A stretch of DNA of 64,000 nt, taken from positions 282-64,281 of the forward strand of contig JALSJE010000067.1 in the NCBI GenBank assembly GCA_026989495.1. Direction: 5' to 3'. This document shows, piece after piece, positions 1 to 64,000 of the stretch. Source of the DNA: Gammaproteobacteria bacterium. Lineage in GTDB: Bacteria; Pseudomonadota; Gammaproteobacteria; S144-34. Positions within the stretch are counted from its first letter, which is position 1. The number at the start of each line of letters is the position of its first letter. The position numbers and the translations under genes are program-made. The notes beneath the pieces were generated by a model, which saw only the letters and a program-made list of their open reading frames with translations, was not told the origin of the DNA and searched no databases.

Positions 1-848
1 CCGGATGCGCCGGCGCGCGCCCCATTCCGGGCCACCCCGTCCGGCGGGGGAACGTCGGCGCGCTCCACCTGGACGTCCGCGGCGCCGGCCCGCGGCCCGG
101 GGCCCCGCCCGGGCGCGGGCGGGACCGGCCCCGCGACGGCCTCCCCTGCGGCGGCCCCGGCGGGGGGCGCCTCGGCGGCAGGCCGCGCGCCGGCATGCGG
201 CGCCGGACGCTGCGTTCCCTGCCACCACAGCGCGGCGGCGCCGGCGAGCAGGGCCGCGAGGACGATGGATGCGAGCACGGCCAGGCGGGCCGTGGGCCTC
301 AGGCGCCGCGGGCCCGCCGCCCGCCGCGGAGCAGGCGCCGTGGAAGCGGGCGGCGGCGCGAGGTCGGCCCGCCGGCAACGGAAGCGCAGCCGCACCTCGC
401 CGAGCGTGATCTCGTCGCCGTCGGCAAGGAGCGTCCGCGGCACGCGCTGGCCGTTGACCCGCACCCCGTTGAGGCTGCCGAGATCCTCGATGGCGAAGCC
501 GCCGCCCACCCGCTCGATGCGGGCATGGCGGCGGGAGACGCTGCGGTCGCGCTCGCGCCAGTGGCAGCCCTCGCCCCGGCCCAGGAGGAAAGGCTCCGAC
601 CCTTCCAGGTCGAGGCGCCGCCCGTCGGGCGCCTCGAGCCAGGCCGCGAGACCGGGCACCTCGCCCGGCGTGAGGAGCCGCGTCGGCTCGCCCGCGAGCG
701 GGGCGGACAGGGCCTCGGCCGCTTCCCGACCGGCGGCCTGGCCCAGCGCCACCGAGGCGGCGCCCAGGGGCGGCGTGGCCGCGCCCGCGGCCGGCGCCCC
801 GGCGGCATGCGGCGGCGGCGGGAGCGCGTCCTGCATCCGCGCGGCCAT
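1..848 (-). CDS. FHA domain-containing membrane protein (partial; 3' end lies beyond the window start)
   Basis: Not in the ORF track because the minus-strand frame runs off the window. Manual translation from the ATG at 848 gives MAARMQDALPPPP...EPFLLGRGEGCHWRERDRSVSRRHARIERVGGGFAIEDLGSLNGVRVNGQRVP...EITLGEVRLRF. This is a canonical FHA pattern (GR...C...D..VSRRHA, SxNG). It is followed by a predicted TM helix (LAVLASIVLAALLAGAAALWW) and an Ala/Pro-rich periplasmic tail. The ATG overlaps the stop of the downstream DUF192 gene. Confidence 0.6.
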   Translation of the reverse strand, partial: MAARMQDALPPPPHAAGAPAAGAATPPLGAASVALGQAAGREAAEALSAPLAGEPTRLLTPGEVPGLAAWLEAPDGRRLDLEGSEPFLLGRGEGCHWRERDRSVSRRHARIERVGGGFAIEDLGSLNGVRVNGQRVPRTLLADGDEITLGEVRLRFRCRRADLAPPPASTAPAPRRAAGPRRLRPTARLAVLASIVLAALLAGAAALWWQGTQRPAPHAGARPAAEAPPAGAAAGEAVAGPVPPAPGRGPGPRAGAADVQVERADVPPPDGVARNGARAGAS

Positions 849-1294
849 CAGGCCTCCTCCTCGGCAGGGGTCCTGGCATGGCCGGGCGCGTCGCCGCCCG
901 GCTGGAGCCAGCGGCGCAGCGTGCTGGCGACGCGGGCGTCGGGAGGCTCGGCGAGCCGCAGGAGCTCGCCCACCCGCAGCCCGGCCTGGTCGGCCCCGCC
1001 CGCCGGCAGCTCGAGGACGCAGCAGGCGCTTCGCGGCCCCGGCACCAGCCGGAAGGGCGGCACGTCGCGGCGGATCGCCCGCACCCGCAGGTGGCGGTCG
1101 AGGTGCACCACGTCGATGCGGTAGCGCATGCCGAAGGTGTGGACGCCGCGGCAGGGCCTGAGCAGCAGCCCCTCCCCCGCCTGCAGGCGCGGGGCGAGCA
1201 GCAGCCCCAGAAGGCGGGCGAGGAAGCGCTCGGCGAGCCGCACGCGGGGAACCCGCACGACCTCGCGCTCGTCCACGAGCTGCAGGATGCGCAT
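848..1294 (-). CDS. DUF192 family protein (COG1430-like)
   Basis: 148-aa ORF with the DUF192 hallmark ...CRGVHTFGMRYRIDVVHLD...CVLELPAGGADQAGLRVGE. Lies immediately downstream of tadC in the same operon orientation. Confidence 0.55.
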   Translation of the reverse strand: MRILQLVDEREVVRVPRVRLAERFLARLLGLLLAPRLQAGEGLLLRPCRGVHTFGMRYRIDVVHLDRHLRVRAIRRDVPPFRLVPGPRSACCVLELPAGGADQAGLRVGELLRLAEPPDARVASTLRRWLQPGGDAPGHARTPAEEEA

Positions 1295-1297
1295 GCT

Positions 1298-2218
1298 TCA
1301 GCCTCCTCCCAGCAGGGCGGCGAGGAGCCCGCTGCGTGCGAGCGCCCGCACCGCCGGCAGCATCAGGATCACGAAGGTGACCGGCATGAAGAAGCCGATC
1401 AGGGGCGCGAGCATCTTGACCGGCGCCCGCGCGGCGAGCTTCTCGGCGCGGAGGAAGCGCTCGGCGCGCTGCTGCTCGGCCTGCAGCACCAGGGCGCGGG
1501 CCATCTCGCCGCCGGTCTCCTCGGCCTGGAGCACCGCGCCCACGAAGCCCGCGACCGCGGGCACGTCCACGCGGCGCTCGAGCCGCTGCAGCGCCTCGCG
1601 CAGCACCATGCCCGCGCGCAGCTCGCGCAGCACGCGCCGCATCTCCTCGCGCACGGGCCCCTCGGGCAGGTGCGCGACGGCGCGCGCGAGCGCGCTCTGG
1701 AGGCTGAGGCCGGCGCGCATGGCGAGTGCGACCAGGTCGAGGAAGAAGGGGAAGTCCTTCTCGAAGCGGGCGCGGCGGCGCTGGATGCGGTCGCGCAGCC
1801 AGATGTCGGGGTAGAAGAAGCCCAGCGGCACGGCGAGCCAGGCGAGCGCGTAGACCGGCGCGCCCATGCCGAGGTGGACGAGGGCGGCGAGCGCGGCGGC
1901 GACGGCGGCGGTGAGCCGGCGCAGGGCGACCAGCTCCTCGGGGCGCAGGGCGTAGTCGAGGCCGGCGGCCTGCAGGCGCGCCTCGACGGCCTCGAGGCGG
2001 TCGCGGTCGGCGCGGGCGGCGACCGCCGGGGCCAGCCCACGCACCAGGGGCGCGAAGAGGCGGAAGAGCAGCGGCGGCGGCTCGCGCCAGGCCTCGGCCT
2101 CGGGGTCGGCGCGGCGGGGCCGGGGCACGAGCCGCGGCAGGGCGAGCGCGAGGCAGCCCGCGGAGAGGCCGGCGAGCAGCATCAGGGGCACGGGCGATGC
2201 GGCGAGGGGCTCAGACAT
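1298..2218 (-). CDS. tadC: Tad/Flp pilus assembly inner-membrane protein TadC (GspF/T2SSF family)
   Basis: 306 aa, polytopic membrane protein with a TadB/TadC-type T2SSF domain. Overlaps tadB by 8 nt. Confidence 0.8.
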   Translation of the reverse strand: MSEPLAASPVPLMLLAGLSAGCLALALPRLVPRPRRADPEAEAWREPPPLLFRLFAPLVRGLAPAVAARADRDRLEAVEARLQAAGLDYALRPEELVALRRLTAAVAAALAALVHLGMGAPVYALAWLAVPLGFFYPDIWLRDRIQRRRARFEKDFPFFLDLVALAMRAGLSLQSALARAVAHLPEGPVREEMRRVLRELRAGMVLREALQRLERRVDVPAVAGFVGAVLQAEETGGEMARALVLQAEQQRAERFLRAEKLAARAPVKMLAPLIGFFMPVTFVILMLPAVRALARSGLLAALLGGG

Positions 2219-3077
2219 CGATGCGCACGATCCTCCGAAGCATGAGCGCCCCGGCCACGTACATGAGCGCCAGCACGACCAGCACGGCCAGGCCGATGCG
2301 GGTGGTGTAGAGGACGGCCACGTCCTCGGGGCGGGTGAGGTGGAACCAGGCGGCGATGGCGAAGGGGAGCCCCGCCACCAGCCAGCCCTGCATGCGCCCC
2401 ATGGCGGTGAGCGCGTCGATCTTGCCCTCCAGGCGGGCGGTTTCGCGCAGGGTCTCGGCGAGGGCGTCGAGCGTGTCGGCGAGGTTGCCGCCCACGGCGC
2501 GGGCGATGCCGATCGCGGCGTTCATGAGGTCGATCTCGCGTCGCCCGAGCCGGCGCGCCATGGCCTCGAGCGCCTCCTCGAGGGGGCGGCCCAGGCGGTA
2601 CTCGGCCAGCACGAGGGCGATCTCCTGGGAGAGCGGCGCGGGGTGGCGCGCCGCGATCTGCTCGAGGCCGCGCAGGACGTTGCTGCCGCCGCGCAGGCTC
2701 CCGGCCAGCGCCGTGAGCGCGTCCGGTAGCTGGCGCACGATGCGGCGCGCCCGCCGCGCGCGCAGGCGGGCCACCACGAGGCGCGGCGCCACCAGCGCGG
2801 CGACGGCGGCCGCGAGCCCGGCCGCGGGTCCGGCCGCCCAGGCGGCGAGCGCCCCGAGGGCGAGCGCGGCGGCGGCGGTGAGCGCGAGCAGCAGGCGCGG
2901 GTCGAGATAGACGAAGGCCTCGCGCAGACCGCCCACCACCTGGCGGCGGAAGGCGGCCGAGTAGAGCGCGCCGCCGCGCAGGAGGAAGCGCGCCGCGGCC
3001 GCGAAGCCGAGCGCGCCGGCGAGCCCGCTCGCGAGCAGCAGCAGGGGGACGGCGCCCCCTTCCGCCACGCCGCTCAC
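2211..3077 (-). CDS. tadB: Tad/Flp pilus assembly inner-membrane protein TadB
   Basis: 288 aa, T2SSF-family platform protein. Its start overlaps the tadA stop by 4 nt (ATGA). Confidence 0.8.
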   Translation of the reverse strand: MSGVAEGGAVPLLLLASGLAGALGFAAAARFLLRGGALYSAAFRRQVVGGLREAFVYLDPRLLLALTAAAALALGALAAWAAGPAAGLAAAVAALVAPRLVVARLRARRARRIVRQLPDALTALAGSLRGGSNVLRGLEQIAARHPAPLSQEIALVLAEYRLGRPLEEALEAMARRLGRREIDLMNAAIGIARAVGGNLADTLDALAETLRETARLEGKIDALTAMGRMQGWLVAGLPFAIAAWFHLTRPEDVAVLYTTRIGLAVLVVLALMYVAGALMLRRIVRIDV

Positions 3078-4717
3078 GCCGCGCCCTCCTCCGCCGCCTC
3101 GCCCGGCTCACGGAAGATGGAAAGGTCGAGCGCATGGCCGGCCGCGCGCGCCTCCTCGTAGAAGCGCGGGATGTGGCCGCAGGGGCGGAAGCGCCCCAGC
3201 ACCTCGCCGTTCGGCCCCACGCCCGTGCGCCGGAACTCGAAGATGTCCTGCAGCAGGATCACGTCGCCCTCCATGCCGTCCACCTCGACGATGCGGGTGA
3301 TGCGCCGGCGCCCGTCCTTGAAGCGCGCCTGGTGGATGATCACGTCGATGGCGGAGGCGATCTGCTCGCGCACGGCCCGGTGCGGCAGCTCCATGCCGGC
3401 CATCATGACCATCACCTCGAGGCGCGCGAGGAAGTCGCGCGGGGAGTTGGCGTGGCCGGTGGTGAGCGAGCCGTCGTGGCCGGTGTTCATGGCCTGGAGC
3501 ATGTCGAGCGCCTCGCCGCCGCGGCACTCGCCCACCACGATGCGGTCGGGGCGCATGCGCAGCGCGTTGCGGACGAGGTCGCGGATGGTCACCCGCCCCT
3601 GCCCCTCCGCGTTGGGGGGGCGGGCCTCGAGGGAGACGACGTGGGACTGGTGCAGGCGCAGCTCGGCCGCATCCTCGATGGTGACGATACGCTCGTCCTC
3701 GGGGATGAAGTTGGAGAGCACGTTGAGGGTGGTGGTCTTGCCCGAGCCCGTGCCGCCGGAGACGGCGATGTTGCGCCGCAGCCGCACGCAGACCTCGAGG
3801 AAGCGCGCCATGGCGGGGCTGAGGGTGCCGTTGGCGACGAGGTCCTCGACGCCGAGGAGGCTGCGGCGGAAGCGGCGGATGGTCAGCACCGGGCCGCACA
3901 GGGCCAGCGGCGGGATGATGGCGTTGACGCGCGAGCCGTCGGGCAGGCGCGCGTCCACCATGGGCTGGGCCTCGTCGATGCGCCGGCCGAGCGGCGCGAC
4001 GATGCGGTCGATGACGGCGCGCAGCGCCTCCTCGCCGCTGAAGCGCAGGCCCGTGGGCTCGATGCGGCCGCGACGCTCCACGTAGATGGCGCCCGGGCCG
4101 TTGACCATGATCTCGGTGACCTCGGGGTCGGCCATGAGCGGCTCGAGGGGGCCCAGCCCCACGGCCTCGGCCACCACCTCGGCCACCACACGCTCGCGCG
4201 CCGGTCCGGCGGCCAGCGCGGGCTCGATCTCGGGGAGGATGCGCTCGGCGGCCGCGCGCGCCTCGGCGCGCAGCGCCTCGGGCCGCATGCCCTCGAGCAC
4301 GGCGCGTCGGCGCAGGTCGAGCTCCTCGACCAGCCGCGCGCGCAGGCGCCGCTTGATCGCGTCGTCCGGATGGCCCTGTCCGCCGGGACGCGGGCCGGTG
4401 CCCGCGGCCGGCGCGCGGGGCTCGGGACGCAGGCGCAGCGCGAGCCGGCCGGCGCGCAGCTCGGCCTCGCCCGCGAGGCGCCGCGCGCCGGCGAGGCGCT
4501 CGCCGTCGAGCCAGGTGCCGTTGGTGCTGCCGAGGTCCTCCACCAGCACGCCGCCGTCCTCGCCGGAGGCGACCTCCAGCGCCAGATGGCGGCGCGAGAC
4601 GTGGGGGTCGCTCAGCACCACGTCGCAGTCGGGCGCCTTGCCGAGCACGTGGCGGCCGGGTCCGAGCCGGTGGGTGACCAGGCCGCCCTCGGGGTCGCGA
4701 ATCTCCAGCGCGAGCAT
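3074..4717 (-). CDS. tadA: CpaF/TadA pilus secretion ATPase with N-terminal FHA domain fusion
   Basis: 547 aa. N-terminal residues 1-100 (...GPGRHVLGKAPDCDVVLSDPHVSRRHLALEV...LGSTNGTWLDGERL) form an FHA domain. The C-terminal part is a CpaF/VirB11-type ATPase: Walker A GGTGSGKTT, Asp/His boxes, and the C-terminal CGHIPRF region. Confidence 0.85.
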   Translation of the reverse strand: MLALEIRDPEGGLVTHRLGPGRHVLGKAPDCDVVLSDPHVSRRHLALEVASGEDGGVLVEDLGSTNGTWLDGERLAGARRLAGEAELRAGRLALRLRPEPRAPAAGTGPRPGGQGHPDDAIKRRLRARLVEELDLRRRAVLEGMRPEALRAEARAAAERILPEIEPALAAGPARERVVAEVVAEAVGLGPLEPLMADPEVTEIMVNGPGAIYVERRGRIEPTGLRFSGEEALRAVIDRIVAPLGRRIDEAQPMVDARLPDGSRVNAIIPPLALCGPVLTIRRFRRSLLGVEDLVANGTLSPAMARFLEVCVRLRRNIAVSGGTGSGKTTTLNVLSNFIPEDERIVTIEDAAELRLHQSHVVSLEARPPNAEGQGRVTIRDLVRNALRMRPDRIVVGECRGGEALDMLQAMNTGHDGSLTTGHANSPRDFLARLEVMVMMAGMELPHRAVREQIASAIDVIIHQARFKDGRRRITRIVEVDGMEGDVILLQDIFEFRRTGVGPNGEVLGRFRPCGHIPRFYEEARAAGHALDLSIFREPGEAAEEGAA

Positions 4718-4727
4718 CGGCCCTCCC

Positions 4728-6086
4728 TCAGTCCATCAGCCGGAAGCGCACCGCCTGCAGCCCCGCCCGGTCGAGCTCGCGGTAGCGGCGGATGCCCTCG
4801 CGGTTGTGCGCGCTGCGGGCGTCGACGATGCGCGGCGTGAGCAGCACGAGCAGCTCGGTCTCGTCGTCGCGGAACCTGCGCGACTTGAACAGCTCGCCGA
4901 GGACCGGCAGGTGCCCCAGCCCCGGGAGCTTGGTCACCGCCTTGCTGCGGCTGTTCCTGAGCAGACCGGAGATCACGAGCGTCTGGCCACGGCCCAGGTT
5001 GACCTCGGTGGTCGTGCGCCGTGTGAGGAAGGCCGGGAAGTCGCCCTTGGTGTTCTGCTCGTCGATGTCGCTCACTTCCACAGTGAGCTGGGTGGCGACG
5101 TAGCCGGCTGGATCGACGTCCGGCTCCACGATGAGCCGGATGCCATACTGCTTGTAGACCACGTCCTGCAGCCCCAGCCCCGTGGTCACGACGATCGGCA
5201 CCTCGCCGCCGGCAAGGAACTCGGCCTTGCCGCCGCTGCGGCAGACGAGCCGCGGGTTGGCGAGCTGACGGGCGTAGCCATGGGTCTCGAGCAGGCGCAG
5301 CCGGCTCTCGATGAGCGAATCCCAGCCGAAGAACGACTTCGTCGTCTCGTAGCCGAGCGGCGCGGTCACGCCGAAGGCGCCACCGGGAGGCGGGCGGAAG
5401 GCGGCGTTGCCCTGGAAGGTGCCGATGATGCCGAAACGCGGCCCGGCGTAGTCGCCAGCTACCCGGGCGCCGTTCCGCAGCCACTCGATACCGATCGTGC
5501 GCGACAGGTTGCGGCTGACCTCGAGCACCCGGGCGTCGAACTCGACCATGGCGCGCAGCGGGACGCGCGGCGGGGCGACCTCGTTCACCACCGTGCCCGC
5601 GTGCTCGCGCGCCAGCGTCTCGATGCGCGCGTGGTCCTCCTCGCGCAGGGCCGCGCCCTCGAGGATCACCTTGCCGCCGGCCACGCGCGCGCGCACGCCC
5701 TCGATGTCGCCGATGCGCGCGCGCACCTCCTCCAGCACGGCCTCCGGCGCGGGCGGCGTGACCTCGACGAGGTAGGCCGCCCGCTCCCTGCCCCGCACCC
5801 ACACGCGCAGGTCCGTGAGGCCGGGCTTGCGGCCGATGAGGAGCACCTGGCCGGCGTCCTCGAGCACCTTGACGTCCAGCACGTGCCCGTCGCCCACGGC
5901 CACGCGGTCCACGCCGGGGTGGCGGAGCAGGCGCGTCTGCCCGGCGGGCAGGGCGATGCGGCCGGCATAGCGCGGCTGCGCCTGGCCGGGCGGCGCCGCG
6001 GCCGCGGCGGGCGGCGCGGCGGCCCGGACCGGCATGGCCAGCGCCGCGGCGAGCAGGCAGGCGGCCAGCGGGGCCGGGGCGCGCAT
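4728..6086 (-). CDS. cpaC: Flp pilus secretin CpaC/RcpA
   Basis: 452 aa with a signal peptide, an N-terminal BON-like region and a C-terminal secretin domain (...VISGLLRNSRSKAVTKLPGLGHLPVLGELFKSR...). Confidence 0.85.
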   Translation of the reverse strand: MRAPAPLAACLLAAALAMPVRAAAPPAAAAAPPGQAQPRYAGRIALPAGQTRLLRHPGVDRVAVGDGHVLDVKVLEDAGQVLLIGRKPGLTDLRVWVRGRERAAYLVEVTPPAPEAVLEEVRARIGDIEGVRARVAGGKVILEGAALREEDHARIETLAREHAGTVVNEVAPPRVPLRAMVEFDARVLEVSRNLSRTIGIEWLRNGARVAGDYAGPRFGIIGTFQGNAAFRPPPGGAFGVTAPLGYETTKSFFGWDSLIESRLRLLETHGYARQLANPRLVCRSGGKAEFLAGGEVPIVVTTGLGLQDVVYKQYGIRLIVEPDVDPAGYVATQLTVEVSDIDEQNTKGDFPAFLTRRTTTEVNLGRGQTLVISGLLRNSRSKAVTKLPGLGHLPVLGELFKSRRFRDDETELLVLLTPRIVDARSAHNREGIRRYRELDRAGLQAVRFRLMD

Positions 6087-6859
6087 CAGTCCATCCCTCC
6101 GCGAATGATCTCGACCTCCCCGCGGGCACGCACACGCGCGCGGCCGCCGAGCAGGGTCTCGCGCGTGACGGCGCCGAGGCGCAGCGGCGCGTCGTCGGCC
6201 GGGGCGCGCAGCATGGCCGTGAGCTTGCCGATCTCGCGCGCGTGCACGATGCGGGCGGCCTCCTCGGGGGTGACCAGCACGGTGATGGTGCGGTAGCCCT
6301 CGGGCTGCGCGTGGCCGTCGCCGGTGTCGGCGCCCGTGGCCGCCACCTGGACGTCGCGCAGCAGGGGCAGGGTGACGGGGCGGTCGCCGTCCTGGAGGGT
6401 GACGAGGAGGTCGATGCGGTCGCCGGGGCCGAGGAGCCCGGAGAAGGACGAGGTCTCGTCCACGGGGATCGTGAGCGCGCGCCGCCCCTCGCGCACCCGC
6501 GCCGAGAAGCCGCTGGCGCGGCTGCGCGAGAGATGGGCGTGCAGCACGGTCTCGCCGCGCCGGAGCGGAAACAGCAGGCGCCGGCCCTCGACCTCGGCGA
6601 AGGCCTCGGGGCGCATGGCGTCGTGGTGCACGAAGGTGGCGGGCACCTCGCGCACGGCGACGTTGCCCACGCCGAGCGGCGTGCCGGCGGGCAGGTCTTC
6701 GTTGGCCACGAGCACACGCACGGGCCGGCGCCCGGCGTCGAGGCGGGCGCGGTAGGCCTCGATCTCGCCGGCGACATAGCGCTCGGCGAGGAAGGCGGCC
6801 GCCGTGCCCGAGACCAGGGCGCCCGCCACGAGCAGGAGCGTGATGCGGCTCGTCCTCAT
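6086..6859 (-). CDS. cpaB: Flp pilus assembly protein CpaB/RcpC
   Basis: 257 aa. N-terminal TM anchor followed by SAF/CpaB-like domains. Sits in the conserved position between flp and cpaC. Confidence 0.8.
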   Translation of the reverse strand: MRTSRITLLLVAGALVSGTAAAFLAERYVAGEIEAYRARLDAGRRPVRVLVANEDLPAGTPLGVGNVAVREVPATFVHHDAMRPEAFAEVEGRRLLFPLRRGETVLHAHLSRSRASGFSARVREGRRALTIPVDETSSFSGLLGPGDRIDLLVTLQDGDRPVTLPLLRDVQVAATGADTGDGHAQPEGYRTITVLVTPEEAARIVHAREIGKLTAMLRAPADDAPLRLGAVTRETLLGGRARVRARGEVEIIRGGMD

Positions 6860-6880
6860 CCTCGTCCTTCTCCCTCCACC

Positions 6881-7054
6881 TCAGGGCCTGGCGAGCAGCG
6901 TGAGGAAGCGGCCGAGGTGGCCGCCGAGCGCGTCCACCACGGCCGCGCCCGCCGCGACGGCACCGACGAGCGCGGCGGTCGCGACCAGGTAATGCGCCAG
7001 CGCCGCGCCCCGCGGGCGCGGGCGGCTGCGTGAGCGGTCCGTCTTCGCGTCCAT
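6881..7054 (-). CDS. flp: Flp-family type IVb prepilin (paralog 2; short start chosen)
   Basis: MDAKTDRSRSRPRPRG|AALAHYLVATAALVGAVAAGAAVVDALGGHLGRFLTLLARP. A basic leader ends in G, then four residues, then HY (a variant of the Flp G/XXXXEY motif), then a hydrophobic helix. A GGAGGA RBS sits 6 nt upstream of the ATG at 7054. The track ORF 6881..7081 would use a longer start. Confidence 0.6.
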   Translation of the reverse strand: MDAKTDRSRSRPRPRGAALAHYLVATAALVGAVAAGAAVVDALGGHLGRFLTLLARP

Positions 7055-7067
7055 GGCGTCCTCCCCC

Positions 7068-7775
7068 TCATCGCACGACATGGATCAGCGCGAGGCTCCC
7101 CCGCCGGTGCGGTGCGACGCTGACCTGGCAGAGGCTGCGGCCCCGCTGGAAGGCCTGCTGCACGGCGCCGCGCGCGCGCGCGAGCGAATGCGGCTGCACG
7201 GTCCAGCCCGCCCCGGCCAGCCGCGCGCGGATGCGCTCCAGGGTTGCCTCGGCCCCGTAGGGGCTCTGCAGGGTGAGCGACCAGGCCCGGCGCGGGCCGT
7301 CGAGGCTGTCGAGCCGGTGCAGCACGCGCAGGCCCGCCGGCAGCGGGATGCCGGGCGTCCGCCGGGGCCGCACCGCGTCCGGCCGCAGGCTGATCGTGAG
7401 CACGCCCTCGGCGCCGCGCGCGGTGTCGCGCACGCGCACCGTGCGGTAGTGGCGCCCGTCGCGGTGGCCGATCACGCGCCACGGGCCCTGCCGCTGGCGC
7501 ACGACCTCGCCGCGGCCCAGGCGCGACCAGAGGCGCTCGTACCAGGCGAGCACCGCCTGGGCCGGGGCGTCGGTGCGGAACAGGCGCGCGCTCATGGGCA
7601 GCCCGTTCCAGGCCATGCGCTCGGCGATCCAGCGCGTCTCCATGCCGGGCATGACGCGCATCACCGGCAGCTCGACGGCGAGCGGGTCCTCGAGGGCGGG
7701 CGCGGCCCGAGCGGCGAGCGCCGCCAGCGCGAGCGCGAGGAGAAGGGATCCGCGAGGCCGGCGCGCGGGGCTCAT
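7068..7775 (-). CDS. secreted hypothetical protein of the tad pseudopilin block
   Basis: 235 aa, in-frame part of track ORF 7068..8552 starting at MSPARRPRGSLLLALALAALAARAAP (signal peptide). Its ATG overlaps the tadE-like stop (ATGA). No recognisable domain. Confidence 0.45.
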   Translation of the reverse strand: MSPARRPRGSLLLALALAALAARAAPALEDPLAVELPVMRVMPGMETRWIAERMAWNGLPMSARLFRTDAPAQAVLAWYERLWSRLGRGEVVRQRQGPWRVIGHRDGRHYRTVRVRDTARGAEGVLTISLRPDAVRPRRTPGIPLPAGLRVLHRLDSLDGPRRAWSLTLQSPYGAEATLERIRARLAGAGWTVQPHSLARARGAVQQAFQRGRSLCQVSVAPHRRGSLALIHVVR

Positions 7776-8563
7776 TCCGTCACCTCGTAGCCTTCGGGCA
7801 GCGCCTGCGCCGGCACGGCCGGCTCGAGCGGCAGGGCGTCCCTCCCTTCCTTGTAGAGCGGGAAGGCGGCGATGACCTTCGCCGGCTTGACGAGCGTCTC
7901 GATCCGCTTCGCCAGCGTCGCCCGGCCCACGCGCCGGCGGAAGGCGGCCTCGCGCGCCGCCGACCAGGCGTCGCCCGCGACCGCGGCCCCCGCCTCGAGC
8001 GTGGCCCCGCCGAAGTCCGGCAGCTCCGGATGGGCCCGCAGGCCCACGCGCAGGCGCGATCCGGCGCGGCCCCGGGCGCCGAGCCCGAGCGGGCGGACGG
8101 GGAAAGGAACGCCGCCCCCGCGGGCGACGGCGTCCACCATCTTCCCCGCGAGGCCGCCGCCGCGAAGGCGCGTCTCGTCCAGGTCCTGCGCGGCGCGCGC
8201 GCCGGGGCTGCCCGCCACCACGTCGCGGCCTGCATGATCCAGCCACACGGGGCTCGCGGTCGGGCCCGCCGTGAGCGGCGCCGACGGATGGCCGAGGACG
8301 GCGGTCTCGACCAGGCGCCGGATCTCGCCGTCGCCGCGCACCGCCGGCCCCTCCCCGAGGCTCCAGTCGGAGGCCCGCTCGGCCCACACCGTCCGTTCCC
8401 ACGCGACGGCGCGCGCGGCCTCGATCGTCTTGTGCTCGGCGTCGAGCCAGGCGCCCAGGAGCGGGACGAGAATCAGGAGCAGCACGAAGAGCCCGCCGGC
8501 CGCCACCAGCTCGGCCAGCGCCTGGCCCGCGCAGCCGCGCCGTCCCCGCCATGCGCCGCTCAC
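7772..8563 (-). CDS. tadE: TadE/TadF-like pseudopilin
   Basis: In-frame part of ORF 7772..8815 starting at GTG 8563 (a GTGA overlap with the upstream stop). Its N-terminus, RRGCAG|QALAELVAAGGLFVLLLILVPLLGAW, matches the TadE-like class III signal (G, four residues, E, hydrophobic helix). Confidence 0.55.
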   Translation of the reverse strand: MSGAWRGRRGCAGQALAELVAAGGLFVLLLILVPLLGAWLDAEHKTIEAARAVAWERTVWAERASDWSLGEGPAVRGDGEIRRLVETAVLGHPSAPLTAGPTASPVWLDHAGRDVVAGSPGARAAQDLDETRLRGGGLAGKMVDAVARGGGVPFPVRPLGLGARGRAGSRLRVGLRAHPELPDFGGATLEAGAAVAGDAWSAAREAAFRRRVGRATLAKRIETLVKPAKVIAAFPLYKEGRDALPLEPAVPAQALPEGYEVTE

Positions 8564-9327
8564 GGGCCGGCCCTCCCCTTGCGGGCGTCCACGGGCTTCG
8601 CGCCGGGCGGCGGCCGCATCCCCTTCGTGTCCACGCAGGCGCCCTCCTCCACGCGCTCGGCGCGCATCTCGTAGGGCCTGTGCGAGGTGGCGCCGGCTCC
8701 CACCTGCTCGATGCGCATGACCAGCGCGACCTGCTGACCGCCCAGCTCGGTCATGCACATCCGGTGGCGCAGGCTGTATGATGCGTCTCCTGTGCTGCCG
8801 GCGAACCACCGGCACGGACGCCCCGCCACCGTGGACACATGCCCGGTCTCTTCGCTATCGAACATCCGGGACGGATCGAGGCCCATCGCGCCGATGGCGG
8901 CGAGCAGCTCCGGCGAGGCCGGGGGATAGCGCTTGACTTCCCCGCTCGCCCCGTAGAAGGCGACGCGCGAGCCGTCGGGCATCCGCCATTCCGTGTAGGA
9001 CTGGGACACGAGCCGCACCTTGGGCCACATCGTGAAGCCCGAGCCCATCCATTCGATCCTGGTCGTGAGCGCCTCGAGACGCAGACGCTCGCGGCCCTCC
9101 ATGAGGACGAGCTCCTGGGTGGCCGGGGTGGACTCGAGGGTCTTGAGGAGCTTCCGGTCCTTGAAGAGGAACGCCAGGAGGGTCTCCGTGGGGCTGAAGA
9201 GCACCGGCTGGGTGCCCGTGTAGGTCACGCGGACCGCCGTGCAGCGCACCTCGGCCCGCGCGGGCGCGAGGGCGGCCGCGGCGAGGGCCGCGAAGGCCAG
9301 GAGCAATACCCTGCGGGCCGCGCTCAT
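8560..9327 (-). CDS. secreted hypothetical protein (tad locus)
   Basis: 255-aa frame reading MSAARRVLLLAFAALAAAALAPARAEVRC..., hidden inside the 806-aa shadow ORF 8560..10980. Signal peptide present. Its ATG at 9327 overlaps the tadG-like stop. No recognisable domain. Confidence 0.45.
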   Translation of the reverse strand: MSAARRVLLLAFAALAAAALAPARAEVRCTAVRVTYTGTQPVLFSPTETLLAFLFKDRKLLKTLESTPATQELVLMEGRERLRLEALTTRIEWMGSGFTMWPKVRLVSQSYTEWRMPDGSRVAFYGASGEVKRYPPASPELLAAIGAMGLDPSRMFDSEETGHVSTVAGRPCRWFAGSTGDASYSLRHRMCMTELGGQQVALVMRIEQVGAGATSHRPYEMRAERVEEGACVDTKGMRPPPGAKPVDARKGRAGP

Positions 9328-10580
9328 CGGGCGAGCCTCACCTCCCAGAAGGGGTTGAACAGGTTGGCGTGCTCGCCCTTGCCCGGCAGGGCGAACAGCG
9401 CGCGGTCGGGCCGGCGGTGGTAGACCTGCGCCCGGGCGAGGGCGCGCAGCGGCGCCGGCGCCGCGCCCGGCACGAGCGCACCCGTCTGCAGGCGGCCCGA
9501 AGGCGGCCGCGATGCGAGCGCGCTCACCCACAGCCGCCGGTCGCCGGGACCGTCCCGGAGCGCGTGGTAGCCCGGCACGCCGGCATAGGCCGGATGCAGG
9601 CCGCGGGCCGAAGCCGAGCCCCGGGCGACCGTGCTCCAGCCCGACCAGCCCTTGAAGCACTTGTCCCACCTCCACCAGCTCACCTGCAGCTCGTCGCTCG
9701 CCCGCCAGTCCATCAGGTCGGCGCCGCCCTGCCGCGTGCGGCCCACCTTGCGCACCCGCACCACGAAGGGCACCTTGACCTTCCAGCCGCGCTCGCCCTC
9801 GATCCACCGGCGCGAGCGGTCGAGGGAGGCCCAGCTCAGGGCGGCGATCCGCCCCCCGTCGCCGGCCGGGCCGTAGCGGCGCACGAAGCCCGCGAGCCGC
9901 GCGCCCTCGGCCGCGAGCGAGGCCGAGATCACGGCGCCCTCGGGGCCCTCCTTCGCGAGCTTCGCGAGCTCGGCGGGGCGGTTGACGTCGATGGCCGGGT
10001 CGTGGCGCCGGGCGATCCCGCGCATGAGGCTGCGCAGGGTGAAGGGCTGCAGCGTGGCGCGGGATGCATACTGCGCCATCAGGTAGAGCCGGTTGAGGCC
10101 GTCCACGGCCAAGAGCGCCATGCTCGCCAGATACTTCGTCACCCCATAGCTTGCCGACACCACCTTGCGCGCCGTGCTGGTGGCGGCGTTGACGCCGGGG
10201 ATCCAGGCCGTGAGGAAGGCGACCCTGTCCACCGAGTCGCGCACGTAGCCGAGCCAGGAGACGTAGCTGACCAGGTGGCCTGCGGCGACGTGGTTGGCCA
10301 CCATGGCGCGGTTGGTGTAGGCCATGAAGTTGAGCTGGCGCGCGACCCACAGGCCGCCGCTCCAGGCGGCCGCGTCGGCGGCGTCCTGGAGCTGGGCGCG
10401 CTCGGCGGTGGCCTGGCCGACGTTGTACATCACGAGCGCGCCCGCAAGCCCCGCGCCCAGCAGCGCCAGCGCCAGCACGAGCACTTGCCCGCGCTGGAGG
10501 CGGCAGGCGGGCGGCGGGACCGGTCGGGCCGACGGGGCGCGTTCGGGCATGGCGCGAAACCCTGGCGACGTCCCTGTCAC
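9324..10580 (-). CDS. tadG: TadG-like Tad-domain pilus assembly protein
   Basis: 418 aa. N-terminus QRGQVLVLALALLGAGLAGALVMYNVGQATAERAQLQDAADAAAW is typical of the TadE/G-like N-terminal domain (PF13400-like) that precedes a large periplasmic region. Confidence 0.55.
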   Translation of the reverse strand: MTGTSPGFRAMPERAPSARPVPPPACRLQRGQVLVLALALLGAGLAGALVMYNVGQATAERAQLQDAADAAAWSGGLWVARQLNFMAYTNRAMVANHVAAGHLVSYVSWLGYVRDSVDRVAFLTAWIPGVNAATSTARKVVSASYGVTKYLASMALLAVDGLNRLYLMAQYASRATLQPFTLRSLMRGIARRHDPAIDVNRPAELAKLAKEGPEGAVISASLAAEGARLAGFVRRYGPAGDGGRIAALSWASLDRSRRWIEGERGWKVKVPFVVRVRKVGRTRQGGADLMDWRASDELQVSWWRWDKCFKGWSGWSTVARGSASARGLHPAYAGVPGYHALRDGPGDRRLWVSALASRPPSGRLQTGALVPGAAPAPLRALARAQVYHRRPDRALFALPGKGEHANLFNPFWEVRLAR

Positions 10581-10618
10581 CTCGTACCCTCCCTGTGGAA
10601 CCCTCCTTCTCCGGACCC

Positions 10619-10888
10619 CTACTGCGAGAAGTTCTGCAGGGTCTTCGCCGTGCCGGCGTCGGACTTGGCGTTGCCGGCCGAGGTCTGGGCCGCCGTGGTC
10701 TCCGTCTTGGCCGTGGAGGTGTCGCCGGCGAGCTTGAGGGCCATGGCCGCCATCTGGTGGCGGATCGCGTCGCCGAAGAAGCCGGCCACGGCCACGGTGG
10801 CGACGGCCACCAGCGCGGTGATGACGAGGTACTCGGACATGCCCTGGCCGCGGATGCGGCGGCGATGGGTGCTGGGCTGCTTCCGCAT
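10619..10888 (-). CDS. flp: Flp-family type IVb prepilin (paralog 1) with T/A-rich C-terminal tail
   Basis: MRKQPSTHRRRIRG|QGMSEYLVITALVAVATVAVAGFFGDAIRHQ..., which fits G/XXXXEY. An AGGAGGA RBS lies upstream of the ATG at 10888. The C-terminus TSTAKTETTAAQTSAGNAKSDAGTAKTLQNFSQ is low-complexity. First gene of the minus-strand tad operon. Confidence 0.65.
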   Translation of the reverse strand: MRKQPSTHRRRIRGQGMSEYLVITALVAVATVAVAGFFGDAIRHQMAAMALKLAGDTSTAKTETTAAQTSAGNAKSDAGTAKTLQNFSQ

Positions 10889-11099
10889 GGGGCTTCCTCC
10901 TCTGCTGCCTGCGGCGCGGTGCGGACCGCGCCTTCGTCCATACGGGACGCGAAAGCTACCCAAGGCGTGCCGATGGGCAATTCGAAATTTTTTATGCGCC
11001 ACTCGAAAAACCGGTGTACCAGAAATGAGACACTCGGCCCCGATCACGCGATTCGAGGCATGTGCTGCGGAACCTCAACATCCATTTGCAACTCATTGC

Positions 11100-11260
11100 T
11101 GGAAAGCTTCTTTCAGCGCCACACCCCTGCCGCAGCCGAGCGCGACGTGACGTCAGGCGTCACTTTTTTCATGACGCTCAGCGTCAGTTTTGAAGGGCTT
11201 CGAAGCCACTGAGTGACGCCGCACGTCACCCCCTTTCGGCCCCCTCCCACGGGACGAGCC
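11100..11260. promoter_or_regulatory. Divergent promoter region (flp operon / lnt-like gene) with clustered GTGACG/CGTCAC palindromes
   Basis: A lower-GC 350-bp intergenic region. Contains cgacGTGACGTCAggCGTCACtttttTCATGACGCTCAGCGTCAg ... TGAGTGACGccgcaCGTCACc, and the palindrome GAAAGCTTCTTTC. Confidence 0.3.
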
Positions 11261-11332
11261 GACGAACGGCATTGCCGCGCGTGCCTGCGCGGTGCTACAT
11301 AGCCGCGCGCGCAGCGACGGAGCGCCTGCCGC

Positions 11333-13294
11333 ATGGATGGCACGAGAACCGTGATGGAACCTTTCCGCGCCGGCGCCTGGACGGCGCTCGCGCTCCTGGC
11401 CGCCGCGCTCGCCCTCCCGCCGGCCGGGCTCTGGCCCGCGGCGCCGCTCGCCTGGCTCGCCCTCCTGCACGCCCTCGCGGGCTGCGCCAGGCCCCTGCAT
11501 GCGGCGGCGCTGGGCGCGCTCTTCTGTGGCGGGATCGCGGCGCACGCCTTCCTCGGCGCCCTGAGCTACGGACCCGCCGCCTACGCCGGCGGCGTGACGC
11601 TGCTCGCAGTGCTCGGTGCCGCCTTCGGCGCTTGGGCGGGCCGGGCGCTGACGATGCCCCACACCCCCCTGCGCGCAGCGCTCGCCGTGGCCGGCGCCTG
11701 GACGCTGCTCGAGCTCGTCGCGGTCCACGGATTCGGCGTCCCCTTCCTCGCCGCGGCGACGCTGGACGGCCTCGAGGCGCCGCCGACGCTGCTGCGCTGG
11801 GGCGGACCGCACGCGGTGGGCTTCGTGCTGGCGGCCCTGCCGGCCTGGGCCGTGGCGGGCCACCGCGCCCGTCGCGGCAGCGCCGCGACGCTCGCGGTCC
11901 TCGCGACCGGCGGCATCGCCCTGCTCCTCCTTCCGCCCGGCCCCTCCGTCCCGGAGGGCGCGGACGGCGGGGACCTGAAGGTGGCGGTCGTCCAGACGAC
12001 GCTGCCGGGCTGGCGCTTCCGCGAGCCCGGCCTCGCCGGGGCGCGCCGCCGCTACACGGAGGCCATCGCCGCGGCCGCGCGGCGCGCCGCCTCGGGTGCG
12101 CCCGACCTCGTCGTCTGGCCCGAGCTCGGCTACGCCGGCTATCCGTTCCGCGTGCAGGGCTCGCTGGCGCGCCACCTGCCCCGCGGGACGGCACACCTCA
12201 TCACGGTGCCCGACCTCGACCCCGCCGGCCGCGAGCGGCTCGCCGCCTTCCTCGTCGATGCCGAGGGGCAGGTGCGCGCCGTGCAGGGCAAGTCGCAGCT
12301 CGTGCCCTGGATCGAGCGCGCAGGACCCGCGTCCGCCGCCGCAGCGCCATTGCTGGTGGAGGGGTTACGCCGGCCCGGCGTGCTCATCTGCCTGGAGGGC
12401 ACGCTCCCTCACCGCGTGCGGGCCCTGGCGCGCGCCGGCGCCGGCTGGCTCGTGGTGCCGGCGAGCGACGCCTTCGCGGGACCTTCCTGGCTCGCCCTGC
12501 TGTCGGCAGCGCTGGCCCGGCTGAACGCGGCCGCCGTAGGCCTCCCCCTGGTGCGCGCGGCCAACGGCGGCCCCTCCCTGGTCACCGACGCGTCGGGACG
12601 GATCCGCCGGACGCTTCCGCCCTACGGACCAGGCCTCGTCGAGGCGCGGATCGCGGCAGCCGCTGCGCCATCGCCCTACGCGCGCCTGCCCCTCGAGCCC
12701 GGCTGGCCGCTCGCGGCGCTGGCGGCGCTCGGCATCGTGCGCAACCGCAGGCCTCGCTCCCGCGCGGCGCCACAGCGGACTCTTCCGGCCCTGCCCGCCG
12801 CACTGGGACTGCCGATGGGCCTCATGGTCCTGCTCACCTTCACCCAGACGGAGGCCGCCGGCCGGGCGCTGGCTCGGGCAGGCCTGCCGGCACCGGCGGG
12901 ATACCTCTTCCATGGCCATGCCCGCGCGGCCTGGACGGTGCGGTCGCCGCCGGCCTCCGGAGACCCCTTGCGCGAGGCCTATGCCTTCCTGCTGCGCAGG
13001 TACGGGGTGGACAGTCCGCACCCGCCGACGGGCCGGAAGGCTTCCGGAACCGAAGACGGCTGGCACGGGCTCATGCCCTGGCAGGGCACCCCTGCGGGCT
13101 GGACCGACGCCTTCCTGCCCGCGGTGCTGCGGCTGCGGGACGGGGAAGCCGTCGTCGCCCTGGAGATCGAAGGAAAGGCGGCGCGCGTCTGGCACCCGTC
13201 CCGCGGCGTCATGGACAGGGTGCCGCTGGCCGCGCTCCGCGGACCCGGCCTGGCGCTGGCCACGCGGCCGCGCTGGTGGGACTGGCTCCTCTGA
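11333..13294 (+). CDS. apolipoprotein N-acyltransferase (Lnt)-like CN-hydrolase membrane protein with about 180-aa C-terminal extension
   Basis: 653 aa. N-terminal polytopic TM region, then a CN-hydrolase domain with the Lnt catalytic triad in context: VVWPE (Glu), VQGKSQLVPW (Lys), VLICLEG (Cys). The extra C-terminal domain has no recognisable family. The start could be the ATG at 11354. Confidence 0.7.
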   Translation: MDGTRTVMEPFRAGAWTALALLAAALALPPAGLWPAAPLAWLALLHALAGCARPLHAAALGALFCGGIAAHAFLGALSYGPAAYAGGVTLLAVLGAAFGAWAGRALTMPHTPLRAALAVAGAWTLLELVAVHGFGVPFLAAATLDGLEAPPTLLRWGGPHAVGFVLAALPAWAVAGHRARRGSAATLAVLATGGIALLLLPPGPSVPEGADGGDLKVAVVQTTLPGWRFREPGLAGARRRYTEAIAAAARRAASGAPDLVVWPELGYAGYPFRVQGSLARHLPRGTAHLITVPDLDPAGRERLAAFLVDAEGQVRAVQGKSQLVPWIERAGPASAAAAPLLVEGLRRPGVLICLEGTLPHRVRALARAGAGWLVVPASDAFAGPSWLALLSAALARLNAAAVGLPLVRAANGGPSLVTDASGRIRRTLPPYGPGLVEARIAAAAAPSPYARLPLEPGWPLAALAALGIVRNRRPRSRAAPQRTLPALPAALGLPMGLMVLLTFTQTEAAGRALARAGLPAPAGYLFHGHARAAWTVRSPPASGDPLREAYAFLLRRYGVDSPHPPTGRKASGTEDGWHGLMPWQGTPAGWTDAFLPAVLRLRDGEAVVALEIEGKAARVWHPSRGVMDRVPLAALRGPGLALATRPRWWDWLL

Positions 13295-13342
13295 GGCCCG
13301 CGCGGCCTTGGGGACAGGTGACGGAGACGGAGGTTCAGGACC

Positions 13343-14146
13343 ATGGAGGAATGGGTCTGCTTCAAGACCGGGCGCTACCGGCTGGAGCCGCTGGCGCGAG
13401 GGGGCGTGGCCGACCTCGCCCTGGGCTATCATGAAAGCGACGGGTCGGCCGTCACCTTCAAGTTCCTCAAGCCCCAGCTCGCCCGGGTGCCGCACCTGGT
13501 GGGGCAGCTCCAGCTCGAGTACGCGGTGATGCTGGGCTCCCGGCCCGGGCTCCCCCAGGCGGTCGAATGCGGGATCTACGGAGGACGGCCCTACCTGGCA
13601 TACCGCTACGTCCGCGGCGTCTCCGTCCGGCACCTGCTGGATGCCCTGCACCGCGCCGGCCGCGTGCCCTGCGAGTCCACGGCGCGGCGCATCGTGCATG
13701 GGGCCGCCTGCGCGCTGAACGCGCTGCATCGCGGCCGCCCGCCCGTGGCCCACGGCGACCTCAGCCCGGAAAACGTCATCGTGGGCCGGCGCATGGGGGT
13801 GGCGCTGGTGGACCTGGGATGCGCACGGCGGCTGGACCGCCCGACCGCCGATGCGCCGCTGCTGATGGGCAAGCCGCGCTATCTCTCGCCCGAGCAGGCG
13901 CGCGGCGAGCCCTGGGGCGCCCCGAGCGACGTCTATCAGCTCGGGCTGCTGCTCTACGAGATCGTCACGGGCGAGCCGCTCATCGCGCCCTGGCTGGAGG
14001 TGCCGAGCCCGGCCGAGGCGGCCGCGCCCTCCCTCGAGGCGCTCTCGGCGCTGCCTCCCGCGCTGCGCCTGCTGTGCCGGCGCATGCTCGACCCCGATCC
14101 CGCCGCCCGTCCGGGCGCGGCCGCCGTGGCGCGCGCGCTGCGCTGA
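13343..14146 (+). CDS. Hanks-type serine/threonine protein kinase (kinase domain only)
   Basis: 267 aa with a Gly-rich loop (RGGVADLALGY), an AVTFKFLK lysine, the catalytic loop HGDLSPENVIV, DLG, and YLSPEQ (APE-like). No TM segment or sensor domain. Confidence 0.75.
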   Translation: MEEWVCFKTGRYRLEPLARGGVADLALGYHESDGSAVTFKFLKPQLARVPHLVGQLQLEYAVMLGSRPGLPQAVECGIYGGRPYLAYRYVRGVSVRHLLDALHRAGRVPCESTARRIVHGAACALNALHRGRPPVAHGDLSPENVIVGRRMGVALVDLGCARRLDRPTADAPLLMGKPRYLSPEQARGEPWGAPSDVYQLGLLLYEIVTGEPLIAPWLEVPSPAEAAAPSLEALSALPPALRLLCRRMLDPDPAARPGAAAVARALR

Positions 14147-14152
14147 GCGGCT

Positions 14153-14737
14153 TCAGCCGCCGTAGTAGTCAGGCTCGTTGCCCGGCTTCCACTTGATGTT
14201 GCAGCCGAGGCTCGGCTTCTGGTCCTCGGGGACGGGCCGGCCCTCGAGCAGCGCGTCCACCGCCGCGCGCAGGTCCCTGCCCGTCACCGGCGCGTCGTTG
14301 CGCGGGCGCGCGTCGTCGAACTGGCCGCGATAGACCAGCTTGCGGTCCCTGTCGAAGAGGAAGAAGTCGGGTGTGCAGGCCGCCTTGTAGGCCTTGGCCA
14401 CCTCCTGGGTCTCGTCGAAGAGGTACGGGAAGGTGTAGCCCACCTTCTTGACCTCCTCGATCATCCTTTCCGGGCTGTCGTCGGGATAGTTGGCCACGTC
14501 GTTCGAGTTGATGGCGACGATGGCCAGGCCCTTGCGCTGGTACTCGCGGCCGAACTCGGCCAGCGCATGCTGGATGTGCTTCACGTAGGGGCAGTGGTTG
14601 CAGATGAACATCACCAGCAGCCCCGGGGCGTCCCTGAAGTCGTCGATGGAGACCTCGTGCCCCGTGAGCGGCTCGGGCAGCTTGAAGTACGGAGCCGGCG
14701 TGCCCAGCTCCAGCATGGTGGATTCGGTGCGTGCCAC
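14153..14737 (-). CDS. thioredoxin-fold thiol-disulfide oxidoreductase (AhpC/TSA-like family)
   Basis: 194 aa. Contains a CNHC (CxxC) motif in FICNHCPYVKH within a thioredoxin-like fold. Confidence 0.6.
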   Translation of the reverse strand: MARTESTMLELGTPAPYFKLPEPLTGHEVSIDDFRDAPGLLVMFICNHCPYVKHIQHALAEFGREYQRKGLAIVAINSNDVANYPDDSPERMIEEVKKVGYTFPYLFDETQEVAKAYKAACTPDFFLFDRDRKLVYRGQFDDARPRNDAPVTGRDLRAAVDALLEGRPVPEDQKPSLGCNIKWKPGNEPDYYGG

Positions 14738-14853
14738 TGCGTCTTCCCTCCTGCTCGTGTGGGCCGGTCTGCGGCCGGGGGGCCGCCCCGCGATCGGGCG
14801 CGTATTGTAGCGCGCCTTGCACCGTCCGCTGCCCCGGGCAAGACTGTGCCCCC

Positions 14854-15963
14854 ATGGAGCCGGGGGTTGAAGGCGCGCGGCTGCATGTCGAGCGCGGCGA
14901 TGGCGCCACGCGGCTGCGTGCGCAGGGCCGCTGGACCGTGGACGGCATCGCCGCGCTGGCGCAGGCCCCGGCGCCGGCGCTGCCCGACCGGGGCGAGCTC
15001 GTGCTGGACGGCGGCGCGGTCGAGGCGCTGGACACCGCCGGCGCCTGGCTGCTGTGGCGTCTCATCGGCGGACGGGCGGCGCGGCTCGAGGGCTGGCGCC
15101 CCGGGCAGGCTGCGCTCCTGGAGCTCGTGCGGCGGCATGGCACGGCCTCGGCCCCGCCGCCGGCGCGGCCCGGCCGGCTCGCAAGGCTCGGCGCGCGCGC
15201 GGTACGGCAGGCGCGCGAGGCGGTCTCCCTGGTCTCCTTCGTCGGCGCGGTCACGCTGGAGCTCGCGCGGGCGCTCGCGCGCCCGCGCCGCCTGCGCCTG
15301 CGGCTCGCGCTGGAGGAGGTGCAGCATGCGGGCGTGGAGGCGCTGCCCATCGTCGGGCTGCTCGCCTTCCTCATGGGCATCGTCATCGCCTACCAGGGCG
15401 GCGTGCAGCTGCGCAACTACGGCGCCAACATCTTCGTCGCCGACCTGGTGGGCCTGTCCGTGCTGCGCGAGATCGCCCCCCTCATCACGGCCATCCTGCT
15501 CGCCGGACGCAGCGGATCGGCCTACACGGCCCAGATCGGCACCATGCAGGTGACCGAGGAGATCGACGCCCTGCGCACGCTGGGGCTCTCGCCGCTGGAG
15601 ATCCTGGTGGTGCCGAAGGTGCTGGGGCTGATGCTGGCGCTGCCGCTGCTCACCGTCTATGCCGGGGCGCTGGGCGTGGGCGGAGGCATGATCATGGCCC
15701 AGTGGGTGCTCGAGGTGAGCCCGGCCGCCTTCCTGGAGCGCTTCGAGCAGGCCATCGGCCTCGCCTCCTATCTGGTGGGCGTGGGCAAGGCCCCGGTGTT
15801 CGCGGCCATCATCGCCCTCGTGGGCTGCCACCGCGGCTTCCTCGCCGGCGCCAGCGCCGACAGCGTCGGGCGCCAGACCACCCTCAGCGTGGTGCAGGCG
15901 ATCTTCCTCATCATCGTGGCGGACGCGGCCTTCTCCGTCCTGTTCAGCCGGCTGGGGATATGA
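14854..15963 (+). CDS. mlaE: MlaE-family ABC transporter permease with N-terminal STAS (MlaB-like) domain fusion
   Basis: N-terminal roughly 110 aa (RLHVERGDGATRLRAQGRWTVDGIAAL...LDGGAVEALDTAGAWLLW) resembles a STAS domain. The C-terminal part is MlaE/YrbE permease. The ATG at 14854 was chosen over the upstream Cys-rich start. Confidence 0.75.
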   Translation: MEPGVEGARLHVERGDGATRLRAQGRWTVDGIAALAQAPAPALPDRGELVLDGGAVEALDTAGAWLLWRLIGGRAARLEGWRPGQAALLELVRRHGTASAPPPARPGRLARLGARAVRQAREAVSLVSFVGAVTLELARALARPRRLRLRLALEEVQHAGVEALPIVGLLAFLMGIVIAYQGGVQLRNYGANIFVADLVGLSVLREIAPLITAILLAGRSGSAYTAQIGTMQVTEEIDALRTLGLSPLEILVVPKVLGLMLALPLLTVYAGALGVGGGMIMAQWVLEVSPAAFLERFEQAIGLASYLVGVGKAPVFAAIIALVGCHRGFLAGASADSVGRQTTLSVVQAIFLIIVADAAFSVLFSRLGI

Positions 15964-16748
15964 CGGGCGCAGGCGGCGAGGTCGTGGTCTCCCTGCGCGG
16001 CATCGAGACGCGCTTCGGCAGCCAGCGCGTGCACGCCGGCATCGACCTCGACGTGCGCCGCGGCGAGATCTTCGCGCTCGTGGGCGGAAGCGGCTCCGGC
16101 AAGACCACGCTGCTGCGCGTGATGCTTCTGCTCCACCGTCCCGCGGCCGGTCGGGTGACCCTGCTGGGGCGCGAGGCCGCGCGCATCGGCGGGCACGAGC
16201 TGCCCGCGCTGCGCCGGCGCATGGGCGTGCTCTTCCAGCACGACGCCCTCTTCAGCGGCCTCAGCCTGCTGGACAACGTGCTCGTGCCGCTGCGCGAGCA
16301 CACGCGCCTGCCCCGGGGCTTGATGCGGGAGATCGCCCTGCTCAAGCTTGCGCTCGTGGGCCTGGGGCCCGAAACTGGCCCGCGGCTGCCCGAGGCGCTC
16401 AGCGGCGGCATGCGCAAGCGCGGCGCGCTCGCGCGCGCGCTCGCGCTGGACCCGGAGCTGCTGTTCCTGGACGAGCCGACGGCGGGCCTCGATCCCGTGA
16501 CGGCCGCGGGCTTCGACGAGCTCATCCTGCGGCTGCGCGACAGCCTCGGACTGACGGTGGTGCTGGTGACCCACGACCTCGACACGCTCATGCGCATCGC
16601 CGACCGCGTGGCGCTGCTCGCCGACGGCAGGGTCGCTGCCGTCGGGACCCTGGACGAGGTCCTCGCGAGCGAGGACCCGGCCGCGCGCCGCTTCTTCCAC
16701 GGCCCCCGGGGGCTGGCCGCACGGGAGCGGGCATGGAGCCGCGCCTGA
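15960..16748 (+). CDS. mlaF: MlaF-family ABC transporter ATP-binding protein
   Basis: Walker A GGSGSGKTT, signature LSGGMRKR, Walker B LLFLDEPTAGLD. Its start overlaps the mlaE stop (ATGA). Confidence 0.8.
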   Translation: MTGAGGEVVVSLRGIETRFGSQRVHAGIDLDVRRGEIFALVGGSGSGKTTLLRVMLLLHRPAAGRVTLLGREAARIGGHELPALRRRMGVLFQHDALFSGLSLLDNVLVPLREHTRLPRGLMREIALLKLALVGLGPETGPRLPEALSGGMRKRGALARALALDPELLFLDEPTAGLDPVTAAGFDELILRLRDSLGLTVVLVTHDLDTLMRIADRVALLADGRVAAVGTLDEVLASEDPAARRFFHGPRGLAARERAWSRA

Positions 16749-17674
16749 GCTACACGGCGGTCGGCCTCTTCGTGCTGCTGCTGGCGGCCGCCTTCGTCGG
16801 CGGCGTGCTGTGGCTGTCGTCGGGCACGCTGCGGCGCGACCACGTGATCTATCACATCTACATGTCCGAGTCCGTCTCGGGCCTGAACGTGGACGCCCCG
16901 GTCAAGTACCGCGGCGTGGACGTGGGCCGGGTCCGGGCCATCGAGCTGGTGCCGGACGGCCCGGTGCAGGTGCGCATCGTGGCCGCGATCCGGCGCGACG
17001 TGCCCATCAAGGCCGACACCGTGGCCACCCTGCGCGTGCAGGGGCTGACCGGCATCGCCTACGTGGAGCTCGAGGGGGGGAGCCGCGAGGCTCCGCCCCT
17101 CGAGGCCCTGCCGGGACAGCCGGCACCCGTGATCCCGAGCCGTCCCTCCTTCCTCGCCCGGCTCGACACGCATCTCGACGAGCTCATCGGCAACCTCAAC
17201 CAGGCCGCGCACGGCGTCGCGCGCCTGCTCGACGAGCGAACCCGTGCCCACCTGCGCCATACGCTCGCCAACCTGGAGCGCCTCACGGCCTCGCTCAACG
17301 AGAGCGTGGCGCGCCTCGACCGCGCGCTGGAGGCGGCCGCCCGCACCGCCGACGCCGCCGCGGACGTGGCCGCGCGCGCGGGGCCGGCGCTCGCCCGCAT
17401 CGAGGCCGCGGCCGCCGCGCTCGAGCGCATGGCCGATCGCCTGGGGCGGACCGGCGAGCGCCTGGGCGACGACTACGGGCGGCTCGCCGGCCATCTGCAG
17501 ACGGCCGCCGAGGAGACCCTGCCCGAGGTGCAGCGCGCGATCGCCGATCTGCGCGAGGCGGCCGCCAGCCTGCGGCACTTCGGGCGCGTGCTGGAGCAGG
17601 ACCCGCGGGTGCTGCTGTTCGGCCTGCCCGAGGCCACCCCGGGTCCCGGCGAGGAGGAGGTCCAGCAGCGATGA
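16733..17674 (+). CDS. mlaD: MlaD/MCE-domain protein
   Basis: 313 aa. N-terminal TM anchor followed by an MCE domain (...YRGVDVGRVRAIEL...), then a coiled-coil C-terminal region. Confidence 0.75.
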   Translation: MEPRLSYTAVGLFVLLLAAAFVGGVLWLSSGTLRRDHVIYHIYMSESVSGLNVDAPVKYRGVDVGRVRAIELVPDGPVQVRIVAAIRRDVPIKADTVATLRVQGLTGIAYVELEGGSREAPPLEALPGQPAPVIPSRPSFLARLDTHLDELIGNLNQAAHGVARLLDERTRAHLRHTLANLERLTASLNESVARLDRALEAAARTADAAADVAARAGPALARIEAAAAALERMADRLGRTGERLGDDYGRLAGHLQTAAEETLPEVQRAIADLREAAASLRHFGRVLEQDPRVLLFGLPEATPGPGEEEVQQR

Positions 17675-18444
17675 GGCGCATGCGCGCAAGGTTCTCCGCG
17701 GTGTCCGCCGTGGCACCGGCCTTCCTGGCGCTCCTGCTGCTGGGGGCCTGCACGGGCCTGTCCCAGCGGGCGGTGCATGGAGAGCCGGGCGCGCCCGCGC
17801 GCTTCCTCCTCGCGCCAGCCGTCCCGGCCGAGCCGGAGCGGCCCGGCGCGGGACCCGCCCTCGAGGTCGCGCGCGTGCGGGCGGCAGCAGGCTACGGGAC
17901 CGACGCCATGCTCTACCTGCGCCGCCCGCGCCGGCTCGAGGCCTACGCGCGGGGACGCTGGATGGAGGCGCCCGCGCGCATGCTGCAGCCTGCGCTGGTG
18001 GACGCCCTGGCGGGCTCGGGCCTGTTCCCGGTCGTGGTGCCCGGGCCGGCCTCGGTGCGCGTGCCTCTGCGCCTGGAGACCACGCTGCTGGCCCTGCACC
18101 ACGACCTCACGGGGGCCGTGCCCCAGGTGCGGATCGTGCTGCGGGTGATGCTGGTGGACCGGCACGCGCGGCGCGTGCTCGCCGCCCGGCGCATCGCCGC
18201 CGCCGCCCCGGCCCCGGCCAACGGGGCGGGCGCGATGGCCGACGGCGCCGCCCGCGCCCTCGAGCGGGCGCTCGCGGCGGTGGTGGCCTTCTGCCGCGAG
18301 GTCCTGGCTCAGCCGAAGGCGGTGGCCGACGCGGCGGGCGACACTGCCGCCAGCGCCTCCAGCACCACCTCCGGGTCGGAAGGCCGGCGGCGCGCCTCCT
18401 CCGAGAGCATGCGACGCCAGCGCGCCGCCCCCGGCAGACCCTGA
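17671..18444 (+). CDS. ABC-transport auxiliary lipoprotein (DUF330/COG3218-like)
   Basis: Lipoprotein signal (LALLLLGAC) and the conserved position after the MCE gene. The low-complexity C-terminal tail overlaps the dusA 3' end by about 135 nt on the opposite strand. Confidence 0.55.
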   Translation: MRRMRARFSAVSAVAPAFLALLLLGACTGLSQRAVHGEPGAPARFLLAPAVPAEPERPGAGPALEVARVRAAAGYGTDAMLYLRRPRRLEAYARGRWMEAPARMLQPALVDALAGSGLFPVVVPGPASVRVPLRLETTLLALHHDLTGAVPQVRIVLRVMLVDRHARRVLAARRIAAAAPAPANGAGAMADGAARALERALAAVVAFCREVLAQPKAVADAAGDTAASASSTTSGSEGRRRASSESMRRQRAAPGRP

Positions 18445-19481
18445 AAGAGCCGCAGCAGCGGCTTGACCAGCCGCGGCAGGGGTGTGCCCGCGGCCACCTC
18501 GGGCCGCACGTGCCGCTCGAGGTAGCGGCGCACCACCGTGGCGCGGTCGGCGGTGGGCGCGGGCTCGCCCCAGAGCGCCGGGTCCACGCCGGCGAGCAGC
18601 CAGGGCTCGTCCCAGGCGGCCCGCCCTACCATCACCCCGTCGAGCCCCGCGGCGAGATGGCCGGCCGCGGCCTCCAGCGAGCGCACGCCGCCGTTGAGCA
18701 CGATCGTGAGCGCCGGGAAGTCCCCCTTGAGGCGGCGCACCACCTCATAGCGCAGAGGCGGCACGGTGCGGTTCTCCTCCGGGCTCAGCCCCTGGAGCCA
18801 GGCCTTGCGCGCGTGGACGACGAGCACGCGGCAGCCCGCCGCGGCCACGCGCTCGACGAAACGCGCGAGGTGGTCGTATCCGTCGAGATCGTCCACCCCG
18901 ATGCGCGTCTTCACCGTGACAGGCACCGCCCCGGCCGCCTCGTTCTTTTCCCCCAACGCCAGCGCTTCGAATTCCCCGCCCGGCCGGGCATCGGACGCTC
19001 CGGCGCTCGGCGGCGTGCGGCGCTCCCCGCGGCTGGCCGCTTCGCGGCCCCGTGTCCGCGCCGCTGCTTCGCGCATGGCGGCCACGCACTCGGCCACCAG
19101 GCCCGGCTCCTTCATGAGGCAGGCCCCGAAGCGCCCTGCGCTCACGCGCGGGCTCGGGCAGCCCACGTTGAGGTTCACCTCGTCGTAGCCTGCGGCCACC
19201 GCAGCCGCCGTGGCGGCGGCGAGCAGTCCGGGCTCCGAGCCGCCGAGCTGCGCCGCCACCGGGTGCTCGGCCGGATCGAAGGCGAGCAGGCGCGGACCGG
19301 CGGGCCCCAGCACCGCGCGCGCATGCAGCATCTCGGTGTAGAGGCGCGCGTGCCGCGTGAGCAGGCGCGCGAGGAAGCGGAAGTGACGGTCCGTGCGCTC
19401 CATCATGGGCGCGACGCAGAAGCGCCATCCCGCTTCCGGGGATGCCGGCACCAGGGGCTTCATCTGCGAGCTCAGGGCCAT
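18309..19481 (-). CDS. dusA: tRNA-dihydrouridine synthase A
   Basis: In-frame ATG at 19481 (MALSSQMKPLVPASPEAGWRFCVAPMMERTD...). Dus TIM-barrel motifs are present. A roughly 50-aa low-complexity insertion (REAAARTRGREAASRGERRTPPSAGASDARPGGEFEALALGEKNEAAG) is noted. Confidence 0.8.
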   Translation of the reverse strand: MALSSQMKPLVPASPEAGWRFCVAPMMERTDRHFRFLARLLTRHARLYTEMLHARAVLGPAGPRLLAFDPAEHPVAAQLGGSEPGLLAAATAAAVAAGYDEVNLNVGCPSPRVSAGRFGACLMKEPGLVAECVAAMREAAARTRGREAASRGERRTPPSAGASDARPGGEFEALALGEKNEAAGAVPVTVKTRIGVDDLDGYDHLARFVERVAAAGCRVLVVHARKAWLQGLSPEENRTVPPLRYEVVRRLKGDFPALTIVLNGGVRSLEAAAGHLAAGLDGVMVGRAAWDEPWLLAGVDPALWGEPAPTADRATVVRRYLERHVRPEVAAGTPLPRLVKPLLRLFQGLPGAARWRRMLSEEARRRPSDPEVVLEALAAVSPAASATAFG

Positions 19482-19730
19482 GACGGCTCCAGCGGCGTGC
19501 ACGGTGGACGGTGAACAGTGTACGGTAGCGGACCGTGCGCGGTCGCCCGGGTGCCGCCGTCCAGCGAGTTCCGCCGCCGGCTGAGCCGACCTGCCCCCTG
19601 CAGGGGCCTCGGCGATGCCATGCACCAGCACCCGCCGGGACCTCGTGCCGGCAAGCCGGGAGCGTATCGGTGGGAGGCGGCACGGAATGGGGCGCTTGGG
19701 CAGCGGCCGCGCACGGGAGAAAGAGAAGAA

Positions 19731-19892
19731 AGATCTGAAAAATTCGATTTTTCAGACCTTTCCCGCGGCCAGGGACGGCCGCGGGACGGTTCATGCACAG
19801 GGAAGTGCATGACGACAACCGAAAAATCGAAATGGACCGCGAAGCGCCATAGCGCTGATCGATCCGCGCAGCGGATTGATCAGAGTTTCCAG
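19731..19892 (+). repeat. 165-bp multi-hairpin intergenic repeat, copy A
   Basis: Carries CTGAAAAATtCGATTTTTCAG, CCGCGGCCagggacGGCCGCGG, CATGCACagggaagGTGCATG and CTGATCGATCCGCgcaGCGGATTGATCAG. Nearly identical to the copies at 26529, 27829 and (inverted) 55222. Confidence 0.8.
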
Positions 19893-19910
19893 AAAGGGGA
19901 GGCTGAAGGC

Positions 19911-21353
19911 CTACGGCCGCCGGAGCCGGCCGGCCAGGCTGACGAGGACGGCGGCGGCCAACGCCGCGAAGAAGCCGGGCGCCAGCTCGTAGAGGTCGAA
20001 CCAGCCACCCTCGAGCCGCTTCCATACGATCACAGTGAGGCCGCCCGCGAGCATGCCGGCGAGCGTCCCCGCGCGGCTCAGGCGCGGCCACCACACCGCG
20101 AGCAGGAGCACGGGCCCGAAGGTGGCCCCGAAGCCCGCCCAGGCGTAGGCGACCATGTCGAGCACGCGGCTTGCCGGATCCTGCGCGAGCGCCGCCGCCA
20201 CCACCGCCACGGCCGCCACGGTCGCGCGCCCCATCCACACGAGCTCGCGCGCGCCCGCGCACGGGCGCAGGAAGGCGCGGTAGAAGTCCTCGGTGAGCGC
20301 CGAGGCCGCGACCAGGAGCTGCGAGTCGGCGGTGCTCATGATGGCGGCGAGCACCGCCGCGAGCAGCGCCCCGGCGACGAAGGGATGAAAGACCACCTGC
20401 ACCAGCCGGAGGAAGACCTTCTCCGTGTCGGCGCCTGCGAGCGGCGGCTCGAGGTGGCCGATGCCCGCGAGCCCCACCAGCACCGCGCCGGCGAGGGTGA
20501 GGGTGACCCAGCCCATGGCGATGCGCCGTGCGGGCACGAGCTCCGCCGCCTCGCGCACGGCCATGAAGCGCGCGAGGATGTGCGGCTGGCCGAAGTAGCC
20601 CAGACCCCAGGCCAGCAGCGACAGCAGGGCCACCATCCCCAGGGGCTCGCCGCCGGCCCGGGTCCAGGGATCGAGCAGCGCCGCATCACGCGCCGCCACC
20701 GCCGCCATGGCCGCATCCCATCCGCCCTGGGCCTGCACGGCCGCGAGCGGCGCGGCGATCAGGGCCACGAGCATGAGCAGCCCCTGCACCACGTCCGTCC
20801 ATGACACCGCGAAGAAGCCCCCGAGCAGCGTGTAGGCCACGATCACCGCGCCGCCGGCGAGCACGGCCGCCGTATAGGACAGCCCGAAGACGCTCTCGAA
20901 GAGCTTCCCGCCCGCGGCCAGCCCCGAGGCCGTGTAAAGGGTGAAGAAAAGCAGGATGAAGCCCGCCGCGACCACCCGCAGCAGCGGGTCGCCGCCGAAG
21001 CGCGCCGCGAGGAACTCGGGCAGGGTGAGGGCATCGCCGGCCGCGGCCGTGGCCTCGCGCAGCCGCGCGGCGAGCAGACGCCAGTTGAGCCAGGTGCCCG
21101 CGAGCAGCCCGAGCGCGATCCAGGCCGCCTCCAGCCCCGCGGCGTAGGCGTAGCCAGGCAGGCCCAGCAGCAGCCAGCCGCTCATGTCCGAGGCCTCGGC
21201 CGAGAGCGCCGTCACCCAGCGCCCCAGGCGCCGCCCGCCCAGCAGGTAGTCCGCAAGATCGCGCGTGCGCCGCCAGGCCCACAGCCCGATGGCGAGCATC
21301 CCGGCGAGATAGAGCACGAAGGCGGCGACGACGGCAGGGTCGCTGGCGCGCAC
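19911..21353 (-). CDS. putP: sodium/proline symporter PutP (SSS family)
   Basis: Strong match to PutP, e.g. YLLGGRRLGRWVTALSAEASDMSGWLLLGLPG. The proposed start is the GTG at 21353, chosen by alignment to the PutP N-terminus; the track ORF extends to 21422. Start is uncertain. Confidence 0.75.
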   Translation of the reverse strand: MRASDPAVVAAFVLYLAGMLAIGLWAWRRTRDLADYLLGGRRLGRWVTALSAEASDMSGWLLLGLPGYAYAAGLEAAWIALGLLAGTWLNWRLLAARLREATAAAGDALTLPEFLAARFGGDPLLRVVAAGFILLFFTLYTASGLAAGGKLFESVFGLSYTAAVLAGGAVIVAYTLLGGFFAVSWTDVVQGLLMLVALIAAPLAAVQAQGGWDAAMAAVAARDAALLDPWTRAGGEPLGMVALLSLLAWGLGYFGQPHILARFMAVREAAELVPARRIAMGWVTLTLAGAVLVGLAGIGHLEPPLAGADTEKVFLRLVQVVFHPFVAGALLAAVLAAIMSTADSQLLVAASALTEDFYRAFLRPCAGARELVWMGRATVAAVAVVAAALAQDPASRVLDMVAYAWAGFGATFGPVLLLAVWWPRLSRAGTLAGMLAGGLTVIVWKRLEGGWFDLYELAPGFFAALAAAVLVSLAGRLRRP

Positions 21354-21430
21354 GCGGCTCCTCCGGCGCTGGAAAACCGCGCCGAAGTCTGCCAGATTGC
21401 GCCCGTCCCGGGCCACCGGCATATCCGAAC

Positions 21431-22432
21431 GTGGAGATACGCGCCTTCCGCATCGAGGAAACCCCGGAGGGGCCGCGCGGGCGGCTCGTCACCCTGCCCG
21501 CCGCGCGGCTCACACCGGGCGCGGTGCAGGTGCGCGTGCTCTGGTCGAGCGTCAACTACAAGGACGCGCTCGCGGGCACCGGTCGCGCGCCCATCCTGCG
21601 CCGCTACCCGCTCAACGGGGGCATCGACGCCGCCGGCGTCGTGGCCGCCTCCGAGGACCCGCGCTTCCGCCCGGGCGACCGCGTCGTCGTCACCGGCTGC
21701 GGCCTGAGCGAGACCCGCGACGGCGGCTTCGCCGAGCGGATCAACGTGCCCCCGGAATGCGTGGTGCCCCTGCCCGAAGGGCTCACGCTGCGCGAGGCCA
21801 TGGCCATCGGCACGGCCGGCTTCACGGTGGCGCTCGCCCTCCAGCGCCTGGAGGCCGTGGGCCTCACCCCGGCCCACGGCCCCTTCGTGGTCACCGGCGC
21901 CACCGGGGGCGTGGGCATGCTCGCCGTGGACATCCTCGCGGGCGCCGGCTTCGAGGTGGTCGCGGTCACCGGCAAGCCCGAGCGCGCCGAGGCGCTGCGG
22001 GCCCTCGGCGCCGCCGAGGTGCTGGACCGCCGTACGCTCGACCTCGGCACCCGGCCGCTGGAGCAGGCGCGCTGGGGCGGCGCCCTGGACAACGTGGGCG
22101 GGGAGCTCCTGGGCTGGCTCTCGCGCACCGTGCGCCCCTGGGGCGCCATCGCGTCCGTCGGGCTCGCCGGCGGAATGGAGCTCCGCACCACCGTCATGCC
22201 CTTCATCCTGCGCGGCATCAGCCTCGTGGGGGTGAGCTCGGCCAACTGCCCCGCCGAATGGCGCGCGCGGCTGTGGGCGCGGCTCGCCGGCCCCCTGCGC
22301 CCCCGCCACCTGGACCGCATCGTCACGGGCGCCGTGACGCTCGAGGGGCTGCCCGAGGTGTTCGAGGCCATGCTTGCCGGCCGCCACGTGGGCCGCACCC
22401 TCGTGCGCGTGGCCCCCGGCGACGAGGATTGA
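21431..22432 (+). CDS. acuI: acrylyl-CoA reductase AcuI/YhdH-like zinc-independent MDR oxidoreductase
   Basis: 333 aa with YhdH-family motifs (VRVLWSSVNYKDALA; GATGGVGMLAVDIL). Confidence 0.7.
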   Translation: MEIRAFRIEETPEGPRGRLVTLPAARLTPGAVQVRVLWSSVNYKDALAGTGRAPILRRYPLNGGIDAAGVVAASEDPRFRPGDRVVVTGCGLSETRDGGFAERINVPPECVVPLPEGLTLREAMAIGTAGFTVALALQRLEAVGLTPAHGPFVVTGATGGVGMLAVDILAGAGFEVVAVTGKPERAEALRALGAAEVLDRRTLDLGTRPLEQARWGGALDNVGGELLGWLSRTVRPWGAIASVGLAGGMELRTTVMPFILRGISLVGVSSANCPAEWRARLWARLAGPLRPRHLDRIVTGAVTLEGLPEVFEAMLAGRHVGRTLVRVAPGDED

Positions 22433-22567
22433 GCCTGCCCTACTACACAAGCCGGTCCGGGTCTGCGACAATAACCGAGCGGAACACTTGGTTATGCCCC
22501 ACGCCACGCGGGGTTTGCGCTATCGTGTTGCGCCCCCTGCAGGCCGACCGGAGGAGCCCGATCCAGC

Positions 22568-23710
22568 ATGTCCAGTGCGGTCCGCATCCCGGAGCTGCCC
22601 GAGCTGCCCTCGCCCGCTACCCGCCGGGTGACGCTGCCCGGGCCCTTCCGGATGCGTCGCGGTGGCGTGCTGCCGCTGGTGCACATCGCCTACGAGGCCT
22701 GGGGCCGGCTCGCCCCCGGGCGCGACAACAACGTGGTGCTGGTCTTCACCGGGCTCTCGCCCAGCGCGCACGCGGCCTCCTCGCCCGAGGACCCCTCCCC
22801 GGGCTGGTGGGAGTACATGATCGGCCCCGGGCGTCCCATCGACACCCGGCGCTGGCACGTGGTCTGCGTCAACTCCCTCGGGAGCTGCTTCGGCTCCACC
22901 GGTCCCGCCTCGCCCGACCCGCGCACGGGCGAGCCCTACCGGCTGCGCTTCCCCGAGCTCAGCGTGGAGGACATCGCCGCAGCCGCGCGCGAGGCGCTGC
23001 GCGCCCTGGGCATCACGCGGGTTCACACCGTGATCGGCGCCTCTCTCGGCGGCATGGCCGCGCTCGCCTATGCGATGAGCTTCCCCGAGGAGGTCGAGCA
23101 GCTCGTCACCATCTCCGCGGCAGCGCGCGCCACACCCTTCGCCATCGCCATCCGCTCGCTCCAGCGTGAGATCATCCGCTCCGACCCCGCCTGGCAGGGC
23201 GGCAACTACCCCTTGGGCGCAGGCCCGCGCGAGGGGATGCGGCTCGCGCGCAAGCTCGGCCTCATGTCCTACCGCTCCGCCGAGGAGTGGCTGCACCGTT
23301 TCGGCCGCGAGCGCATCCCGCCCGAGCGGCGCGCGCCTGGCACATTCTCCCCGGAGTTCCAGGTGGAGGCCTACCTGGAGCACAACGCGCTCAAGTTCGT
23401 CGAGCGCTTCGACGCCAACTGCTACCTCTACCTCTCGCGCTCCATGGATCTCTTCGACGTGGCCGAGCACGGCTCCGGCTCCGTGGACGCCGGGCTCGCG
23501 CGGGTGGCCGCCCGCCGCGCGCTCGTGATCGGCGTCACCACCGACTTCCTGTTCCCGCTCTTCCAGCAGGAGGAGCTGGCCGAGGGCCTGCGCGCAGCCG
23601 GCTGCGAGGTGCGCTTCGAGGCCCTGCGCAGCATCCAGGGCCACGACGCCTTCCTGGTGGACGAGGCCCGCTTCGCGCCCGTGGTGGCCGCGTTCATGGC
23701 CGCGCCATGA
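22568..23710 (+). CDS. metX: homoserine O-acetyltransferase (MetX; possibly succinyl-specific MetXS)
   Basis: 380 aa alpha/beta hydrolase. Nucleophile motif GASLGGMAA and the conserved MetX N-terminus (VLPLVHIAYEAWG). Confidence 0.85.
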   Translation: MSSAVRIPELPELPSPATRRVTLPGPFRMRRGGVLPLVHIAYEAWGRLAPGRDNNVVLVFTGLSPSAHAASSPEDPSPGWWEYMIGPGRPIDTRRWHVVCVNSLGSCFGSTGPASPDPRTGEPYRLRFPELSVEDIAAAAREALRALGITRVHTVIGASLGGMAALAYAMSFPEEVEQLVTISAAARATPFAIAIRSLQREIIRSDPAWQGGNYPLGAGPREGMRLARKLGLMSYRSAEEWLHRFGRERIPPERRAPGTFSPEFQVEAYLEHNALKFVERFDANCYLYLSRSMDLFDVAEHGSGSVDAGLARVAARRALVIGVTTDFLFPLFQQEELAEGLRAAGCEVRFEALRSIQGHDAFLVDEARFAPVVAAFMAAP

Positions 23711-24027
23711 ACGACGAGCGCCGCGCGCCCCCCACCTATCCCGGCCTGGAAGCCGACGAGCGCGACGGCCTCACCGAGCTCGGCCGTATCATCCGCGACG
23801 CCTGGGTCTTCGGCATCCTCCCCGAGGGCGAGACCTGCGCCGGCTGGCCGCTACGTCGCCTGCGCGACGTCGCCGAGCAGGTGGCCCGGGCCTGGGAGCG
23901 CCACGGGCTCATCCCGAGCGCATTGCCGCCCGAGCTGCGCGAGCGCCACGCCCGCATCCACGGCGAGGCCTTCGCCCGCGCCAAGGCCGCGGGCTGGGAG
24001 CCCTCCCTCGACGACGAGGAGGTGTGA
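23707..24027 (+). CDS. hypothetical protein translationally coupled to metX (not MetW)
   Basis: 106 aa (MNDERRAPPTYPGLEADERDGLTELGRIIRDAW...), start overlapping the metX stop (ATGA). No methyltransferase motifs. Confidence 0.4.
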   Translation: MNDERRAPPTYPGLEADERDGLTELGRIIRDAWVFGILPEGETCAGWPLRRLRDVAEQVARAWERHGLIPSALPPELRERHARIHGEAFARAKAAGWEPSLDDEEV

Positions 24028-24029
24028 GC

Positions 24030-24257
24030 ATGCGTCACGCCCTTCTGGTCCCCACCCTCGCCGCCCTGGCCCTGCTGCTCGCCTCCTGTGGCGGCGGCGC
24101 GGACGAGGTGGCGGTGGAGCAGCCGCAGAAGAGGGAACGGCGCGAGACCGCCTTCGACGGCCAGCTGCGCGCCCTCGACAAGGCCCGGGACGTGGAGCGC
24201 CGGCTCATGGAGGCCGACGAGGCCCGCCGCCGCGCCCTCGACGAGCAGTCCCGCTAG
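24030..24257 (+). CDS. small lipoprotein
   Basis: 76 aa. Lipobox LLASC, then a charged coiled tail. Confidence 0.4.
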   Translation: MRHALLVPTLAALALLLASCGGGADEVAVEQPQKRERRETAFDGQLRALDKARDVERRLMEADEARRRALDEQSR

Positions 24258-24328
24258 AGCCCCGGACACGCCCGCCCCGTGGGCGATCTCGGCTACAATG
24301 GGATGAGCGGCATTTCGCGGGAAATGGC

Positions 24329-24601
24329 ATGGACACCCACAGCTACATGGTGCGGGTCGACGGGCGCGGCCGGGTCGTGCTGCCGGCAGCGCTGCGTGAG
24401 CGGCTCGGGCTCCACCGCGGCGACACCCTGGTGCTGAGCGTCGAGACGGACGGCACCGTCCGGCTGCTGAACCCGGCGGAAGCCGCCCGTGCCGGCCGGG
24501 GGCTGCTGCGCAGGCTCGCCCCCGCCGCCCGCCGGCGCTCCCTGGCGAAGGAGCTCATCGCCGAGCGGCGGGCGGAGGCGCGCCGTGAGCGCCGTCCTTG
24601 A
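24329..24601 (+). CDS. vapB: AbrB/MazE/SpoVT-family antitoxin (VapB-like)
   Basis: 90 aa. The N-terminal swapped-hairpin motif VRVDGRGRVVLPAALRERLGLHRGDTLVLSV; overlaps the downstream PIN gene. Confidence 0.65.
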   Translation: MDTHSYMVRVDGRGRVVLPAALRERLGLHRGDTLVLSVETDGTVRLLNPAEAARAGRGLLRRLAPAARRRSLAKELIAERRAEARRERRP

Positions 24602-24983
24602 CGCCTCGGCGCCGCTCGCCTACCTGAACGACGAGCCGGGAGCGCGCCGCGTGGAGGCCGTCCTCGCCGAAGGTGCCGTCATCGGTGCCGCCAACTGGGC
24701 GGAGGTGCTGTCCAGGGTCTCGGACGCCGGTATCGCCCCTCCCCGGCTGGTCGCCGAGCTCACGGAAGCCGGTCTGGTCGGCACGGCGCTCCGGATCGAG
24801 CCCTTGCTGCCGGTCGACGGCGAGCGGATCGTCGGGCTGCGTCCCGTCACCCGCCGGCAAGGGCTCTCGCTCGGCGACCGCGCCTGCCTGGCGTTGGCGC
24901 TACGGCTGCAGGCGCCGGTGCTCACCACGGATCGCACGTGGGGTCGCCTGCGGCTGCCTCTCGAGATCGTGACCCTTCGCTGA
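24585..24983 (+). CDS. vapC: PIN-domain toxin VapC
   Basis: GTG start at 24585 (VSAVLDASAPLAYLNDE...) with acidic PIN residues (D6, E, D...TTD). Forms an overlapping TA pair. Confidence 0.65.
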   Translation: MSAVLDASAPLAYLNDEPGARRVEAVLAEGAVIGAANWAEVLSRVSDAGIAPPRLVAELTEAGLVGTALRIEPLLPVDGERIVGLRPVTRRQGLSLGDRACLALALRLQAPVLTTDRTWGRLRLPLEIVTLR

Positions 24984-25002
24984 GGCGTTCCGGCCTTTCC
25001 GG

Positions 25003-25395
25003 TCATTCGTCGCCGCTGCCGCCTTGCGGGGAATCGTCGCAGGGGCGCAGGCGGTCGAGGATGAGCCCGTGGAAGGCCGCCGCCCCGTTGTAGCGCCAGC
25101 CCAGGTGCTCGCCGCAGGCCCGGCACACCGCCACCTGCCAGCGGCAGCCGGGGAACCAGGTCCACTCCAGGGCAGGGAGACCGAGGGCAGCGCACCCTGG
25201 TGCCTGCGCGAAGCAGCCGATGACGAACACGACGCCCGCCGGGTTCATGAAGCTGTGCACATGGGTGCCCTCGCAGGCGATGGCCGCGTCCTCGTCCGTG
25301 ACGTGCGCGCCGCAGGCCGCGCAGCAGAGTCGCCGCCCCTGCCCGGCCGCCGCCTCCCCGGCCCCGGCGAGCGGCGCCTCCTCCGTGACCGCCAC
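25003..25395 (-). CDS. Yippee/CULT-like zinc-binding domain protein
   Basis: 130 aa. Two CxxC pairs with Yippee-type spacing: CAACGAHVTDEDAAI ... FMNPAGVVFVI ... CRACGEHLGWRY, compared with Yippee CxxC...CxxCxxxLGWKYE. Confidence 0.45.
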   Translation of the reverse strand: MAVTEEAPLAGAGEAAAGQGRRLCCAACGAHVTDEDAAIACEGTHVHSFMNPAGVVFVIGCFAQAPGCAALGLPALEWTWFPGCRWQVAVCRACGEHLGWRYNGAAAFHGLILDRLRPCDDSPQGGSGDE

Positions 25396-25398
25396 CGC

Positions 25399-26523
25399 TC
25401 AGCCCCCCGCGAGCCAGCGGCCCACGGCCGTGCCCAGGAAGGTGCCGCCGGCGTAGCCCAGCGTCCCGCAGAGCACCGCGGGTGTCACCAGGCCCCGCCA
25501 GCCGGCCGCACTCGCCATCGCCGCCGCCGTGGTGGGCCCGCCCGCGTTGGCGTTGGAGGCCACCACCACCTCGCGCAGGTCCAGCCGCAGCAGCCGGCCC
25601 GCGAGCAGGATCACGGCCAGGTGCACCGCGAGCACCGTGCCGGCGAAGGCGAGCAGCGCAGGACCCGCCCGCAGCACCGTGCCCACGTGGGCGCTCGCGC
25701 CGATGGCGGCGAAGAAGACCTGCATCAGCAGCACGCCGATGCGCTCCGCATCCGCCAGCCGCCGCGCCGCGTCCGGCGCGAGCGTGGCGAAGGCGACCGC
25801 CAGCGCCGTCAGCCACAGCACGGCGCTCCCCCGCAGTCCCGTGAGGGCCTCGAGCGCATAGCCCGCCGCGCACGCGGCGGCCGCGAGCGCGAGCGCCGCC
25901 GCGGCCGGCAGCGGCCCGGGGAGGGCCGCCTCCGCGCCCCTCATCCCGCCGTCGCCCTCGACGCCCGGCCGGTCCGGGTAGCGCCGCCGCAGGGCGCGCA
26001 CCCCGGGCAGGGCGAACAGCACCACGAACAGCACCGTCATGAGCAGGTTGTCCGCCGCCATGCCGGCGGCGAGCAGGCCCGCATCATGCAGGCCCAGCGC
26101 CTCGGCGGTGGCCACATAGTTCATGGAGCCGCCCGTGTAGGTGGCGGTGAAGACGCCCGCGAGCCGCGCCGCCTCAGGGACGGGCACCAGCGCATGGGCG
26201 GCGAGCGCCCCCAGCACCGTGCCCGCGGCGCCGGCCACGTAGGCCGCGAGCAGCGGGCCCGCCTCGCGCACGATGCGCCGCAGGTCCGCGCGCAGGAGCA
26301 GCAGCGGGATGGCGAGCGGAACCAGCCACTGCCACACGCGGTCGTAGATCGGTGAGGCGGCGGGGATCAGCCCCAGGTTGGAGAGGGCGAAGGTCGCAGC
26401 GATGGCCACCACCGGGGCGGACAGGCGCGCGCCCCAACGTGTGCCCTCGGCCCATAGCCCGAAGGCCCCGGCGCCCAGGAGCACCGCCCACAGGCCCCAT
26501 TCGGATGCGATTCCTGCGCTCAT
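25399..26523 (-). CDS. DUF819-family integral membrane protein (putative transporter)
   Basis: Start MSAGIASEWGLWAVLLGAG at 26523. The track ORF extends into repeat copy B, and the extension was rejected. Polytopic membrane protein. Confidence 0.6.
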   Translation of the reverse strand: MSAGIASEWGLWAVLLGAGAFGLWAEGTRWGARLSAPVVAIAATFALSNLGLIPAASPIYDRVWQWLVPLAIPLLLLRADLRRIVREAGPLLAAYVAGAAGTVLGALAAHALVPVPEAARLAGVFTATYTGGSMNYVATAEALGLHDAGLLAAGMAADNLLMTVLFVVLFALPGVRALRRRYPDRPGVEGDGGMRGAEAALPGPLPAAAALALAAAACAAGYALEALTGLRGSAVLWLTALAVAFATLAPDAARRLADAERIGVLLMQVFFAAIGASAHVGTVLRAGPALLAFAGTVLAVHLAVILLAGRLLRLDLREVVVASNANAGGPTTAAAMASAAGWRGLVTPAVLCGTLGYAGGTFLGTAVGRWLAGG

Positions 26524-26528
26524 ACAGA

Positions 26529-26694
26529 TGGACGGTCTGAAAAATCCCGATTTTTCAGACCGTCCCCGCGGCCAGGGACGGCCGCGGGACGGCCCATGCA
26601 CAGGGAAGTGCATGACAACTTGGAGAAAAATCGAATGGACCGCGAAGCACTATCGCGCTGATCGATCCGCGCAGCGGATTGATCAGAGATTCCA
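26529..26694 (+). repeat. 165-bp multi-hairpin intergenic repeat, copy B
   Basis: Begins with a perfect 17-bp-stem hairpin, GGACGGTCTGAAAAATCccGATTTTTCAGACCGTCC, followed by the CCGCGGCC, CATGCAC and GATCGATC hairpins. Confidence 0.8.
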
Positions 26695-26810
26695 GATGCT
26701 TGCGGTGTGTGTTTCATGTGAGGGCGGAGCTTGCCTGCAAGCCGCGCATCTGGCAAGGTTCCGCCTTCGCTACCAGGCGGCCCACGAGAAGGAAAAGGCA
26801 GGAGGCCGGC

Positions 26811-27725
26811 GTGACGACGGACAACGACCGTCCCCATCCCCTCCTCGACGAGGACAAGCCGCGCCGGATCCAGGTGCGCCGGCGTGTGAGCGCCACGGAT
26901 CCGCGCACGGCCGCCGACTTCCTCGCGCTCTACTCGGGCCTGAGCAAGCGGCAGGTCAAGGAGGCCATGAGCAAGGGGGCGGCGTGGATCACCCGCGCCC
27001 GGCCCGGCAGCAGGCGCACCCGCCTGCGGCGCGCCAAGTCGCCGCTCACGCCCGGCGACTACGTGGAGCTCTACTACGACCCGCGCATCCTCGCGGTGGA
27101 ACCGCTTCCGGCGCGCTGCATCGCCGACCGCGAGGCCTACAGCGTGTGGTTCAAGCCGGCGGGCCTGCTCGCCGAGGGCACCAGCTACGGCGACCATGTC
27201 TCCATCCAGCGGCAGGTGGAGAAGGCCGTGGCCCCGAGGCGCAAGGTCCACCTGGTCCACCGCCTCGACCGCGAGGCGCAGGGGCTCATGGTCTTCGCCC
27301 ACACGCGCGCGGCCGCCGCCAGCCTCTCGCGGCAGTTCCAGGCCATGCAGGTGGACAAGGTCTACCTGGCGGTGGTGAAGGGCGACCTCGCTGCCGTCCA
27401 CGATCAGGAGGGCCGCATCGAGCTGCCGCTCGACGGGCAGCCCGCCATCACCGACTACGAGGTGCTGAGCTACGACCCAAGCGAGGACGCAAGCCTGGTG
27501 CGCGTGCGCATCGCCACCGGGCGGCTGCACCAGATCCGGCGCCACATGGAGGCGCTCGGCTTCCCGGTGATGGGCGATCCCCGCTACGGGCGCGGCAACA
27601 AGAACACGGCGGGCATGCGGCTCGCCGCCATGGGGCTGGGCTTCCGCGACCCCGTCACGGGCGAGCCTGTGCGCTTCGAGCTCGATCCCGCCGAGCTCGG
27701 CTTCGACCTGCCCGCCACCGGCTGA
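26811..27725 (+). CDS. RluA-family pseudouridine synthase
   Basis: GTG at 26811 preceded by AGGAGG. Catalytic HRLDREAQGLMVF motif and an S4-like N-terminus. The longer track start inside the repeat was rejected. Confidence 0.75.
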   Translation: MTTDNDRPHPLLDEDKPRRIQVRRRVSATDPRTAADFLALYSGLSKRQVKEAMSKGAAWITRARPGSRRTRLRRAKSPLTPGDYVELYYDPRILAVEPLPARCIADREAYSVWFKPAGLLAEGTSYGDHVSIQRQVEKAVAPRRKVHLVHRLDREAQGLMVFAHTRAAAASLSRQFQAMQVDKVYLAVVKGDLAAVHDQEGRIELPLDGQPAITDYEVLSYDPSEDASLVRVRIATGRLHQIRRHMEALGFPVMGDPRYGRGNKNTAGMRLAAMGLGFRDPVTGEPVRFELDPAELGFDLPATG

Positions 27726-27828
27726 CTGCCACCGTCCCGCTTCCCGAGGCGCAGGCCGTTCCCCCGCTCACGTGTGCCGCTTGCTTGACGATAGACACCC
27801 GATACGCTTTACTCCTCAGTAAAGCAAT

Positions 27829-27995
27829 TGGAAGGACTGAAAAATCACGATTTTTCAGCCCTTCCCCGCGGCCACGGACGGCCGCGGGACGGCCCATGCA
27901 CAGGGAAGTGCATGACGACACGTGAAAAATCGAAATGGACCGCGAAACACTATCGCGCTGATCGATCCGCGCAGCGGATCGATCAGCGTTTCCAA
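27829..27995 (+). repeat. 165-bp multi-hairpin intergenic repeat, copy C
   Basis: GGAAGGaCTGAAAAATCacGATTTTTCAGcCCTTCC, then CCGCGGCCacggacGGCCGCGG, CATGCACagggaagGTGCATG and the GATCGATC hairpin. Ends 24 nt before vapB-2. Confidence 0.8.
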
Positions 27996-28019
27996 TTCCG
28001 TCCACGAAGGCACACGGCC

Positions 28020-28250
28020 ATGCCCACCGCCCGCCTGAGCAGCAAGTCGCAGATCGTGATCCCGGCGGCCATCCGCAGGCGGCTGGGACTGTCCCCGGGC
28101 GATCTCCTGGAGATCAGCCAGGAAGGCGACAGGATCGTCCTGAGGAAGGTCCGGCGATCGGCGCTCGAGTCGCTGGAGCGGGTCGGCGGACCGCTCTGGC
28201 GTGGGTACGCGAACGAGCTGGTGCGTGCCCGGGACGAATGGGACGGCTGA
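28020..28250 (+). CDS. vapB: AbrB/MazE-type antitoxin (VapB-like), module 2
   Basis: 76 aa. MPTARLSSKSQIVIPAAIRRRLGLSPGDLLEI is a SpoVT/AbrB swapped-hairpin. Overlaps the PIN gene. Confidence 0.65.
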   Translation: MPTARLSSKSQIVIPAAIRRRLGLSPGDLLEISQEGDRIVLRKVRRSALESLERVGGPLWRGYANELVRARDEWDG

Positions 28251-28699
28251 CCCCTCCGGAGATCCCCGCCGGCTCCCTGGTGGGCATCGACACCGTCGCG
28301 TGGATCCACCTGCTGGAGCGCCACCCCGTGCACCACGGGACGGCGCATGCGTTCTTCGCCCGCCTGGAGGCGGGCGAGGTGCGTGGCGTGATCTCGACGC
28401 TGGTGCTGGCCGAGCTCCTGGTGCCAGCTTACCGGGATGGCGACCCGGAGCGTGCAGCCGAGCTGGTCCGGGTCCTCGAACGGTTTCCCAACCTCCACAT
28501 CGTGGGGCTCGACGGCGCCATCGCCGCCCGTGCCGCCGAGCTCCGGGCCCGCTATGGGCTGCGGACCCCGGACGCGATCCACTGCGCCACCGCCATCCGC
28601 TCCGGATGCGACGTGTTCCTCACGAACGACGCGAAGCTGCGCAGCGTCTCGCCGGAACTGTCCGTCTGCCTGTTCGAGGGAGAGACGCGGCCCGCATGA
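28238..28699 (+). CDS. vapC: PIN-domain toxin VapC, module 2
   Basis: 153 aa with GIDTVAWIHLLE...LVLAELL...FLTNDAKL (PIN acidic quartet). Confidence 0.7.
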   Translation: MGRLTPPEIPAGSLVGIDTVAWIHLLERHPVHHGTAHAFFARLEAGEVRGVISTLVLAELLVPAYRDGDPERAAELVRVLERFPNLHIVGLDGAIAARAAELRARYGLRTPDAIHCATAIRSGCDVFLTNDAKLRSVSPELSVCLFEGETRPA

Positions 28700-28786
28700 G
28701 CGGTGCATCCCCGCAGGCCTCGGTGCGGCGGCGGCCGGCGTCCCCGTGCGGCATCCCCGCCGCTTCCGCCAGGGGCGAGCCCCGGG

Positions 28787-30097
28787 CTACGGCACCCCGC
28801 GGACCGTGACCCGCAGGAAGTGGGTGGCGCAGGAGATGCACGGATCGTAGTTGCGCACCACCCGCTCGGCCGCGGCGCGCAGGGTGTCCGGGTCGCGGTC
28901 GAGGCCCAGCGCCTCCAGGCTCGCGCGCAGGTCCTGCTCGATGTGGGCCTGGTTCTGGCTCGTGGGCGGCACGATGCGCGCGGCGCGCACCGTGCCGTCG
29001 CCGGCGACCTCGTAGCGGTGCCAGAGCACCCCGCGCGGGGCTTCCGTCGCCCACACGGCCACACCTGCGCGCGGCGCGGGCTCGGCGAAGGGCCGCTCCG
29101 GCACCTCGTATCCGTCCAGCAGGTCGGCGGCTTCGGCCACCGCATGCAGCACCTCCACCGCCCGCACCACGATGGCGTCGTGCAGGCTGCGCACCGGCAG
29201 CGCAAGCCCCGTGCGCGCCAGGGCCGCGCGCGCCACGGGATGGAGCCGCTCGTGGTTCAGGTTGAGCCGCGCCACCGGCCCCGTGAGGTAGGGCGCGCCG
29301 TCCAGCAGGGCATGCAGCGCGGTCGAGTGCGGCACCTGCCGCTCGGCGACGTGACGCTCAAAGCCGTCGAAGGCGAAGGCGTGGCCCTCGGTGCTGGCGA
29401 GCCCGCCGTCGTTCATGGGGTATTCCTCCGGATGCCGCAGCGCGAGACAGCGCAGCGGCGGCGCGTCCGCGGGCGCGGCCGGGCGGTCGAGCGAGGCGGT
29501 CCAGGCCACCAGGGCCTCGGCCTCGGGCACGGCGTCGGCCAGGCGCGCGCGCAGGGCGGCGACCGCATCCGCCCCGGGGGCGGCGTGGAAGCCGCCCACG
29601 CGCACGCCCACGGGGTGCACCGAGCGCCCGCCGAAGAGCGCGATCAGGTCGTTGCCGAGCGCCTGCAACGCCAACCCCCGGCGCACGGCCTCGGGCGCCC
29701 GCCGCGAGAGCTCGACCACGCTGTCGCAGCCCAGGAAGTCCGGCGCCGCCAGCAGGTGGATGTGCAGGCTGTGGCTCTGGATCCACTCGCCGCAGTAGAG
29801 CACGCGCCGCATGCGCCGCACCCACGGCCCCGGATCGCAGCCGAACAAGGCCTCGAAGGCATGCACGGCGCTCATCTGGTAGGCCACGGGGCAGATGCCG
29901 CAGATGCGCGCCACGAGGTCCGGCACCTCCTCGAAGGTACGCCCTTCCAGCAGCCGCTCGAACAGGCGCGGGGGCTCGTAGATGCGCAGCCGCAGCGCAC
30001 GGATGCGGCCCGCGGCCACCCCGATCTCCAGCGCACCCTCCCCCTCCACGCGGGTGAGCGCCGGCACCTCGATATGCAGCTCGCGCTCATCGGCCAT
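28787..30097 (-). CDS. hyhL: [NiFe]-hydrogenase large (alpha) subunit, cytoplasmic group 3b-like (sulfhydrogenase type)
   Basis: 436 aa. N-terminal RICGICPVAY (L1 Ni-binding CxxC) and C-terminal DPCISCATH (L2 CxxC...H). Confidence 0.85.
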   Translation of the reverse strand: MADERELHIEVPALTRVEGEGALEIGVAAGRIRALRLRIYEPPRLFERLLEGRTFEEVPDLVARICGICPVAYQMSAVHAFEALFGCDPGPWVRRMRRVLYCGEWIQSHSLHIHLLAAPDFLGCDSVVELSRRAPEAVRRGLALQALGNDLIALFGGRSVHPVGVRVGGFHAAPGADAVAALRARLADAVPEAEALVAWTASLDRPAAPADAPPLRCLALRHPEEYPMNDGGLASTEGHAFAFDGFERHVAERQVPHSTALHALLDGAPYLTGPVARLNLNHERLHPVARAALARTGLALPVRSLHDAIVVRAVEVLHAVAEAADLLDGYEVPERPFAEPAPRAGVAVWATEAPRGVLWHRYEVAGDGTVRAARIVPPTSQNQAHIEQDLRASLEALGLDRDPDTLRAAAERVVRNYDPCISCATHFLRVTVRGVP

Positions 30098-30917
30098 CGC
30101 CGTCCTCCTCCCCGACCTGGCGCAGCGCCGCCTGCTGGAAGGCCGGCACGCCGGCGTGGATCGCGAGCAGCCGTCGGCGCACGGCCGCGGCGTCCAGCCC
30201 CAGCGCGCGCAGGCGCGCCGCCAGCGCGCCCGCCTCCGGCAGCTCCGAGGGGCCGAAGCAGCCGTAGCAGCCCCGGCCCAGACCCGGACACAGCGCCCCG
30301 CAGCCCGCCGCCGTCACGGGGCCCAGGCAGGGCTCGCCGCGCGACACCATCACGCAGGCGAGGCCTGCGCGCTTGCACTCGAGGCACAGCTTCTCGTGCC
30401 GGGGCGCCGGCAGGGCGCCGCGCAGGAGCGAGGCCACGGTCTCCGTCACGGCCCGGGTCGTGACGGGGCAGCCCGCGAGCTCCAGGTCCACGGCCACGTG
30501 CGCCCGCACGGGCGCGGACTCCGGCAGCACGTGCACCCGGTCCGGCTCCGGGTAGGTGCGCGCCACCCAGCCGCCGGCGTCGGCCAGGTTGCGCAGGGCC
30601 TGCACCCCGCCCGTGGTGGCGCAGGCGCCGATCGCCACCAGCACGCGCGCGCGCTCGCGCACGGCGCGGATGCGCTCGGCCTCCTCGGAGGTGCCGATGC
30701 TACCCTCGACGAAGGCCACGTCCACACGCGCGTCCGGATCGTCGAGCCCGGCCTCGAGGAAGTGGACGAGCTCCACCGCCTCGGCGAGCGCCAGCAACGC
30801 CGGCCCCGCGTTGAGGAAGGCGAGCTGGCAGCCGTCGCAGGAGCCGAACTTGTGCACCGCCACGCGCAGCCGCGCCGCGCCGTCGGAGAAACCAGCCCCC
30901 GGCTCCCGACGGTCCAT
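30087..30917 (-). CDS. hyhS: [NiFe]-hydrogenase small (delta) subunit, group 3b-like
   Basis: 276 aa. NuoB-like proximal cluster motif HKFGSCDGCQ plus further Cys clusters (CLECK...; CGALCPGLGRGCYGCFGP). Confidence 0.8.
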   Translation of the reverse strand: MDRREPGAGFSDGAARLRVAVHKFGSCDGCQLAFLNAGPALLALAEAVELVHFLEAGLDDPDARVDVAFVEGSIGTSEEAERIRAVRERARVLVAIGACATTGGVQALRNLADAGGWVARTYPEPDRVHVLPESAPVRAHVAVDLELAGCPVTTRAVTETVASLLRGALPAPRHEKLCLECKRAGLACVMVSRGEPCLGPVTAAGCGALCPGLGRGCYGCFGPSELPEAGALAARLRALGLDAAAVRRRLLAIHAGVPAFQQAALRQVGEEDGDGR

Positions 30918-30918
30918 C

Positions 30919-31753
30919 TCAGAACCCCCTCACGCCCAGCAGCGGGCGGATCCGGTCGTAGCGGAACACGGGCCCGTCGCGGCACACGAACCAGGGCCCG
31001 ATCTGGCAGTGCCCGCAGCGGCCCAGGGCGCACTGCATGTTGCGCTCCATGCTGAGGTGGATGGCCGCCGCGGGCACGCCCAGCGCCTCCAGCCGGCGCG
31101 CGGCCGCGATCATCATGGGCTCGGGCCCGCACATGAGCACGGTGCAGCGGCCGCGGTCGAAGCGGGCCCCCTCCAGCAGCTCCGTCACCGGACCCACGTT
31201 CCACGGCCAGTCGCCGCCGGCCACGTCCGCGGCGAGCAGCACCTGCACGTCGGGCTCGCGCGCCCAGGCCTCGTACTGCGCGCGCCAGATGAGGTCCTCG
31301 GCGTGCTTGACGCCCTGCATCACCACCAGCCGCCCGTAGTCCCGGCGGCGGTGCAGCACGTAGCGGACCGCCCCCACCACCGGGGCGCAGCCGAGGCCGC
31401 CTGCGAGCACCACCACGTCGCCGCCCCGGGCCGCCTCCAGCGGCCAGCCACGCCCGAAGGGCCCGCGCACGCCGAGACGCGCGCCCACGGGCAGCCGCGC
31501 GAGCGCCCGCGTGACGCGCCCCACCATGCGCACCGTGTGGCCGAGGAAGGTGTCGTGGTCCGGGTCGGAGGAGATGGAGATCGGCACCTCCCCCACCCCG
31601 GGCAGGTGGAGCATGTTGAACTGGCCCGGCGCGAAGCGGAAGGCCGCCTGCCGCGCCGGGTCCTCCAGCTCGAGGCGCAGGGTGACGATGGTGGGCGACT
31701 CCTGCACCCGCCCGGCCACGCGCGCGGGCACGGGAAGGTCGATGCCGGGCACG
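30919..31753 (-). CDS. hyhG: sulfhydrogenase gamma-like subunit (FNR-like FAD/NAD(P)H domain with C-terminal 2Fe-2S)
   Basis: In-frame part of ORF 30919..32463, GTG start at about 31753. RFAPGQFNML, GGLGCAPV and a C-terminal CALGRCGHCQ. Confidence 0.7.
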
Positions 31754-31756
31754 GGC

Positions 31757-32845
31757 TCAGGCGTCGCCAACGATCGCCTCCATCTCCTCGACGAGGTCGA
31801 TGGCCGCCGGGCACCAGGCGATGCAGCGCCCGCAGCCCACGCATCCGGAGCGGCCGTATTGCGCATGCCAGGCGCCGAGCTTGTGGGTGAGCCACTGGCG
31901 GTAGCGGCTGCGGGCGTCCGGCCGCAGCACGATGCCGTGGATATAGCTGTGGCCCTCGGTGAAACAGGAGCTCCAGCGGCGCACGCGCGCGCTGGAGCCG
32001 TCGAGCCCCGGCCGCTCCTCGGCGGCATGGCAGAAGCAGGTGGGGCAGACGGCGGTGCAGCTCCCGCAGGCGAGGCAGCGCTCACCCACCTGCGCCCAGC
32101 GCGGATGGTCCAGCCGCTCGAAGAGCCGCGCCTGCAGCGGGCCTTCCGGCAGCCGGCGGGTCTGGGCCGCTGCGGCCGCCGCCACCTCGGTGCGGGCCCG
32201 CTCGGCGGCGCCGGCCGGCGGGGCCTCCAGCGGCAGCGCCGCAAGGAGCCGCTCGCCCGCCGCGCCCGCCGCCTCCACCAGCCAGCCCTCCTCCAGCTCC
32301 CACAGGGCGAGGTCGTGGCCCTCGCGCGCCTCGGGCCCGTCCCCCGTGGAGGCGCAGAAGCAGGTCGCCGCCGGGTGGGTGCAGTGCACCGCCACCAGGA
32401 GCAGCCCCGACCGCCGCGCCGCGTACCAGGGATCCTCGCGACCCGGGCGCAGGAAGTGCGCATCCAGGAGGGCGAGGGCGGCGAGGTCGCAGGCGCGCAC
32501 GCCGATCACGGCCGTGGGCGGAGGCGCCTCGGGCGCCTGCGGCGCGGGCCGGCCGTCCGCGTCCGTGCGCCACAGGGTCTCCTCGGGGGCGAACAGGAGC
32601 GGCTTGAGCGCCTGGGGGCCGTTGGCCCAGGCGAAGGCGCGCCCTTCGCCCGTGCGCCGCAGGCGCCAGCGGCCCGCATCCGCCTCCACGCGCACACCCC
32701 AGGGGAGCGCGGCGGCCTCCCCGAGCGGGCCGTAGCGGATGATCCCGTCGGCGACCTGGGGGCCCACCACGCGGTAGCCGGCCTCGCGGAGCGTCGCGAG
32801 CAAGGCGTCGGCCCGCTGCAGGGGCAGCCATCCGGGCTCAGGCAC
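31757..32845 (-). CDS. hyhB: sulfhydrogenase beta-like subunit (4Fe-4S dicluster)
   Basis: 362 aa with CLACGSCTAVCPTCFC and CVGCGRCIAWCP ferredoxin-like motifs. Confidence 0.75.
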   Translation of the reverse strand: MPEPGWLPLQRADALLATLREAGYRVVGPQVADGIIRYGPLGEAAALPWGVRVEADAGRWRLRRTGEGRAFAWANGPQALKPLLFAPEETLWRTDADGRPAPQAPEAPPPTAVIGVRACDLAALALLDAHFLRPGREDPWYAARRSGLLLVAVHCTHPAATCFCASTGDGPEAREGHDLALWELEEGWLVEAAGAAGERLLAALPLEAPPAGAAERARTEVAAAAAAQTRRLPEGPLQARLFERLDHPRWAQVGERCLACGSCTAVCPTCFCHAAEERPGLDGSSARVRRWSSCFTEGHSYIHGIVLRPDARSRYRQWLTHKLGAWHAQYGRSGCVGCGRCIAWCPAAIDLVEEMEAIVGDA

Positions 32846-33362
32846 GGCCAGGGCCTCCTCCGCTCCGCCCCAGGCGGGCGAGCAGCTCGAGCACGCGGGC
32901 GGCGGCCCGGGCGGCCACCGCGTCCAGCCCGTCCGAGGCCGGCATGCCGGGCTCGCACCAGGCCGCGTCCACGCCGACGCCTAGCACATGCGCCGCGCGC
33001 AGGCGGCCCGCGGCCCGCGCCGTCTCCAGCACCTCGGCGAGCCCCACCCCGTGGCTCGACAGCGCCGCCGGTCCGCGCCGGAGCCGCTCGGGCGGAAGCT
33101 CCACGACCGCCCCCGCGGGAATGCCCTCGGCGGCGTCCACGACGACGGCCAGGACCGCGTCGGCGAGCCCCGGCAGGAGCGTGCCCGGCGCCCCGGCCCG
33201 CACGACGGGCACATCCGGGCGGCGGTCCGCGACGACCTCCACCACCCGCCACCCCACGACGTCGTCGCCGTGCGGGCTGCCCAGCCCCGCCACCAGCACG
33301 CCGGGGCGCCTGTCCGCCGCCGGCGCCGTGGGCGTGCCTCCGTTCCTCCCGTCTCCTGTCAC
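32838..33362 (-). CDS. hydrogenase maturation endopeptidase (HycI/HoxW family)
   Basis: 174 aa with VLVAGLGSPHGDDVVGW at the N-terminus. Lies between hyhB and hypE. Confidence 0.55.
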   Translation of the reverse strand: MTGDGRNGGTPTAPAADRRPGVLVAGLGSPHGDDVVGWRVVEVVADRRPDVPVVRAGAPGTLLPGLADAVLAVVVDAAEGIPAGAVVELPPERLRRGPAALSSHGVGLAEVLETARAAGRLRAAHVLGVGVDAAWCEPGMPASDGLDAVAARAAARVLELLARLGRSGGGPGRA

Positions 33363-33381
33363 ACGAGGCCCCTTCTCCCGC

Positions 33382-34392
33382 TCAGCAGATCCTCGGCAGG
33401 GGGTCGTCCTCGAGCTCCTCGAGGGCGCGCTCGCCCCCGAGGGCGGTCTCCAGCGCCACCGGCACGGCCTGCCCCGCCACCACCGTGCCGATGCAGGCCG
33501 CCTCGGCGCCCTCGGGCAGCGCTTGCCAGGCGGCGAGCGCCGCCTCGGCCGCCTCCGGCGCCGCCACCGCCACTACGCGCCCCTCGCAGGCCAGGTACAG
33601 GGGATCGTAGCCCAGCATCTCGCACACGGCGCGCACCGGCTCGCGCACGGGGATGGCGGCCTCCTCGAGCCGCACGCCGAGGCCGGTCGCGCGCGCGATC
33701 TCGTGGCAGACGGTGGCCAGCCCCCCGCGCGTGGGATCGCGCAGGAAACGGACACCGGGCAGCGCGCGCACCGCACGCGCAAGCGGCAGCACGCTCGCGC
33801 AGTCCGAGGCCAGGTCGCCGCGCAGGCCGAACTGCTCGCGCGCCAGCATCACCGCCACGCCGTGGTCGCCCACCGGCCCGCTCACCAGCACCCGGTCGCC
33901 GGGGCGGACAAGCGCGAGATCCAGGACGATCCCCGACGGACGCAGACCGAGTCCGGTCACCGTGAAGTAGAGGCCGCCCCCCTCGCCGCGGCGCACGACC
34001 TTGGTGTCGCCGGCGGCCACGCGCACGCCCGCCGCGCGCGCCGCCCGCGCGAAGGCGGCCACGTGCCGGCGCAGATCCTCGATCGCGAAGCCCTCCTCCA
34101 CCAGCACGCCCAGGGTCAGGTAGCGCGGATCGGCGCCGGCGACGGCGAGGTCGTTCACGGTGCCGTGGACGGCGAGGGCGCCGATGTCGCCGCCGGGGAA
34201 GCTCAGGGGCTGGACCGTGAAGCCGTCGGTGGTCACCACGAGCCCGCCCTCGCCCGGCCACGGAACCGCGGCCGCGTCCGCCCGGCTGTCCACCAGGAGC
34301 GCCCCCAGCTCCGCGGCGAAGACGGTCTCGATCAGCTCGCGCATGAGGCGGCCGCCGTTGCCGTGGGCGAGCCCGATGCGCGCCGCGTCCAC
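33382..34392 (-). CDS. hypE: hydrogenase maturation protein HypE
   Basis: AIR-synthase-like fold ending in the diagnostic PRIC C-terminus. The GTG start at 34392 (after the hypF stop) was chosen; the track ORF extends to 34491. Confidence 0.8.
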   Translation of the reverse strand: MDAARIGLAHGNGGRLMRELIETVFAAELGALLVDSRADAAAVPWPGEGGLVVTTDGFTVQPLSFPGGDIGALAVHGTVNDLAVAGADPRYLTLGVLVEEGFAIEDLRRHVAAFARAARAAGVRVAAGDTKVVRRGEGGGLYFTVTGLGLRPSGIVLDLALVRPGDRVLVSGPVGDHGVAVMLAREQFGLRGDLASDCASVLPLARAVRALPGVRFLRDPTRGGLATVCHEIARATGLGVRLEEAAIPVREPVRAVCEMLGYDPLYLACEGRVVAVAAPEAAEAALAAWQALPEGAEAACIGTVVAGQAVPVALETALGGERALEELEDDPLPRIC

Positions 34393-34396
34393 CGCC

Positions 34397-36745
34397 TCAC
34401 CCTCCCGCCGTCCGCGCGGCGTGCTCGACGGCCTGCCCGAAGGCGAGGCCGCCATCGTTGGCGGGCACGGCGCGCGGCAGCCGCAGCGCAAGCCCCCGCT
34501 CCGCCAGCAGCGCCGCGCAGCGCTCCACCAGCAGGCGGTTCTGGAACACGCCGCCCGCGAGCCCCACCACGAGCGGACCCGCCTCGCGCGCGACGCGCGC
34601 CGCCAGCGCCGCCACCGCCTGCGCCAGGGCCTCGTGGAAGGCGGCGGCGCGCTCGCCGGGCGGCCGCGAGACGTCGGCGAGGAATGGCAGCAGCGGCGCC
34701 CAGTCCAGCCTGGGCAGGCCCGTCGCGTCCGGGCGCCATGCGAGCGCCGGCGGCGCAGGATACGCGCCCGCCGCGGCGGCCGCGGCCTCCAGGCGCATGG
34801 GTCCCTCGCCCTCGTGGCTCGCCGTCACGCACAGGCCCGTGAGGGCGGCTGCGGCGTCGAACAGCCGCCCGACCGCGCTCGTCACGGGCGCCTGCACACC
34901 CCGCGCCCAGGCCGCGCGCAGGAGCCCGACGTCCGCCGGTGCCCCGGCGACCGCGGCCTCGAGCCCCGCCTCCCACAGCGCGCCCAGGGCGCTGCGCCAG
35001 GGCTCGCGCGCGGCGCGCTCGCCGCCCGGCAGCCGGAAGGGCCGCAGGCTCGCCACCCGGCGCCAGCCGCCCGGGGCGCCCAGCAGGACCTCCCCGCCCC
35101 ACAGGGTGCCGTCGTCCCCGTAGCCGACGCCGTCCCAGGCGAAGACGAGCCAGCGGCCCGCCTCCGGGTGCTCGCCGGCGAGCGCGGAGGCGTGGGCGCG
35201 GTGGTGCTGGACCGCGGCCGCGGGCAGCCCCTGCTCCCGCGCCCAGCGCGTGGTGAAGTAGCCCGGGTGCAGGTCGTGGACGATGCGCCGCGCCCTCACG
35301 CCGTAGAGACGCTGCAGGTCGGCCGCCACCTGCTCGAAGACGGCCCGGGCCCGTGGCACCTCCAGGTCGCCGATGTGGGGCGAGACCACGATGCGATCCT
35401 CCCAGGCGAGCGCCACCGTCGCCTTCATGTGCCCGCCCGTGGCCAGCACCGGCTCGCGCAGCCGCCCCGGCAGCGCGCGCTCCAGCGGCGCGGTGCCCCG
35501 CCCCAGCCGCAGCGCCCGCGCGGCGCCGGCCATGGGGCGCAGCACCGGGTCGTCGGCGGGCCTCGCGATGGGCCGGTCGTGGTGGAGGAAGCCGTCGGCC
35601 ACTGCGCCCAGCCGGGCCTCGGCCTCGGCCGGATCCGTGATCACGGGCTCGCCGCTCACGTTGCCCGAGGTCGCCACCAGCGGGGCGCCGAAGCCGCGCG
35701 CCAGCAGGTGGTGCAGCGGGCTGTAGGGCAGAAGCGCGCCCACCTCGCCCAGGCCCGGCGCTATCCCTGAGGCGAGCCCCGCGTCCGGCCGCAGCGGCAC
35801 GAGCACGATGGGGCGGGCGGGGTCCATGAGCGCGGCCTCAGCCACGGCATCGAGACGCGCGGCGCGCCGGACGGCCGCGAGATCCGGAAACAGCACCGCG
35901 AGCGGCTTGGCCGGCCTGCGCTTGCGGGCCCGCAGGCGCGCCACCGCGGCGGGGCTCCGGGCGTCGCACAGGAGGTGATAGCCGCCGATGCCGCGCACGG
36001 CCACGATGCCGCCCGCCCGCAGGCACGCGAGCGCGGCCCGGAGGGCCTCCTCCGAGCCGGCCCGTCCGCCGCCGGGCTCCAACGCATCGGCTCCGGCCGA
36101 CGCCTCGTCTCTACCGACCTCGACGGACGCACCGCCCGCCGCCTCCCCCTCCGAGCCGCGCCAGGCCAGCCGCGGGCCGCAGGTGGGGCAGGCCACGGGC
36201 TCGGCGTGGAAGCGCCGGTCGGCGGGATCGGCGTACTCGCGCGCGCACGCCGGGCACAGGGCGAAGCGCGCCATGGTGGTGTTGGGCCGGTCGTAGGGCA
36301 GGCGCTCGATGATCGTGTAGCGCGGCCCGCACTGGGTGCAGTTGATGAAGGGGTAGCGGTGACGGCGGTCGCGCGGGTCGGCGAGCTCGCGCAGACAGTC
36401 CTCGCACACGAAGTGGTCCGGCGGCACGTGGACGCGCGCCTCGCCATCCGCATCCGAGGCGAGGATGCGGAAACCACCCTCCCCCGTCGGCGGCTCGTCC
36501 ACGGCCTCGGCCACGCGCGGGCGCGCGAGCGGCGGGGCCTCCCGGACCAGCGCCTCGGCGAAGCGCGCCAGCGCCCCGGGCTCGCCCTCGGCCCGCACCA
36601 CCACGCGCCCGAGGCGGTTCTGCACCCAGCCCGCCAGCCCGTGGCGCAGGGCGAGGCGGTGCACGAAGGGGCGGAAGCCCACGCCCTGCACCCGCCCCTC
36701 CAGCACCCAGCGCCGCGCCGCCACCTCGTCGCGGCCATCCAGCAT
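34397..36745 (-). CDS. hypF: carbamoyltransferase HypF
   Basis: Acylphosphatase domain, two Zn-finger-like CxxC pairs, YrdC and Kae1-like domains. ATG at 36745 (MLDGRDEVAARRWVLEGRVQGVGFRP). A Gly/Ala/Glu-rich insertion is noted. Confidence 0.85.
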   Translation of the reverse strand: MLDGRDEVAARRWVLEGRVQGVGFRPFVHRLALRHGLAGWVQNRLGRVVVRAEGEPGALARFAEALVREAPPLARPRVAEAVDEPPTGEGGFRILASDADGEARVHVPPDHFVCEDCLRELADPRDRRHRYPFINCTQCGPRYTIIERLPYDRPNTTMARFALCPACAREYADPADRRFHAEPVACPTCGPRLAWRGSEGEAAGGASVEVGRDEASAGADALEPGGGRAGSEEALRAALACLRAGGIVAVRGIGGYHLLCDARSPAAVARLRARKRRPAKPLAVLFPDLAAVRRAARLDAVAEAALMDPARPIVLVPLRPDAGLASGIAPGLGEVGALLPYSPLHHLLARGFGAPLVATSGNVSGEPVITDPAEAEARLGAVADGFLHHDRPIARPADDPVLRPMAGAARALRLGRGTAPLERALPGRLREPVLATGGHMKATVALAWEDRIVVSPHIGDLEVPRARAVFEQVAADLQRLYGVRARRIVHDLHPGYFTTRWAREQGLPAAAVQHHRAHASALAGEHPEAGRWLVFAWDGVGYGDDGTLWGGEVLLGAPGGWRRVASLRPFRLPGGERAAREPWRSALGALWEAGLEAAVAGAPADVGLLRAAWARGVQAPVTSAVGRLFDAAAALTGLCVTASHEGEGPMRLEAAAAAAGAYPAPPALAWRPDATGLPRLDWAPLLPFLADVSRPPGERAAAFHEALAQAVAALAARVAREAGPLVVGLAGGVFQNRLLVERCAALLAERGLALRLPRAVPANDGGLAFGQAVEHAARTAGG

Positions 36746-36803
36746 CTTCGGTGGCCGGGTTTCGTGCGGCAGACACGCGCTCTGGAACTCGGTGGCCGTG
36801 CGG

Positions 36804-36976
36804 CGCTCCCCGCACCTGCGCGCTCCGCGCGCCCGTGTCCGCGCCGCCCGCCCTGCCGGGGTCCCAGCCTGCACCTCGGGGTTCGGGCAACGCGGCAAGG
36901 CTCAGCCTCCCCGCCTGCGGGCGCTGCGCCGCTCCCCGCGCCTGCGCGCTCCGCGCGCCCGTGTCCGCGCCGCCCG
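36804..36976. repeat. two copies of a 47-bp direct repeat (36804-36850 and 36930-36976) in the hypD-hypF intergenic region
   Basis: cgctccccgcAcctgcgcgctccgcgcgcccgtgtccgcgccgcccg versus cgctccccgcGcctgcgcgctccgcgcgcccgtgtccgcgccgcccg (1 mismatch), spaced 126 bp apart. Confidence 0.7.
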
Positions 36977-36998
36977 GTCCGCGCACATCCGTCGCAGC

Positions 36999-38222
36999 TC
37001 ACTCATCTGCCTTAGTCCCATCGAGGCCGGGGAGGCGGGATGCGCGGGCGTCGGCGGCAAGCGTTGGCCGCCGTCGAGCGCCAGGGACGGTCTTCGCGTC
37101 CCGCGCAGACCGGCTCCCCGGCCTCGTCGACCGCCGGCTTGCGACGCCGCCCGCCCACCAGATGCGGCAGGCGCCCTCGTCCGAGACCATGCACGGGCCG
37201 ATGGGGCGGCGCGGCGTGCACGCGCGCCCGTAGAGGCGGCACTGGTCGGGGTAGATGCGGCCGAGCACGACGCGCGCGCAGTCGCAGCCCGGGGGCATCC
37301 GGCCCGCGCGCCGGCGCCCTTCTTCCTCGTAGGCGGGAAAGCGCGCGCGTGCGTCGTGGGCCCGCCAGGCCATGCGCAGGCGCAGGCCCGAGCGCGGCAG
37401 GGTGCCGATGCCGCGCCAGGGCGCGTCGCAGACCTCCATGACCTCCGCGAGCAGCCGGCGCGCGGAGGGGTTGCCGCCGGGACGCGCCACCTCCGCGTAG
37501 CAGTTGTCGAGGAAGGGCCTGGCCTCCAGGTGCTGGCGCAGCACGGAGTAGAAGGCCGCGAGCAGGCTCTCGGGCGTGAAGCCCGCCACGGCCGCGGGGA
37601 TGCCGTGGCGCTCGGGCACGAAGCGCCACTCCTCCGGGCCCATGACGGTGGAGACGTGGCCGGGCGCGACCAGGGCGTCGAAGCCCGGGGTCTCGGACTC
37701 CAGGAGCATGGCCACCGCGGGCCAGGTGAGGCGCCCCGAGAGCAGGACGAAGAGGTTCTCCGGCGCGCCCTCGGCGAGCATGGCCGCCACCGGCGCCATG
37801 GTGGTCTCGAAGCCGGCGGCGAAGAAGACCACGGGGCGCGGGGCCTCGGCGCGGGCGACGGCGGCGGCCTCCATGGGGGAGGCGACGGGCCTGACGTCGG
37901 CGCCCGCCGCACGCGCCTGCTCCAGCGAGCGCGGCACGCGCCGCGGCACGTTGACAGGCACGCGCAGCATGTCGCCGAAGGCGACCAGCACCACGTCCTC
38001 GCGCAGGGCGAGCTGCACGGCCTGGTGCACGTCCTCCTCGGGGCAGACACACACCGGGCAGCCCGGCCCCGGGATGAGCTCGATGCCGGGGGGGAGCAGG
38101 CGGCGGAGCCCCGCCATGGTGATGGCGCGCTCGTGGCCGCCGCAGACGTTCATGATGCGGAAGCGCTCCGGAAGCGGCAGCGCGCGGATGCGCTCGAGCC
38201 AGCGGCGGGCCTCCGCGCTCAT
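36999..38222 (-). CDS. hypD: hydrogenase maturation protein HypD
   Basis: ATG at 38222 (MSAEARRWLERIRALPLPERFRIMNVCGGHERAIT). CGGH, GPGCPVCV and C-terminal CDC...CRIWW motifs. Carries a roughly 50-aa low-complexity tail after CRIWW. Confidence 0.8.
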   Translation of the reverse strand: MSAEARRWLERIRALPLPERFRIMNVCGGHERAITMAGLRRLLPPGIELIPGPGCPVCVCPEEDVHQAVQLALREDVVLVAFGDMLRVPVNVPRRVPRSLEQARAAGADVRPVASPMEAAAVARAEAPRPVVFFAAGFETTMAPVAAMLAEGAPENLFVLLSGRLTWPAVAMLLESETPGFDALVAPGHVSTVMGPEEWRFVPERHGIPAAVAGFTPESLLAAFYSVLRQHLEARPFLDNCYAEVARPGGNPSARRLLAEVMEVCDAPWRGIGTLPRSGLRLRMAWRAHDARARFPAYEEEGRRRAGRMPPGCDCARVVLGRIYPDQCRLYGRACTPRRPIGPCMVSDEGACRIWWAGGVASRRSTRPGSRSARDAKTVPGARRRPTLAADARASRLPGLDGTKADE

Positions 38223-38273
38223 GCCGCCACCCACACCGCCCGGCGGAAAGCGGGGAACGGCGCGCTTCCGTCC

Positions 38274-38298
38274 ATCCACCGTCCACCGTCCACCGTCA
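38274..38298. repeat. (CACCGTC)x3 tandem microsatellite between hypD start and hypB stop
   Basis: tccatccaccgtccaccgtccaccgtcaacc. Confidence 0.4.
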
Positions 38299-39036
38299 AC
38301 CCCTCACCAAGGCACGCAGCCAGCCGAGCCAGCGTTCCATGCCCTCGCCGGTGCGGGCCGAGACCGGCCACACCGGCGCGCCGCTGGCGAGCGCGCGCAG
38401 GTGGCGCTCGGCCGCGGCCGGGTCGAAGTCGTCCAGCACCGGGATCAGGTCCGCCTTGCTGAGCAGCACCAGATCGGCCGCCCGGAACATGACGGGGTAC
38501 TTGGCGGGCTTGTCGTCGCCCTCGGTGGCCGAGAGCAGCACCACGCTGCGGTGCTGGCCCAGGTCGAAGCCCGCCGGGCAGACCAGGTTGCCCACGTTCT
38601 CGATGAAGAGGAGGTCCAGCCCCTCGAGGTCGAGGCGGTGCAGGGCCTCGTGGACCAGATGGGCGTCCAGATGGCATGCCGAGCCGGTGGCGATCTGGAC
38701 GGCGGGCACACCCCTGGCGCGGATGCGCGTGGCGTCACGCTCGGTGGCGAGATCGCCCTCGATCACGGCGATGGCGAGCTCGCCCGCGAGCGCCTCGATC
38801 GTCGCCTCCAGCAGCGCCGTCTTGCCCGAGCCCGGCGCGGACATGAGGTTCACCGCCACCACGCCGTGGCGCGCCAGGTGCGCGCGGTTGTGGGCGGCGG
38901 CACGGTCGTTGGCCGCGAGCAGCCCCTCCAGCACCTCCACCGCCGTGCTTCCGTCGGCGGTGCGCGCGAGCGGTCCGTCCGCCTCCACCAGGTGGGCGTT
39001 GCCGGAGGTCACGTTGCAGCCGCAGCTCTCACACAT
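38296..39036 (-). CDS. hypB: hydrogenase nickel-incorporation GTPase HypB
   Basis: N-terminal metal-binding MCESCGC, P-loop SAPGSGKT, and G-domain motifs. Confidence 0.85.
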   Translation of the reverse strand: MCESCGCNVTSGNAHLVEADGPLARTADGSTAVEVLEGLLAANDRAAAHNRAHLARHGVVAVNLMSAPGSGKTALLEATIEALAGELAIAVIEGDLATERDATRIRARGVPAVQIATGSACHLDAHLVHEALHRLDLEGLDLLFIENVGNLVCPAGFDLGQHRSVVLLSATEGDDKPAKYPVMFRAADLVLLSKADLIPVLDDFDPAAAERHLRALASGAPVWPVSARTGEGMERWLGWLRALVRG

Positions 39037-39406
39037 GGGCGCCCTCCTCCGCAGGCGTGATGCCTGCGAGCGCCACGCGCACCAGCAGCAGCTCGTCGCC
39101 GGAGACGAGCCGCGTGCGCCAGCCGCCGCAGGCCGGGCACAGCAGGCGGTTCGGCGCCGCCGCAGGCCCGCGCGTGCCGCAAGACTCGCACTCGACCTCC
39201 AGCGGGACCTCCACCAGCCGAAGCTCGGCGCCCTCGGCCACGGTGCCCGCGCGCGCCAGCGCGAAGGCCTCGCGCAGCAGCTCGGGCACCACCCCGGAGA
39301 GCGGGCCCACGCGCAGCTCGATGCGGGTCACGGTACGCGCACCGTGGGCGCGGGCGACGGCCTCGACCTGCCCGATCAGGGCCCGGCACACAGTGAGCTC
39401 ATGCAT
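39029..39406 (-). CDS. hypA: hydrogenase nickel-insertion protein HypA
   Basis: MHELTVCRALIGQVE at the N-terminus and a zinc site CESCG...CPACG. Overlaps hypB (ATGTGTGA). Confidence 0.75.
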   Translation of the reverse strand: MHELTVCRALIGQVEAVARAHGARTVTRIELRVGPLSGVVPELLREAFALARAGTVAEGAELRLVEVPLEVECESCGTRGPAAAPNRLLCPACGGWRTRLVSGDELLLVRVALAGITPAEEGAHV

Positions 39407-39653
39407 CGGCCGCGCCCGGCGTCGGGCCGTCTCCGGCGGCCAGCGCCTCGTCGTGGAGCTCCCAGGCGCTGCGCGCCTCGGCCTCGGTCATGCGCTGGAT
39501 GGCGTAGCCGACGTGGACCATGACCCAGTCGCCGGGGCCCACGGGCTCGTGCTGAAGGAGAAAGAGGCTCACGTCCCGCTCCACGCCGCGCGCGGCGCAG
39601 CGCGCCGTATGGCCCTCCACGGCGAGCACCTGCATGGGGACTCCCAGACACAT
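39399..39653 (-). CDS. hypC: hydrogenase assembly chaperone HypC
   Basis: In-frame ATG giving MCLGVPMQVLAVEG..., the HypC MCL(A/G)(I/V)P signature. The track ORF 39399..39755 uses an upstream start. Confidence 0.75.
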   Translation of the reverse strand: MCLGVPMQVLAVEGHTARCAARGVERDVSLFLLQHEPVGPGDWVMVHVGYAIQRMTEAEARSAWELHDEALAAGDGPTPGAADA

Positions 39654-39801
39654 CGCGCGCCGCCTCCTCTGCGGGCCGGAGCTCCCCGCACCTATAGCGC
39701 GCCCCGCAAGGCCCGTCAAACCCGCAGCGCAGCTCGCCCGATCCCGCGCAGGCACGGCCGGATGGGCTCGTGCTGCGTCATGCGGCCCGAGGAGGCCGGG
39801 C

Positions 39802-40359
39802 TCAGCGGCGGCGGGCGTAGGTGCCGACGAGCTCGGCGCGGGCGATGACGTGGCCCTCCATCGCGCGCTCCACCTCGGCCTTGGTGGGCGTGCCCAGGTC
39901 CGGGAGCACGGTGTCCAGGGCGTAGAGCTTGTGGAAGTAGCGGTGGCGGCCGATGGGCGGGCACGGGCCGCCGTAGCCGGTGCGCTTCCAGTCGTTGAGG
40001 CCCTGTCGCGTGCCCGGCGGCAACGCCGTCTCGTCCACGCCTTCGGGCAGGCCCGTGCTGTCCGGCGGGAGGTTGTAGAGCACCCAGTGGACCCAGGTCA
40101 TGCGCGGATTGGCCGGGTCCGGAGCGTCCGGGTCGTCCACGATCAGCACCAGGCTGCGCGTGCCCTCCGGCACGCCCGACCACTCGAGCGGCGGCGAGAC
40201 GTCGGCGCCGTCGCAGGTGTAGCGCACAGGGATCTCGCCCTGGTGCGCGAAGGCGGGTGAGCGGATCTCGAGCGTCATGGCCCCTCCTCCCGCGGCCGGC
40301 GTGGCGGCGGCCGCCCACAGGCATGCCCCCATCAGGATGGCCACCGGGCGCCAGGCCAT
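39802..40359 (-). CDS. YbhB/YbcL-family PEBP (Raf-kinase-inhibitor-like) periplasmic protein
   Basis: Signal peptide (MAWRPVAILMGACLWAAAA) and PEBP motifs (DPDAP...HWV, GYGGPCPPIGRHRYFHKLYALD). Confidence 0.7.
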   Translation of the reverse strand: MAWRPVAILMGACLWAAAATPAAGGGAMTLEIRSPAFAHQGEIPVRYTCDGADVSPPLEWSGVPEGTRSLVLIVDDPDAPDPANPRMTWVHWVLYNLPPDSTGLPEGVDETALPPGTRQGLNDWKRTGYGGPCPPIGRHRYFHKLYALDTVLPDLGTPTKAEVERAMEGHVIARAELVGTYARRR

Positions 40360-40363
40360 GGCC

Positions 40364-40648
40364 TCAGCCCCCGGCCGCGCGGCCCGAGACCAGGGCGTCG
40401 AGCCGCGCCACGCCCTCGGCCCAGGCACGGGTCTCGTTCTCGCCCGTGGCCACGGCCTCCATCACGGCGTAGGCCAGCCGCCGGTCCTCGGGATCCAGCC
40501 CGCGCAGCTTGCTGAGCAGGAACAGGTACTGGCCCCGGCCGGTCGAGACCGTCTTCACGAGGCTGTAGAGGACCAGCGCCGGGCCGGAAGCCGGGGCCTG
40601 CGCGATGCGGGCCTCGAGCCGCGCCAGCACATCGGCCGCGTCGGTCAT
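40364..40648 (-). CDS. small hypothetical protein
   Basis: 94 aa (MTDAADVLARLEARIAQAPASGPALVLYSLVKTV...), in-frame within ORF 40364..41425. No recognisable domain. Confidence 0.35.
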   Translation of the reverse strand: MTDAADVLARLEARIAQAPASGPALVLYSLVKTVSTGRGQYLFLLSKLRGLDPEDRRLAYAVMEAVATGENETRAWAEGVARLDALVSGRAAGG

Positions 40649-40826
40649 GGGCTCTGCAGAAATCGCATACTCAGCGAGCCATCCGGACCAGCTTAATGAT
40701 AGGGACTCTCGGATCCCTGAGAAACGGAGGTCTCCTTTATGTGGGTACTGTGACTCGCCCGGCCGGCCGCCGGCGGAGGGACGGTGCGCACCGGCGATGG
40801 CGCGTGGCGGGGTGCAGGCAGCCGAC

Positions 40827-41507
40827 TCAGCGCGGGGTGTCTGCCACGCGGGTGCGCAGGTACACCGGGACGCCACCTTCCGGCGGCACGGCCTCGCCGC
40901 GTGCGAGCGCCACCTGCGCGAGCCGCGCCACCCGCCCCGCCCAGGGCAGGCGTTCGGGCTCCACGGCCACGAGCGCGTTCCCGGCGCGGGCCCGCAGGGC
41001 TTCTCCGTGGGCCGCCCAGCCGGGGCCCGCACCGACCCAGCCACCGCCTTCCGGCACCGCCACCGCGTGCGGCGGGCACACGGCCTCCGCCCCCGCCGGA
41101 GCCGCCAGGTCTGCCGCGTCCGCCGTGAAGGCGCCCCAGTAGACCTCGCCCATGCGCGCGTCCAGCGCCGCCAGCACGCGCGCGGCACCCGCCTCCACGG
41201 CGTCCTGGGCCAGCGCCGCGAGCGTGGACACCGGCACCACCGGCAGGCCCCACGCGAGCGCGAGCCCCTGGGCCACGCCCGCGGCGATGCGCAGGCCCGT
41301 GAAAGAGCCCGGTCCGCGCCCGAAGGCGAGGGCGTCGAGGCCGGTGCCCACGAGCCCCGCCTCCGCCAGCACCGCCTCCACCAGGGACAGGATGCGCGCG
41401 GCGTGCTCGCGGGGGGCCACCACACGCCGCTCCACGGTCTCGCCGCACACGCGCAGCGCCACCGAGCAGGCGTCGGTGGCAGTCTCCAAGGCGAGGATGC
41501 GGCTCAT
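40827..41507 (-). CDS. tsaB: tRNA t6A biosynthesis protein TsaB (YeaZ)
   Basis: 226 aa. MSRILALETATDACSVAL; ASKHA-fold inactive Kae1 homolog. Adjacent to yoaA, as in E. coli. Confidence 0.8.
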   Translation of the reverse strand: MSRILALETATDACSVALRVCGETVERRVVAPREHAARILSLVEAVLAEAGLVGTGLDALAFGRGPGSFTGLRIAAGVAQGLALAWGLPVVPVSTLAALAQDAVEAGAARVLAALDARMGEVYWGAFTADAADLAAPAGAEAVCPPHAVAVPEGGGWVGAGPGWAAHGEALRARAGNALVAVEPERLPWAGRVARLAQVALARGEAVPPEGGVPVYLRTRVADTPR

Positions 41508-41522
41508 CCGGTGTCCTCGGCT

Positions 41523-43487
41523 TCAGGACAGGGCATCCGCTTCCCTCAGGGCCGCCAAGAAGCTGGTCACATCGTCAAGGCGCCGCGTCCAGCGCATGTC
41601 AGGAAGGCTTTCCTTGAAGATTTTTCCATATCCCATTGTCTCAATTCTAGAATCACATACAACGACCACGCCGCGGTCGTCCTCCCCGCGGATCAGTCGC
41701 CCAACCCCCTGGCGGAGGGTTACCACTGCCTGGGGCAGCAGGAGGTCTCGGAAGGCGTTCCCGCCGCGCCGCTCCAGCGCGCGCCCACGCGCCTGGATCA
41801 CCGGATCGTCCGGCGCCCCAAAAGGCAGCTTGTCGATGATGACACACGAGAGAGCGGGACCTGGCACATCGACCCCCTCCCAGAAGCTGTAGGTGCCGAG
41901 CAGGACGGCGTCTCCCCGCGTCCGGAAGCGTGCCAGAAGCGCCTCGCGCGGTGCGTCCCCCTGCACGAGCAGGGGAAAATCCAGCCTGCCTTCGAGGCCC
42001 TGGCGCGCCAGACGCAACGCATCCCAGCTCGTGAACAGGATGAAGGTGCGGCCGCGCGCGGCCTCAATGACTGGCACGATCGCATCCAGCATGCGGGGCA
42101 CAAAGGTGCGGTCCCGAGGCGGCGGAAGGTATTCTGGTATATACATCAAGGCGTTGCGCCTGAAATCAAATGGACTTTCGAAGATGTGGCTGCGGCAGCT
42201 CCCCGGCTCGACACCCACGCGGGCACAGAAATGGTCGAAACGGCCGCAGACGGTGAGGGTGGCCGAGGTATAGATCCAGGCACGGGCGCAGCCTTCCCGC
42301 AAGCTCTGCATCATGGGCCCGGTTTCCACGGGGGTGGCATGAAAGGTGAAGCTCTGTCCCGTGCGCTCGTACCATCGCACCAGTTCTGCATGAGCTCCGT
42401 CTTCCGCCTCCGCCTCCGCTTCGCCCAGTATGAGCCTGCGGCAGGCGTGCTCCAGCCGCCTGGCCCGTCGCGCGCAGCCATCCAGCCCCGGGCCCCGTCC
42501 CGAGACGGCCGCAAGCCCTTCACGCATAGCTGCCAGTGAGTCGGCAAGCCGCTTTGCCGCATCCAGGACGGGACCTGCGGGGGCGCCCGGCGGCCAAGCC
42601 CCACGCTCGGGCACAGCCTCGAGCGCGAGCCGCAATCGGCGGGTTTCTGCGAGCAAGGTATCCGCGAGTGTCCTGAGCCCGGGGGTATCCGGCGCTTCGG
42701 CGAGCTGCTCCTGCCGGACGTCCCGCGCCAGATCCCGGAGCTGGCCGGCCGTCAGCCCTTCGCCGAGGAAGCGCGCGGCGATGTCGGGGAGCTGATGGGC
42801 TTCGTCGATCACGAAGGCGTCGGCCTGGGGCAGCACCTCGCCCCGTCCCTCCTCGCGCAGAGAGAAGTCGGCCATCAGAAGATGGTGATTGACCACGACC
42901 ACATCGGCCTCCTGCGCCTTGCGACGAGCCCGGAAGACGAAACAGCGCGTGAAGTGGTGGCAGTCCGCTCCGAGGCAGCGTTCGGCCGGTGCCGTCAGGC
43001 GCGTCCAGAAAGGATCGTCCTCGGCCATGCCCGGGAAACCGGCGCGGTCGCCGGTGACGGTCCGTCCGGCCCATTCGGCCACCTGCCTCAGCCGCTCCGC
43101 CTGCTCACCGGTCGACCCCTCGGCGCACGCACGCTCCAGCCGGTGCAGGCAGAGGTAATTGGCCCGGCCCTTGAGGAGGGCCACGCGACCGCCGCAGCCG
43201 AGCGCCTCGCGCACCCGCGGCAGGTCGCGCACATAGAGCTGGTCCTGGAGGTTGCGGGTGCCGGTGGAGATGACCACCTGGCGTCCGGAAAGGAGCGCGG
43301 GGACGAGGTAGGCGAAGGTCTTGCCGGTGCCCGTGCCCGCCTCGACGAGCAGCGTCTCGCGCCCCTGCAGGGCCTGCGCGACAGCCTCGGCCATGGCGAG
43401 CTGCTGCGCCCGGGGCCGGAAGCCGGGAACTGCGCGCGCCAGCGGCCCATCCGGCCCCAGGGCCTGCCGCACCGCCTCGATATCCAT
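41523..43487 (-). CDS. yoaA: ATP-dependent DNA helicase, DinG/YoaA family
   Basis: 654 aa. DEAD_2-type helicase with Walker A GTGKTF, a DEAH-like box, and a helicase C_2 C-terminal domain. Confidence 0.75.
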   Translation of the reverse strand: MDIEAVRQALGPDGPLARAVPGFRPRAQQLAMAEAVAQALQGRETLLVEAGTGTGKTFAYLVPALLSGRQVVISTGTRNLQDQLYVRDLPRVREALGCGGRVALLKGRANYLCLHRLERACAEGSTGEQAERLRQVAEWAGRTVTGDRAGFPGMAEDDPFWTRLTAPAERCLGADCHHFTRCFVFRARRKAQEADVVVVNHHLLMADFSLREEGRGEVLPQADAFVIDEAHQLPDIAARFLGEGLTAGQLRDLARDVRQEQLAEAPDTPGLRTLADTLLAETRRLRLALEAVPERGAWPPGAPAGPVLDAAKRLADSLAAMREGLAAVSGRGPGLDGCARRARRLEHACRRLILGEAEAEAEDGAHAELVRWYERTGQSFTFHATPVETGPMMQSLREGCARAWIYTSATLTVCGRFDHFCARVGVEPGSCRSHIFESPFDFRRNALMYIPEYLPPPRDRTFVPRMLDAIVPVIEAARGRTFILFTSWDALRLARQGLEGRLDFPLLVQGDAPREALLARFRTRGDAVLLGTYSFWEGVDVPGPALSCVIIDKLPFGAPDDPVIQARGRALERRGGNAFRDLLLPQAVVTLRQGVGRLIRGEDDRGVVVVCDSRIETMGYGKIFKESLPDMRWTRRLDDVTSFLAALREADALS

Positions 43488-43500
43488 CGCGCACTCCGCC

Positions 43501-44013
43501 TCAGCGGCCCGGATGCTCCCAGACCTCGTCCTCGATCTCGCCCTCCTCCCGGGTCCACACCAGCCGCCCGATGCGCTTGAAGCGTGCCACGCTCAGGGCG
43601 CCGCGGCGGCTGCGCGCCCCGCGCGAGGCGGCCACGGCCTCCTCCACATCGGGCCGCTCGGCCTCCCAGATCTCGAAGGGCTCGAAGTTCTCGTCGAAAA
43701 GGACCAGCATCACGCTGTCCCACTCCTTGTCCAGCTTGAGCTGGCCGATGCGGTGGCCGGACTTGCGCTCGTCGAAGATGGCGCGGGCCTTGATCTGGAT
43801 GCGCTTGCCCGCGCGCCGCCCGCGCCCGATGGCGTCCCAGCCGCCGGGTCGCTCGGTGCAGAGCTCGAGGTCGAGCAGGCGCGCGGCGTCGTGCTCGGCG
43901 ATCTCGCTGCTGACCCCAGCGAGCGGCCGCCCCGTGGCCCGGCGGTACTCGGCGGCGAGCCGGCGCGCCTCGGCGATGAGGCGGTCCAGGTCGTAGGGGC
44001 CGGCGCCGCTCAT
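43501..44013 (-). CDS. hypothetical protein
   Basis: 170 aa beginning MSGAGPYDLDRLIAEARRL... (in-frame part of ORF 43501..44223). No family recognised. Confidence 0.4.
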   Translation of the reverse strand: MSGAGPYDLDRLIAEARRLAAEYRRATGRPLAGVSSEIAEHDAARLLDLELCTERPGGWDAIGRGRRAGKRIQIKARAIFDERKSGHRIGQLKLDKEWDSVMLVLFDENFEPFEIWEAERPDVEEAVAASRGARSRRGALSVARFKRIGRLVWTREEGEIEDEVWEHPGR

Positions 44014-44540
44014 CCGGCCATGCCCTCGAGGGCCTCGGCCCGGCGCTCGGCGGCGCGGGCACCGGCGGCATCGCCCCGTGCCCGGCGGGCGGCGGCGATC
44101 AGGCGCCAGTTGCGCGCACCCAGGGCCCGGTCCCGGGGCGCGAGCGCCAGCGAGCGGCGCGCGAGCGCCTCGGCCCGCCGCCACATCCCCTGTCCGAGGC
44201 GAATGCGCGCCAGCCGGTGCCACAGGGCCGCATCCCGCGGGGCGATGCGCAGCGCCCGCTCCACGGCGGCGGCGGCCGCCTCCAGGTCGCCGCGGCGCTC
44301 GGCCGCGCGCGAGCGGTCCAGCAGCGCGAGCACGGGCCCGCGCGCGGGGCGGGGTGCTGGCGTCGCCGCGGCCGGCGGGGGCTGCGGCGCCCGCTCCTCC
44401 ACCGGAGGCGGCCCGACCCCTTCCACCGGCGCCGCGGGACCGGAGCCCGTGGCTGCGCAGCCGGCCGCCAGCGCCGCCAGCGAGGCGGCGGGCAGCAGAA
44501 GGGTCGCAGGGACGCTCACTCGAAGATGCGGCGCAGCCAT
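44010..44540 (-). CDS. lpoP: TPR-repeat outer-membrane lipoprotein, LpoP-like (candidate PBP1B activator)
   Basis: Lipobox LAALAAGC, a Pro-rich linker, then TPR-like helices (AAAAVERALRIAPRDAALWHRLARIRLGQGMWRRAEALARRSLALAP). Located directly downstream of, and overlapping, mrcB. Confidence 0.5.
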   Translation of the reverse strand: MAAPHLRVSVPATLLLPAASLAALAAGCAATGSGPAAPVEGVGPPPVEERAPQPPPAAATPAPRPARGPVLALLDRSRAAERRGDLEAAAAAVERALRIAPRDAALWHRLARIRLGQGMWRRAEALARRSLALAPRDRALGARNWRLIAAARRARGDAAGARAAERRAEALEGMAG

Positions 44541-46846
44541 CTCAGCGGATTCGGAGCGCCGGCACAGGGGGCCCGTTCCGCGGGCGCCGATCCGGCGATG
44601 AAGGGCAATTCTACGCTGCCTGTGCAGCCCGAGTCAGCGCGCAGCCCCGTCTCCGGATCCACCCGCACCCATTCGATGCCCTCCGGCTCCACCGGGGCGA
44701 AGGGCTCCAGCGTGGGCGCGAGCGCGCGCATGAGCAGGCCCCAGACCTGCAGCGCCCCGGCTGCCCCGCTCAGGCCCACGGGGGCATTGTCGTCGCGCCC
44801 CAGCCACACCACCGCCACGCGGTTGCCCGTGAAGCCCGCAAACCAGGAGTCGCGCAGGTCGTCCGTGGTGCCGGTCTTGCCGGCCACACCCAGCGCCGCC
44901 ACGGGCAGGTAGGCCGCGAGGCCGCGGCCCGTGCCCTCGCGCACCGCGCGCTGCAGCGCGTGATCGACGAGGAACACCACCCGGGGGTCGAGGGCGGGCT
45001 CGGTCTCCAACGGATAGCGCGAGAGGGGCTCGCCCGCGGCGGTGAGCACCGCGCGCGTGGCACGCACGGGCGTATGGAAGCCTCCGCCCGCCAGCGTCAG
45101 GTACATGCGCGCCACCTCCAGGGGCGAGAGGCTCACCGCGCCCAGCAGCAGCGCCGGGTAGGGCCGCAGCGGCCGCCCCACGCCGAGGCGGCGCAGCGTG
45201 TCCACCACCGCGGGCACGCCCACCGCGAGCCCCACCCGCGCCGTGGGCACGTTCAGCGACTCCGCCAGCGCCCGGTACAGGGGCACGGGGCCGCGGAAGC
45301 GCTCGTCGTAGTTGCGCGGGGCCCATACCTTGCCGTCGTCGAGGCGCACCTCGAGCGGGTCGTCCTCCACCAGGGTGGCCAGGGTCCAGCGCCGGGGGTG
45401 CACGAGCGCCGCCAGATACACCGCGGGCTTGACCAGCGAGCCCACGGGCCGGCGTGCGTCCAGCGCGCGGTTGAAGCCCGCGAAGCGCGGCGCGCGCCCG
45501 CCCACCACCGCGAGCGCCTCGCCCGTGCCCGCGTCCAGCACCACCACCGCCCCCTGGAGGCTGCCCCGCGGGAGACCGTGGCCACGCTCGAGGGCGGCGA
45601 TCCCCCGCGTGAGCGCGCGCTCCGCCGCCGCCTGCAGGAGGGGGTCGAGCGTGGTGAAGATGCGCAGCCCCTGGGTGCGCAGGTCCTCCTCCCGGTACTC
45701 GCGCGCGAGCTGGCGCCGCACGAGGTCCATGAAGGCGGGGTACTCGGCGAGCGCGGGCGGCTGTGGAACGACCCCCAGGGGCGCGCGCCGCGCGCGCGCC
45801 GCCTCGGCCCGGCTGATCACGCCCCGCTCGGCCAGCACCCCCAGCACCACGTTCCGCCGCCGCCGCGCACGCTCCGGATGCCGCCGCGGGTCGTAGTACG
45901 AGGGCCCCTTGACCAGCCCCACCAGCAGGGCGATGCGCGGCAGGTCCAGCTCCGAGAGCGGGCGGCCGAAGTAGAAATGGCTCGCGAGCCCGAAGCCGTG
46001 GATGGCGCGGCGCCCGTCCTGCCCCAGGTAGACCTCGTTCAGGTAGGCCTCGAGGATCTCCTCCTTGCCGTAGTGCAGCTCCAGCAGCAGGGCCATCACC
46101 GCCTCGGTGGCCTTGCGCCTGAGCGTGCGCTCGGAGCCGAGGAAGAAGTTCTTGACGAGCTGCTGCGTGAGGGTGCTGCCGCCCTGCACCAGCGCACGCG
46201 CGCGGATGTCCGCCCACAGGGCGCGCAGCACCGCCCTGGGATCCACGCCGTGGTGGCGCCAGAAGCCGCGGTCCTCCACCGCCACCAGCGCGTCCACCAG
46301 CAGACGGGGCGCATCCTGGAGGCGGATCAGGACGCGATCCTCGTGGTGACGCGGGTAGAACTTGCCGACCAGCACGGGATCGAGGCGCACGAGCGCGGGC
46401 GCGCGGCCGCCGGCGGCCGCCTCCAGCGCCGCCACGCGGCCGGCGGCGAAACGCACGCGCACGCGCCGCGCCGGCTCCTCGCCGTCCCAGAAGCGGAAGC
46501 GGCGCGTATGGAGCAGGACCGCCTCGCCGGCCACGGCATAGCTGCCGGGCCGGCGCGCCCCCGCTGCGCGCACGTAGCCCAGACGCGCGAGCTCGTCCAG
46601 CAGCGCGCGCCGGCCCACCGGCGCGCCCGGGTAGAGCTCCAGCGCCCGCGCGTACACGCGCGCCGGGAGCTCCCAGCGCCGGCCCTCGAACTCGCTGCGG
46701 ATGCGCAGGTCGAGCCAGGCGGTCCAGGCCGCCAGCAGCAGCAGCGCCGCCACGGCCGCGCGCCAGGCGAGCCGGCGCGGCCAGCCGCGTCCGGCCTTCC
46801 CGCGGCGCCGTCCGCCGCGCCGCCTGCGCCGGCGCCGCGCGCTCAT
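44516..46846 (-). CDS. mrcB: penicillin-binding protein 1B (bifunctional glycosyltransferase/transpeptidase)
   Basis: ATG at 46846. N-terminal TM, UB2H-like region, GT51 motifs (EDRGFWRHHGVD; GGSTLTQQLVKN) and the TPase motifs SLVKP and KTGTT. Confidence 0.85.
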   Translation of the reverse strand: MSARRRRRRRGGRRRGKAGRGWPRRLAWRAAVAALLLLAAWTAWLDLRIRSEFEGRRWELPARVYARALELYPGAPVGRRALLDELARLGYVRAAGARRPGSYAVAGEAVLLHTRRFRFWDGEEPARRVRVRFAAGRVAALEAAAGGRAPALVRLDPVLVGKFYPRHHEDRVLIRLQDAPRLLVDALVAVEDRGFWRHHGVDPRAVLRALWADIRARALVQGGSTLTQQLVKNFFLGSERTLRRKATEAVMALLLELHYGKEEILEAYLNEVYLGQDGRRAIHGFGLASHFYFGRPLSELDLPRIALLVGLVKGPSYYDPRRHPERARRRRNVVLGVLAERGVISRAEAARARRAPLGVVPQPPALAEYPAFMDLVRRQLAREYREEDLRTQGLRIFTTLDPLLQAAAERALTRGIAALERGHGLPRGSLQGAVVVLDAGTGEALAVVGGRAPRFAGFNRALDARRPVGSLVKPAVYLAALVHPRRWTLATLVEDDPLEVRLDDGKVWAPRNYDERFRGPVPLYRALAESLNVPTARVGLAVGVPAVVDTLRRLGVGRPLRPYPALLLGAVSLSPLEVARMYLTLAGGGFHTPVRATRAVLTAAGEPLSRYPLETEPALDPRVVFLVDHALQRAVREGTGRGLAAYLPVAALGVAGKTGTTDDLRDSWFAGFTGNRVAVVWLGRDDNAPVGLSGAAGALQVWGLLMRALAPTLEPFAPVEPEGIEWVRVDPETGLRADSGCTGSVELPFIAGSAPAERAPCAGAPNPLRWLRRIFE

Positions 46847-46942
46847 CGCCCGCCTGCCTCGCGCCGGCCTCGCACGGTGCCGGCGCATCCCCTATGATGG
46901 CCGACCGCACCCGCGGCCTGCGGCGCTGACGAGGATCTCGGC

Positions 46943-48526
46943 ATGGAAGAGGCGATGCGCATCCAGGAAAAGCTGGTGGCGGCGCTCGGCGATCCCGCGC
47001 GCTACCACCACCCGGTGGACCAGGTCGAGATTATAGAGACGCACATCTCCCACGTCCTGCTGGCTGGCGACTACGCCTACAAGATCAAGAAGCCCCTCGA
47101 CCTGGGCTTCCTCGACTTCGGCACCCTCGAGAAGCGCCGGCGCTGCTGCGAGGAGGAGCTGCGCCTCAACCGCCGCCTGGCGCCGGACTGGTACCTCGAG
47201 GTGGTGCCCATCACGGGCACGCCAGAGGACCCGGCCCTGGGCGGGACGGGCGATGCCATCGAGTACGCCGTGCGCATGCGCCGCTTCCCGCAGGAGAGCC
47301 TGCTCGACCACCTGCTCGCCGAGGGCCGTGTGGATGCCGCTCTCGTGGACCGCATCGCGCGCACCGCGGCGGCCTTCCATGCCCGCGTGGCCACGGCAGG
47401 CCCGGACACGCCCTTCGGCGAGCCCGAGCGGGTCCACTTCCCGGTGCGACAGAACTTCGACCAGATCGCGCCCCTGCTGGAGACCGACGCCGAGCGCGCC
47501 CGGCTCGAGCGCCTGCGCGCCTGGGCCGAGGCGGCCTACGCGCGCCTCGAGCCCGTGCTCGCCGCGCGCAAGCGCGAGGGCTACGTGCGCGAGTGCCACG
47601 GCGACATGCACCTCGGCAACATGGCGCTGGTGGACGGCGAGCTCGTGATCTTCGACTGCATCGAGTTCAACGAGAACCTGCGCTGGATCGACGTCATGAG
47701 CGAGGCGGCCTTCTTCGTCATGGACATGGAGGCACGCGCCCATCCGGCGCTGGCCGCCCGCTTCCTCGATACCTACCTCACCCACACCGGCGACTATGCC
47801 GGCGTGGCCGTGCTGCGCTACTACCAGGCCTACCGCGCCCTGGTGCGCGCCAAGGTGGCGCGCATCCGCCTCGCCCAGCCCGGCCTGGACCCGGCGGAGG
47901 CCGATGACGCCCGCGCCCAGTACGTCGCCTACGTGGCGCTCGCCGAGCGCTACGCCGCCCCGCCCCGCCCCGCCCTGCTGCTCACGGCCGGGGTGGCCGG
48001 CGCCGGCAAGACCACCGGCAGCGAGGCGCTGCTGCATGCGCAGGATGCGATCCGTGTCCGCTCCGACGTGGAGCGCAAGCGCCTGTATGGCCTCCCGCCG
48101 GAGGCCCGCACCGGCTCCGCCACGGACCAGGGCATCTACACGCCCGAGGCCCACCGGCGCACCTACGCGCGGCTGCTGGAGCTCGCCGGGGAGGTGCTGG
48201 ACGCGGGGCTGCCCGTGGTGGTGGACGCCACCTTCCTCCTGCCCGAGCACCGCGCCCCCTTCCGCGAGCTCGCCCGCCGCAGGGGCATCCCCTTCGCCAT
48301 CCTCGCCTTCGAGGCGCCGGAGGCGGCGCTCGCGGCGCGGATCGAGATGCGCCTGCGCGCCGGCGCCGACCCCTCCGAGGCCGACGTGGAGGTGATGCGT
48401 CGCCAGCTGGAGCGCTGGCGTCCGCCCGCCGACGACGAGGCCGACCTCGTGCTGCGCTTCGGCCCGGGGGACGGCCCCGAGCAGGTGGCGGCCGCCGTGC
48501 GCGCCTGGCTGGGATCCGGGGCCTGA
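46943..48526 (+). CDS. bifunctional aminoglycoside-phosphotransferase-like kinase / P-loop (AAA-type) kinase protein
   Basis: 527 aa. N-terminal APH-like kinase fold (HGDMHLGN, IFDCIEFN), C-terminal P-loop GVAGAGKTT. Confidence 0.6.
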   Translation: MEEAMRIQEKLVAALGDPARYHHPVDQVEIIETHISHVLLAGDYAYKIKKPLDLGFLDFGTLEKRRRCCEEELRLNRRLAPDWYLEVVPITGTPEDPALGGTGDAIEYAVRMRRFPQESLLDHLLAEGRVDAALVDRIARTAAAFHARVATAGPDTPFGEPERVHFPVRQNFDQIAPLLETDAERARLERLRAWAEAAYARLEPVLAARKREGYVRECHGDMHLGNMALVDGELVIFDCIEFNENLRWIDVMSEAAFFVMDMEARAHPALAARFLDTYLTHTGDYAGVAVLRYYQAYRALVRAKVARIRLAQPGLDPAEADDARAQYVAYVALAERYAAPPRPALLLTAGVAGAGKTTGSEALLHAQDAIRVRSDVERKRLYGLPPEARTGSATDQGIYTPEAHRRTYARLLELAGEVLDAGLPVVVDATFLLPEHRAPFRELARRRGIPFAILAFEAPEAALAARIEMRLRAGADPSEADVEVMRRQLERWRPPADDEADLVLRFGPGDGPEQVAAAVRAWLGSGA

Positions 48527-48647
48527 GCCCCTCCCTCGGAACGCGGCGGCGTCACGCCCGGGGCGAGGCCCGATCCCCGAAGGACACCCGCGGAAAGGCG
48601 GCGGGGGACCTATACTCCAGGAAGGGGGGCGGGACGGAGGACGCGAC

Positions 48648-49154
48648 ATGGCGGGCAGGCTGCGCTGGGGGCTGATGGCGCTGCTCGCGGCGGCCTGCGC
48701 CGCAGGCGCCGGCGAGCGGGTGCAGACGCCCTACACGCCGCAGAAGGTGGTCTTCGATTTCTACTTCGACGACCCGCGCAAGATCGGCCCCGCCCTCTAC
48801 TGGATACGCTCCCTCATGAACCCGCTGCTGGCCGAGCCCTACGGCTACGCGCCGGAGGCGCTCGACATCAAGGTGGTGCTGCACGGGCAGGAGCTCGTCA
48901 CCCTCGCCCGGCGGAACTACGCGCGCTACCGTGACGCGGTCGAGCGCATGCGCTACTACGCCTCGCTCGGGGTCGAGTTCCGGGTCTGCGGCCTTTCGCT
49001 GGACGACTACGGCTACCGCCCCGAGGATCTGCAGGACTTCGTGCTGGTGGTCCCCTCGGCCATAACCGAGCTCGCCCACTGGCAGCTCCAGGGCTACGCC
49101 CTGATCCGCCCCCGCATCCTGGAGAAGCGCCTCTCCATCGAGGAGATCCGATGA
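48648..49154 (+). CDS. DsrE/DsrF-like family protein, secreted
   Basis: 168 aa. Signal peptide, then KVVFDFYFD ... KVVLHG ... RVCGLS, a pattern reminiscent of the DsrE/YchN fold. Low certainty. Confidence 0.4.
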   Translation: MAGRLRWGLMALLAAACAAGAGERVQTPYTPQKVVFDFYFDDPRKIGPALYWIRSLMNPLLAEPYGYAPEALDIKVVLHGQELVTLARRNYARYRDAVERMRYYASLGVEFRVCGLSLDDYGYRPEDLQDFVLVVPSAITELAHWQLQGYALIRPRILEKRLSIEEIR

Positions 49155-49906
49155 CCACCGCGGCGATCCGGGTCGGCACCTCGGGCTGGCACTACCCGCA
49201 TTGGCGCGGGCCCTTCTATCCGCGCGACCTCCCCCCGGAACGCTGGCTCGCGTGGTACGCCGAACGCTTCCCCGCCGTGGAGATCAACAACAGCTTCTAC
49301 CGCACGCCGGACACCGCGACCTGCGCCGCCTGGGCCGCCGCGGTGCCGCGCGGCTTCCGTTTCGCGGTCAAGGCCAACCGGGTCATCACCCACCGCAAGA
49401 AGCTCAAGGATGCCGGCCCCATCGTGGCGGGCTTCCTCGAGCGCATCGCCCCCCTGGGCCGGCGCCTGGGACCGATCCTGTTCCAGCTCCCGCCGCGCTG
49501 GCGCTGCAACCTGGACCGCCTGGCGGGCTTCCTCGAGGTCCTGCCCCCCGGCCTGCCCTGCGCCTTCGAGTTCCGCGACCCCGACTGGCACCGCGACGCC
49601 GTCTACCGGCTGCTGGAGCGTCACGGCGCCGGCTTCTGCATCTTCGACCTCGCGGGCCTGCGCGCGCCGCTCGCGGTGACCTCGCCCCTGGTGTACCTGC
49701 GGCTGCACGGGCCCGACGGGCCCTACGCGGGCAGCTACGCCGTGACCACGCTGCGCGCCTGGGCGCGCCGCGCGAGCGCCTGGGCGCGCGAGGGCCACGA
49801 GGTGTGGATCTTCTTCGACAACGACGAGCGCGGTCATGCACCGCGCAACGCGGCCACCCTCAAGCGCCTCCTTGCCGACGGCCCCGGACGGCGCGCGGCC
49901 GGCTGA
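49151..49906 (+). CDS. DUF72 (YecE-like) family protein
   Basis: 251 aa. IRVGTSGWHYPHWRGPFYP and EINNSFY are DUF72 hallmarks. Confidence 0.75.
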   Translation: MTTAAIRVGTSGWHYPHWRGPFYPRDLPPERWLAWYAERFPAVEINNSFYRTPDTATCAAWAAAVPRGFRFAVKANRVITHRKKLKDAGPIVAGFLERIAPLGRRLGPILFQLPPRWRCNLDRLAGFLEVLPPGLPCAFEFRDPDWHRDAVYRLLERHGAGFCIFDLAGLRAPLAVTSPLVYLRLHGPDGPYAGSYAVTTLRAWARRASAWAREGHEVWIFFDNDERGHAPRNAATLKRLLADGPGRRAAG

Positions 49907-49910
49907 ACGC

Positions 49911-51278
49911 TCAGCGCGCTAGCGCCGCCTCCAGCGCCGTCACCACCTCGGCGAAGCGCTCCAGGTCCACGTCCCGGATCGGCGCCTCGGGGAAGCGGCG
50001 GTCGGCATAGAGCAGCCCCACGGTGCCGCCGCGCCCCCGCACCGCGGCCGCGAGGAACACCGGCACCTGGACGAGCTCGCGCACGGCTTCCGGCACCTCG
50101 CTCCAGCGCTCGGCGTCTTCCTTGCACACCCGCAGGCAGCCGCCCTCCTCCACGAGGCGGCTGAACAGGTGCCCGCCCCACAGGGGCAGCTCGAAGCGGT
50201 TGAATGCCGGGCTGTGCTCGGTGCCCCGGAAGCGGTGCGCGCGCAGCGCCTCGCCGTGGCGCACTAGCCGCGCGAAGACCACGCGGTTCAGCCCCAGCCC
50301 GTCATGCAGGGCATCCAGCGCGAGCTCCACGGCCGCGTCCAGGGGCGTGGCACCGGCCTCCCCCAGGGCCGCCAGCGCCTGCCGGAAGAGGTCGGGACGC
50401 GGCGCGAGCAGATAGGGCACCGCCGGTCCCCGCGGCTCCGCGGCCTCGGGCACCGCGAGCCCGGCCTCGGCCAGAGTCTCTTGCGCGCGCGCCTCCAGCT
50501 CCGCCACGGGAAGCTCGATCCACGCCGCCGCCTCCGCCAGGGCCTGTCGGGCCGCCCGGGATCCCCATCCCCGCTCCAGCGCCCGGGCGAGCTCCACGGC
50601 CAGCATCACCCCGTAGGGGCGCGGCTGGAGCGCGTTGGCGGGCTCCAGCGCCTGGAGCGCCAGCGGGGGCAGGCTCCAAAGGTACGCAAGCAGCGAGCTG
50701 AGGCGGACGAGCGCGCACCCCAGGGCCAGGTACTCCGCATCCTCGGACGCGATCCCGTCCGCCATCATGGCCTCCACCTGCACCATCCCCTCCGGCTCCC
50801 AGGCCCATGCGGCGAGCTCGCCCGCGAAGGCGGCGAGCGCCGCGGCATAGACCTCGTCCGGGAGCTGGTCGCCACGCCAGCCCGCCCAGTCGCGGGCCAG
50901 CACCCCGGCGCGCCGCGCCCTGGCGGCGGCGCGCCGGTAGCCCGCCAGGGCCTCCCCCGTCAGCGCCTCCTCGTCCACCGGCAGCGCCCGGGCCATGGGG
51001 AAGATGCGCGCCGTGCCCAGCATGAGAGCCGCATGACGGATGGTCCCCACCTCGTTGTCGAGGTGCAGGTGCTCCACGCTGTTGGCGCTGCTGAGAAGGT
51101 GCAGGGTCAGGGCCGGGTCGCGCTCGACCACCTCGGCGATCTCGTCCGGGTCGGCGTCCGCCAGGCCTCCGGCCTCCATGGCGCGGAGGGCCTCCCGCAC
51201 CACGCGGCCCACGGGCAGGCGCGCGGCGTCGGCCCGCTGCGCCCAGCGCTCCATCCCTCTGTGCATGGCCTCGACCAT
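49911..51278 (-). CDS. HDOD-domain signalling protein
   Basis: 455 aa. N-terminal HDOD-like region with a C-terminal GAF-like region. Divergent from motAB. Confidence 0.55.
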   Translation of the reverse strand: MVEAMHRGMERWAQRADAARLPVGRVVREALRAMEAGGLADADPDEIAEVVERDPALTLHLLSSANSVEHLHLDNEVGTIRHAALMLGTARIFPMARALPVDEEALTGEALAGYRRAAARARRAGVLARDWAGWRGDQLPDEVYAAALAAFAGELAAWAWEPEGMVQVEAMMADGIASEDAEYLALGCALVRLSSLLAYLWSLPPLALQALEPANALQPRPYGVMLAVELARALERGWGSRAARQALAEAAAWIELPVAELEARAQETLAEAGLAVPEAAEPRGPAVPYLLAPRPDLFRQALAALGEAGATPLDAAVELALDALHDGLGLNRVVFARLVRHGEALRAHRFRGTEHSPAFNRFELPLWGGHLFSRLVEEGGCLRVCKEDAERWSEVPEAVRELVQVPVFLAAAVRGRGGTVGLLYADRRFPEAPIRDVDLERFAEVVTALEAALAR

Positions 51279-51365
51279 GGTGCGGGTGCCTCACCCGGGT
51301 TTCGGCCGCCGGCGGCCACTCTTTAGGCCTGCGCGCCTCTCAGGCCGCGCCCGGGCCGCTCGCGC

Positions 51366-51393
51366 TCAAGTTCGGACCGCCGGACGCCGATAA
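51366..51393 (+). promoter_or_regulatory. sigma-28 (FliA)-type promoter upstream of motA
   Basis: TCAAGTTC, a 12-nt spacer, then GCCGATAA. The -10 element matches the FliA consensus GCCGATAA exactly. Located 45 nt upstream of the motA ATG. Confidence 0.45.
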
Positions 51394-51437
51394 GCGGTCG
51401 CGAGCCCCATCCGTAGAGAGAAGGACGGCATCCACCC

Positions 51438-52301
51438 ATGAACCTGATCCTGGGCATCCTGATCGTGATCGGATCGGTCGCCGGGGGATATGTCCTGTCC
51501 CACGGCAACCTGGCAGCCCTGTGGCAGCCATACGAGCTGCTCGTCATCGGCGGAGCGGCCTTCGGGGCCTTCATCATCGCCAATCCCATGAAGGTGGTGA
51601 TGCGGGTGATCAAGAGCTGGCCGATCCTCATGAAGGGCTCGAAGTACGACAAGAAGGCCTACATGGACCTCCTGTCGCTGCTCTACGACCTCTTCGCCAA
51701 GGCCCGCAAGGAGGGCCTGATGGCGATCGAGAACGACGTGGAGGAGCCCGAGAACAGCGAGATCTTCAAGAAGTACCCGCGCATCCTCAAGGACCATCAT
51801 GCCGTCGAGTTCATCACGGACTATCTGCGCCTCATGGTGGGCGGCAACATGAACCCCTTCGAGCTCGAGAACCTCATGGACGTGGAGATCGAGACACACC
51901 ACCAGGAGGCCGAGCTGCCCGCCTCGGCCATCAACAAGGTGGCCGAGGCCCTGCCCGGGTTCGGTATCGTCGCCGCCGTGCTCGGAATCACCATCACCAT
52001 GGCCTCGATCGGCGGCCCCATCGAGCAGATCGGCGCCCACGTGGCCGCCGCCCTGGTCGGCACCTTCCTCGGCATCCTGCTCGCCTACGGCTTCGTGGGC
52101 CCGATGGGGCAGGCGCTCGAGCACGTCGTGCGCGAGGAGGGCAAGTTCTTCGAGGTCATCAAGGTGTGCCTGCTCGCCACCGTCAACGGCTACAGCCCGC
52201 AGGTGGCGGTGGAGTTCGGACGCAAGGCCATGTACCCGGGCATGCGCCCGAGCTTCCGCGAGCTCGAGGAGCACATCAAGCAGAAGAAGGCCGGCGGTTG
52301 A
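51438..52301 (+). CDS. motA: flagellar motor stator protein MotA
   Basis: 287 aa, collinear with E. coli MotA (YMDLLSLLY; PGFGIVAAVLGI; GTFLGILLAYGF). Confidence 0.9.
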   Translation: MNLILGILIVIGSVAGGYVLSHGNLAALWQPYELLVIGGAAFGAFIIANPMKVVMRVIKSWPILMKGSKYDKKAYMDLLSLLYDLFAKARKEGLMAIENDVEEPENSEIFKKYPRILKDHHAVEFITDYLRLMVGGNMNPFELENLMDVEIETHHQEAELPASAINKVAEALPGFGIVAAVLGITITMASIGGPIEQIGAHVAAALVGTFLGILLAYGFVGPMGQALEHVVREEGKFFEVIKVCLLATVNGYSPQVAVEFGRKAMYPGMRPSFRELEEHIKQKKAGG

Positions 52302-52322
52302 GGCGAGGCCGGGGCACGGGCG

Positions 52323-53294
52323 ATGGCCGACGACAAGAAGCACACGATCGTCGTCAAGAAGGTCAAGAAGGGCGGACACGGCCACCACGGCGGCGCCTGG
52401 AAGGTGGCGCTCGCCGATTTCGTCACGGCGATGATGGCCTTCTTCCTCCTCATGTGGCTGCTCGAGGCCACCACCGAGGAGCAGCTCGGCGCCATCTCGG
52501 CGTATTTCCGCAACCCGAGCGCGGTGCAGGGCTCGAGCGCCACGCCCTCAACCAGCCCCAGCATCCAGGGCCCGGGCGGCGCGAGCGACAGCATGATCGA
52601 CTTCGGCGGCACCATGGACGTGCCCAAGGGGCGCGACGGCGAGCCCTGGAAACAGGGCTCGCCCGACGAGCTCGAGCGGCTCGCGCGCGAGCTGGAGCGC
52701 AAGCGCCTGGAGGAGCTCATGGCCCAGCTGAAGGCCGCCCTGGAGCGCAGCCAGGCGCTCAAGCCCTTCAAGGACCAGCTCCTGCTGGACATCACCCCGG
52801 AGGGGCTGCGCATCCAGATCGTGGACAAGGAAAACCGTCCCATGTTCGATCTGGGCTCGGCCCAGCTCAAGGGCTATACGGTCGCCATACTCCACGAGCT
52901 CGCCAAGTTCATCAACGAGGTCCCCAACCGCATCAGCATCAGCGGCCACACCGACGCGCGTCCCTATGTCAATCGCGACGACTACAGCAACTGGGAGCTC
53001 TCCACCGACCGCGCCAACGCAGCCCGCCGCGAGCTCATCCGCGGCGGCATGGACCCCAAGAAGGTCGGCCGCATCGTCGGCTTCGCCTCGACGGTGCTCT
53101 TCGACAAGCAGGACCCCTACAACCCCATCAACCGGCGCATCAGCATCATCGTCATGACCAAGGCCACGGAGGAGGCCATGCGGGGCATGGAGTCGGCCCA
53201 CCCGCCCGTGCCGACGGACGGCAAGCCCACGGGTCAGGCGGAGGCGCAACCCGCGGGCGCCGCACATGCCGAAGGAGGGAGCCGCCAGCCGTGA
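52323..53294 (+). CDS. motB: flagellar motor protein MotB (OmpA-like peptidoglycan-binding)
   Basis: N-terminal TM with Asp (WKVALADFVTAMMAFFLLMWLL) and an OmpA-like domain (SGHTDARP...STDRANAAR). Confidence 0.85.
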   Translation: MADDKKHTIVVKKVKKGGHGHHGGAWKVALADFVTAMMAFFLLMWLLEATTEEQLGAISAYFRNPSAVQGSSATPSTSPSIQGPGGASDSMIDFGGTMDVPKGRDGEPWKQGSPDELERLARELERKRLEELMAQLKAALERSQALKPFKDQLLLDITPEGLRIQIVDKENRPMFDLGSAQLKGYTVAILHELAKFINEVPNRISISGHTDARPYVNRDDYSNWELSTDRANAARRELIRGGMDPKKVGRIVGFASTVLFDKQDPYNPINRRISIIVMTKATEEAMRGMESAHPPVPTDGKPTGQAEAQPAGAAHAEGGSRQP

Positions 53295-53299
53295 GCCGG

Positions 53300-53920
53300 C
53301 GCTCGCGCCGGGGAGGCCGGGAGCCTCAGCCGCCGGCCGGGGCCGCTGCGCAGCGGCCCCGCAGCATGCCCAGGCGCGCGCGGGCCCTTGGGACCTGACC
53401 ACAGCAGCGGCGCACCGAGGTAGAGCCCCGACAAGAAGACCAGGTAGCTGTACCTGGTGAGCACACCGATCCCGGCCAGCAGCCCCAGGGCGAGATAGCC
53501 ACCCATGCCGGGACGTTCCAGCAGCTGCAGGGCGGTGAGCGCGAGCCGCCCGTCGCCCAGCAGGCGCAGCGCGATGCGGTGGAGCGCGAACGCCGTGAGG
53601 AAGAGCGGCGCGTAGCGGAGCAGGAGGTGCGCGGCCAGGCCCGGCCCCAGGAGCGCGTACTGCCCCGCCAGCAGCCAGGTGTAGAGCGGCGGCTGGCGGA
53701 AGCCGTGGCTCCAGTCGATCGACTGGGTGAAGATGGCCTGTTCGACGCCGTCCGGCCCGAGCACTGGCGGGCCGGCGATGCGGATGGCCGCGTGCGCGGC
53801 CAGCCACAGCAACAGGAGGAGAAGAAAACGCCGCTCGCTCACCTGCCGGCCATCCGCAAGGCGCCTCAGGATTGCCGCCGCTGCCCCGCCTGTCGCCCCG
53901 GATCGGTAGAATGTCGCCAT
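53300..53920 (-). pseudogene. C-terminally truncated ArnT/PMT-like (GT-C) glycosyltransferase fragment
   Basis: The first 200 aa (TM helix, motif GPDGVEQAIFTQSIDW...RQPPLYTWLL, further TM helices) resemble the N-terminus of GT39/GT83 enzymes. The frame then decays into nonsense overlapping the motB 3' end. Far too short for this family. Confidence 0.4.
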
Positions 53921-54521
53921 GCGCGCCGGTCAGATCGCCTTTGCCTGCCTCGCGCTCGCCCTGGCATCCGCCACCCGGGCCGGAGGGCTGGCCTTGCGCA
54001 CCGGCACCGATCCGGAGACCGGCCTGCGCTGGTGGCGATGGCAGGCGGGCGGGGTCTCGGTCTACCTCGCCCAGCGTCTGCCGGACCAGACACGCGCCTT
54101 CTTCCTCGCGCGCGGCTTCGACCGGGCCAGCGTGGACCGCATCGCGGCCGCCTGCGTGCTCCAGCTCGAGATCCGCAACCTGGGCGATGCCGTCGTGGAG
54201 GCCGACCTGCGCCGGTGGCGCACGCAGGATCCGGACGGCACGCGCCGCCCCCTGCTGCTGCGCGAGCACTGGGAGCAGGTCTGGCAGCGGCTCGGCCTGC
54301 CGCGGGCGCAGCGCATTGCCTTCCGCTGGGCGCTCTTTCCGAGCCGCGTGCGCTACGGGTCCGGCGACTACAACTGGGGCATGATCCTGCTCGGGCGCCC
54401 GCCCGGCGCACGCGTGGACCTGGCGGTGCGCCTCGCCGTCGGTGGACGTCCGGTGGCGGCGGTGCTCCCCGGCATCGAGTGCGCCCCGGACGTGGCGCGG
54501 CTGCGCCCCGAACCCCCTTGA
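53919..54521 (+). CDS. secreted hypothetical protein
   Basis: 200 aa with a signal peptide (MRAGQIAFACLALALASATRA). No recognisable domain. Confidence 0.4.
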   Translation: MRAGQIAFACLALALASATRAGGLALRTGTDPETGLRWWRWQAGGVSVYLAQRLPDQTRAFFLARGFDRASVDRIAAACVLQLEIRNLGDAVVEADLRRWRTQDPDGTRRPLLLREHWEQVWQRLGLPRAQRIAFRWALFPSRVRYGSGDYNWGMILLGRPPGARVDLAVRLAVGGRPVAAVLPGIECAPDVARLRPEPP

Positions 54522-54552
54522 GCAGGCCCTGAACTCGTACAGAGGCGACACA

Positions 54553-55200
54553 ATGGAGGAGCCCCGCATGCGCCGTCGCAAGCTGCACACGATCGCCGCG
54601 CCATGCCTCGCCCTTTCCCTGTGGGCCCCGCCCGGCGGCGGCGCCGAGCCCGCCCTCACCAAAGGCCTGACGGCCGTGCATCCCCCGGTCCCGGCGCCGG
54701 ACTTCACGCTGAAGGACATGGACGGCAAGGCCCACCGGCTCGCCGGTTGGCGCGGCAAGGCCGTGATCCTGAATTTCTGGGCCACCTGGTGCCCGCCCTG
54801 CCGCAAGGAGATGCCATCCATGGAGCGCGCCTGGCGCAAGCTGCGGGAGGAGAAGGCGCCGGTGGTGCTGGTAGCGGTCAACGTGGGCGAGGACGCCGAC
54901 ACCATCTTCGGCTTCACCGCGCAAATGGATCTGAGCTTCCCTATCCTGCTCGACGAGCGCTCCGAGGTGGCCGACCGCTACCGCCAGCTCACGGGCATCG
55001 GGACCATGGCCTTGCCCACCACCTTCGTGATCGATCCCGAGGGACGCGTCGTGTACCGGGCCGTAGGCGGGCGCGAGTGGGACGACCCCGCCCTGCTCGC
55101 GCGTGTGCGCGCCCTGGTGCCCCCTGGCGCAGGCGACACGGCGCCGGCGCCCGGCGCGCCGACCGTCGAGCCCGCTCCCGCGTCACGCCGCCCCGGCTGA
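54553..55200 (+). CDS. TlpA/ResA-family periplasmic thiol:disulfide interchange protein
   Basis: Signal peptide, WCPPC active site, thioredoxin fold. The ATG at 54553 or 54568 is the likely start; the track ORF begins earlier. Confidence 0.75.
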   Translation: MEEPRMRRRKLHTIAAPCLALSLWAPPGGGAEPALTKGLTAVHPPVPAPDFTLKDMDGKAHRLAGWRGKAVILNFWATWCPPCRKEMPSMERAWRKLREEKAPVVLVAVNVGEDADTIFGFTAQMDLSFPILLDERSEVADRYRQLTGIGTMALPTTFVIDPEGRVVYRAVGGREWDDPALLARVRALVPPGAGDTAPAPGAPTVEPAPASRRPG

Positions 55201-55221
55201 TGCGTGCGCCTCCCGTGATGG

Positions 55222-55366
55222 AAAAGGAAACGCTGATCAATCCGCTGCTCGGATCGATCAGCGCGATAGTGCTTCGCGGTCCATTCTGATTTTCCTTGAG
55301 TCGTCATGCACTTCCCTGTGCATGGACCGTCCCGCGGCCGTCCCTGGCCGCGGGGAAGGCGATCGA
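55222..55366 (-). repeat. multi-hairpin intergenic repeat, copy D (inverted, lacking the TGAAAAATC hairpin)
   Basis: Reverse-complement of the core: ...CTGATCAATCCGCtgcTCGGATCGATCAG...CATGCACttccctGTGCATG...CCGCGGCCgtccctGGCCGCGG. Confidence 0.75.
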
Positions 55367-55419
55367 CGCCGGAGGCGGGCCCCGCGGGCCGGCACCGTCC
55401 AAGGCCCAGGCCGCCCCTC

Positions 55420-56070
55420 GCGCACGCTGCACGACGCTTGCCAGCGTCCTGGGCGCCCTCCTCGCGCTGCTCGCCTACGCCTTCGCCTTCCAGGGCAGCC
55501 GCGGGTTGTGTGAGCCGGACGAGGGGCACTACACGGAGGTGGCGCTGGAGATGCTGCGTCTGGGCGACACGCTCGTGCCGATGCTCAACCACGAGCACCC
55601 CACCACACCAAGCCGCCGCTCACCTGCTGGGCCTTGGCCACGGCCCTCACCCTCGGCGGGCCCAGCGAGTGGGGCCGCGCGCGCACCCAATGTCCTCGCC
55701 TTCGCCGCCACCGTCCTGCTGCTCGCCCTCCTGGGCCGCCGCCAGCGATGACGTCGAGATCGTCTTCGTGGACGACGAGGCGCGCTACGGCCTCGCGTTC
55801 TACCTGGGGCGCGAGGTCGAGCGCGTGTGCCTCGAGGCGAGCTGCCGCTCGCGCACGCGTTTCGGCGGGGACGAGCTGCTGGCGGTGGAGCTGCGGCACG
55901 ATCCCGTGCCGCAGATCTACCTCTACCGGCCCAGGCTGCGGAAGGCCCTGCAGGCGGAGCTGGCGCGCGCGGGCTTTGCGCTCGAGCCTCTGGGGCACGT
56001 CGGGCGGTGGGAGGCGGCGCTCTCGCGCCGCGGCGCGAGAGCGCCTCCGGCTGGCCGCTCAGGCGCCCTC
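55420..56070 (+). pseudogene. degraded ArnT/PMT-like (GT-C) glycosyltransferase remnant with frameshifts and internal deletion
   Basis: Frame A gives LLALLAYAFAF...CEPDEGHYTEVALEMLRLGDTLVPMLNHEHP. Frame B continues HHTKPPLTCWALATALTLGG. A third frame gives a C-terminal-like DDVEIVFVDDEARYGLAFYLGREVERV...IYLYRPRLRKALQAELARAGF. The pieces match the N- and C-terminal ends of GT83 enzymes, but about 350 internal codons are missing. Confidence 0.5.
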
Positions 56071-59000
56071 CGCGCGCCTCAGCACGTGCGTGAGCCACAG
56101 GTCGCCGAGGCGGTCCTGGAGCCGGTTCTGGGCCTGGCGTGCGGCGAGGTTGTCCAGGTCCACCCGCAGCAGCGGCTGGTCCTGCTCCGCGCAGGAGAAG
56201 ACCGCGCGCGTGCGCCGGCCGGTGCGCGGGTCCACCTGCCACTGCAGGCACTGGGCGCACACGCCCTTGAGCATGCACTGCATGGGGCTGCCCACGGTGC
56301 CGAAGGCCTCCACCCCCGGGCGGAAGGCGCCCGCGAGCGCACCCCCTGGCGCCAGCGCCCGCTGGAAGGCGCGCAGCAGGCCCGTGCCGCCCATCACCAG
56401 CACCTCGTCCACCGCGGCGAGCGGGATGAGCGGCCTCCCCTCCGCGGGCCTCAGCGCACCCTCGGCGTAGCGACGCAGCACGGCCACCAGGTCGGCCTCC
56501 ACCACGCCGAGATCCTGTGGCCGCCGCGGCTCGATGCCGGGCGCCCGCGCCGTGGCCCAGATGACCTGGTCGGCCGCTGCCTCCAGCTCCTCGCGGTGCA
56601 GCACCTGCCCCGCCTCGGCGAAGGCGGCGAGCAGCAACACGCGGTCGCCTGCCGCCCGCAGGGCCGGACCCAGGCCGAGCATGACCGCCGCGCCCCAGCT
56701 CCCCGTGACCACGAGCACCGTGCGCCCGCGCCCGGTGGGGGTGGGCGCACCCGAGGGCCCCATGAGCACGATGCGCTCACCTGGCCGCAACCGCGCGACC
56801 AGGCGCGAGGGCCCGCCGAAGCGGAAGACGAACAGCCGCAGCGCCTCATCCTCCACGCCCGCGCCGCTCACCGTCTGCAGGGGGATGGCGAGCCGCGTCC
56901 CCTCCACCACCGGCGCCGCCGACTCGTAGGTCTGCAGGCGGAAGAACTGGCCTGCGGCGAAGCTGCGCGCGGCCATGGGCGCGCGCACGTAGAGCTCGGT
57001 CACCCCTCCGCGATCCTCGGCACGCTCCACCCGCGCGGTGAGCAGGTCCTCCATGCGGGCCCGGAAGCGTGCGAGCGCCGCCTCGTCCGCCGGGCGCGCC
57101 GGCAGCCGCGCCATGGCTTCCACGACGTGGGGCCAGCTCCGCGCAGCCGAGGCGATGGCCTTGACCACGCTGCCGTGGAAGACGGGATGGGTGTCTCCCA
57201 CGAAGCTCACCAGGCGGCCCTCGCGCTCGTAGGAGGTGAAGGGGCCGAAGACGGGCTCCTTGCAGTGCGCGGCCACCGCCACCGGCTGCAGCCCGTCCGG
57301 CTGCAGCACGTGCGGGCGGAAGTGGTCTTCGTCGAGGGCGAAGGTGCCGGGGTGCTCGCGCTCGTAGAGCGTGTTGGGCAGGGCGCCGGCGGCGACGAAG
57401 ACCGAGCGCGCGCGCAGCCGCACCTCCTCGCGCGTGTCCAGCCACCGGCCGGCCTCCTTGCGCCGGCGCCGGAAGACGACGGCCTCCACGTGGCCCCAGC
57501 GGTCGAGCTCGAGCCTCAGGGGATCCAGGCCCTCGCGGTAGTAGATCCCCTCCTCCATGGCCTTGACGATCTCCTCGTGGTTGCGGATGTAGGCGGGCGA
57601 TTCGTTGAGGCCGCGCCGGTAGCAGATGGTCACGCCGCCCCAGCGCCTGAGCAGCGGCACGAAGTCCGGCGCCTCGCCGACCGCGGCCGCGCGCGCGCGC
57701 TCGGCGCGTACCGCCTCGGCATGCGCCAGGAACTCGTCGAGGATGGCGCGGTCCTCCTCCTCGAGCAGGCCGCGCACCCGATCCTCGCCCAGCTCCGCCA
57801 CCAGGCGCTCGTAGCGCGCGGCGACCTTCTCCACCTGGCGGATGTAGTAGGCCTGCACTTCGGTGGCGGTGTCCACGGCGGTGAGCCCCCCGCCGATCAC
57901 CACCGCGGGCAGGCGCACCTGCAGGTTGGCGAGGCTGTCGTCCTTGGCTGCGCCCGTCAGCTGCAGGGCCATGAGGAAGTCGCTCGCCTGGCGCATGCCG
58001 CGGGCGAGGCTGTTGCCGATGTTGAGCACGCGCGGCAGGCCCGTGCCGCAGGCGTTGACCACGTGGTCGAAGCCCAGCGCCCAGGCGTCCTCGATCGTGA
58101 GCGTGCCGCCGAAGCGCACCCCGCCGAAGACCTGGAAAGTGGGCCGGCGCAGGAGCGTGAGGTAGATCAGCTTGAGCAGGTTCTTGTCCCAGCGCACCGT
58201 GATGCCGTACTCGGCCACGCCGCCGAAGCCGTAGAGGATGCGCCGGTCGAGCGGCTCGACCATCTCCTGCCAGTCGCGCACGGGCCCCCGCACCCAGGCC
58301 TCCGGGAGGGGCTCGATCTTGAGCCCGTCGATGCCCACCACGGCGCAGCCCTCCATGGTGAGGTGGTGCGCCATGGTGAAGCCGGCCGGCCCCATGCCTG
58401 CCACCAGCACACGCCGCCCGTTCCATGGCCGCATGCGGTGCTGGCGATGGCGCAGCGGGTTCCAGCGCGTGAGCAGGTCGTAGACCTCCACCCCCCAGGG
58501 CAGGGCCAGGACATCGGTGAGCACGCGCGTCTCGATCTGCGGGATGTCCACCGGGTCCTGCTTCTGGTAGATGCAGCCCTTCATGCAGTCGTTGCAGATG
58601 CGGTGCCCGGTCGCGGGCAGCATGGGGTTGTCGGCCATGGCCATGGCGAGCGCGGCGATGGTGCGCCCTTCGCGCTTGAGCCAGTGCATCTCCGAGATGC
58701 GCTCGTCGAGCGGACAGCCCGTGAGCACCACGCCGAGGGGATTGACCTTGAGGCCCGCGGACTGGTCGCCCTTGCGCTCGGGAAAGCCGCGGGAGCAGAA
58801 GTCGCCCTCGTGGGTGTGGCAGTAGACGCAGTAGTGGACCTGGTCCTGGACCTCTCGCGCGCTCGCGCGCGGATCGGTGAGGGCGAAGCCGTCGCGCCGG
58901 CGCAGACGCTCGACCTCGCCGATGCAGCGCCGCCCGACGGCGTCCTCATGGCACTCCACCGGCACGAGCCGCGCGTAGTCGACGCGTGCAGGGAGGCGAA

Positions 59001-59580
59001 AGCTCACCCAGCCGCGCACGGCCGCGCTTCCTGCGGGATCCTGCAACGCCAGGGCGCACCACTCGGTGAGGCGCTCGACGAGGTCGGCGTTGGCGTCCTC
59101 GTCTTCGAGCAGGGCGAGCCCGTAGCGTGCCACGGCCAGCTCGCGGTCCAGGTCCGCGAGCCCGGCGCCAGCGAGCGCCTCGTCCAGCCAGCGGTCCAGC
59201 GCCTCGAAGCTGTGGCGGAAGGGGCCGCGCCGGCGGCGCGCGCGCTTGAGCACGAAGCTCTCCTTGAAGCGCGCCACCGCGTTCTCGGCGAGCGTCGCCC
59301 CGCGCGAGGCCGCCAGCTCGGCCTCGATGCCGAAGAGCCAGGCGAGGAAGCCCTCCACGTGCGGCGCCAGCGCCAGCAGGAAGGCGCTGGCATGGCGGTC
59401 GCGCGGCGGCTCGGGGCCCGCGCGCCAGTCCTCGAGCCGCCCCCGCAACGCTGGCGCCTCGCGCCCGAGCCGCTCCAGGAAGGCCGCATCGAGCCGCGCC
59501 AGCCCCTCGGCCGTGCGCAGGTCCTCGTAGGCCATGCCGAGCTCGCGCAGCCCGGGGAATGCCTGCCCGCCCATGCTCAT
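56059..59580 (-). CDS. large fused oxidoreductase: N-terminal unknown domain + GltD/NfnB-like (Fe-S, FAD/NAD(P)H) + PyrK/NfnA-like FNR module with 2Fe-2S
   Basis: 1173 aa. Cys motifs (CVYCHTHEGDFC; CNDCMKGCIYQ), two dinucleotide-binding GxGxxG regions (VLVAGMGPAGFT; VVIGGGLTAVD), an FNR-like block (GQFFRLQ), and a C-terminal CMLKGVCAQC. Confidence 0.55.
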   Translation of the reverse strand: MSMGGQAFPGLRELGMAYEDLRTAEGLARLDAAFLERLGREAPALRGRLEDWRAGPEPPRDRHASAFLLALAPHVEGFLAWLFGIEAELAASRGATLAENAVARFKESFVLKRARRRRGPFRHSFEALDRWLDEALAGAGLADLDRELAVARYGLALLEDEDANADLVERLTEWCALALQDPAGSAAVRGWVSFRLPARVDYARLVPVECHEDAVGRRCIGEVERLRRRDGFALTDPRASAREVQDQVHYCVYCHTHEGDFCSRGFPERKGDQSAGLKVNPLGVVLTGCPLDERISEMHWLKREGRTIAALAMAMADNPMLPATGHRICNDCMKGCIYQKQDPVDIPQIETRVLTDVLALPWGVEVYDLLTRWNPLRHRQHRMRPWNGRRVLVAGMGPAGFTMAHHLTMEGCAVVGIDGLKIEPLPEAWVRGPVRDWQEMVEPLDRRILYGFGGVAEYGITVRWDKNLLKLIYLTLLRRPTFQVFGGVRFGGTLTIEDAWALGFDHVVNACGTGLPRVLNIGNSLARGMRQASDFLMALQLTGAAKDDSLANLQVRLPAVVIGGGLTAVDTATEVQAYYIRQVEKVAARYERLVAELGEDRVRGLLEEEDRAILDEFLAHAEAVRAERARAAAVGEAPDFVPLLRRWGGVTICYRRGLNESPAYIRNHEEIVKAMEEGIYYREGLDPLRLELDRWGHVEAVVFRRRRKEAGRWLDTREEVRLRARSVFVAAGALPNTLYEREHPGTFALDEDHFRPHVLQPDGLQPVAVAAHCKEPVFGPFTSYEREGRLVSFVGDTHPVFHGSVVKAIASAARSWPHVVEAMARLPARPADEAALARFRARMEDLLTARVERAEDRGGVTELYVRAPMAARSFAAGQFFRLQTYESAAPVVEGTRLAIPLQTVSGAGVEDEALRLFVFRFGGPSRLVARLRPGERIVLMGPSGAPTPTGRGRTVLVVTGSWGAAVMLGLGPALRAAGDRVLLLAAFAEAGQVLHREELEAAADQVIWATARAPGIEPRRPQDLGVVEADLVAVLRRYAEGALRPAEGRPLIPLAAVDEVLVMGGTGLLRAFQRALAPGGALAGAFRPGVEAFGTVGSPMQCMLKGVCAQCLQWQVDPRTGRRTRAVFSCAEQDQPLLRVDLDNLAARQAQNRLQDRLGDLWLTHVLRRAEGA

Positions 59581-59645
59581 ACCCGTGGAACGCCGGAAGG
59601 GGCGTCCATGCTACGCGAGCCTCTGCGCGGCCGCCACCGCACGGG

Positions 59646-60551
59646 CTAGCCCTCGTTGGCCACGCCATGGGGCACGTGGCCGGTGGGCACGCGGCCGGCG
59701 GCCGACTCGCAGTGCACGCGCTGGTCGTCGAAGAAGATGTCGGCGCCGAAGGCCTCCAGGAAGTCGCCCTTGTCGAGCCCGCCCAGGAAGAGTGCCTCGT
59801 CGATGCGGATGCTCCAGGCGCGCAGCGTGCGAATGACGCGCTCGTGGGCCGGAGCCGAGCGCGCGGTGACGAGCGCCGTGCGGATGGGGCAGTCCTCGGG
59901 CGGGAAGGCCGACTGCAGACGGTTGAGCGCCGCGAGAAAGCCCTTGAAGGGCCCGCCGGGCAGCGGCTCGCGCGCCGCGTCGCGCTCGGCGCGCGCGAAG
60001 GCCTCGAGGCCGTCGCGCTTGTAGATGCGCTCGGCCACGTCCGCGAACAGCACCGCATCCCCGTCGAAGGCGATGCGCACCACCTCGTCGCCCGCAGCGC
60101 GGGTGTGGCGGCCCGGCAGCAGGGTTGCGGCAGCGAAGCCCGCCTCCAGGGCGCGGCGCACGTCCTCCGGGTCGGCGGATAGGAAGAGGTCCGCCCCGAA
60201 GGGACGCACGTAGCGGTAGGGCGAGGCCCCGCCCGTGAAGGCCGCGCGCGTGATGGCGAGCCCGTGGAGCTGGATGGAGTTGAACACGCGCAGGCCCGTA
60301 TCGGCGCTGTTGCGCGAGAGCAGGATCACCTCCACCGCAGGGCGCCCGAGCCGCTCGTTGAGCGCGAGCAGCTTGCGCACCAGGGGGAAGGCCACCCCGG
60401 GCTCCAGGGGGTCGTCCTCGTGCTCTATCTGGTAGCGGCAGTAGGCCTCGACGCCCTCTTGCTCGAAGACCCGGTGGCTCTCCTCCAGGTCGAAGAGGGC
60501 GCGCGAGGAGATCGCCACCACCAGCCTGTCGTCAAGCCGCTCCGGCATCGC
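59646..60551 (-). CDS. 5'-nucleotidase (HAD-like, Legionella-type 5_nucleotid family)
   Basis: Start MPERLDDRLVVAISSRALFDLEE, in-frame within ORF 59646..60689. Motifs match the cytosolic 5'-nucleotidase family (pfam06189-like). Confidence 0.6.
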   Translation of the reverse strand, partial: AMPERLDDRLVVAISSRALFDLEESHRVFEQEGVEAYCRYQIEHEDDPLEPGVAFPLVRKLLALNERLGRPAVEVILLSRNSADTGLRVFNSIQLHGLAITRAAFTGGASPYRYVRPFGADLFLSADPEDVRRALEAGFAAATLLPGRHTRAAGDEVVRIAFDGDAVLFADVAERIYKRDGLEAFARAERDAAREPLPGGPFKGFLAALNRLQSAFPPEDCPIRTALVTARSAPAHERVIRTLRAWSIRIDEALFLGGLDKGDFLEAFGADIFFDDQRVHCESAAGRVPTGHVPHGVANEG

Positions 60552-60633
60552 CTTCCCCTGCTTTCCGTGCGGATGAGCCCCGGGGGGCCGGCCGCTACAA
60601 TGGCCCGGGACATTCTCGCACAGGCGGCCCCCC

Positions 60634-62112
60634 GTGACGGCATCCAAGACCGAAACCGCTCTCGCAGGCACCTGCTGCACGGCCGGCACGCCCCCCCGGC
60701 GCGCCGGCGGGCCCGCGCAGGTGGTGCTGATCAGTCCCTACGAGATTGGCCGCCAGCCCTTCGCGCTGGCGCACGCGGCCGCGTGGCTGCGGCGCGCGGG
60801 CCTCAGCGTGGACTGCCTGGACCTGGCGGTGGAGCGCCTCGATCCGGCGCGGCTGTCGGGCGCACGGCTCGTGGCCGTGCACCTCGCCATGCACACCGCG
60901 ACGCGGCTCGCCGCCGCGGCACTCCCCCTGATCCGTGAGGCCGCGCCTGGAGCGCACCTGTGCGCCTTCGGCCTCTACGCGCCCGTGAACGAACGGTACC
61001 TCCGCGGCCTCGGCTTCGAGAGCGTGCTGGGCGGCGAGTGCGAGCCCGACCTCACGGAGCTGGCGCGCGAGATCGTGGCAGGGGGCGGCGACGGCGCCGC
61101 TGGAAGCCGTGTCGCGGCCCACGTGCGGCTCGAGCGCGTGCCTTTCCTGCTCCCGGCCCGGGACACGCTGCCTCCCCTCGAGCGCTACGCGCGCCTGCTC
61201 CTGCCTGGCGGCGGCGAGCGCACCGTGGGCTTCGCCGAGACCACGCGCGGCTGCAAGCACCTGTGCCGCCACTGCCCGGTGGTGCCGGTCTACCGCGGCC
61301 GCTTCTGGGCCATCCCGGTCGAGACCGTGCTCGCCGACATCGCCCAGCAGGTCGAGGCGGGCGCCGAGCACATCTCCTTCGGCGACCCGGACTTCCTCAA
61401 CGGCCCCACCCACGCCCTGCGCGTGGTCCGCGCCCTGCACGAGCGCTTCCCACATCTGAGCTGGGACTGCACGGTGAAGATCGAGCACCTGCTGCGCCAC
61501 CGTGACCTCCTCCCGGAGCTGCGCAAGCGGGGCTGCCTCTTCGTCATCTCCGCCGTGGAAGCGGTGGACGACGCCATACTCGCCCGGCTGGACAAGGGCC
61601 ACACGGCGGCGGACCTGGAACGGGCGGTGACGCTCATGCGCGCAGCCGGGCTCGCGCTCGCCCCCACCTTCGTGCCCTTCACGCCCTGGACCACCCTCGA
61701 AGGCTACGTGCTTCTGCTCGAGACGCTGGTGCGCCTCAGGCTGGTTGAGGCGGTGGCGCCGGTGCAGCTCGCCATCCGGCTGCTGGTCCCGGCCGGCTCG
61801 CGCCTGCTGGAGCTCGAGGCGCTGCACCCGCACCTCGGCCCCTTCGACCCGGCGCTGCTGGGCCATCCCTGGCGCCATCCGGATCCCCGCGTGGACGCGC
61901 TCCAGCGCCGGGTGCAGGCCTGGGCGGCCGAGGCCGAGCGCCGCGGGCTCCCGCGCCGGGAGGCCTTCGCCGGTGTCTGGCGCCTGGCCCACGAGGCGCT
62001 GGGCCGCGCCGCTCCCGCGCTGCCCGAGGACCTGGGCGAGCCCGTGCCGCGCCTGTCCGAGCCCTGGTACTGCTGCGCCGAGCCCACCGAGGACCAACTC
62101 ACCAAACTTTGA
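60634..62112 (+). CDS. B12-binding-domain radical SAM protein
   Basis: N-terminal B12-binding-like region (VVLISPYEIG...LVAVH) and a Cx3Cx2C cluster motif, GCKHLCRHC. The start could be further downstream. Confidence 0.65.
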   Translation: MTASKTETALAGTCCTAGTPPRRAGGPAQVVLISPYEIGRQPFALAHAAAWLRRAGLSVDCLDLAVERLDPARLSGARLVAVHLAMHTATRLAAAALPLIREAAPGAHLCAFGLYAPVNERYLRGLGFESVLGGECEPDLTELAREIVAGGGDGAAGSRVAAHVRLERVPFLLPARDTLPPLERYARLLLPGGGERTVGFAETTRGCKHLCRHCPVVPVYRGRFWAIPVETVLADIAQQVEAGAEHISFGDPDFLNGPTHALRVVRALHERFPHLSWDCTVKIEHLLRHRDLLPELRKRGCLFVISAVEAVDDAILARLDKGHTAADLERAVTLMRAAGLALAPTFVPFTPWTTLEGYVLLLETLVRLRLVEAVAPVQLAIRLLVPAGSRLLELEALHPHLGPFDPALLGHPWRHPDPRVDALQRRVQAWAAEAERRGLPRREAFAGVWRLAHEALGRAAPALPEDLGEPVPRLSEPWYCCAEPTEDQLTKL

Positions 62113-62152
62113 GCGGGATGGTTGGCTGCACCGCGCCGGCGACCGTGGGAAA

Positions 62153-62638
62153 ATGGTGCCGGGAGGGCCTTCCTTGAGCCACGCGACCGATCACGACCCC
62201 TTTCTGACCGCCTGGCGCGGCAGCTTCACCGGCATCCTGCGCTGGTCACAGCTGGAAGCGCTATGGACACGCATCCGGGCCCGCGCCCACGAGGGCTGGT
62301 ACATCTATGCCGTCGGCGAGCCCCCTCCCACCGAGCCGGCCGCCCCCCAGTCACTGGCCCGTTTTCTGGTCGAGATCGACAGCCTACTGCGCTCGGAGCA
62401 CCGGGAGGACTACTGCGGCATCGTCTACGCAGACGATCCTGAGCAACCTTCCCTCGTCAAGATCTATGATCCTGGCAAACTGGGCGCCGTGTGCGGCACC
62501 AGCGGACAGCCGCCATTGCCGGGCTGGGTGCTCTCCCTGATGCCTCCGGTAGACCTGCAGGTGACGGCATCCCCGCCGGCGGGACGCCGGCGGTGGTGGC
62601 GTCGGCTGTTCGGCATCCGGCACCAGCAAGGCAGGTGA
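62153..62638 (+). CDS. hypothetical protein
   Basis: 161 aa (MVPGGPSLSHATDHDPFLTAWRGSFTGILRWSQLEALW...), in-frame within ORF 61745..62638. No recognisable domain. Confidence 0.35.
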   Translation: MVPGGPSLSHATDHDPFLTAWRGSFTGILRWSQLEALWTRIRARAHEGWYIYAVGEPPPTEPAAPQSLARFLVEIDSLLRSEHREDYCGIVYADDPEQPSLVKIYDPGKLGAVCGTSGQPPLPGWVLSLMPPVDLQVTASPPAGRRRWWRRLFGIRHQQGR

Positions 62639-62707
62639 CCGCTGCCGCCATGCATGCCAGAATCGCACATAGGCCAGACGGACAGAATGAGGAGAGGAGC
62701 GATCCCG

Positions 62708-64000
62708 ATGAGTGAGGAGAAGGTCTATCCGGTGCCCCCCGAGGTGGCCGCGCGCGCCTGGATCACCGAGAAGCAGTACCAGGAGATGTATGCGCGCTCC
62801 CTGCAGGACCCGGAGGGCTTCTGGGCCGAGCAGGCGCGCGCGTTCGTCACCTGGCACCGGGAGTGGGACCGCGTCCTCGACTGGGACTACTCCCGCGGCC
62901 ACATCCGCTGGTTCGAGGGCGCCCAGCTCAACGCCTGCCACAACTGCGTGGACCGCCACCTGGAGGCCCGCGGCGACCAGGTCGCCATCATCTGGGAGGG
63001 CGACGACCCGGCCCAGGACCGGCGCATCACCTATCGCGAGCTGCACGAGCAGGTCTGCCGCCTGGCCAACGCCCTCAAGGCGCGCGGCGTCGGGAAGGGC
63101 GACCGCGTCTGCATCTACATGCCCATGATCCCGGAGGCGGCCTACGCCATGCTCGCCTGCGCGCGCATCGGGGCCATCCATTCGGTGGTCTTCGGCGGCT
63201 TCTCGCCCGAGTCCCTCAAGGACCGCATCCTCGACTCCGACTGCCGCACCGTCATCACCGCCGACGAGGGCGTGCGTGGGGGCAGGCGCGTGCCGCTCAA
63301 ACGCAACACCGACGAGGCCCTTCGGCACTGCCCCGACGTGCACACGGTCCTCGTGGTGCGGCGCACCGGGGCCGACATCCCGTGGCAGGAAGGGCGCGAC
63401 GTCTGGTACCACGAAGCGGTGGAGGCCGCCTCCACCGAGTGCGCACCCGAGGTGATGGACGCCGAGGACCCGCTCTTCATCCTCTACACCTCAGGCTCCA
63501 CCGGCAAGCCCAAGGGCGTGCTGCACACCACGGGCGGCTACCTGCTCTACGCCGCCATCACGCACAAGTACGTCTTCGACTACCACGACGGCGACATCTA
63601 CTGGTGCACCGCCGACGTGGGCTGGATCACGGGCCACAGCTACATCGTCTACGGGCCGCTGGCCAACGGCGCCACCACGCTCATGTTCGAGGGCGTGCCC
63701 ACCTGGCCCAGCCCCTCGCGCTTCTGGGAGGTGGTGGACAAGCACCAGGTCAACATCTTCTACACCGCGCCCACCGCCATCCGCGCCCTCATGCGCGAGG
63801 GCGACGAGCCCGTCAAGCGCACCTCGCGCAGGAGCCTGCGGCTGCTCGGCACCGTGGGCGAGCCCATCAACCCCGAGGCCTGGGAGTGGTACTACCACGT
63901 GGTGGGTGAAAGCCGCTGTCCCATCGTGGACACCTGGTGGCAGACCGAGACCGGCGGTATCCTCATCACGCCCCTGCCGGGCGTCACCGCCCTCAAGCCC
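62708..64000 (+). CDS. acs: acetyl-CoA synthetase (partial; continues beyond the window end)
   Basis: [32 protein letters not shown]... collinear with Acs. The AMP-binding motif [12 protein letters not shown] is present. No stop codon before the window end. Confidence 0.9.

What the first reader, a model, noticed from the sequence alone, without database searches (positions are those of the whole stretch)
19731..55366. Family of about 165-bp intergenic repeats built from four consecutive hairpins (4 copies in 36 kb)
Seen:
- Copies lie at 19731-19892, 26529-26694, 27829-27995 (all + orientation) and 55222-55366 (inverted, missing the first hairpin).
- Each has hairpin 1 CTGAAAAATC..GATTTTTCAG (strikingly AT-rich in 70%-GC DNA), hairpin 2 CCGCGGCC-agggac-GGCCGCGG, hairpin 3 CATGCAC-agggaag-GTGCATG, and hairpin 4 CTGATCGATCCGC-gca-GCGGATTGATCAG.
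- All copies are strictly intergenic.
- They generate recurrent fake ORF peptides (MHFPVHGPSRGRPWPRG... and ...RPRDGPCTGKCMTT...) in the six-frame track.

Inference: a REP/BIME-like element, a MITE, or a structured small RNA family. I do not recognise it as a named element.
Basis: seen in the sequence. Interest (0 to 1): 0.7.

Follow-up and report, generated by a model that had tools for sequence, protein, structure and literature searches.

The report
New miniature transposon (MITE) family
The four repeats are real copies of a previously undescribed 164-bp miniature transposon (MITE) that has multiplied in the intergenic DNA of uncultured, very GC-rich proteobacteria; this is an ordinary kind of element, although two of its hairpins look like binding sites for the RNA regulator CsrA.

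Summary
The window holds three full copies (19728-19890, 26530-26693, 27830-27993, all +) and one 5'-truncated copy (55226-55359, -). All are intergenic, and none matches an Rfam family at its gathering score.

Related DNA shows what the element is. About 95 copies turned up in roughly 0.8 Mb of related metagenome and MAG contigs. Each is bounded by imperfect 17-nt terminal inverted repeats: GGAAGGTCTGAAAAATC at the 5' end, and GGAAACTCTGATCAATC as the reverse complement of the 3' end.
- 33 of 80 full copies have a perfect 4-bp flanking duplication, against 1.0 expected by permutation. All three full window copies have one.
- The target is AT-rich with a palindromic consensus.
- Two orthologous empty sites exist.

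It is therefore a MITE. Its ends resemble E. coli IS5 (first 7 of 7 bases identical, same 4-bp duplication). No autonomous partner or transposase was found.

Three extras:
- Hairpin 1 keeps its pairing through many compensatory variants.
- Between co-directional genes the element is co-oriented with them 25:7.
- Hairpins 2 and 3 carry ANGGAN-type loops 28 nt apart. This resembles a dual CsrA site and gives a sub-threshold Rfam hit to TwoAYGGAY. This reading is speculative.

Verdict: a new member of a known kind, of moderate interest.

The parts
19724..19727 (.). Target-site duplication AGAA, left of copy 1
   Evidence: Read directly. The same 4 nt recur at 19891-19894.
19728..19890 (+). MITE copy 1 (163 bp, full length), between Dus (-) and an SSF symporter (-)
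   Evidence: flanking genes.
19891..19894 (.). Target-site duplication AGAA, right of copy 1
26526..26529 (.). Target-site duplication AGAT, left of copy 2
26530..26693 (+). MITE copy 2 (164 bp, full length), in the divergent region between DUF819 (-, start 26523) and the RluA-like gene (+, start 26811)
26694..26697 (.). Target-site duplication AGAT, right of copy 2
26530..26546 (+). Left terminal inverted repeat (GGACGGTCTGAAAAATC in this copy; family consensus GGAAGGTCTGAAAAATC). It is also the 5' arm of hairpin 1.
   Evidence: 13 of 17 identical to the reverse complement of the right end; first 7 of 7 nt identical to the E. coli IS5 end.
26531..26564 (+). Hairpin 1: 15-bp palindrome made of the left terminal repeat and its inverted copy, with an AT-rich core
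   Evidence: Six pairs show changes on both sides; 11 distinct fully complementary arm variants.
26565..26588 (+). Hairpin 2: CCCGCGGCC-AGGGAC-GGCCGCGGG, with a hexaloop of the form A-N-GGA-Y
   Evidence: GGA is kept in 67 of 74 copies, while N is G, C, T or A.
26595..26614 (+). Hairpin 3: CATGCAC-AGGGAAG-GTGCATG
26642..26656 (+). Weak hairpin 5 (CGCG..CGCG), in the most variable part of the element
   Evidence: only 80% of cells paired.
26658..26686 (+). Hairpin 4: CTGATCGATCCGC-GCA-GCGGATTGATCAG, 13 bp, containing GATC sites. Its 3' arm overlaps the right terminal repeat.
26677..26693 (+). Right terminal inverted repeat (GATTGATCAGAGATTCC)
27826..27829 (.). Target-site duplication AATT, left of copy 3
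27830..27993 (+). MITE copy 3 (164 bp, full length), between the RluA-like gene end (27725) and the MazE-like antitoxin start (28020)
27994..27997 (.). Target-site duplication AATT, right of copy 3
55226..55359 (-). MITE copy 4, 5'-truncated (134 bp). It lacks hairpin 1 except CCTTCC. It lies after the redoxin gene (ends 55200), next to an ~860-nt stretch with no convincing gene.

Best explanation
The repeat is a non-autonomous DNA transposon, a MITE of about 164 bp with no coding capacity.

Shown by the data: a transposase makes 4-bp staggered cuts at AT-rich, roughly palindromic targets (AAnC-NNNN-GnWT). These cuts produce the flanking 4-bp duplications.

Inferred: the enzyme is a DDE transposase supplied in trans by an autonomous insertion sequence elsewhere in the genome. 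It recognises the imperfect 17-nt terminal inverted repeats. The parent is most likely from the IS5 group, because the terminal heptamer GGAAGGT and the 4-bp duplication length are the same as in E. coli IS5.

In a genome of about 72-75% G+C, AT-rich targets exist almost only near stop codons, promoters and ribosome-binding sites. Insertions inside genes would also be purged. Together these explain why the copies are strictly intergenic.

The four conspicuous hairpins are the element's internal anatomy. Hairpin 1 is the left terminal repeat folded against an inverted copy of itself. Hairpin 4 contains the right terminal repeat. Hairpins 2 and 3 are a conserved internal module.

The family has been active recently in a narrow lineage of uncultured high-GC proteobacteria, whose MAGs are labelled Gamma- or Alphaproteobacteria. 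It probably has on the order of 100 or more copies per genome.
For: - Terminal inverted repeats: the 5' end and the reverse complement of the 3' end are identical at 13 of 17 positions in the 80-copy consensus.
- Target-site duplications: 33 of 80 full copies have a perfect 4-bp direct repeat exactly at the element boundaries. Permutation gives a mean of 1.0 and a maximum of 5 in 1000. There are no 5-bp repeats, and shifted offsets give 0-2. A further 13 of 80 match at 3 of 4 positions.
- In 5 more cases a perfect duplication lies outside a duplicated terminal segment.
- All three full window copies have duplications: AGAA, AGAT and AATT.
- The duplicated sequences are diverse and 43% GC. The site consensus is palindromic around them, as expected for a symmetric transposase dimer.
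- Empty sites: L001 (MAG S144_34) and L024 (Ga0256839) are orthologous at about 85% identity, and each carries a copy that the other lacks.
- Copy number: about 95 nhmmer hits above 100 bits in roughly 0.8 Mb, 4 in this 64-kb window, and at least 75 loci in a single metagenome, Ga0256839.
- No copy lies inside a called gene.
- IS5 comparison made here: the E. coli IS5 ends read GGAAGGTGCGAA... and are flanked by the 4-bp duplication CTAA. The MITE's left end matches 7 of 7 terminal bases and 12 of 17 overall.
- The element meets the published MITE criteria: under 500 bp, terminal repeats of 4-30 bp, flanking direct repeats, AT-rich intergenic targets and stable stem-loops (PMC10969869).
Against: - No autonomous element with these ends, and no IS5-like transposase, was found in the window or in about 870 kb of related loci. 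Mobilisation in trans, and the family of the parent, are therefore inferred.
- The duplications do not follow the target preference I recall for IS5 (YTAR; CTAA in the one E. coli copy read).
- Simple neutral decay of a MITE does not predict three observations: the many compensatory variants of hairpin 1, the stems being 3-5 times less diverged than the linkers, and the 25:7 orientation bias. Something beyond transposase recognition constrains the element.
Confidence: 0.85

Rival explanations
1. The element is a MITE, but it is also used at the RNA level. Its sense transcript presents two stable hairpins with ANGGAN-type loops 28 nt apart, which would form a dual binding site for the translational regulator CsrA/RsmA. 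Copies would then tie neighbouring genes to the Csr regulon, or jointly titrate CsrA. This adds to the main explanation and does not exclude it.
For: - The hairpin 2 loop is A-N-GGA-Y. GGA is kept in 67 of 74 copies, while N takes all four bases.
- The hairpin 3 loop is AGGGAAG. In the 8 copies not selected by my search pattern, 3 of 9 changes fall on the N position.
- The GGA-to-GGA spacing of 28 nt lies within the published 10-63 nt bridging range, and the loops fit the published ANGGAN hexaloop and CAGGA(U/A/C)G motifs (PMC7652899).
- The only non-trivial Rfam hit aligns both hairpins to the two-hairpin core of TwoAYGGAY, RF01731. That family has been proposed to bind CsrA (PMC4333381).
- One host MAG encodes CsrA (Pfam E = 1e-25), with a copy abutting the lysC start upstream of csrA.
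- The element is co-oriented with co-directional flanking genes 25:7, or 19:3 when both genes are within 500 nt. This is expected if only the sense RNA matters.
Against: - The Rfam score is 23.3 bits against a gathering score of 43, and no copy in 20 loci reaches threshold.
- The stems show no excess of G.U over A.C (88 vs 72 cells; 15 vs 15 pairs). The pairing looks like that of a DNA palindrome, with no strand-specific RNA signal.
- The stems are 7-9 bp and GC-rich, whereas SELEX ligands mostly had 4 bp or fewer, and very stable stems may disfavour binding.
- The motif was recognised after the fact.
- Conservation of hairpin 3 is inflated because my search pattern lay inside it.
- There are no expression data, and csrA was not shown in the window's own organism.
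Confidence: 0.2
2. The element is a REP/BIME-type extragenic palindrome cluster, spread by a RAYT (IS200-like Y1) transposase.
For: It is intergenic, palindrome-rich, modular (copies lacking hairpin 1 or hairpins 1-2, and solo hairpin 4 fragments) and high in copy number.
Against: - The unit is a fixed 164-bp composite with terminal inverted repeats.
- It is flanked by variable 4-bp duplications. As I recall the published descriptions, REP and IS200/IS605-type elements do not generate these.
- No RAYT was seen, although the complete genomes could not be searched.
Confidence: 0.03
3. The element is a family of free-standing small RNA genes or cis-regulatory leaders that is not mobile and was duplicated along with its loci.
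For: The predicted fold is strong (z = -7.8), hairpin 1 covaries, and several copies end 3-60 nt upstream of a start codon.
Against: - Target-site duplications, empty sites and about 100 copies in unrelated gene contexts all point to mobility.
- The reverse strand folds just as well.
- No promoter-like or terminator-like site lies at the expected places.
- Copies also sit between convergent genes and antisense to both neighbours, as copy 1 does.
Confidence: 0.03
4. The element is a MITE, but its parent is a different IS family that also makes 4-bp duplications (for example IS701, IS1380, the IS407 group of IS3, or IS481), not the IS5 group.
For: No transposase was found. The targets differ from the YTAR preference I recall for IS5. 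Similarity of the ends beyond the first 7 nt is modest, at 12 of 17.
Against: The terminal GGAAGGT is identical to IS5, as read directly. From memory, IS3 and IS21 ends begin with TG and IS1380 ends with CC.
Confidence: 0.3

Closest known systems
Bacterial MITEs in general (for example Correia/NEMIS of Neisseria, ERIC of enterobacteria, RUP of pneumococcus, QMITE of Coxiella)
   Same: It is short (164 bp) and non-coding, with terminal inverted repeats, flanking target duplications and many copies. It inserts in AT-rich intergenic targets and is predicted to form very stable stem-loops (criteria from PMC10969869).
   Different: The sequence is unrelated to anything found in Rfam, plasmids or the literature. 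The left end is a perfect palindrome of the terminal repeat, with many compensatory variants. The hosts are uncultured bacteria of 72-75% G+C.
IS5 (IS5 family, IS5 group) of E. coli
   Same: The terminal heptamer GGAAGGT is identical, 12 of 17 end positions match, and the target duplication is 4 bp.
   Different: The MITE has no transposase gene. Its targets are AAnC-NNNN-GnWT with a variable duplicated sequence, compared with CTAA in the one IS5 copy read here. No IS5-like transposase was detected in the DNA available.
TwoAYGGAY RNA motif (Rfam RF01731) and CsrA-binding hairpins of CsrB/Rsm sRNAs
   Same: Two adjacent hairpins have GGA-containing loops of the form ANGGAN, and the spacing is compatible with dual-site CsrA binding.
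   Different: The score is 23.3 bits against a gathering score of 43, so it is not a member. The stems are much longer and more GC-rich. The module sits inside a mobile element present in about 100 copies, where TwoAYGGAY is a single sRNA locus. Binding is untested.
REP/BIME elements with RAYT transposases
   Same: Both are intergenic, palindromic, repeated and partly modular.
   Different: REPs are single palindromes of 20-40 nt without terminal inverted repeats or target duplications. This element has both.

Membership tests
[quoted passage not shown] | Small size (under about 500 bp) and no transposase gene | tested here: met
   The consensus is 164 bp. The only ORFs are spurious ones running through the repeat.
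MITE | Terminal inverted repeats | tested here: met
   GGAAGGTCTGAAAAATC against the reverse complement of the 3' end, GGAAACTCTGATCAATC: 13 of 17 identical.
MITE | Flanking target-site duplications of fixed length and variable sequence | tested here: met
   33 of 80 perfect 4-bp duplications against 1.0 expected; none at 5 bp; 28 different sequences. All 3 full window copies have one.
MITE | Multiple dispersed copies, with presence/absence differences at orthologous sites | tested here: met
   About 95 copies in roughly 0.8 Mb. L001 and L024 each carry a copy the other lacks.
MITE | A cognate autonomous IS with matching ends that supplies the transposase | tested here: inconclusive
   None was found in the window or in 870 kb of loci.
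IS5-group derivative | Ends resembling IS5 inverted repeats, and a 4-bp duplication | tested here: met
   E. coli IS5 was read directly: GGAAGGTGCGAA... flanked by CTAA on both sides. The MITE shares 7 of 7 terminal and 12 of 17 positions, and the 4-bp duplication length.
IS5-group derivative | Mobilised by a DDE_Tnp_1 (IS5-type) transposase | not testable with these tools
   tblastn with the IS5 transposase found nothing in the loci. The host genomes are not searchable here.
REP/BIME | Palindromic units of 20-40 nt, no terminal inverted repeats, no target duplication, associated RAYT | tested here: not met
   The unit is 164 bp with terminal repeats and 4-bp duplications. RAYT was not searched genome-wide.
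IS200/IS605-derived palindrome-associated element | Insertion next to a fixed tetra- or pentanucleotide, without duplication | tested here: not met
   The flanks are variable and duplicated on both sides.
Rfam TwoAYGGAY (RF01731) | Score at or above the curated gathering threshold (43 bits) | tested here: not met
   23.3 bits for copy 3. No copy in 20 loci reaches any gathering score.
CsrA/RsmA binding site | GGA in the loop of a hairpin (ANGGAN), usually two sites 10-63 nt apart | tested here: met
   The loops are AGGGAC and AGGGAAG, and the GGAs are 28 nt apart. Criteria are from PMC7652899. This is resemblance at the sequence level only.
CsrA/RsmA binding site | Physical binding by CsrA and a regulatory effect | not testable with these tools
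   This needs EMSA or CLIP and expression data. A csrA gene was shown only in MAG S012_21.

The most novel reading that the evidence does not exclude
A transposable element carries a ready-made dual CsrA/RsmA-binding module: two GGA-loop hairpins resembling the TwoAYGGAY core. It has scattered this module through roughly a hundred intergenic regions, preferentially in the sense orientation. Transposition would then rewire which operons respond to the Csr system, or create a distributed CsrA sponge. The palindromic left end, kept intact through many compensatory changes, would be a second feature under selection.
Probability: 0.2. Interest if true: 0.75.

Novelty: new member of a known kind. 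Interest (0 to 1): 0.4.

Why it matters
As a MITE, it matters in three practical ways:
- It explains recurrent spurious ORFs and repeat-induced assembly breaks in these high-GC vent MAGs.
- It gives a marker for recent genome dynamics in an uncultured lineage.
- It predicts an active IS5-like transposase in those genomes.

If the internal hairpins really bind CsrA, it would be an example of a mobile element distributing a post-transcriptional regulatory site across a genome. I found no paper linking CsrA sites to MITEs in one full-text search, and the idea can be tested directly with a purified protein and a 60-nt RNA.

Tried and rejected
- Rfam at gathering thresholds on the window and on 20 loci found only tRNAs. 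At permissive E-values the hits were chance miRNA-like matches to the palindromes plus the sub-threshold TwoAYGGAY hit.
- BLAST of the consensus and of hairpin 1 against 72,556 plasmids found nothing relevant.
- A full-text search for four diagnostic sequence strings found 0 papers.
- The viral contig scan gave one chance match in an AT-rich phage.
- I searched for an autonomous partner in three ways. A regex for terminal-repeat-like sequences outside known copies found only fragments and chance matches. tblastn with the E. coli IS5 transposase found nothing. Pfam on 19 window ORFs, including the lower-GC stretches, found no transposase.
- I first thought an excess of G.U over A.C at one hairpin 4 pair (26 vs 2) showed RNA-level selection on the sense strand. 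Counting all 48 pairs removed the effect (88 vs 72; 15 vs 15 pairs), so I dropped that argument.
- The promoter and terminator scan around copies 2 and 3 found no promoter-like site. It found one terminator-like site that depends on flanking sequence.
- I suspected that L008/L019 and L001/L003/L004 might be longer autonomous versions. They are a 3'-truncated copy and a diverged copy upstream of an ordinary gene.
- The 43-nt solo hairpin 4 palindrome in L076 is not flanked by a duplication, so it gives no evidence for a minimal mobile unit.
- Exact-protein look-ups for two window proteins found nothing. A third found a 99.9% identical contig (L103) that adds no new copies.

Full report

Yes. 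Reading the four places shows three full copies on the + strand and one 5'-truncated copy on the - strand. A four-way alignment has 80% mean column identity with long invariant blocks. The repeat finder recovers the same family.

The 21-mer of hairpin 3 and the 29-mer of hairpin 4 each occur four times in the window, against 0.00 expected from shuffles. Refined coordinates are 19728-19890, 26530-26693 and 27830-27993 (+), and 55226-55359 (-).

Flanking genes were checked with Pfam:
- Copy 1 lies between Dus and a sodium:solute symporter.
- Copy 2 lies between DUF819 and an RluA-like pseudouridine synthase.
- Copy 3 lies between that synthase and a MazE/PIN pair.
- Copy 4 follows a redoxin gene.

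All copies are therefore intergenic. The window is 74.5% G+C, has no tRNA and has no Rfam match at gathering score.

**2. The family outside the window**

An exact scan for the hairpin 3 core found 5 loci in three MAGs: 'Gammaproteobacteria bacterium' S144_34 and S012_21, and 'Alphaproteobacteria bacterium' 354-166. It also found 96 metagenome stretches.
- About 75 of the metagenome stretches are true copies. Nearly all come from one JGI metagenome (Ga0256839) and two sister samples.
- The rest are chance matches in AT-rich DNA.

A profile built from the window copies finds about 95 hits above 100 bits in roughly 0.8 Mb. These include second copies that lack the exact search word. Loci carrying copies average 72% G+C.

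The window itself matches only one other contig, at 99.9% identity (L103, ENA ERZ27262642).

**3. What it is: terminal repeats, target duplications, empty sites**

With 80 distinct full copies the boundaries are sharp: GGAAG...GTTTCC. The first 17 nt (GGAAGGTCTGAAAAATC) and the reverse complement of the last 17 nt (GGAAACTCTGATCAATC) agree at 13 of 17 positions.

The evidence for target-site duplication:
- Immediately outside the boundaries, 33 of 80 copies have a perfect 4-bp direct repeat.
- Pairing left and right flanks at random gives a mean of 1.0 and never more than 5 in 1000 trials.
- No copy has a 5-bp repeat, and shifted registers give 0-2.
- Thirteen more copies match at 3 of 4 positions.
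- In five further cases a perfect repeat lies just outside a duplicated terminal segment.
- The three full window copies carry AGAA, AGAT and AATT.

The duplicated tetramers are diverse (28 different sequences) and 43% G+C. The reconstructed target is AT-rich from -4 to +9, with a roughly palindromic preference AAnC-NNNN-GnWT. This is what a symmetric transposase dimer would produce.

L001 (MAG S144_34) and L024 (Ga0256839) are orthologous at about 85% identity. Each has a copy at a place where the other has uninterrupted sequence.

Small size, no gene, terminal inverted repeats, fixed-length variable duplications, high copy number and empty sites are the published defining features of a prokaryotic MITE (PMC10969869).

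**4. Probable parent**

I recalled that IS5 ends begin GGAAGG and make 4-bp duplications, and I checked this on an annotated E. coli copy. Its ends read GGAAGGTGCGAACAAG... and ...CTTATTCGCACCTTCC, flanked by CTAA on both sides. The MITE shares the terminal 7 of 7 bases, 12 of 17 overall, and the duplication length.

The transposase itself was not found. There are no terminal-repeat pairs around an ORF in the loci, no tblastn hit with the IS5 transposase, and no transposase among 19 window ORFs. Trans-mobilisation by an IS5-group enzyme is therefore an inference; I put it at about 0.5-0.6.

**5. Anatomy and unexplained constraints**

The consensus folds into hairpins 1-4 plus a weak fifth at -81 kcal/mol (z = -7.8). 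The reverse strand folds equally well.

On 74 copies, 95.7% of cells pair. Eleven pairs show changes on both sides, against 5.7 +/- 1.4 in shuffles and 3-8 in slid controls. Six of those pairs are in the outer stem of hairpin 1, where at least 11 different fully complementary arm combinations occur. Hairpins 2 and 3 hardly vary.

The stems are 2-5% diverged from consensus, and the linkers 14-22%.

The variable positions of hairpin 1 lie inside the left terminal repeat, so the transposase evidently tolerates them. Transposase recognition alone therefore does not explain why the two arms stay complementary. Two candidate explanations are selection for a hairpin (single-stranded DNA or RNA) and templated correction of quasi-palindromes during replication. 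I could not separate them.

Variants exist with a tandemly repeated left arm or a repeated 12-nt right terminus. In several of these the duplication lies outside the extra segment.

**6. Orientation**

I used simple GC3-based gene calls. Copies lying between two co-directional genes point the same way as those genes 25 times and the opposite way 7 times (p = 0.002). The ratio is 19:3 when both genes are within 500 nt.

The target consensus is symmetric, so this bias more likely reflects what survives after insertion than where the element lands. Many copies begin 0-15 nt after a stop codon or end 3-60 nt before a start codon.

**7. A possible RNA-level function (speculative)**

- In the sense strand, the hexaloop of hairpin 2 is A-N-GGA-Y. 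GGA is retained in 67 of 74 copies, while N is G, C, T or A.
- The hairpin 3 loop is AGGGAAG. In the eight copies not selected by my search word, three of nine changes hit the N position.
- The two GGAs are 28 nt apart.
- These are the published features of CsrA/RsmA sites: an ANGGAN hexaloop, CAGGA(U/A/C)G repeats, and bridging of sites 10-63 nt apart (PMC7652899).
- The only meaningful Rfam hit is a sub-threshold alignment of both hairpins to the two-hairpin core of TwoAYGGAY, at 23.3 bits against a gathering score of 43. That motif has been proposed to bind CsrA (PMC4333381).
- One host MAG (S012_21) encodes CsrA in a lysC-csrA-tRNA arrangement, with a copy abutting the lysC start.

Against this reading:
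- The score is below threshold.
- The stems are unusually long and GC-rich.
- The motif was spotted after the fact.
- Conservation of hairpin 3 is inflated by ascertainment.
- A test for sense-strand wobble pairs was negative, at 88 G.U against 72 A.C.

I give this reading about 0.2.

**8. Comparison and verdict**

The element works like, and qualifies as, a bacterial MITE. It is not a REP/BIME, because it has terminal repeats and duplications. It is not an IS200/IS605-type element, because its flanks are variable and duplicated. It is not a member of any Rfam family.

Its sequence has no match in Rfam, in the plasmid collection or in the searchable literature. It is therefore a new family of a well-known kind, confined as far as seen to a narrow group of uncultured high-GC proteobacteria.

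Interest is moderate at 0.4. The basic finding is ordinary. The compensated terminal palindrome, the orientation bias and the CsrA-like module are worth a follow-up.

Noticed in passing
window 19011-19067, 36794-36850, 36920-36976: A second repeat: a GC-rich unit of about 57 nt (..GCGGCGCTCCCCGC.CCTGCGCGCTCCGCGCGCCCGTGTCCGCGCCGCC..) in three copies. Two lie 126 nt apart at the HypF/HypD junction and one lies inside the Dus ORF region.
   Followed up: no
L004 25-148 and L014 (same insert): In two loci the MITE is interrupted between hairpins 2 and 3 by a GC-rich insert of about 125 nt (CGCGCCCACCGTGCGC...GCCCACGGCGC). This looks like another small mobile or repeated element nested in the MITE.
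   Followed up: no
L012 3384-3395, L046, L100, L036 (right ends); L065/L046, L005, L069, L057, L044, L019 (left ends): Some copies carry a tandem extra 12-nt right terminus (ATCAGAGTTTCC) or one to three extra left arms (GGAAGGnCTGAAAAATC..). In L012, L046 and L100 (right ends) and in L065 and L005 (left ends), the 4-bp duplication lies outside the extra segment, so the extra segment moved with the element. The origin is unexplained.
   Followed up: partly
L076 22-64; also L077 5826-5870, L071 9307-9342, L033 8082-8143: Solo hairpin 4 fragments. The L076 one is a perfect 43-nt palindrome with the right terminal repeat on both sides, but it has no flanking duplication.
   Followed up: partly
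window 55360-56058: Next to the truncated copy 4 there is a stretch of about 700-860 nt with no convincing gene. An ORF (55296-55751) looks to me like the N-terminus of an ArnT/PMT-type glycosyltransferase but has no Pfam hit even at E = 1. A deletion may have removed part of the gene and hairpin 1 together.
   Followed up: partly
window 24329-24983 and 28020-28699: Two MazE-antitoxin/PIN-toxin pairs lie within 4 kb, the second directly downstream of MITE copy 3 (gene table of L103).
   Followed up: no
window 28787-39327: A NiFe-hydrogenase and Hyp maturation cluster (large and small subunits, HycI-like protease, HypE, HypF, HypD, CobW/HypB-like) lies on the minus strand. This fits a hydrogen-oxidising lifestyle.
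   Followed up: no
L002 2041-4800: In MAG S012_21 a MITE copy ends exactly at the ATG of aspartokinase (lysC). This is followed by csrA and two tRNA genes. The copy has lost its last few bases, and no Shine-Dalgarno sequence is visible.
   Followed up: partly
window 26523-26530: The left end of MITE copy 2 lies only 6 nt upstream of the annotated ATG of the divergently transcribed DUF819 gene. This leaves no room for a ribosome-binding site, so either the true start is further downstream or the element supplies the 5' UTR.
   Followed up: no
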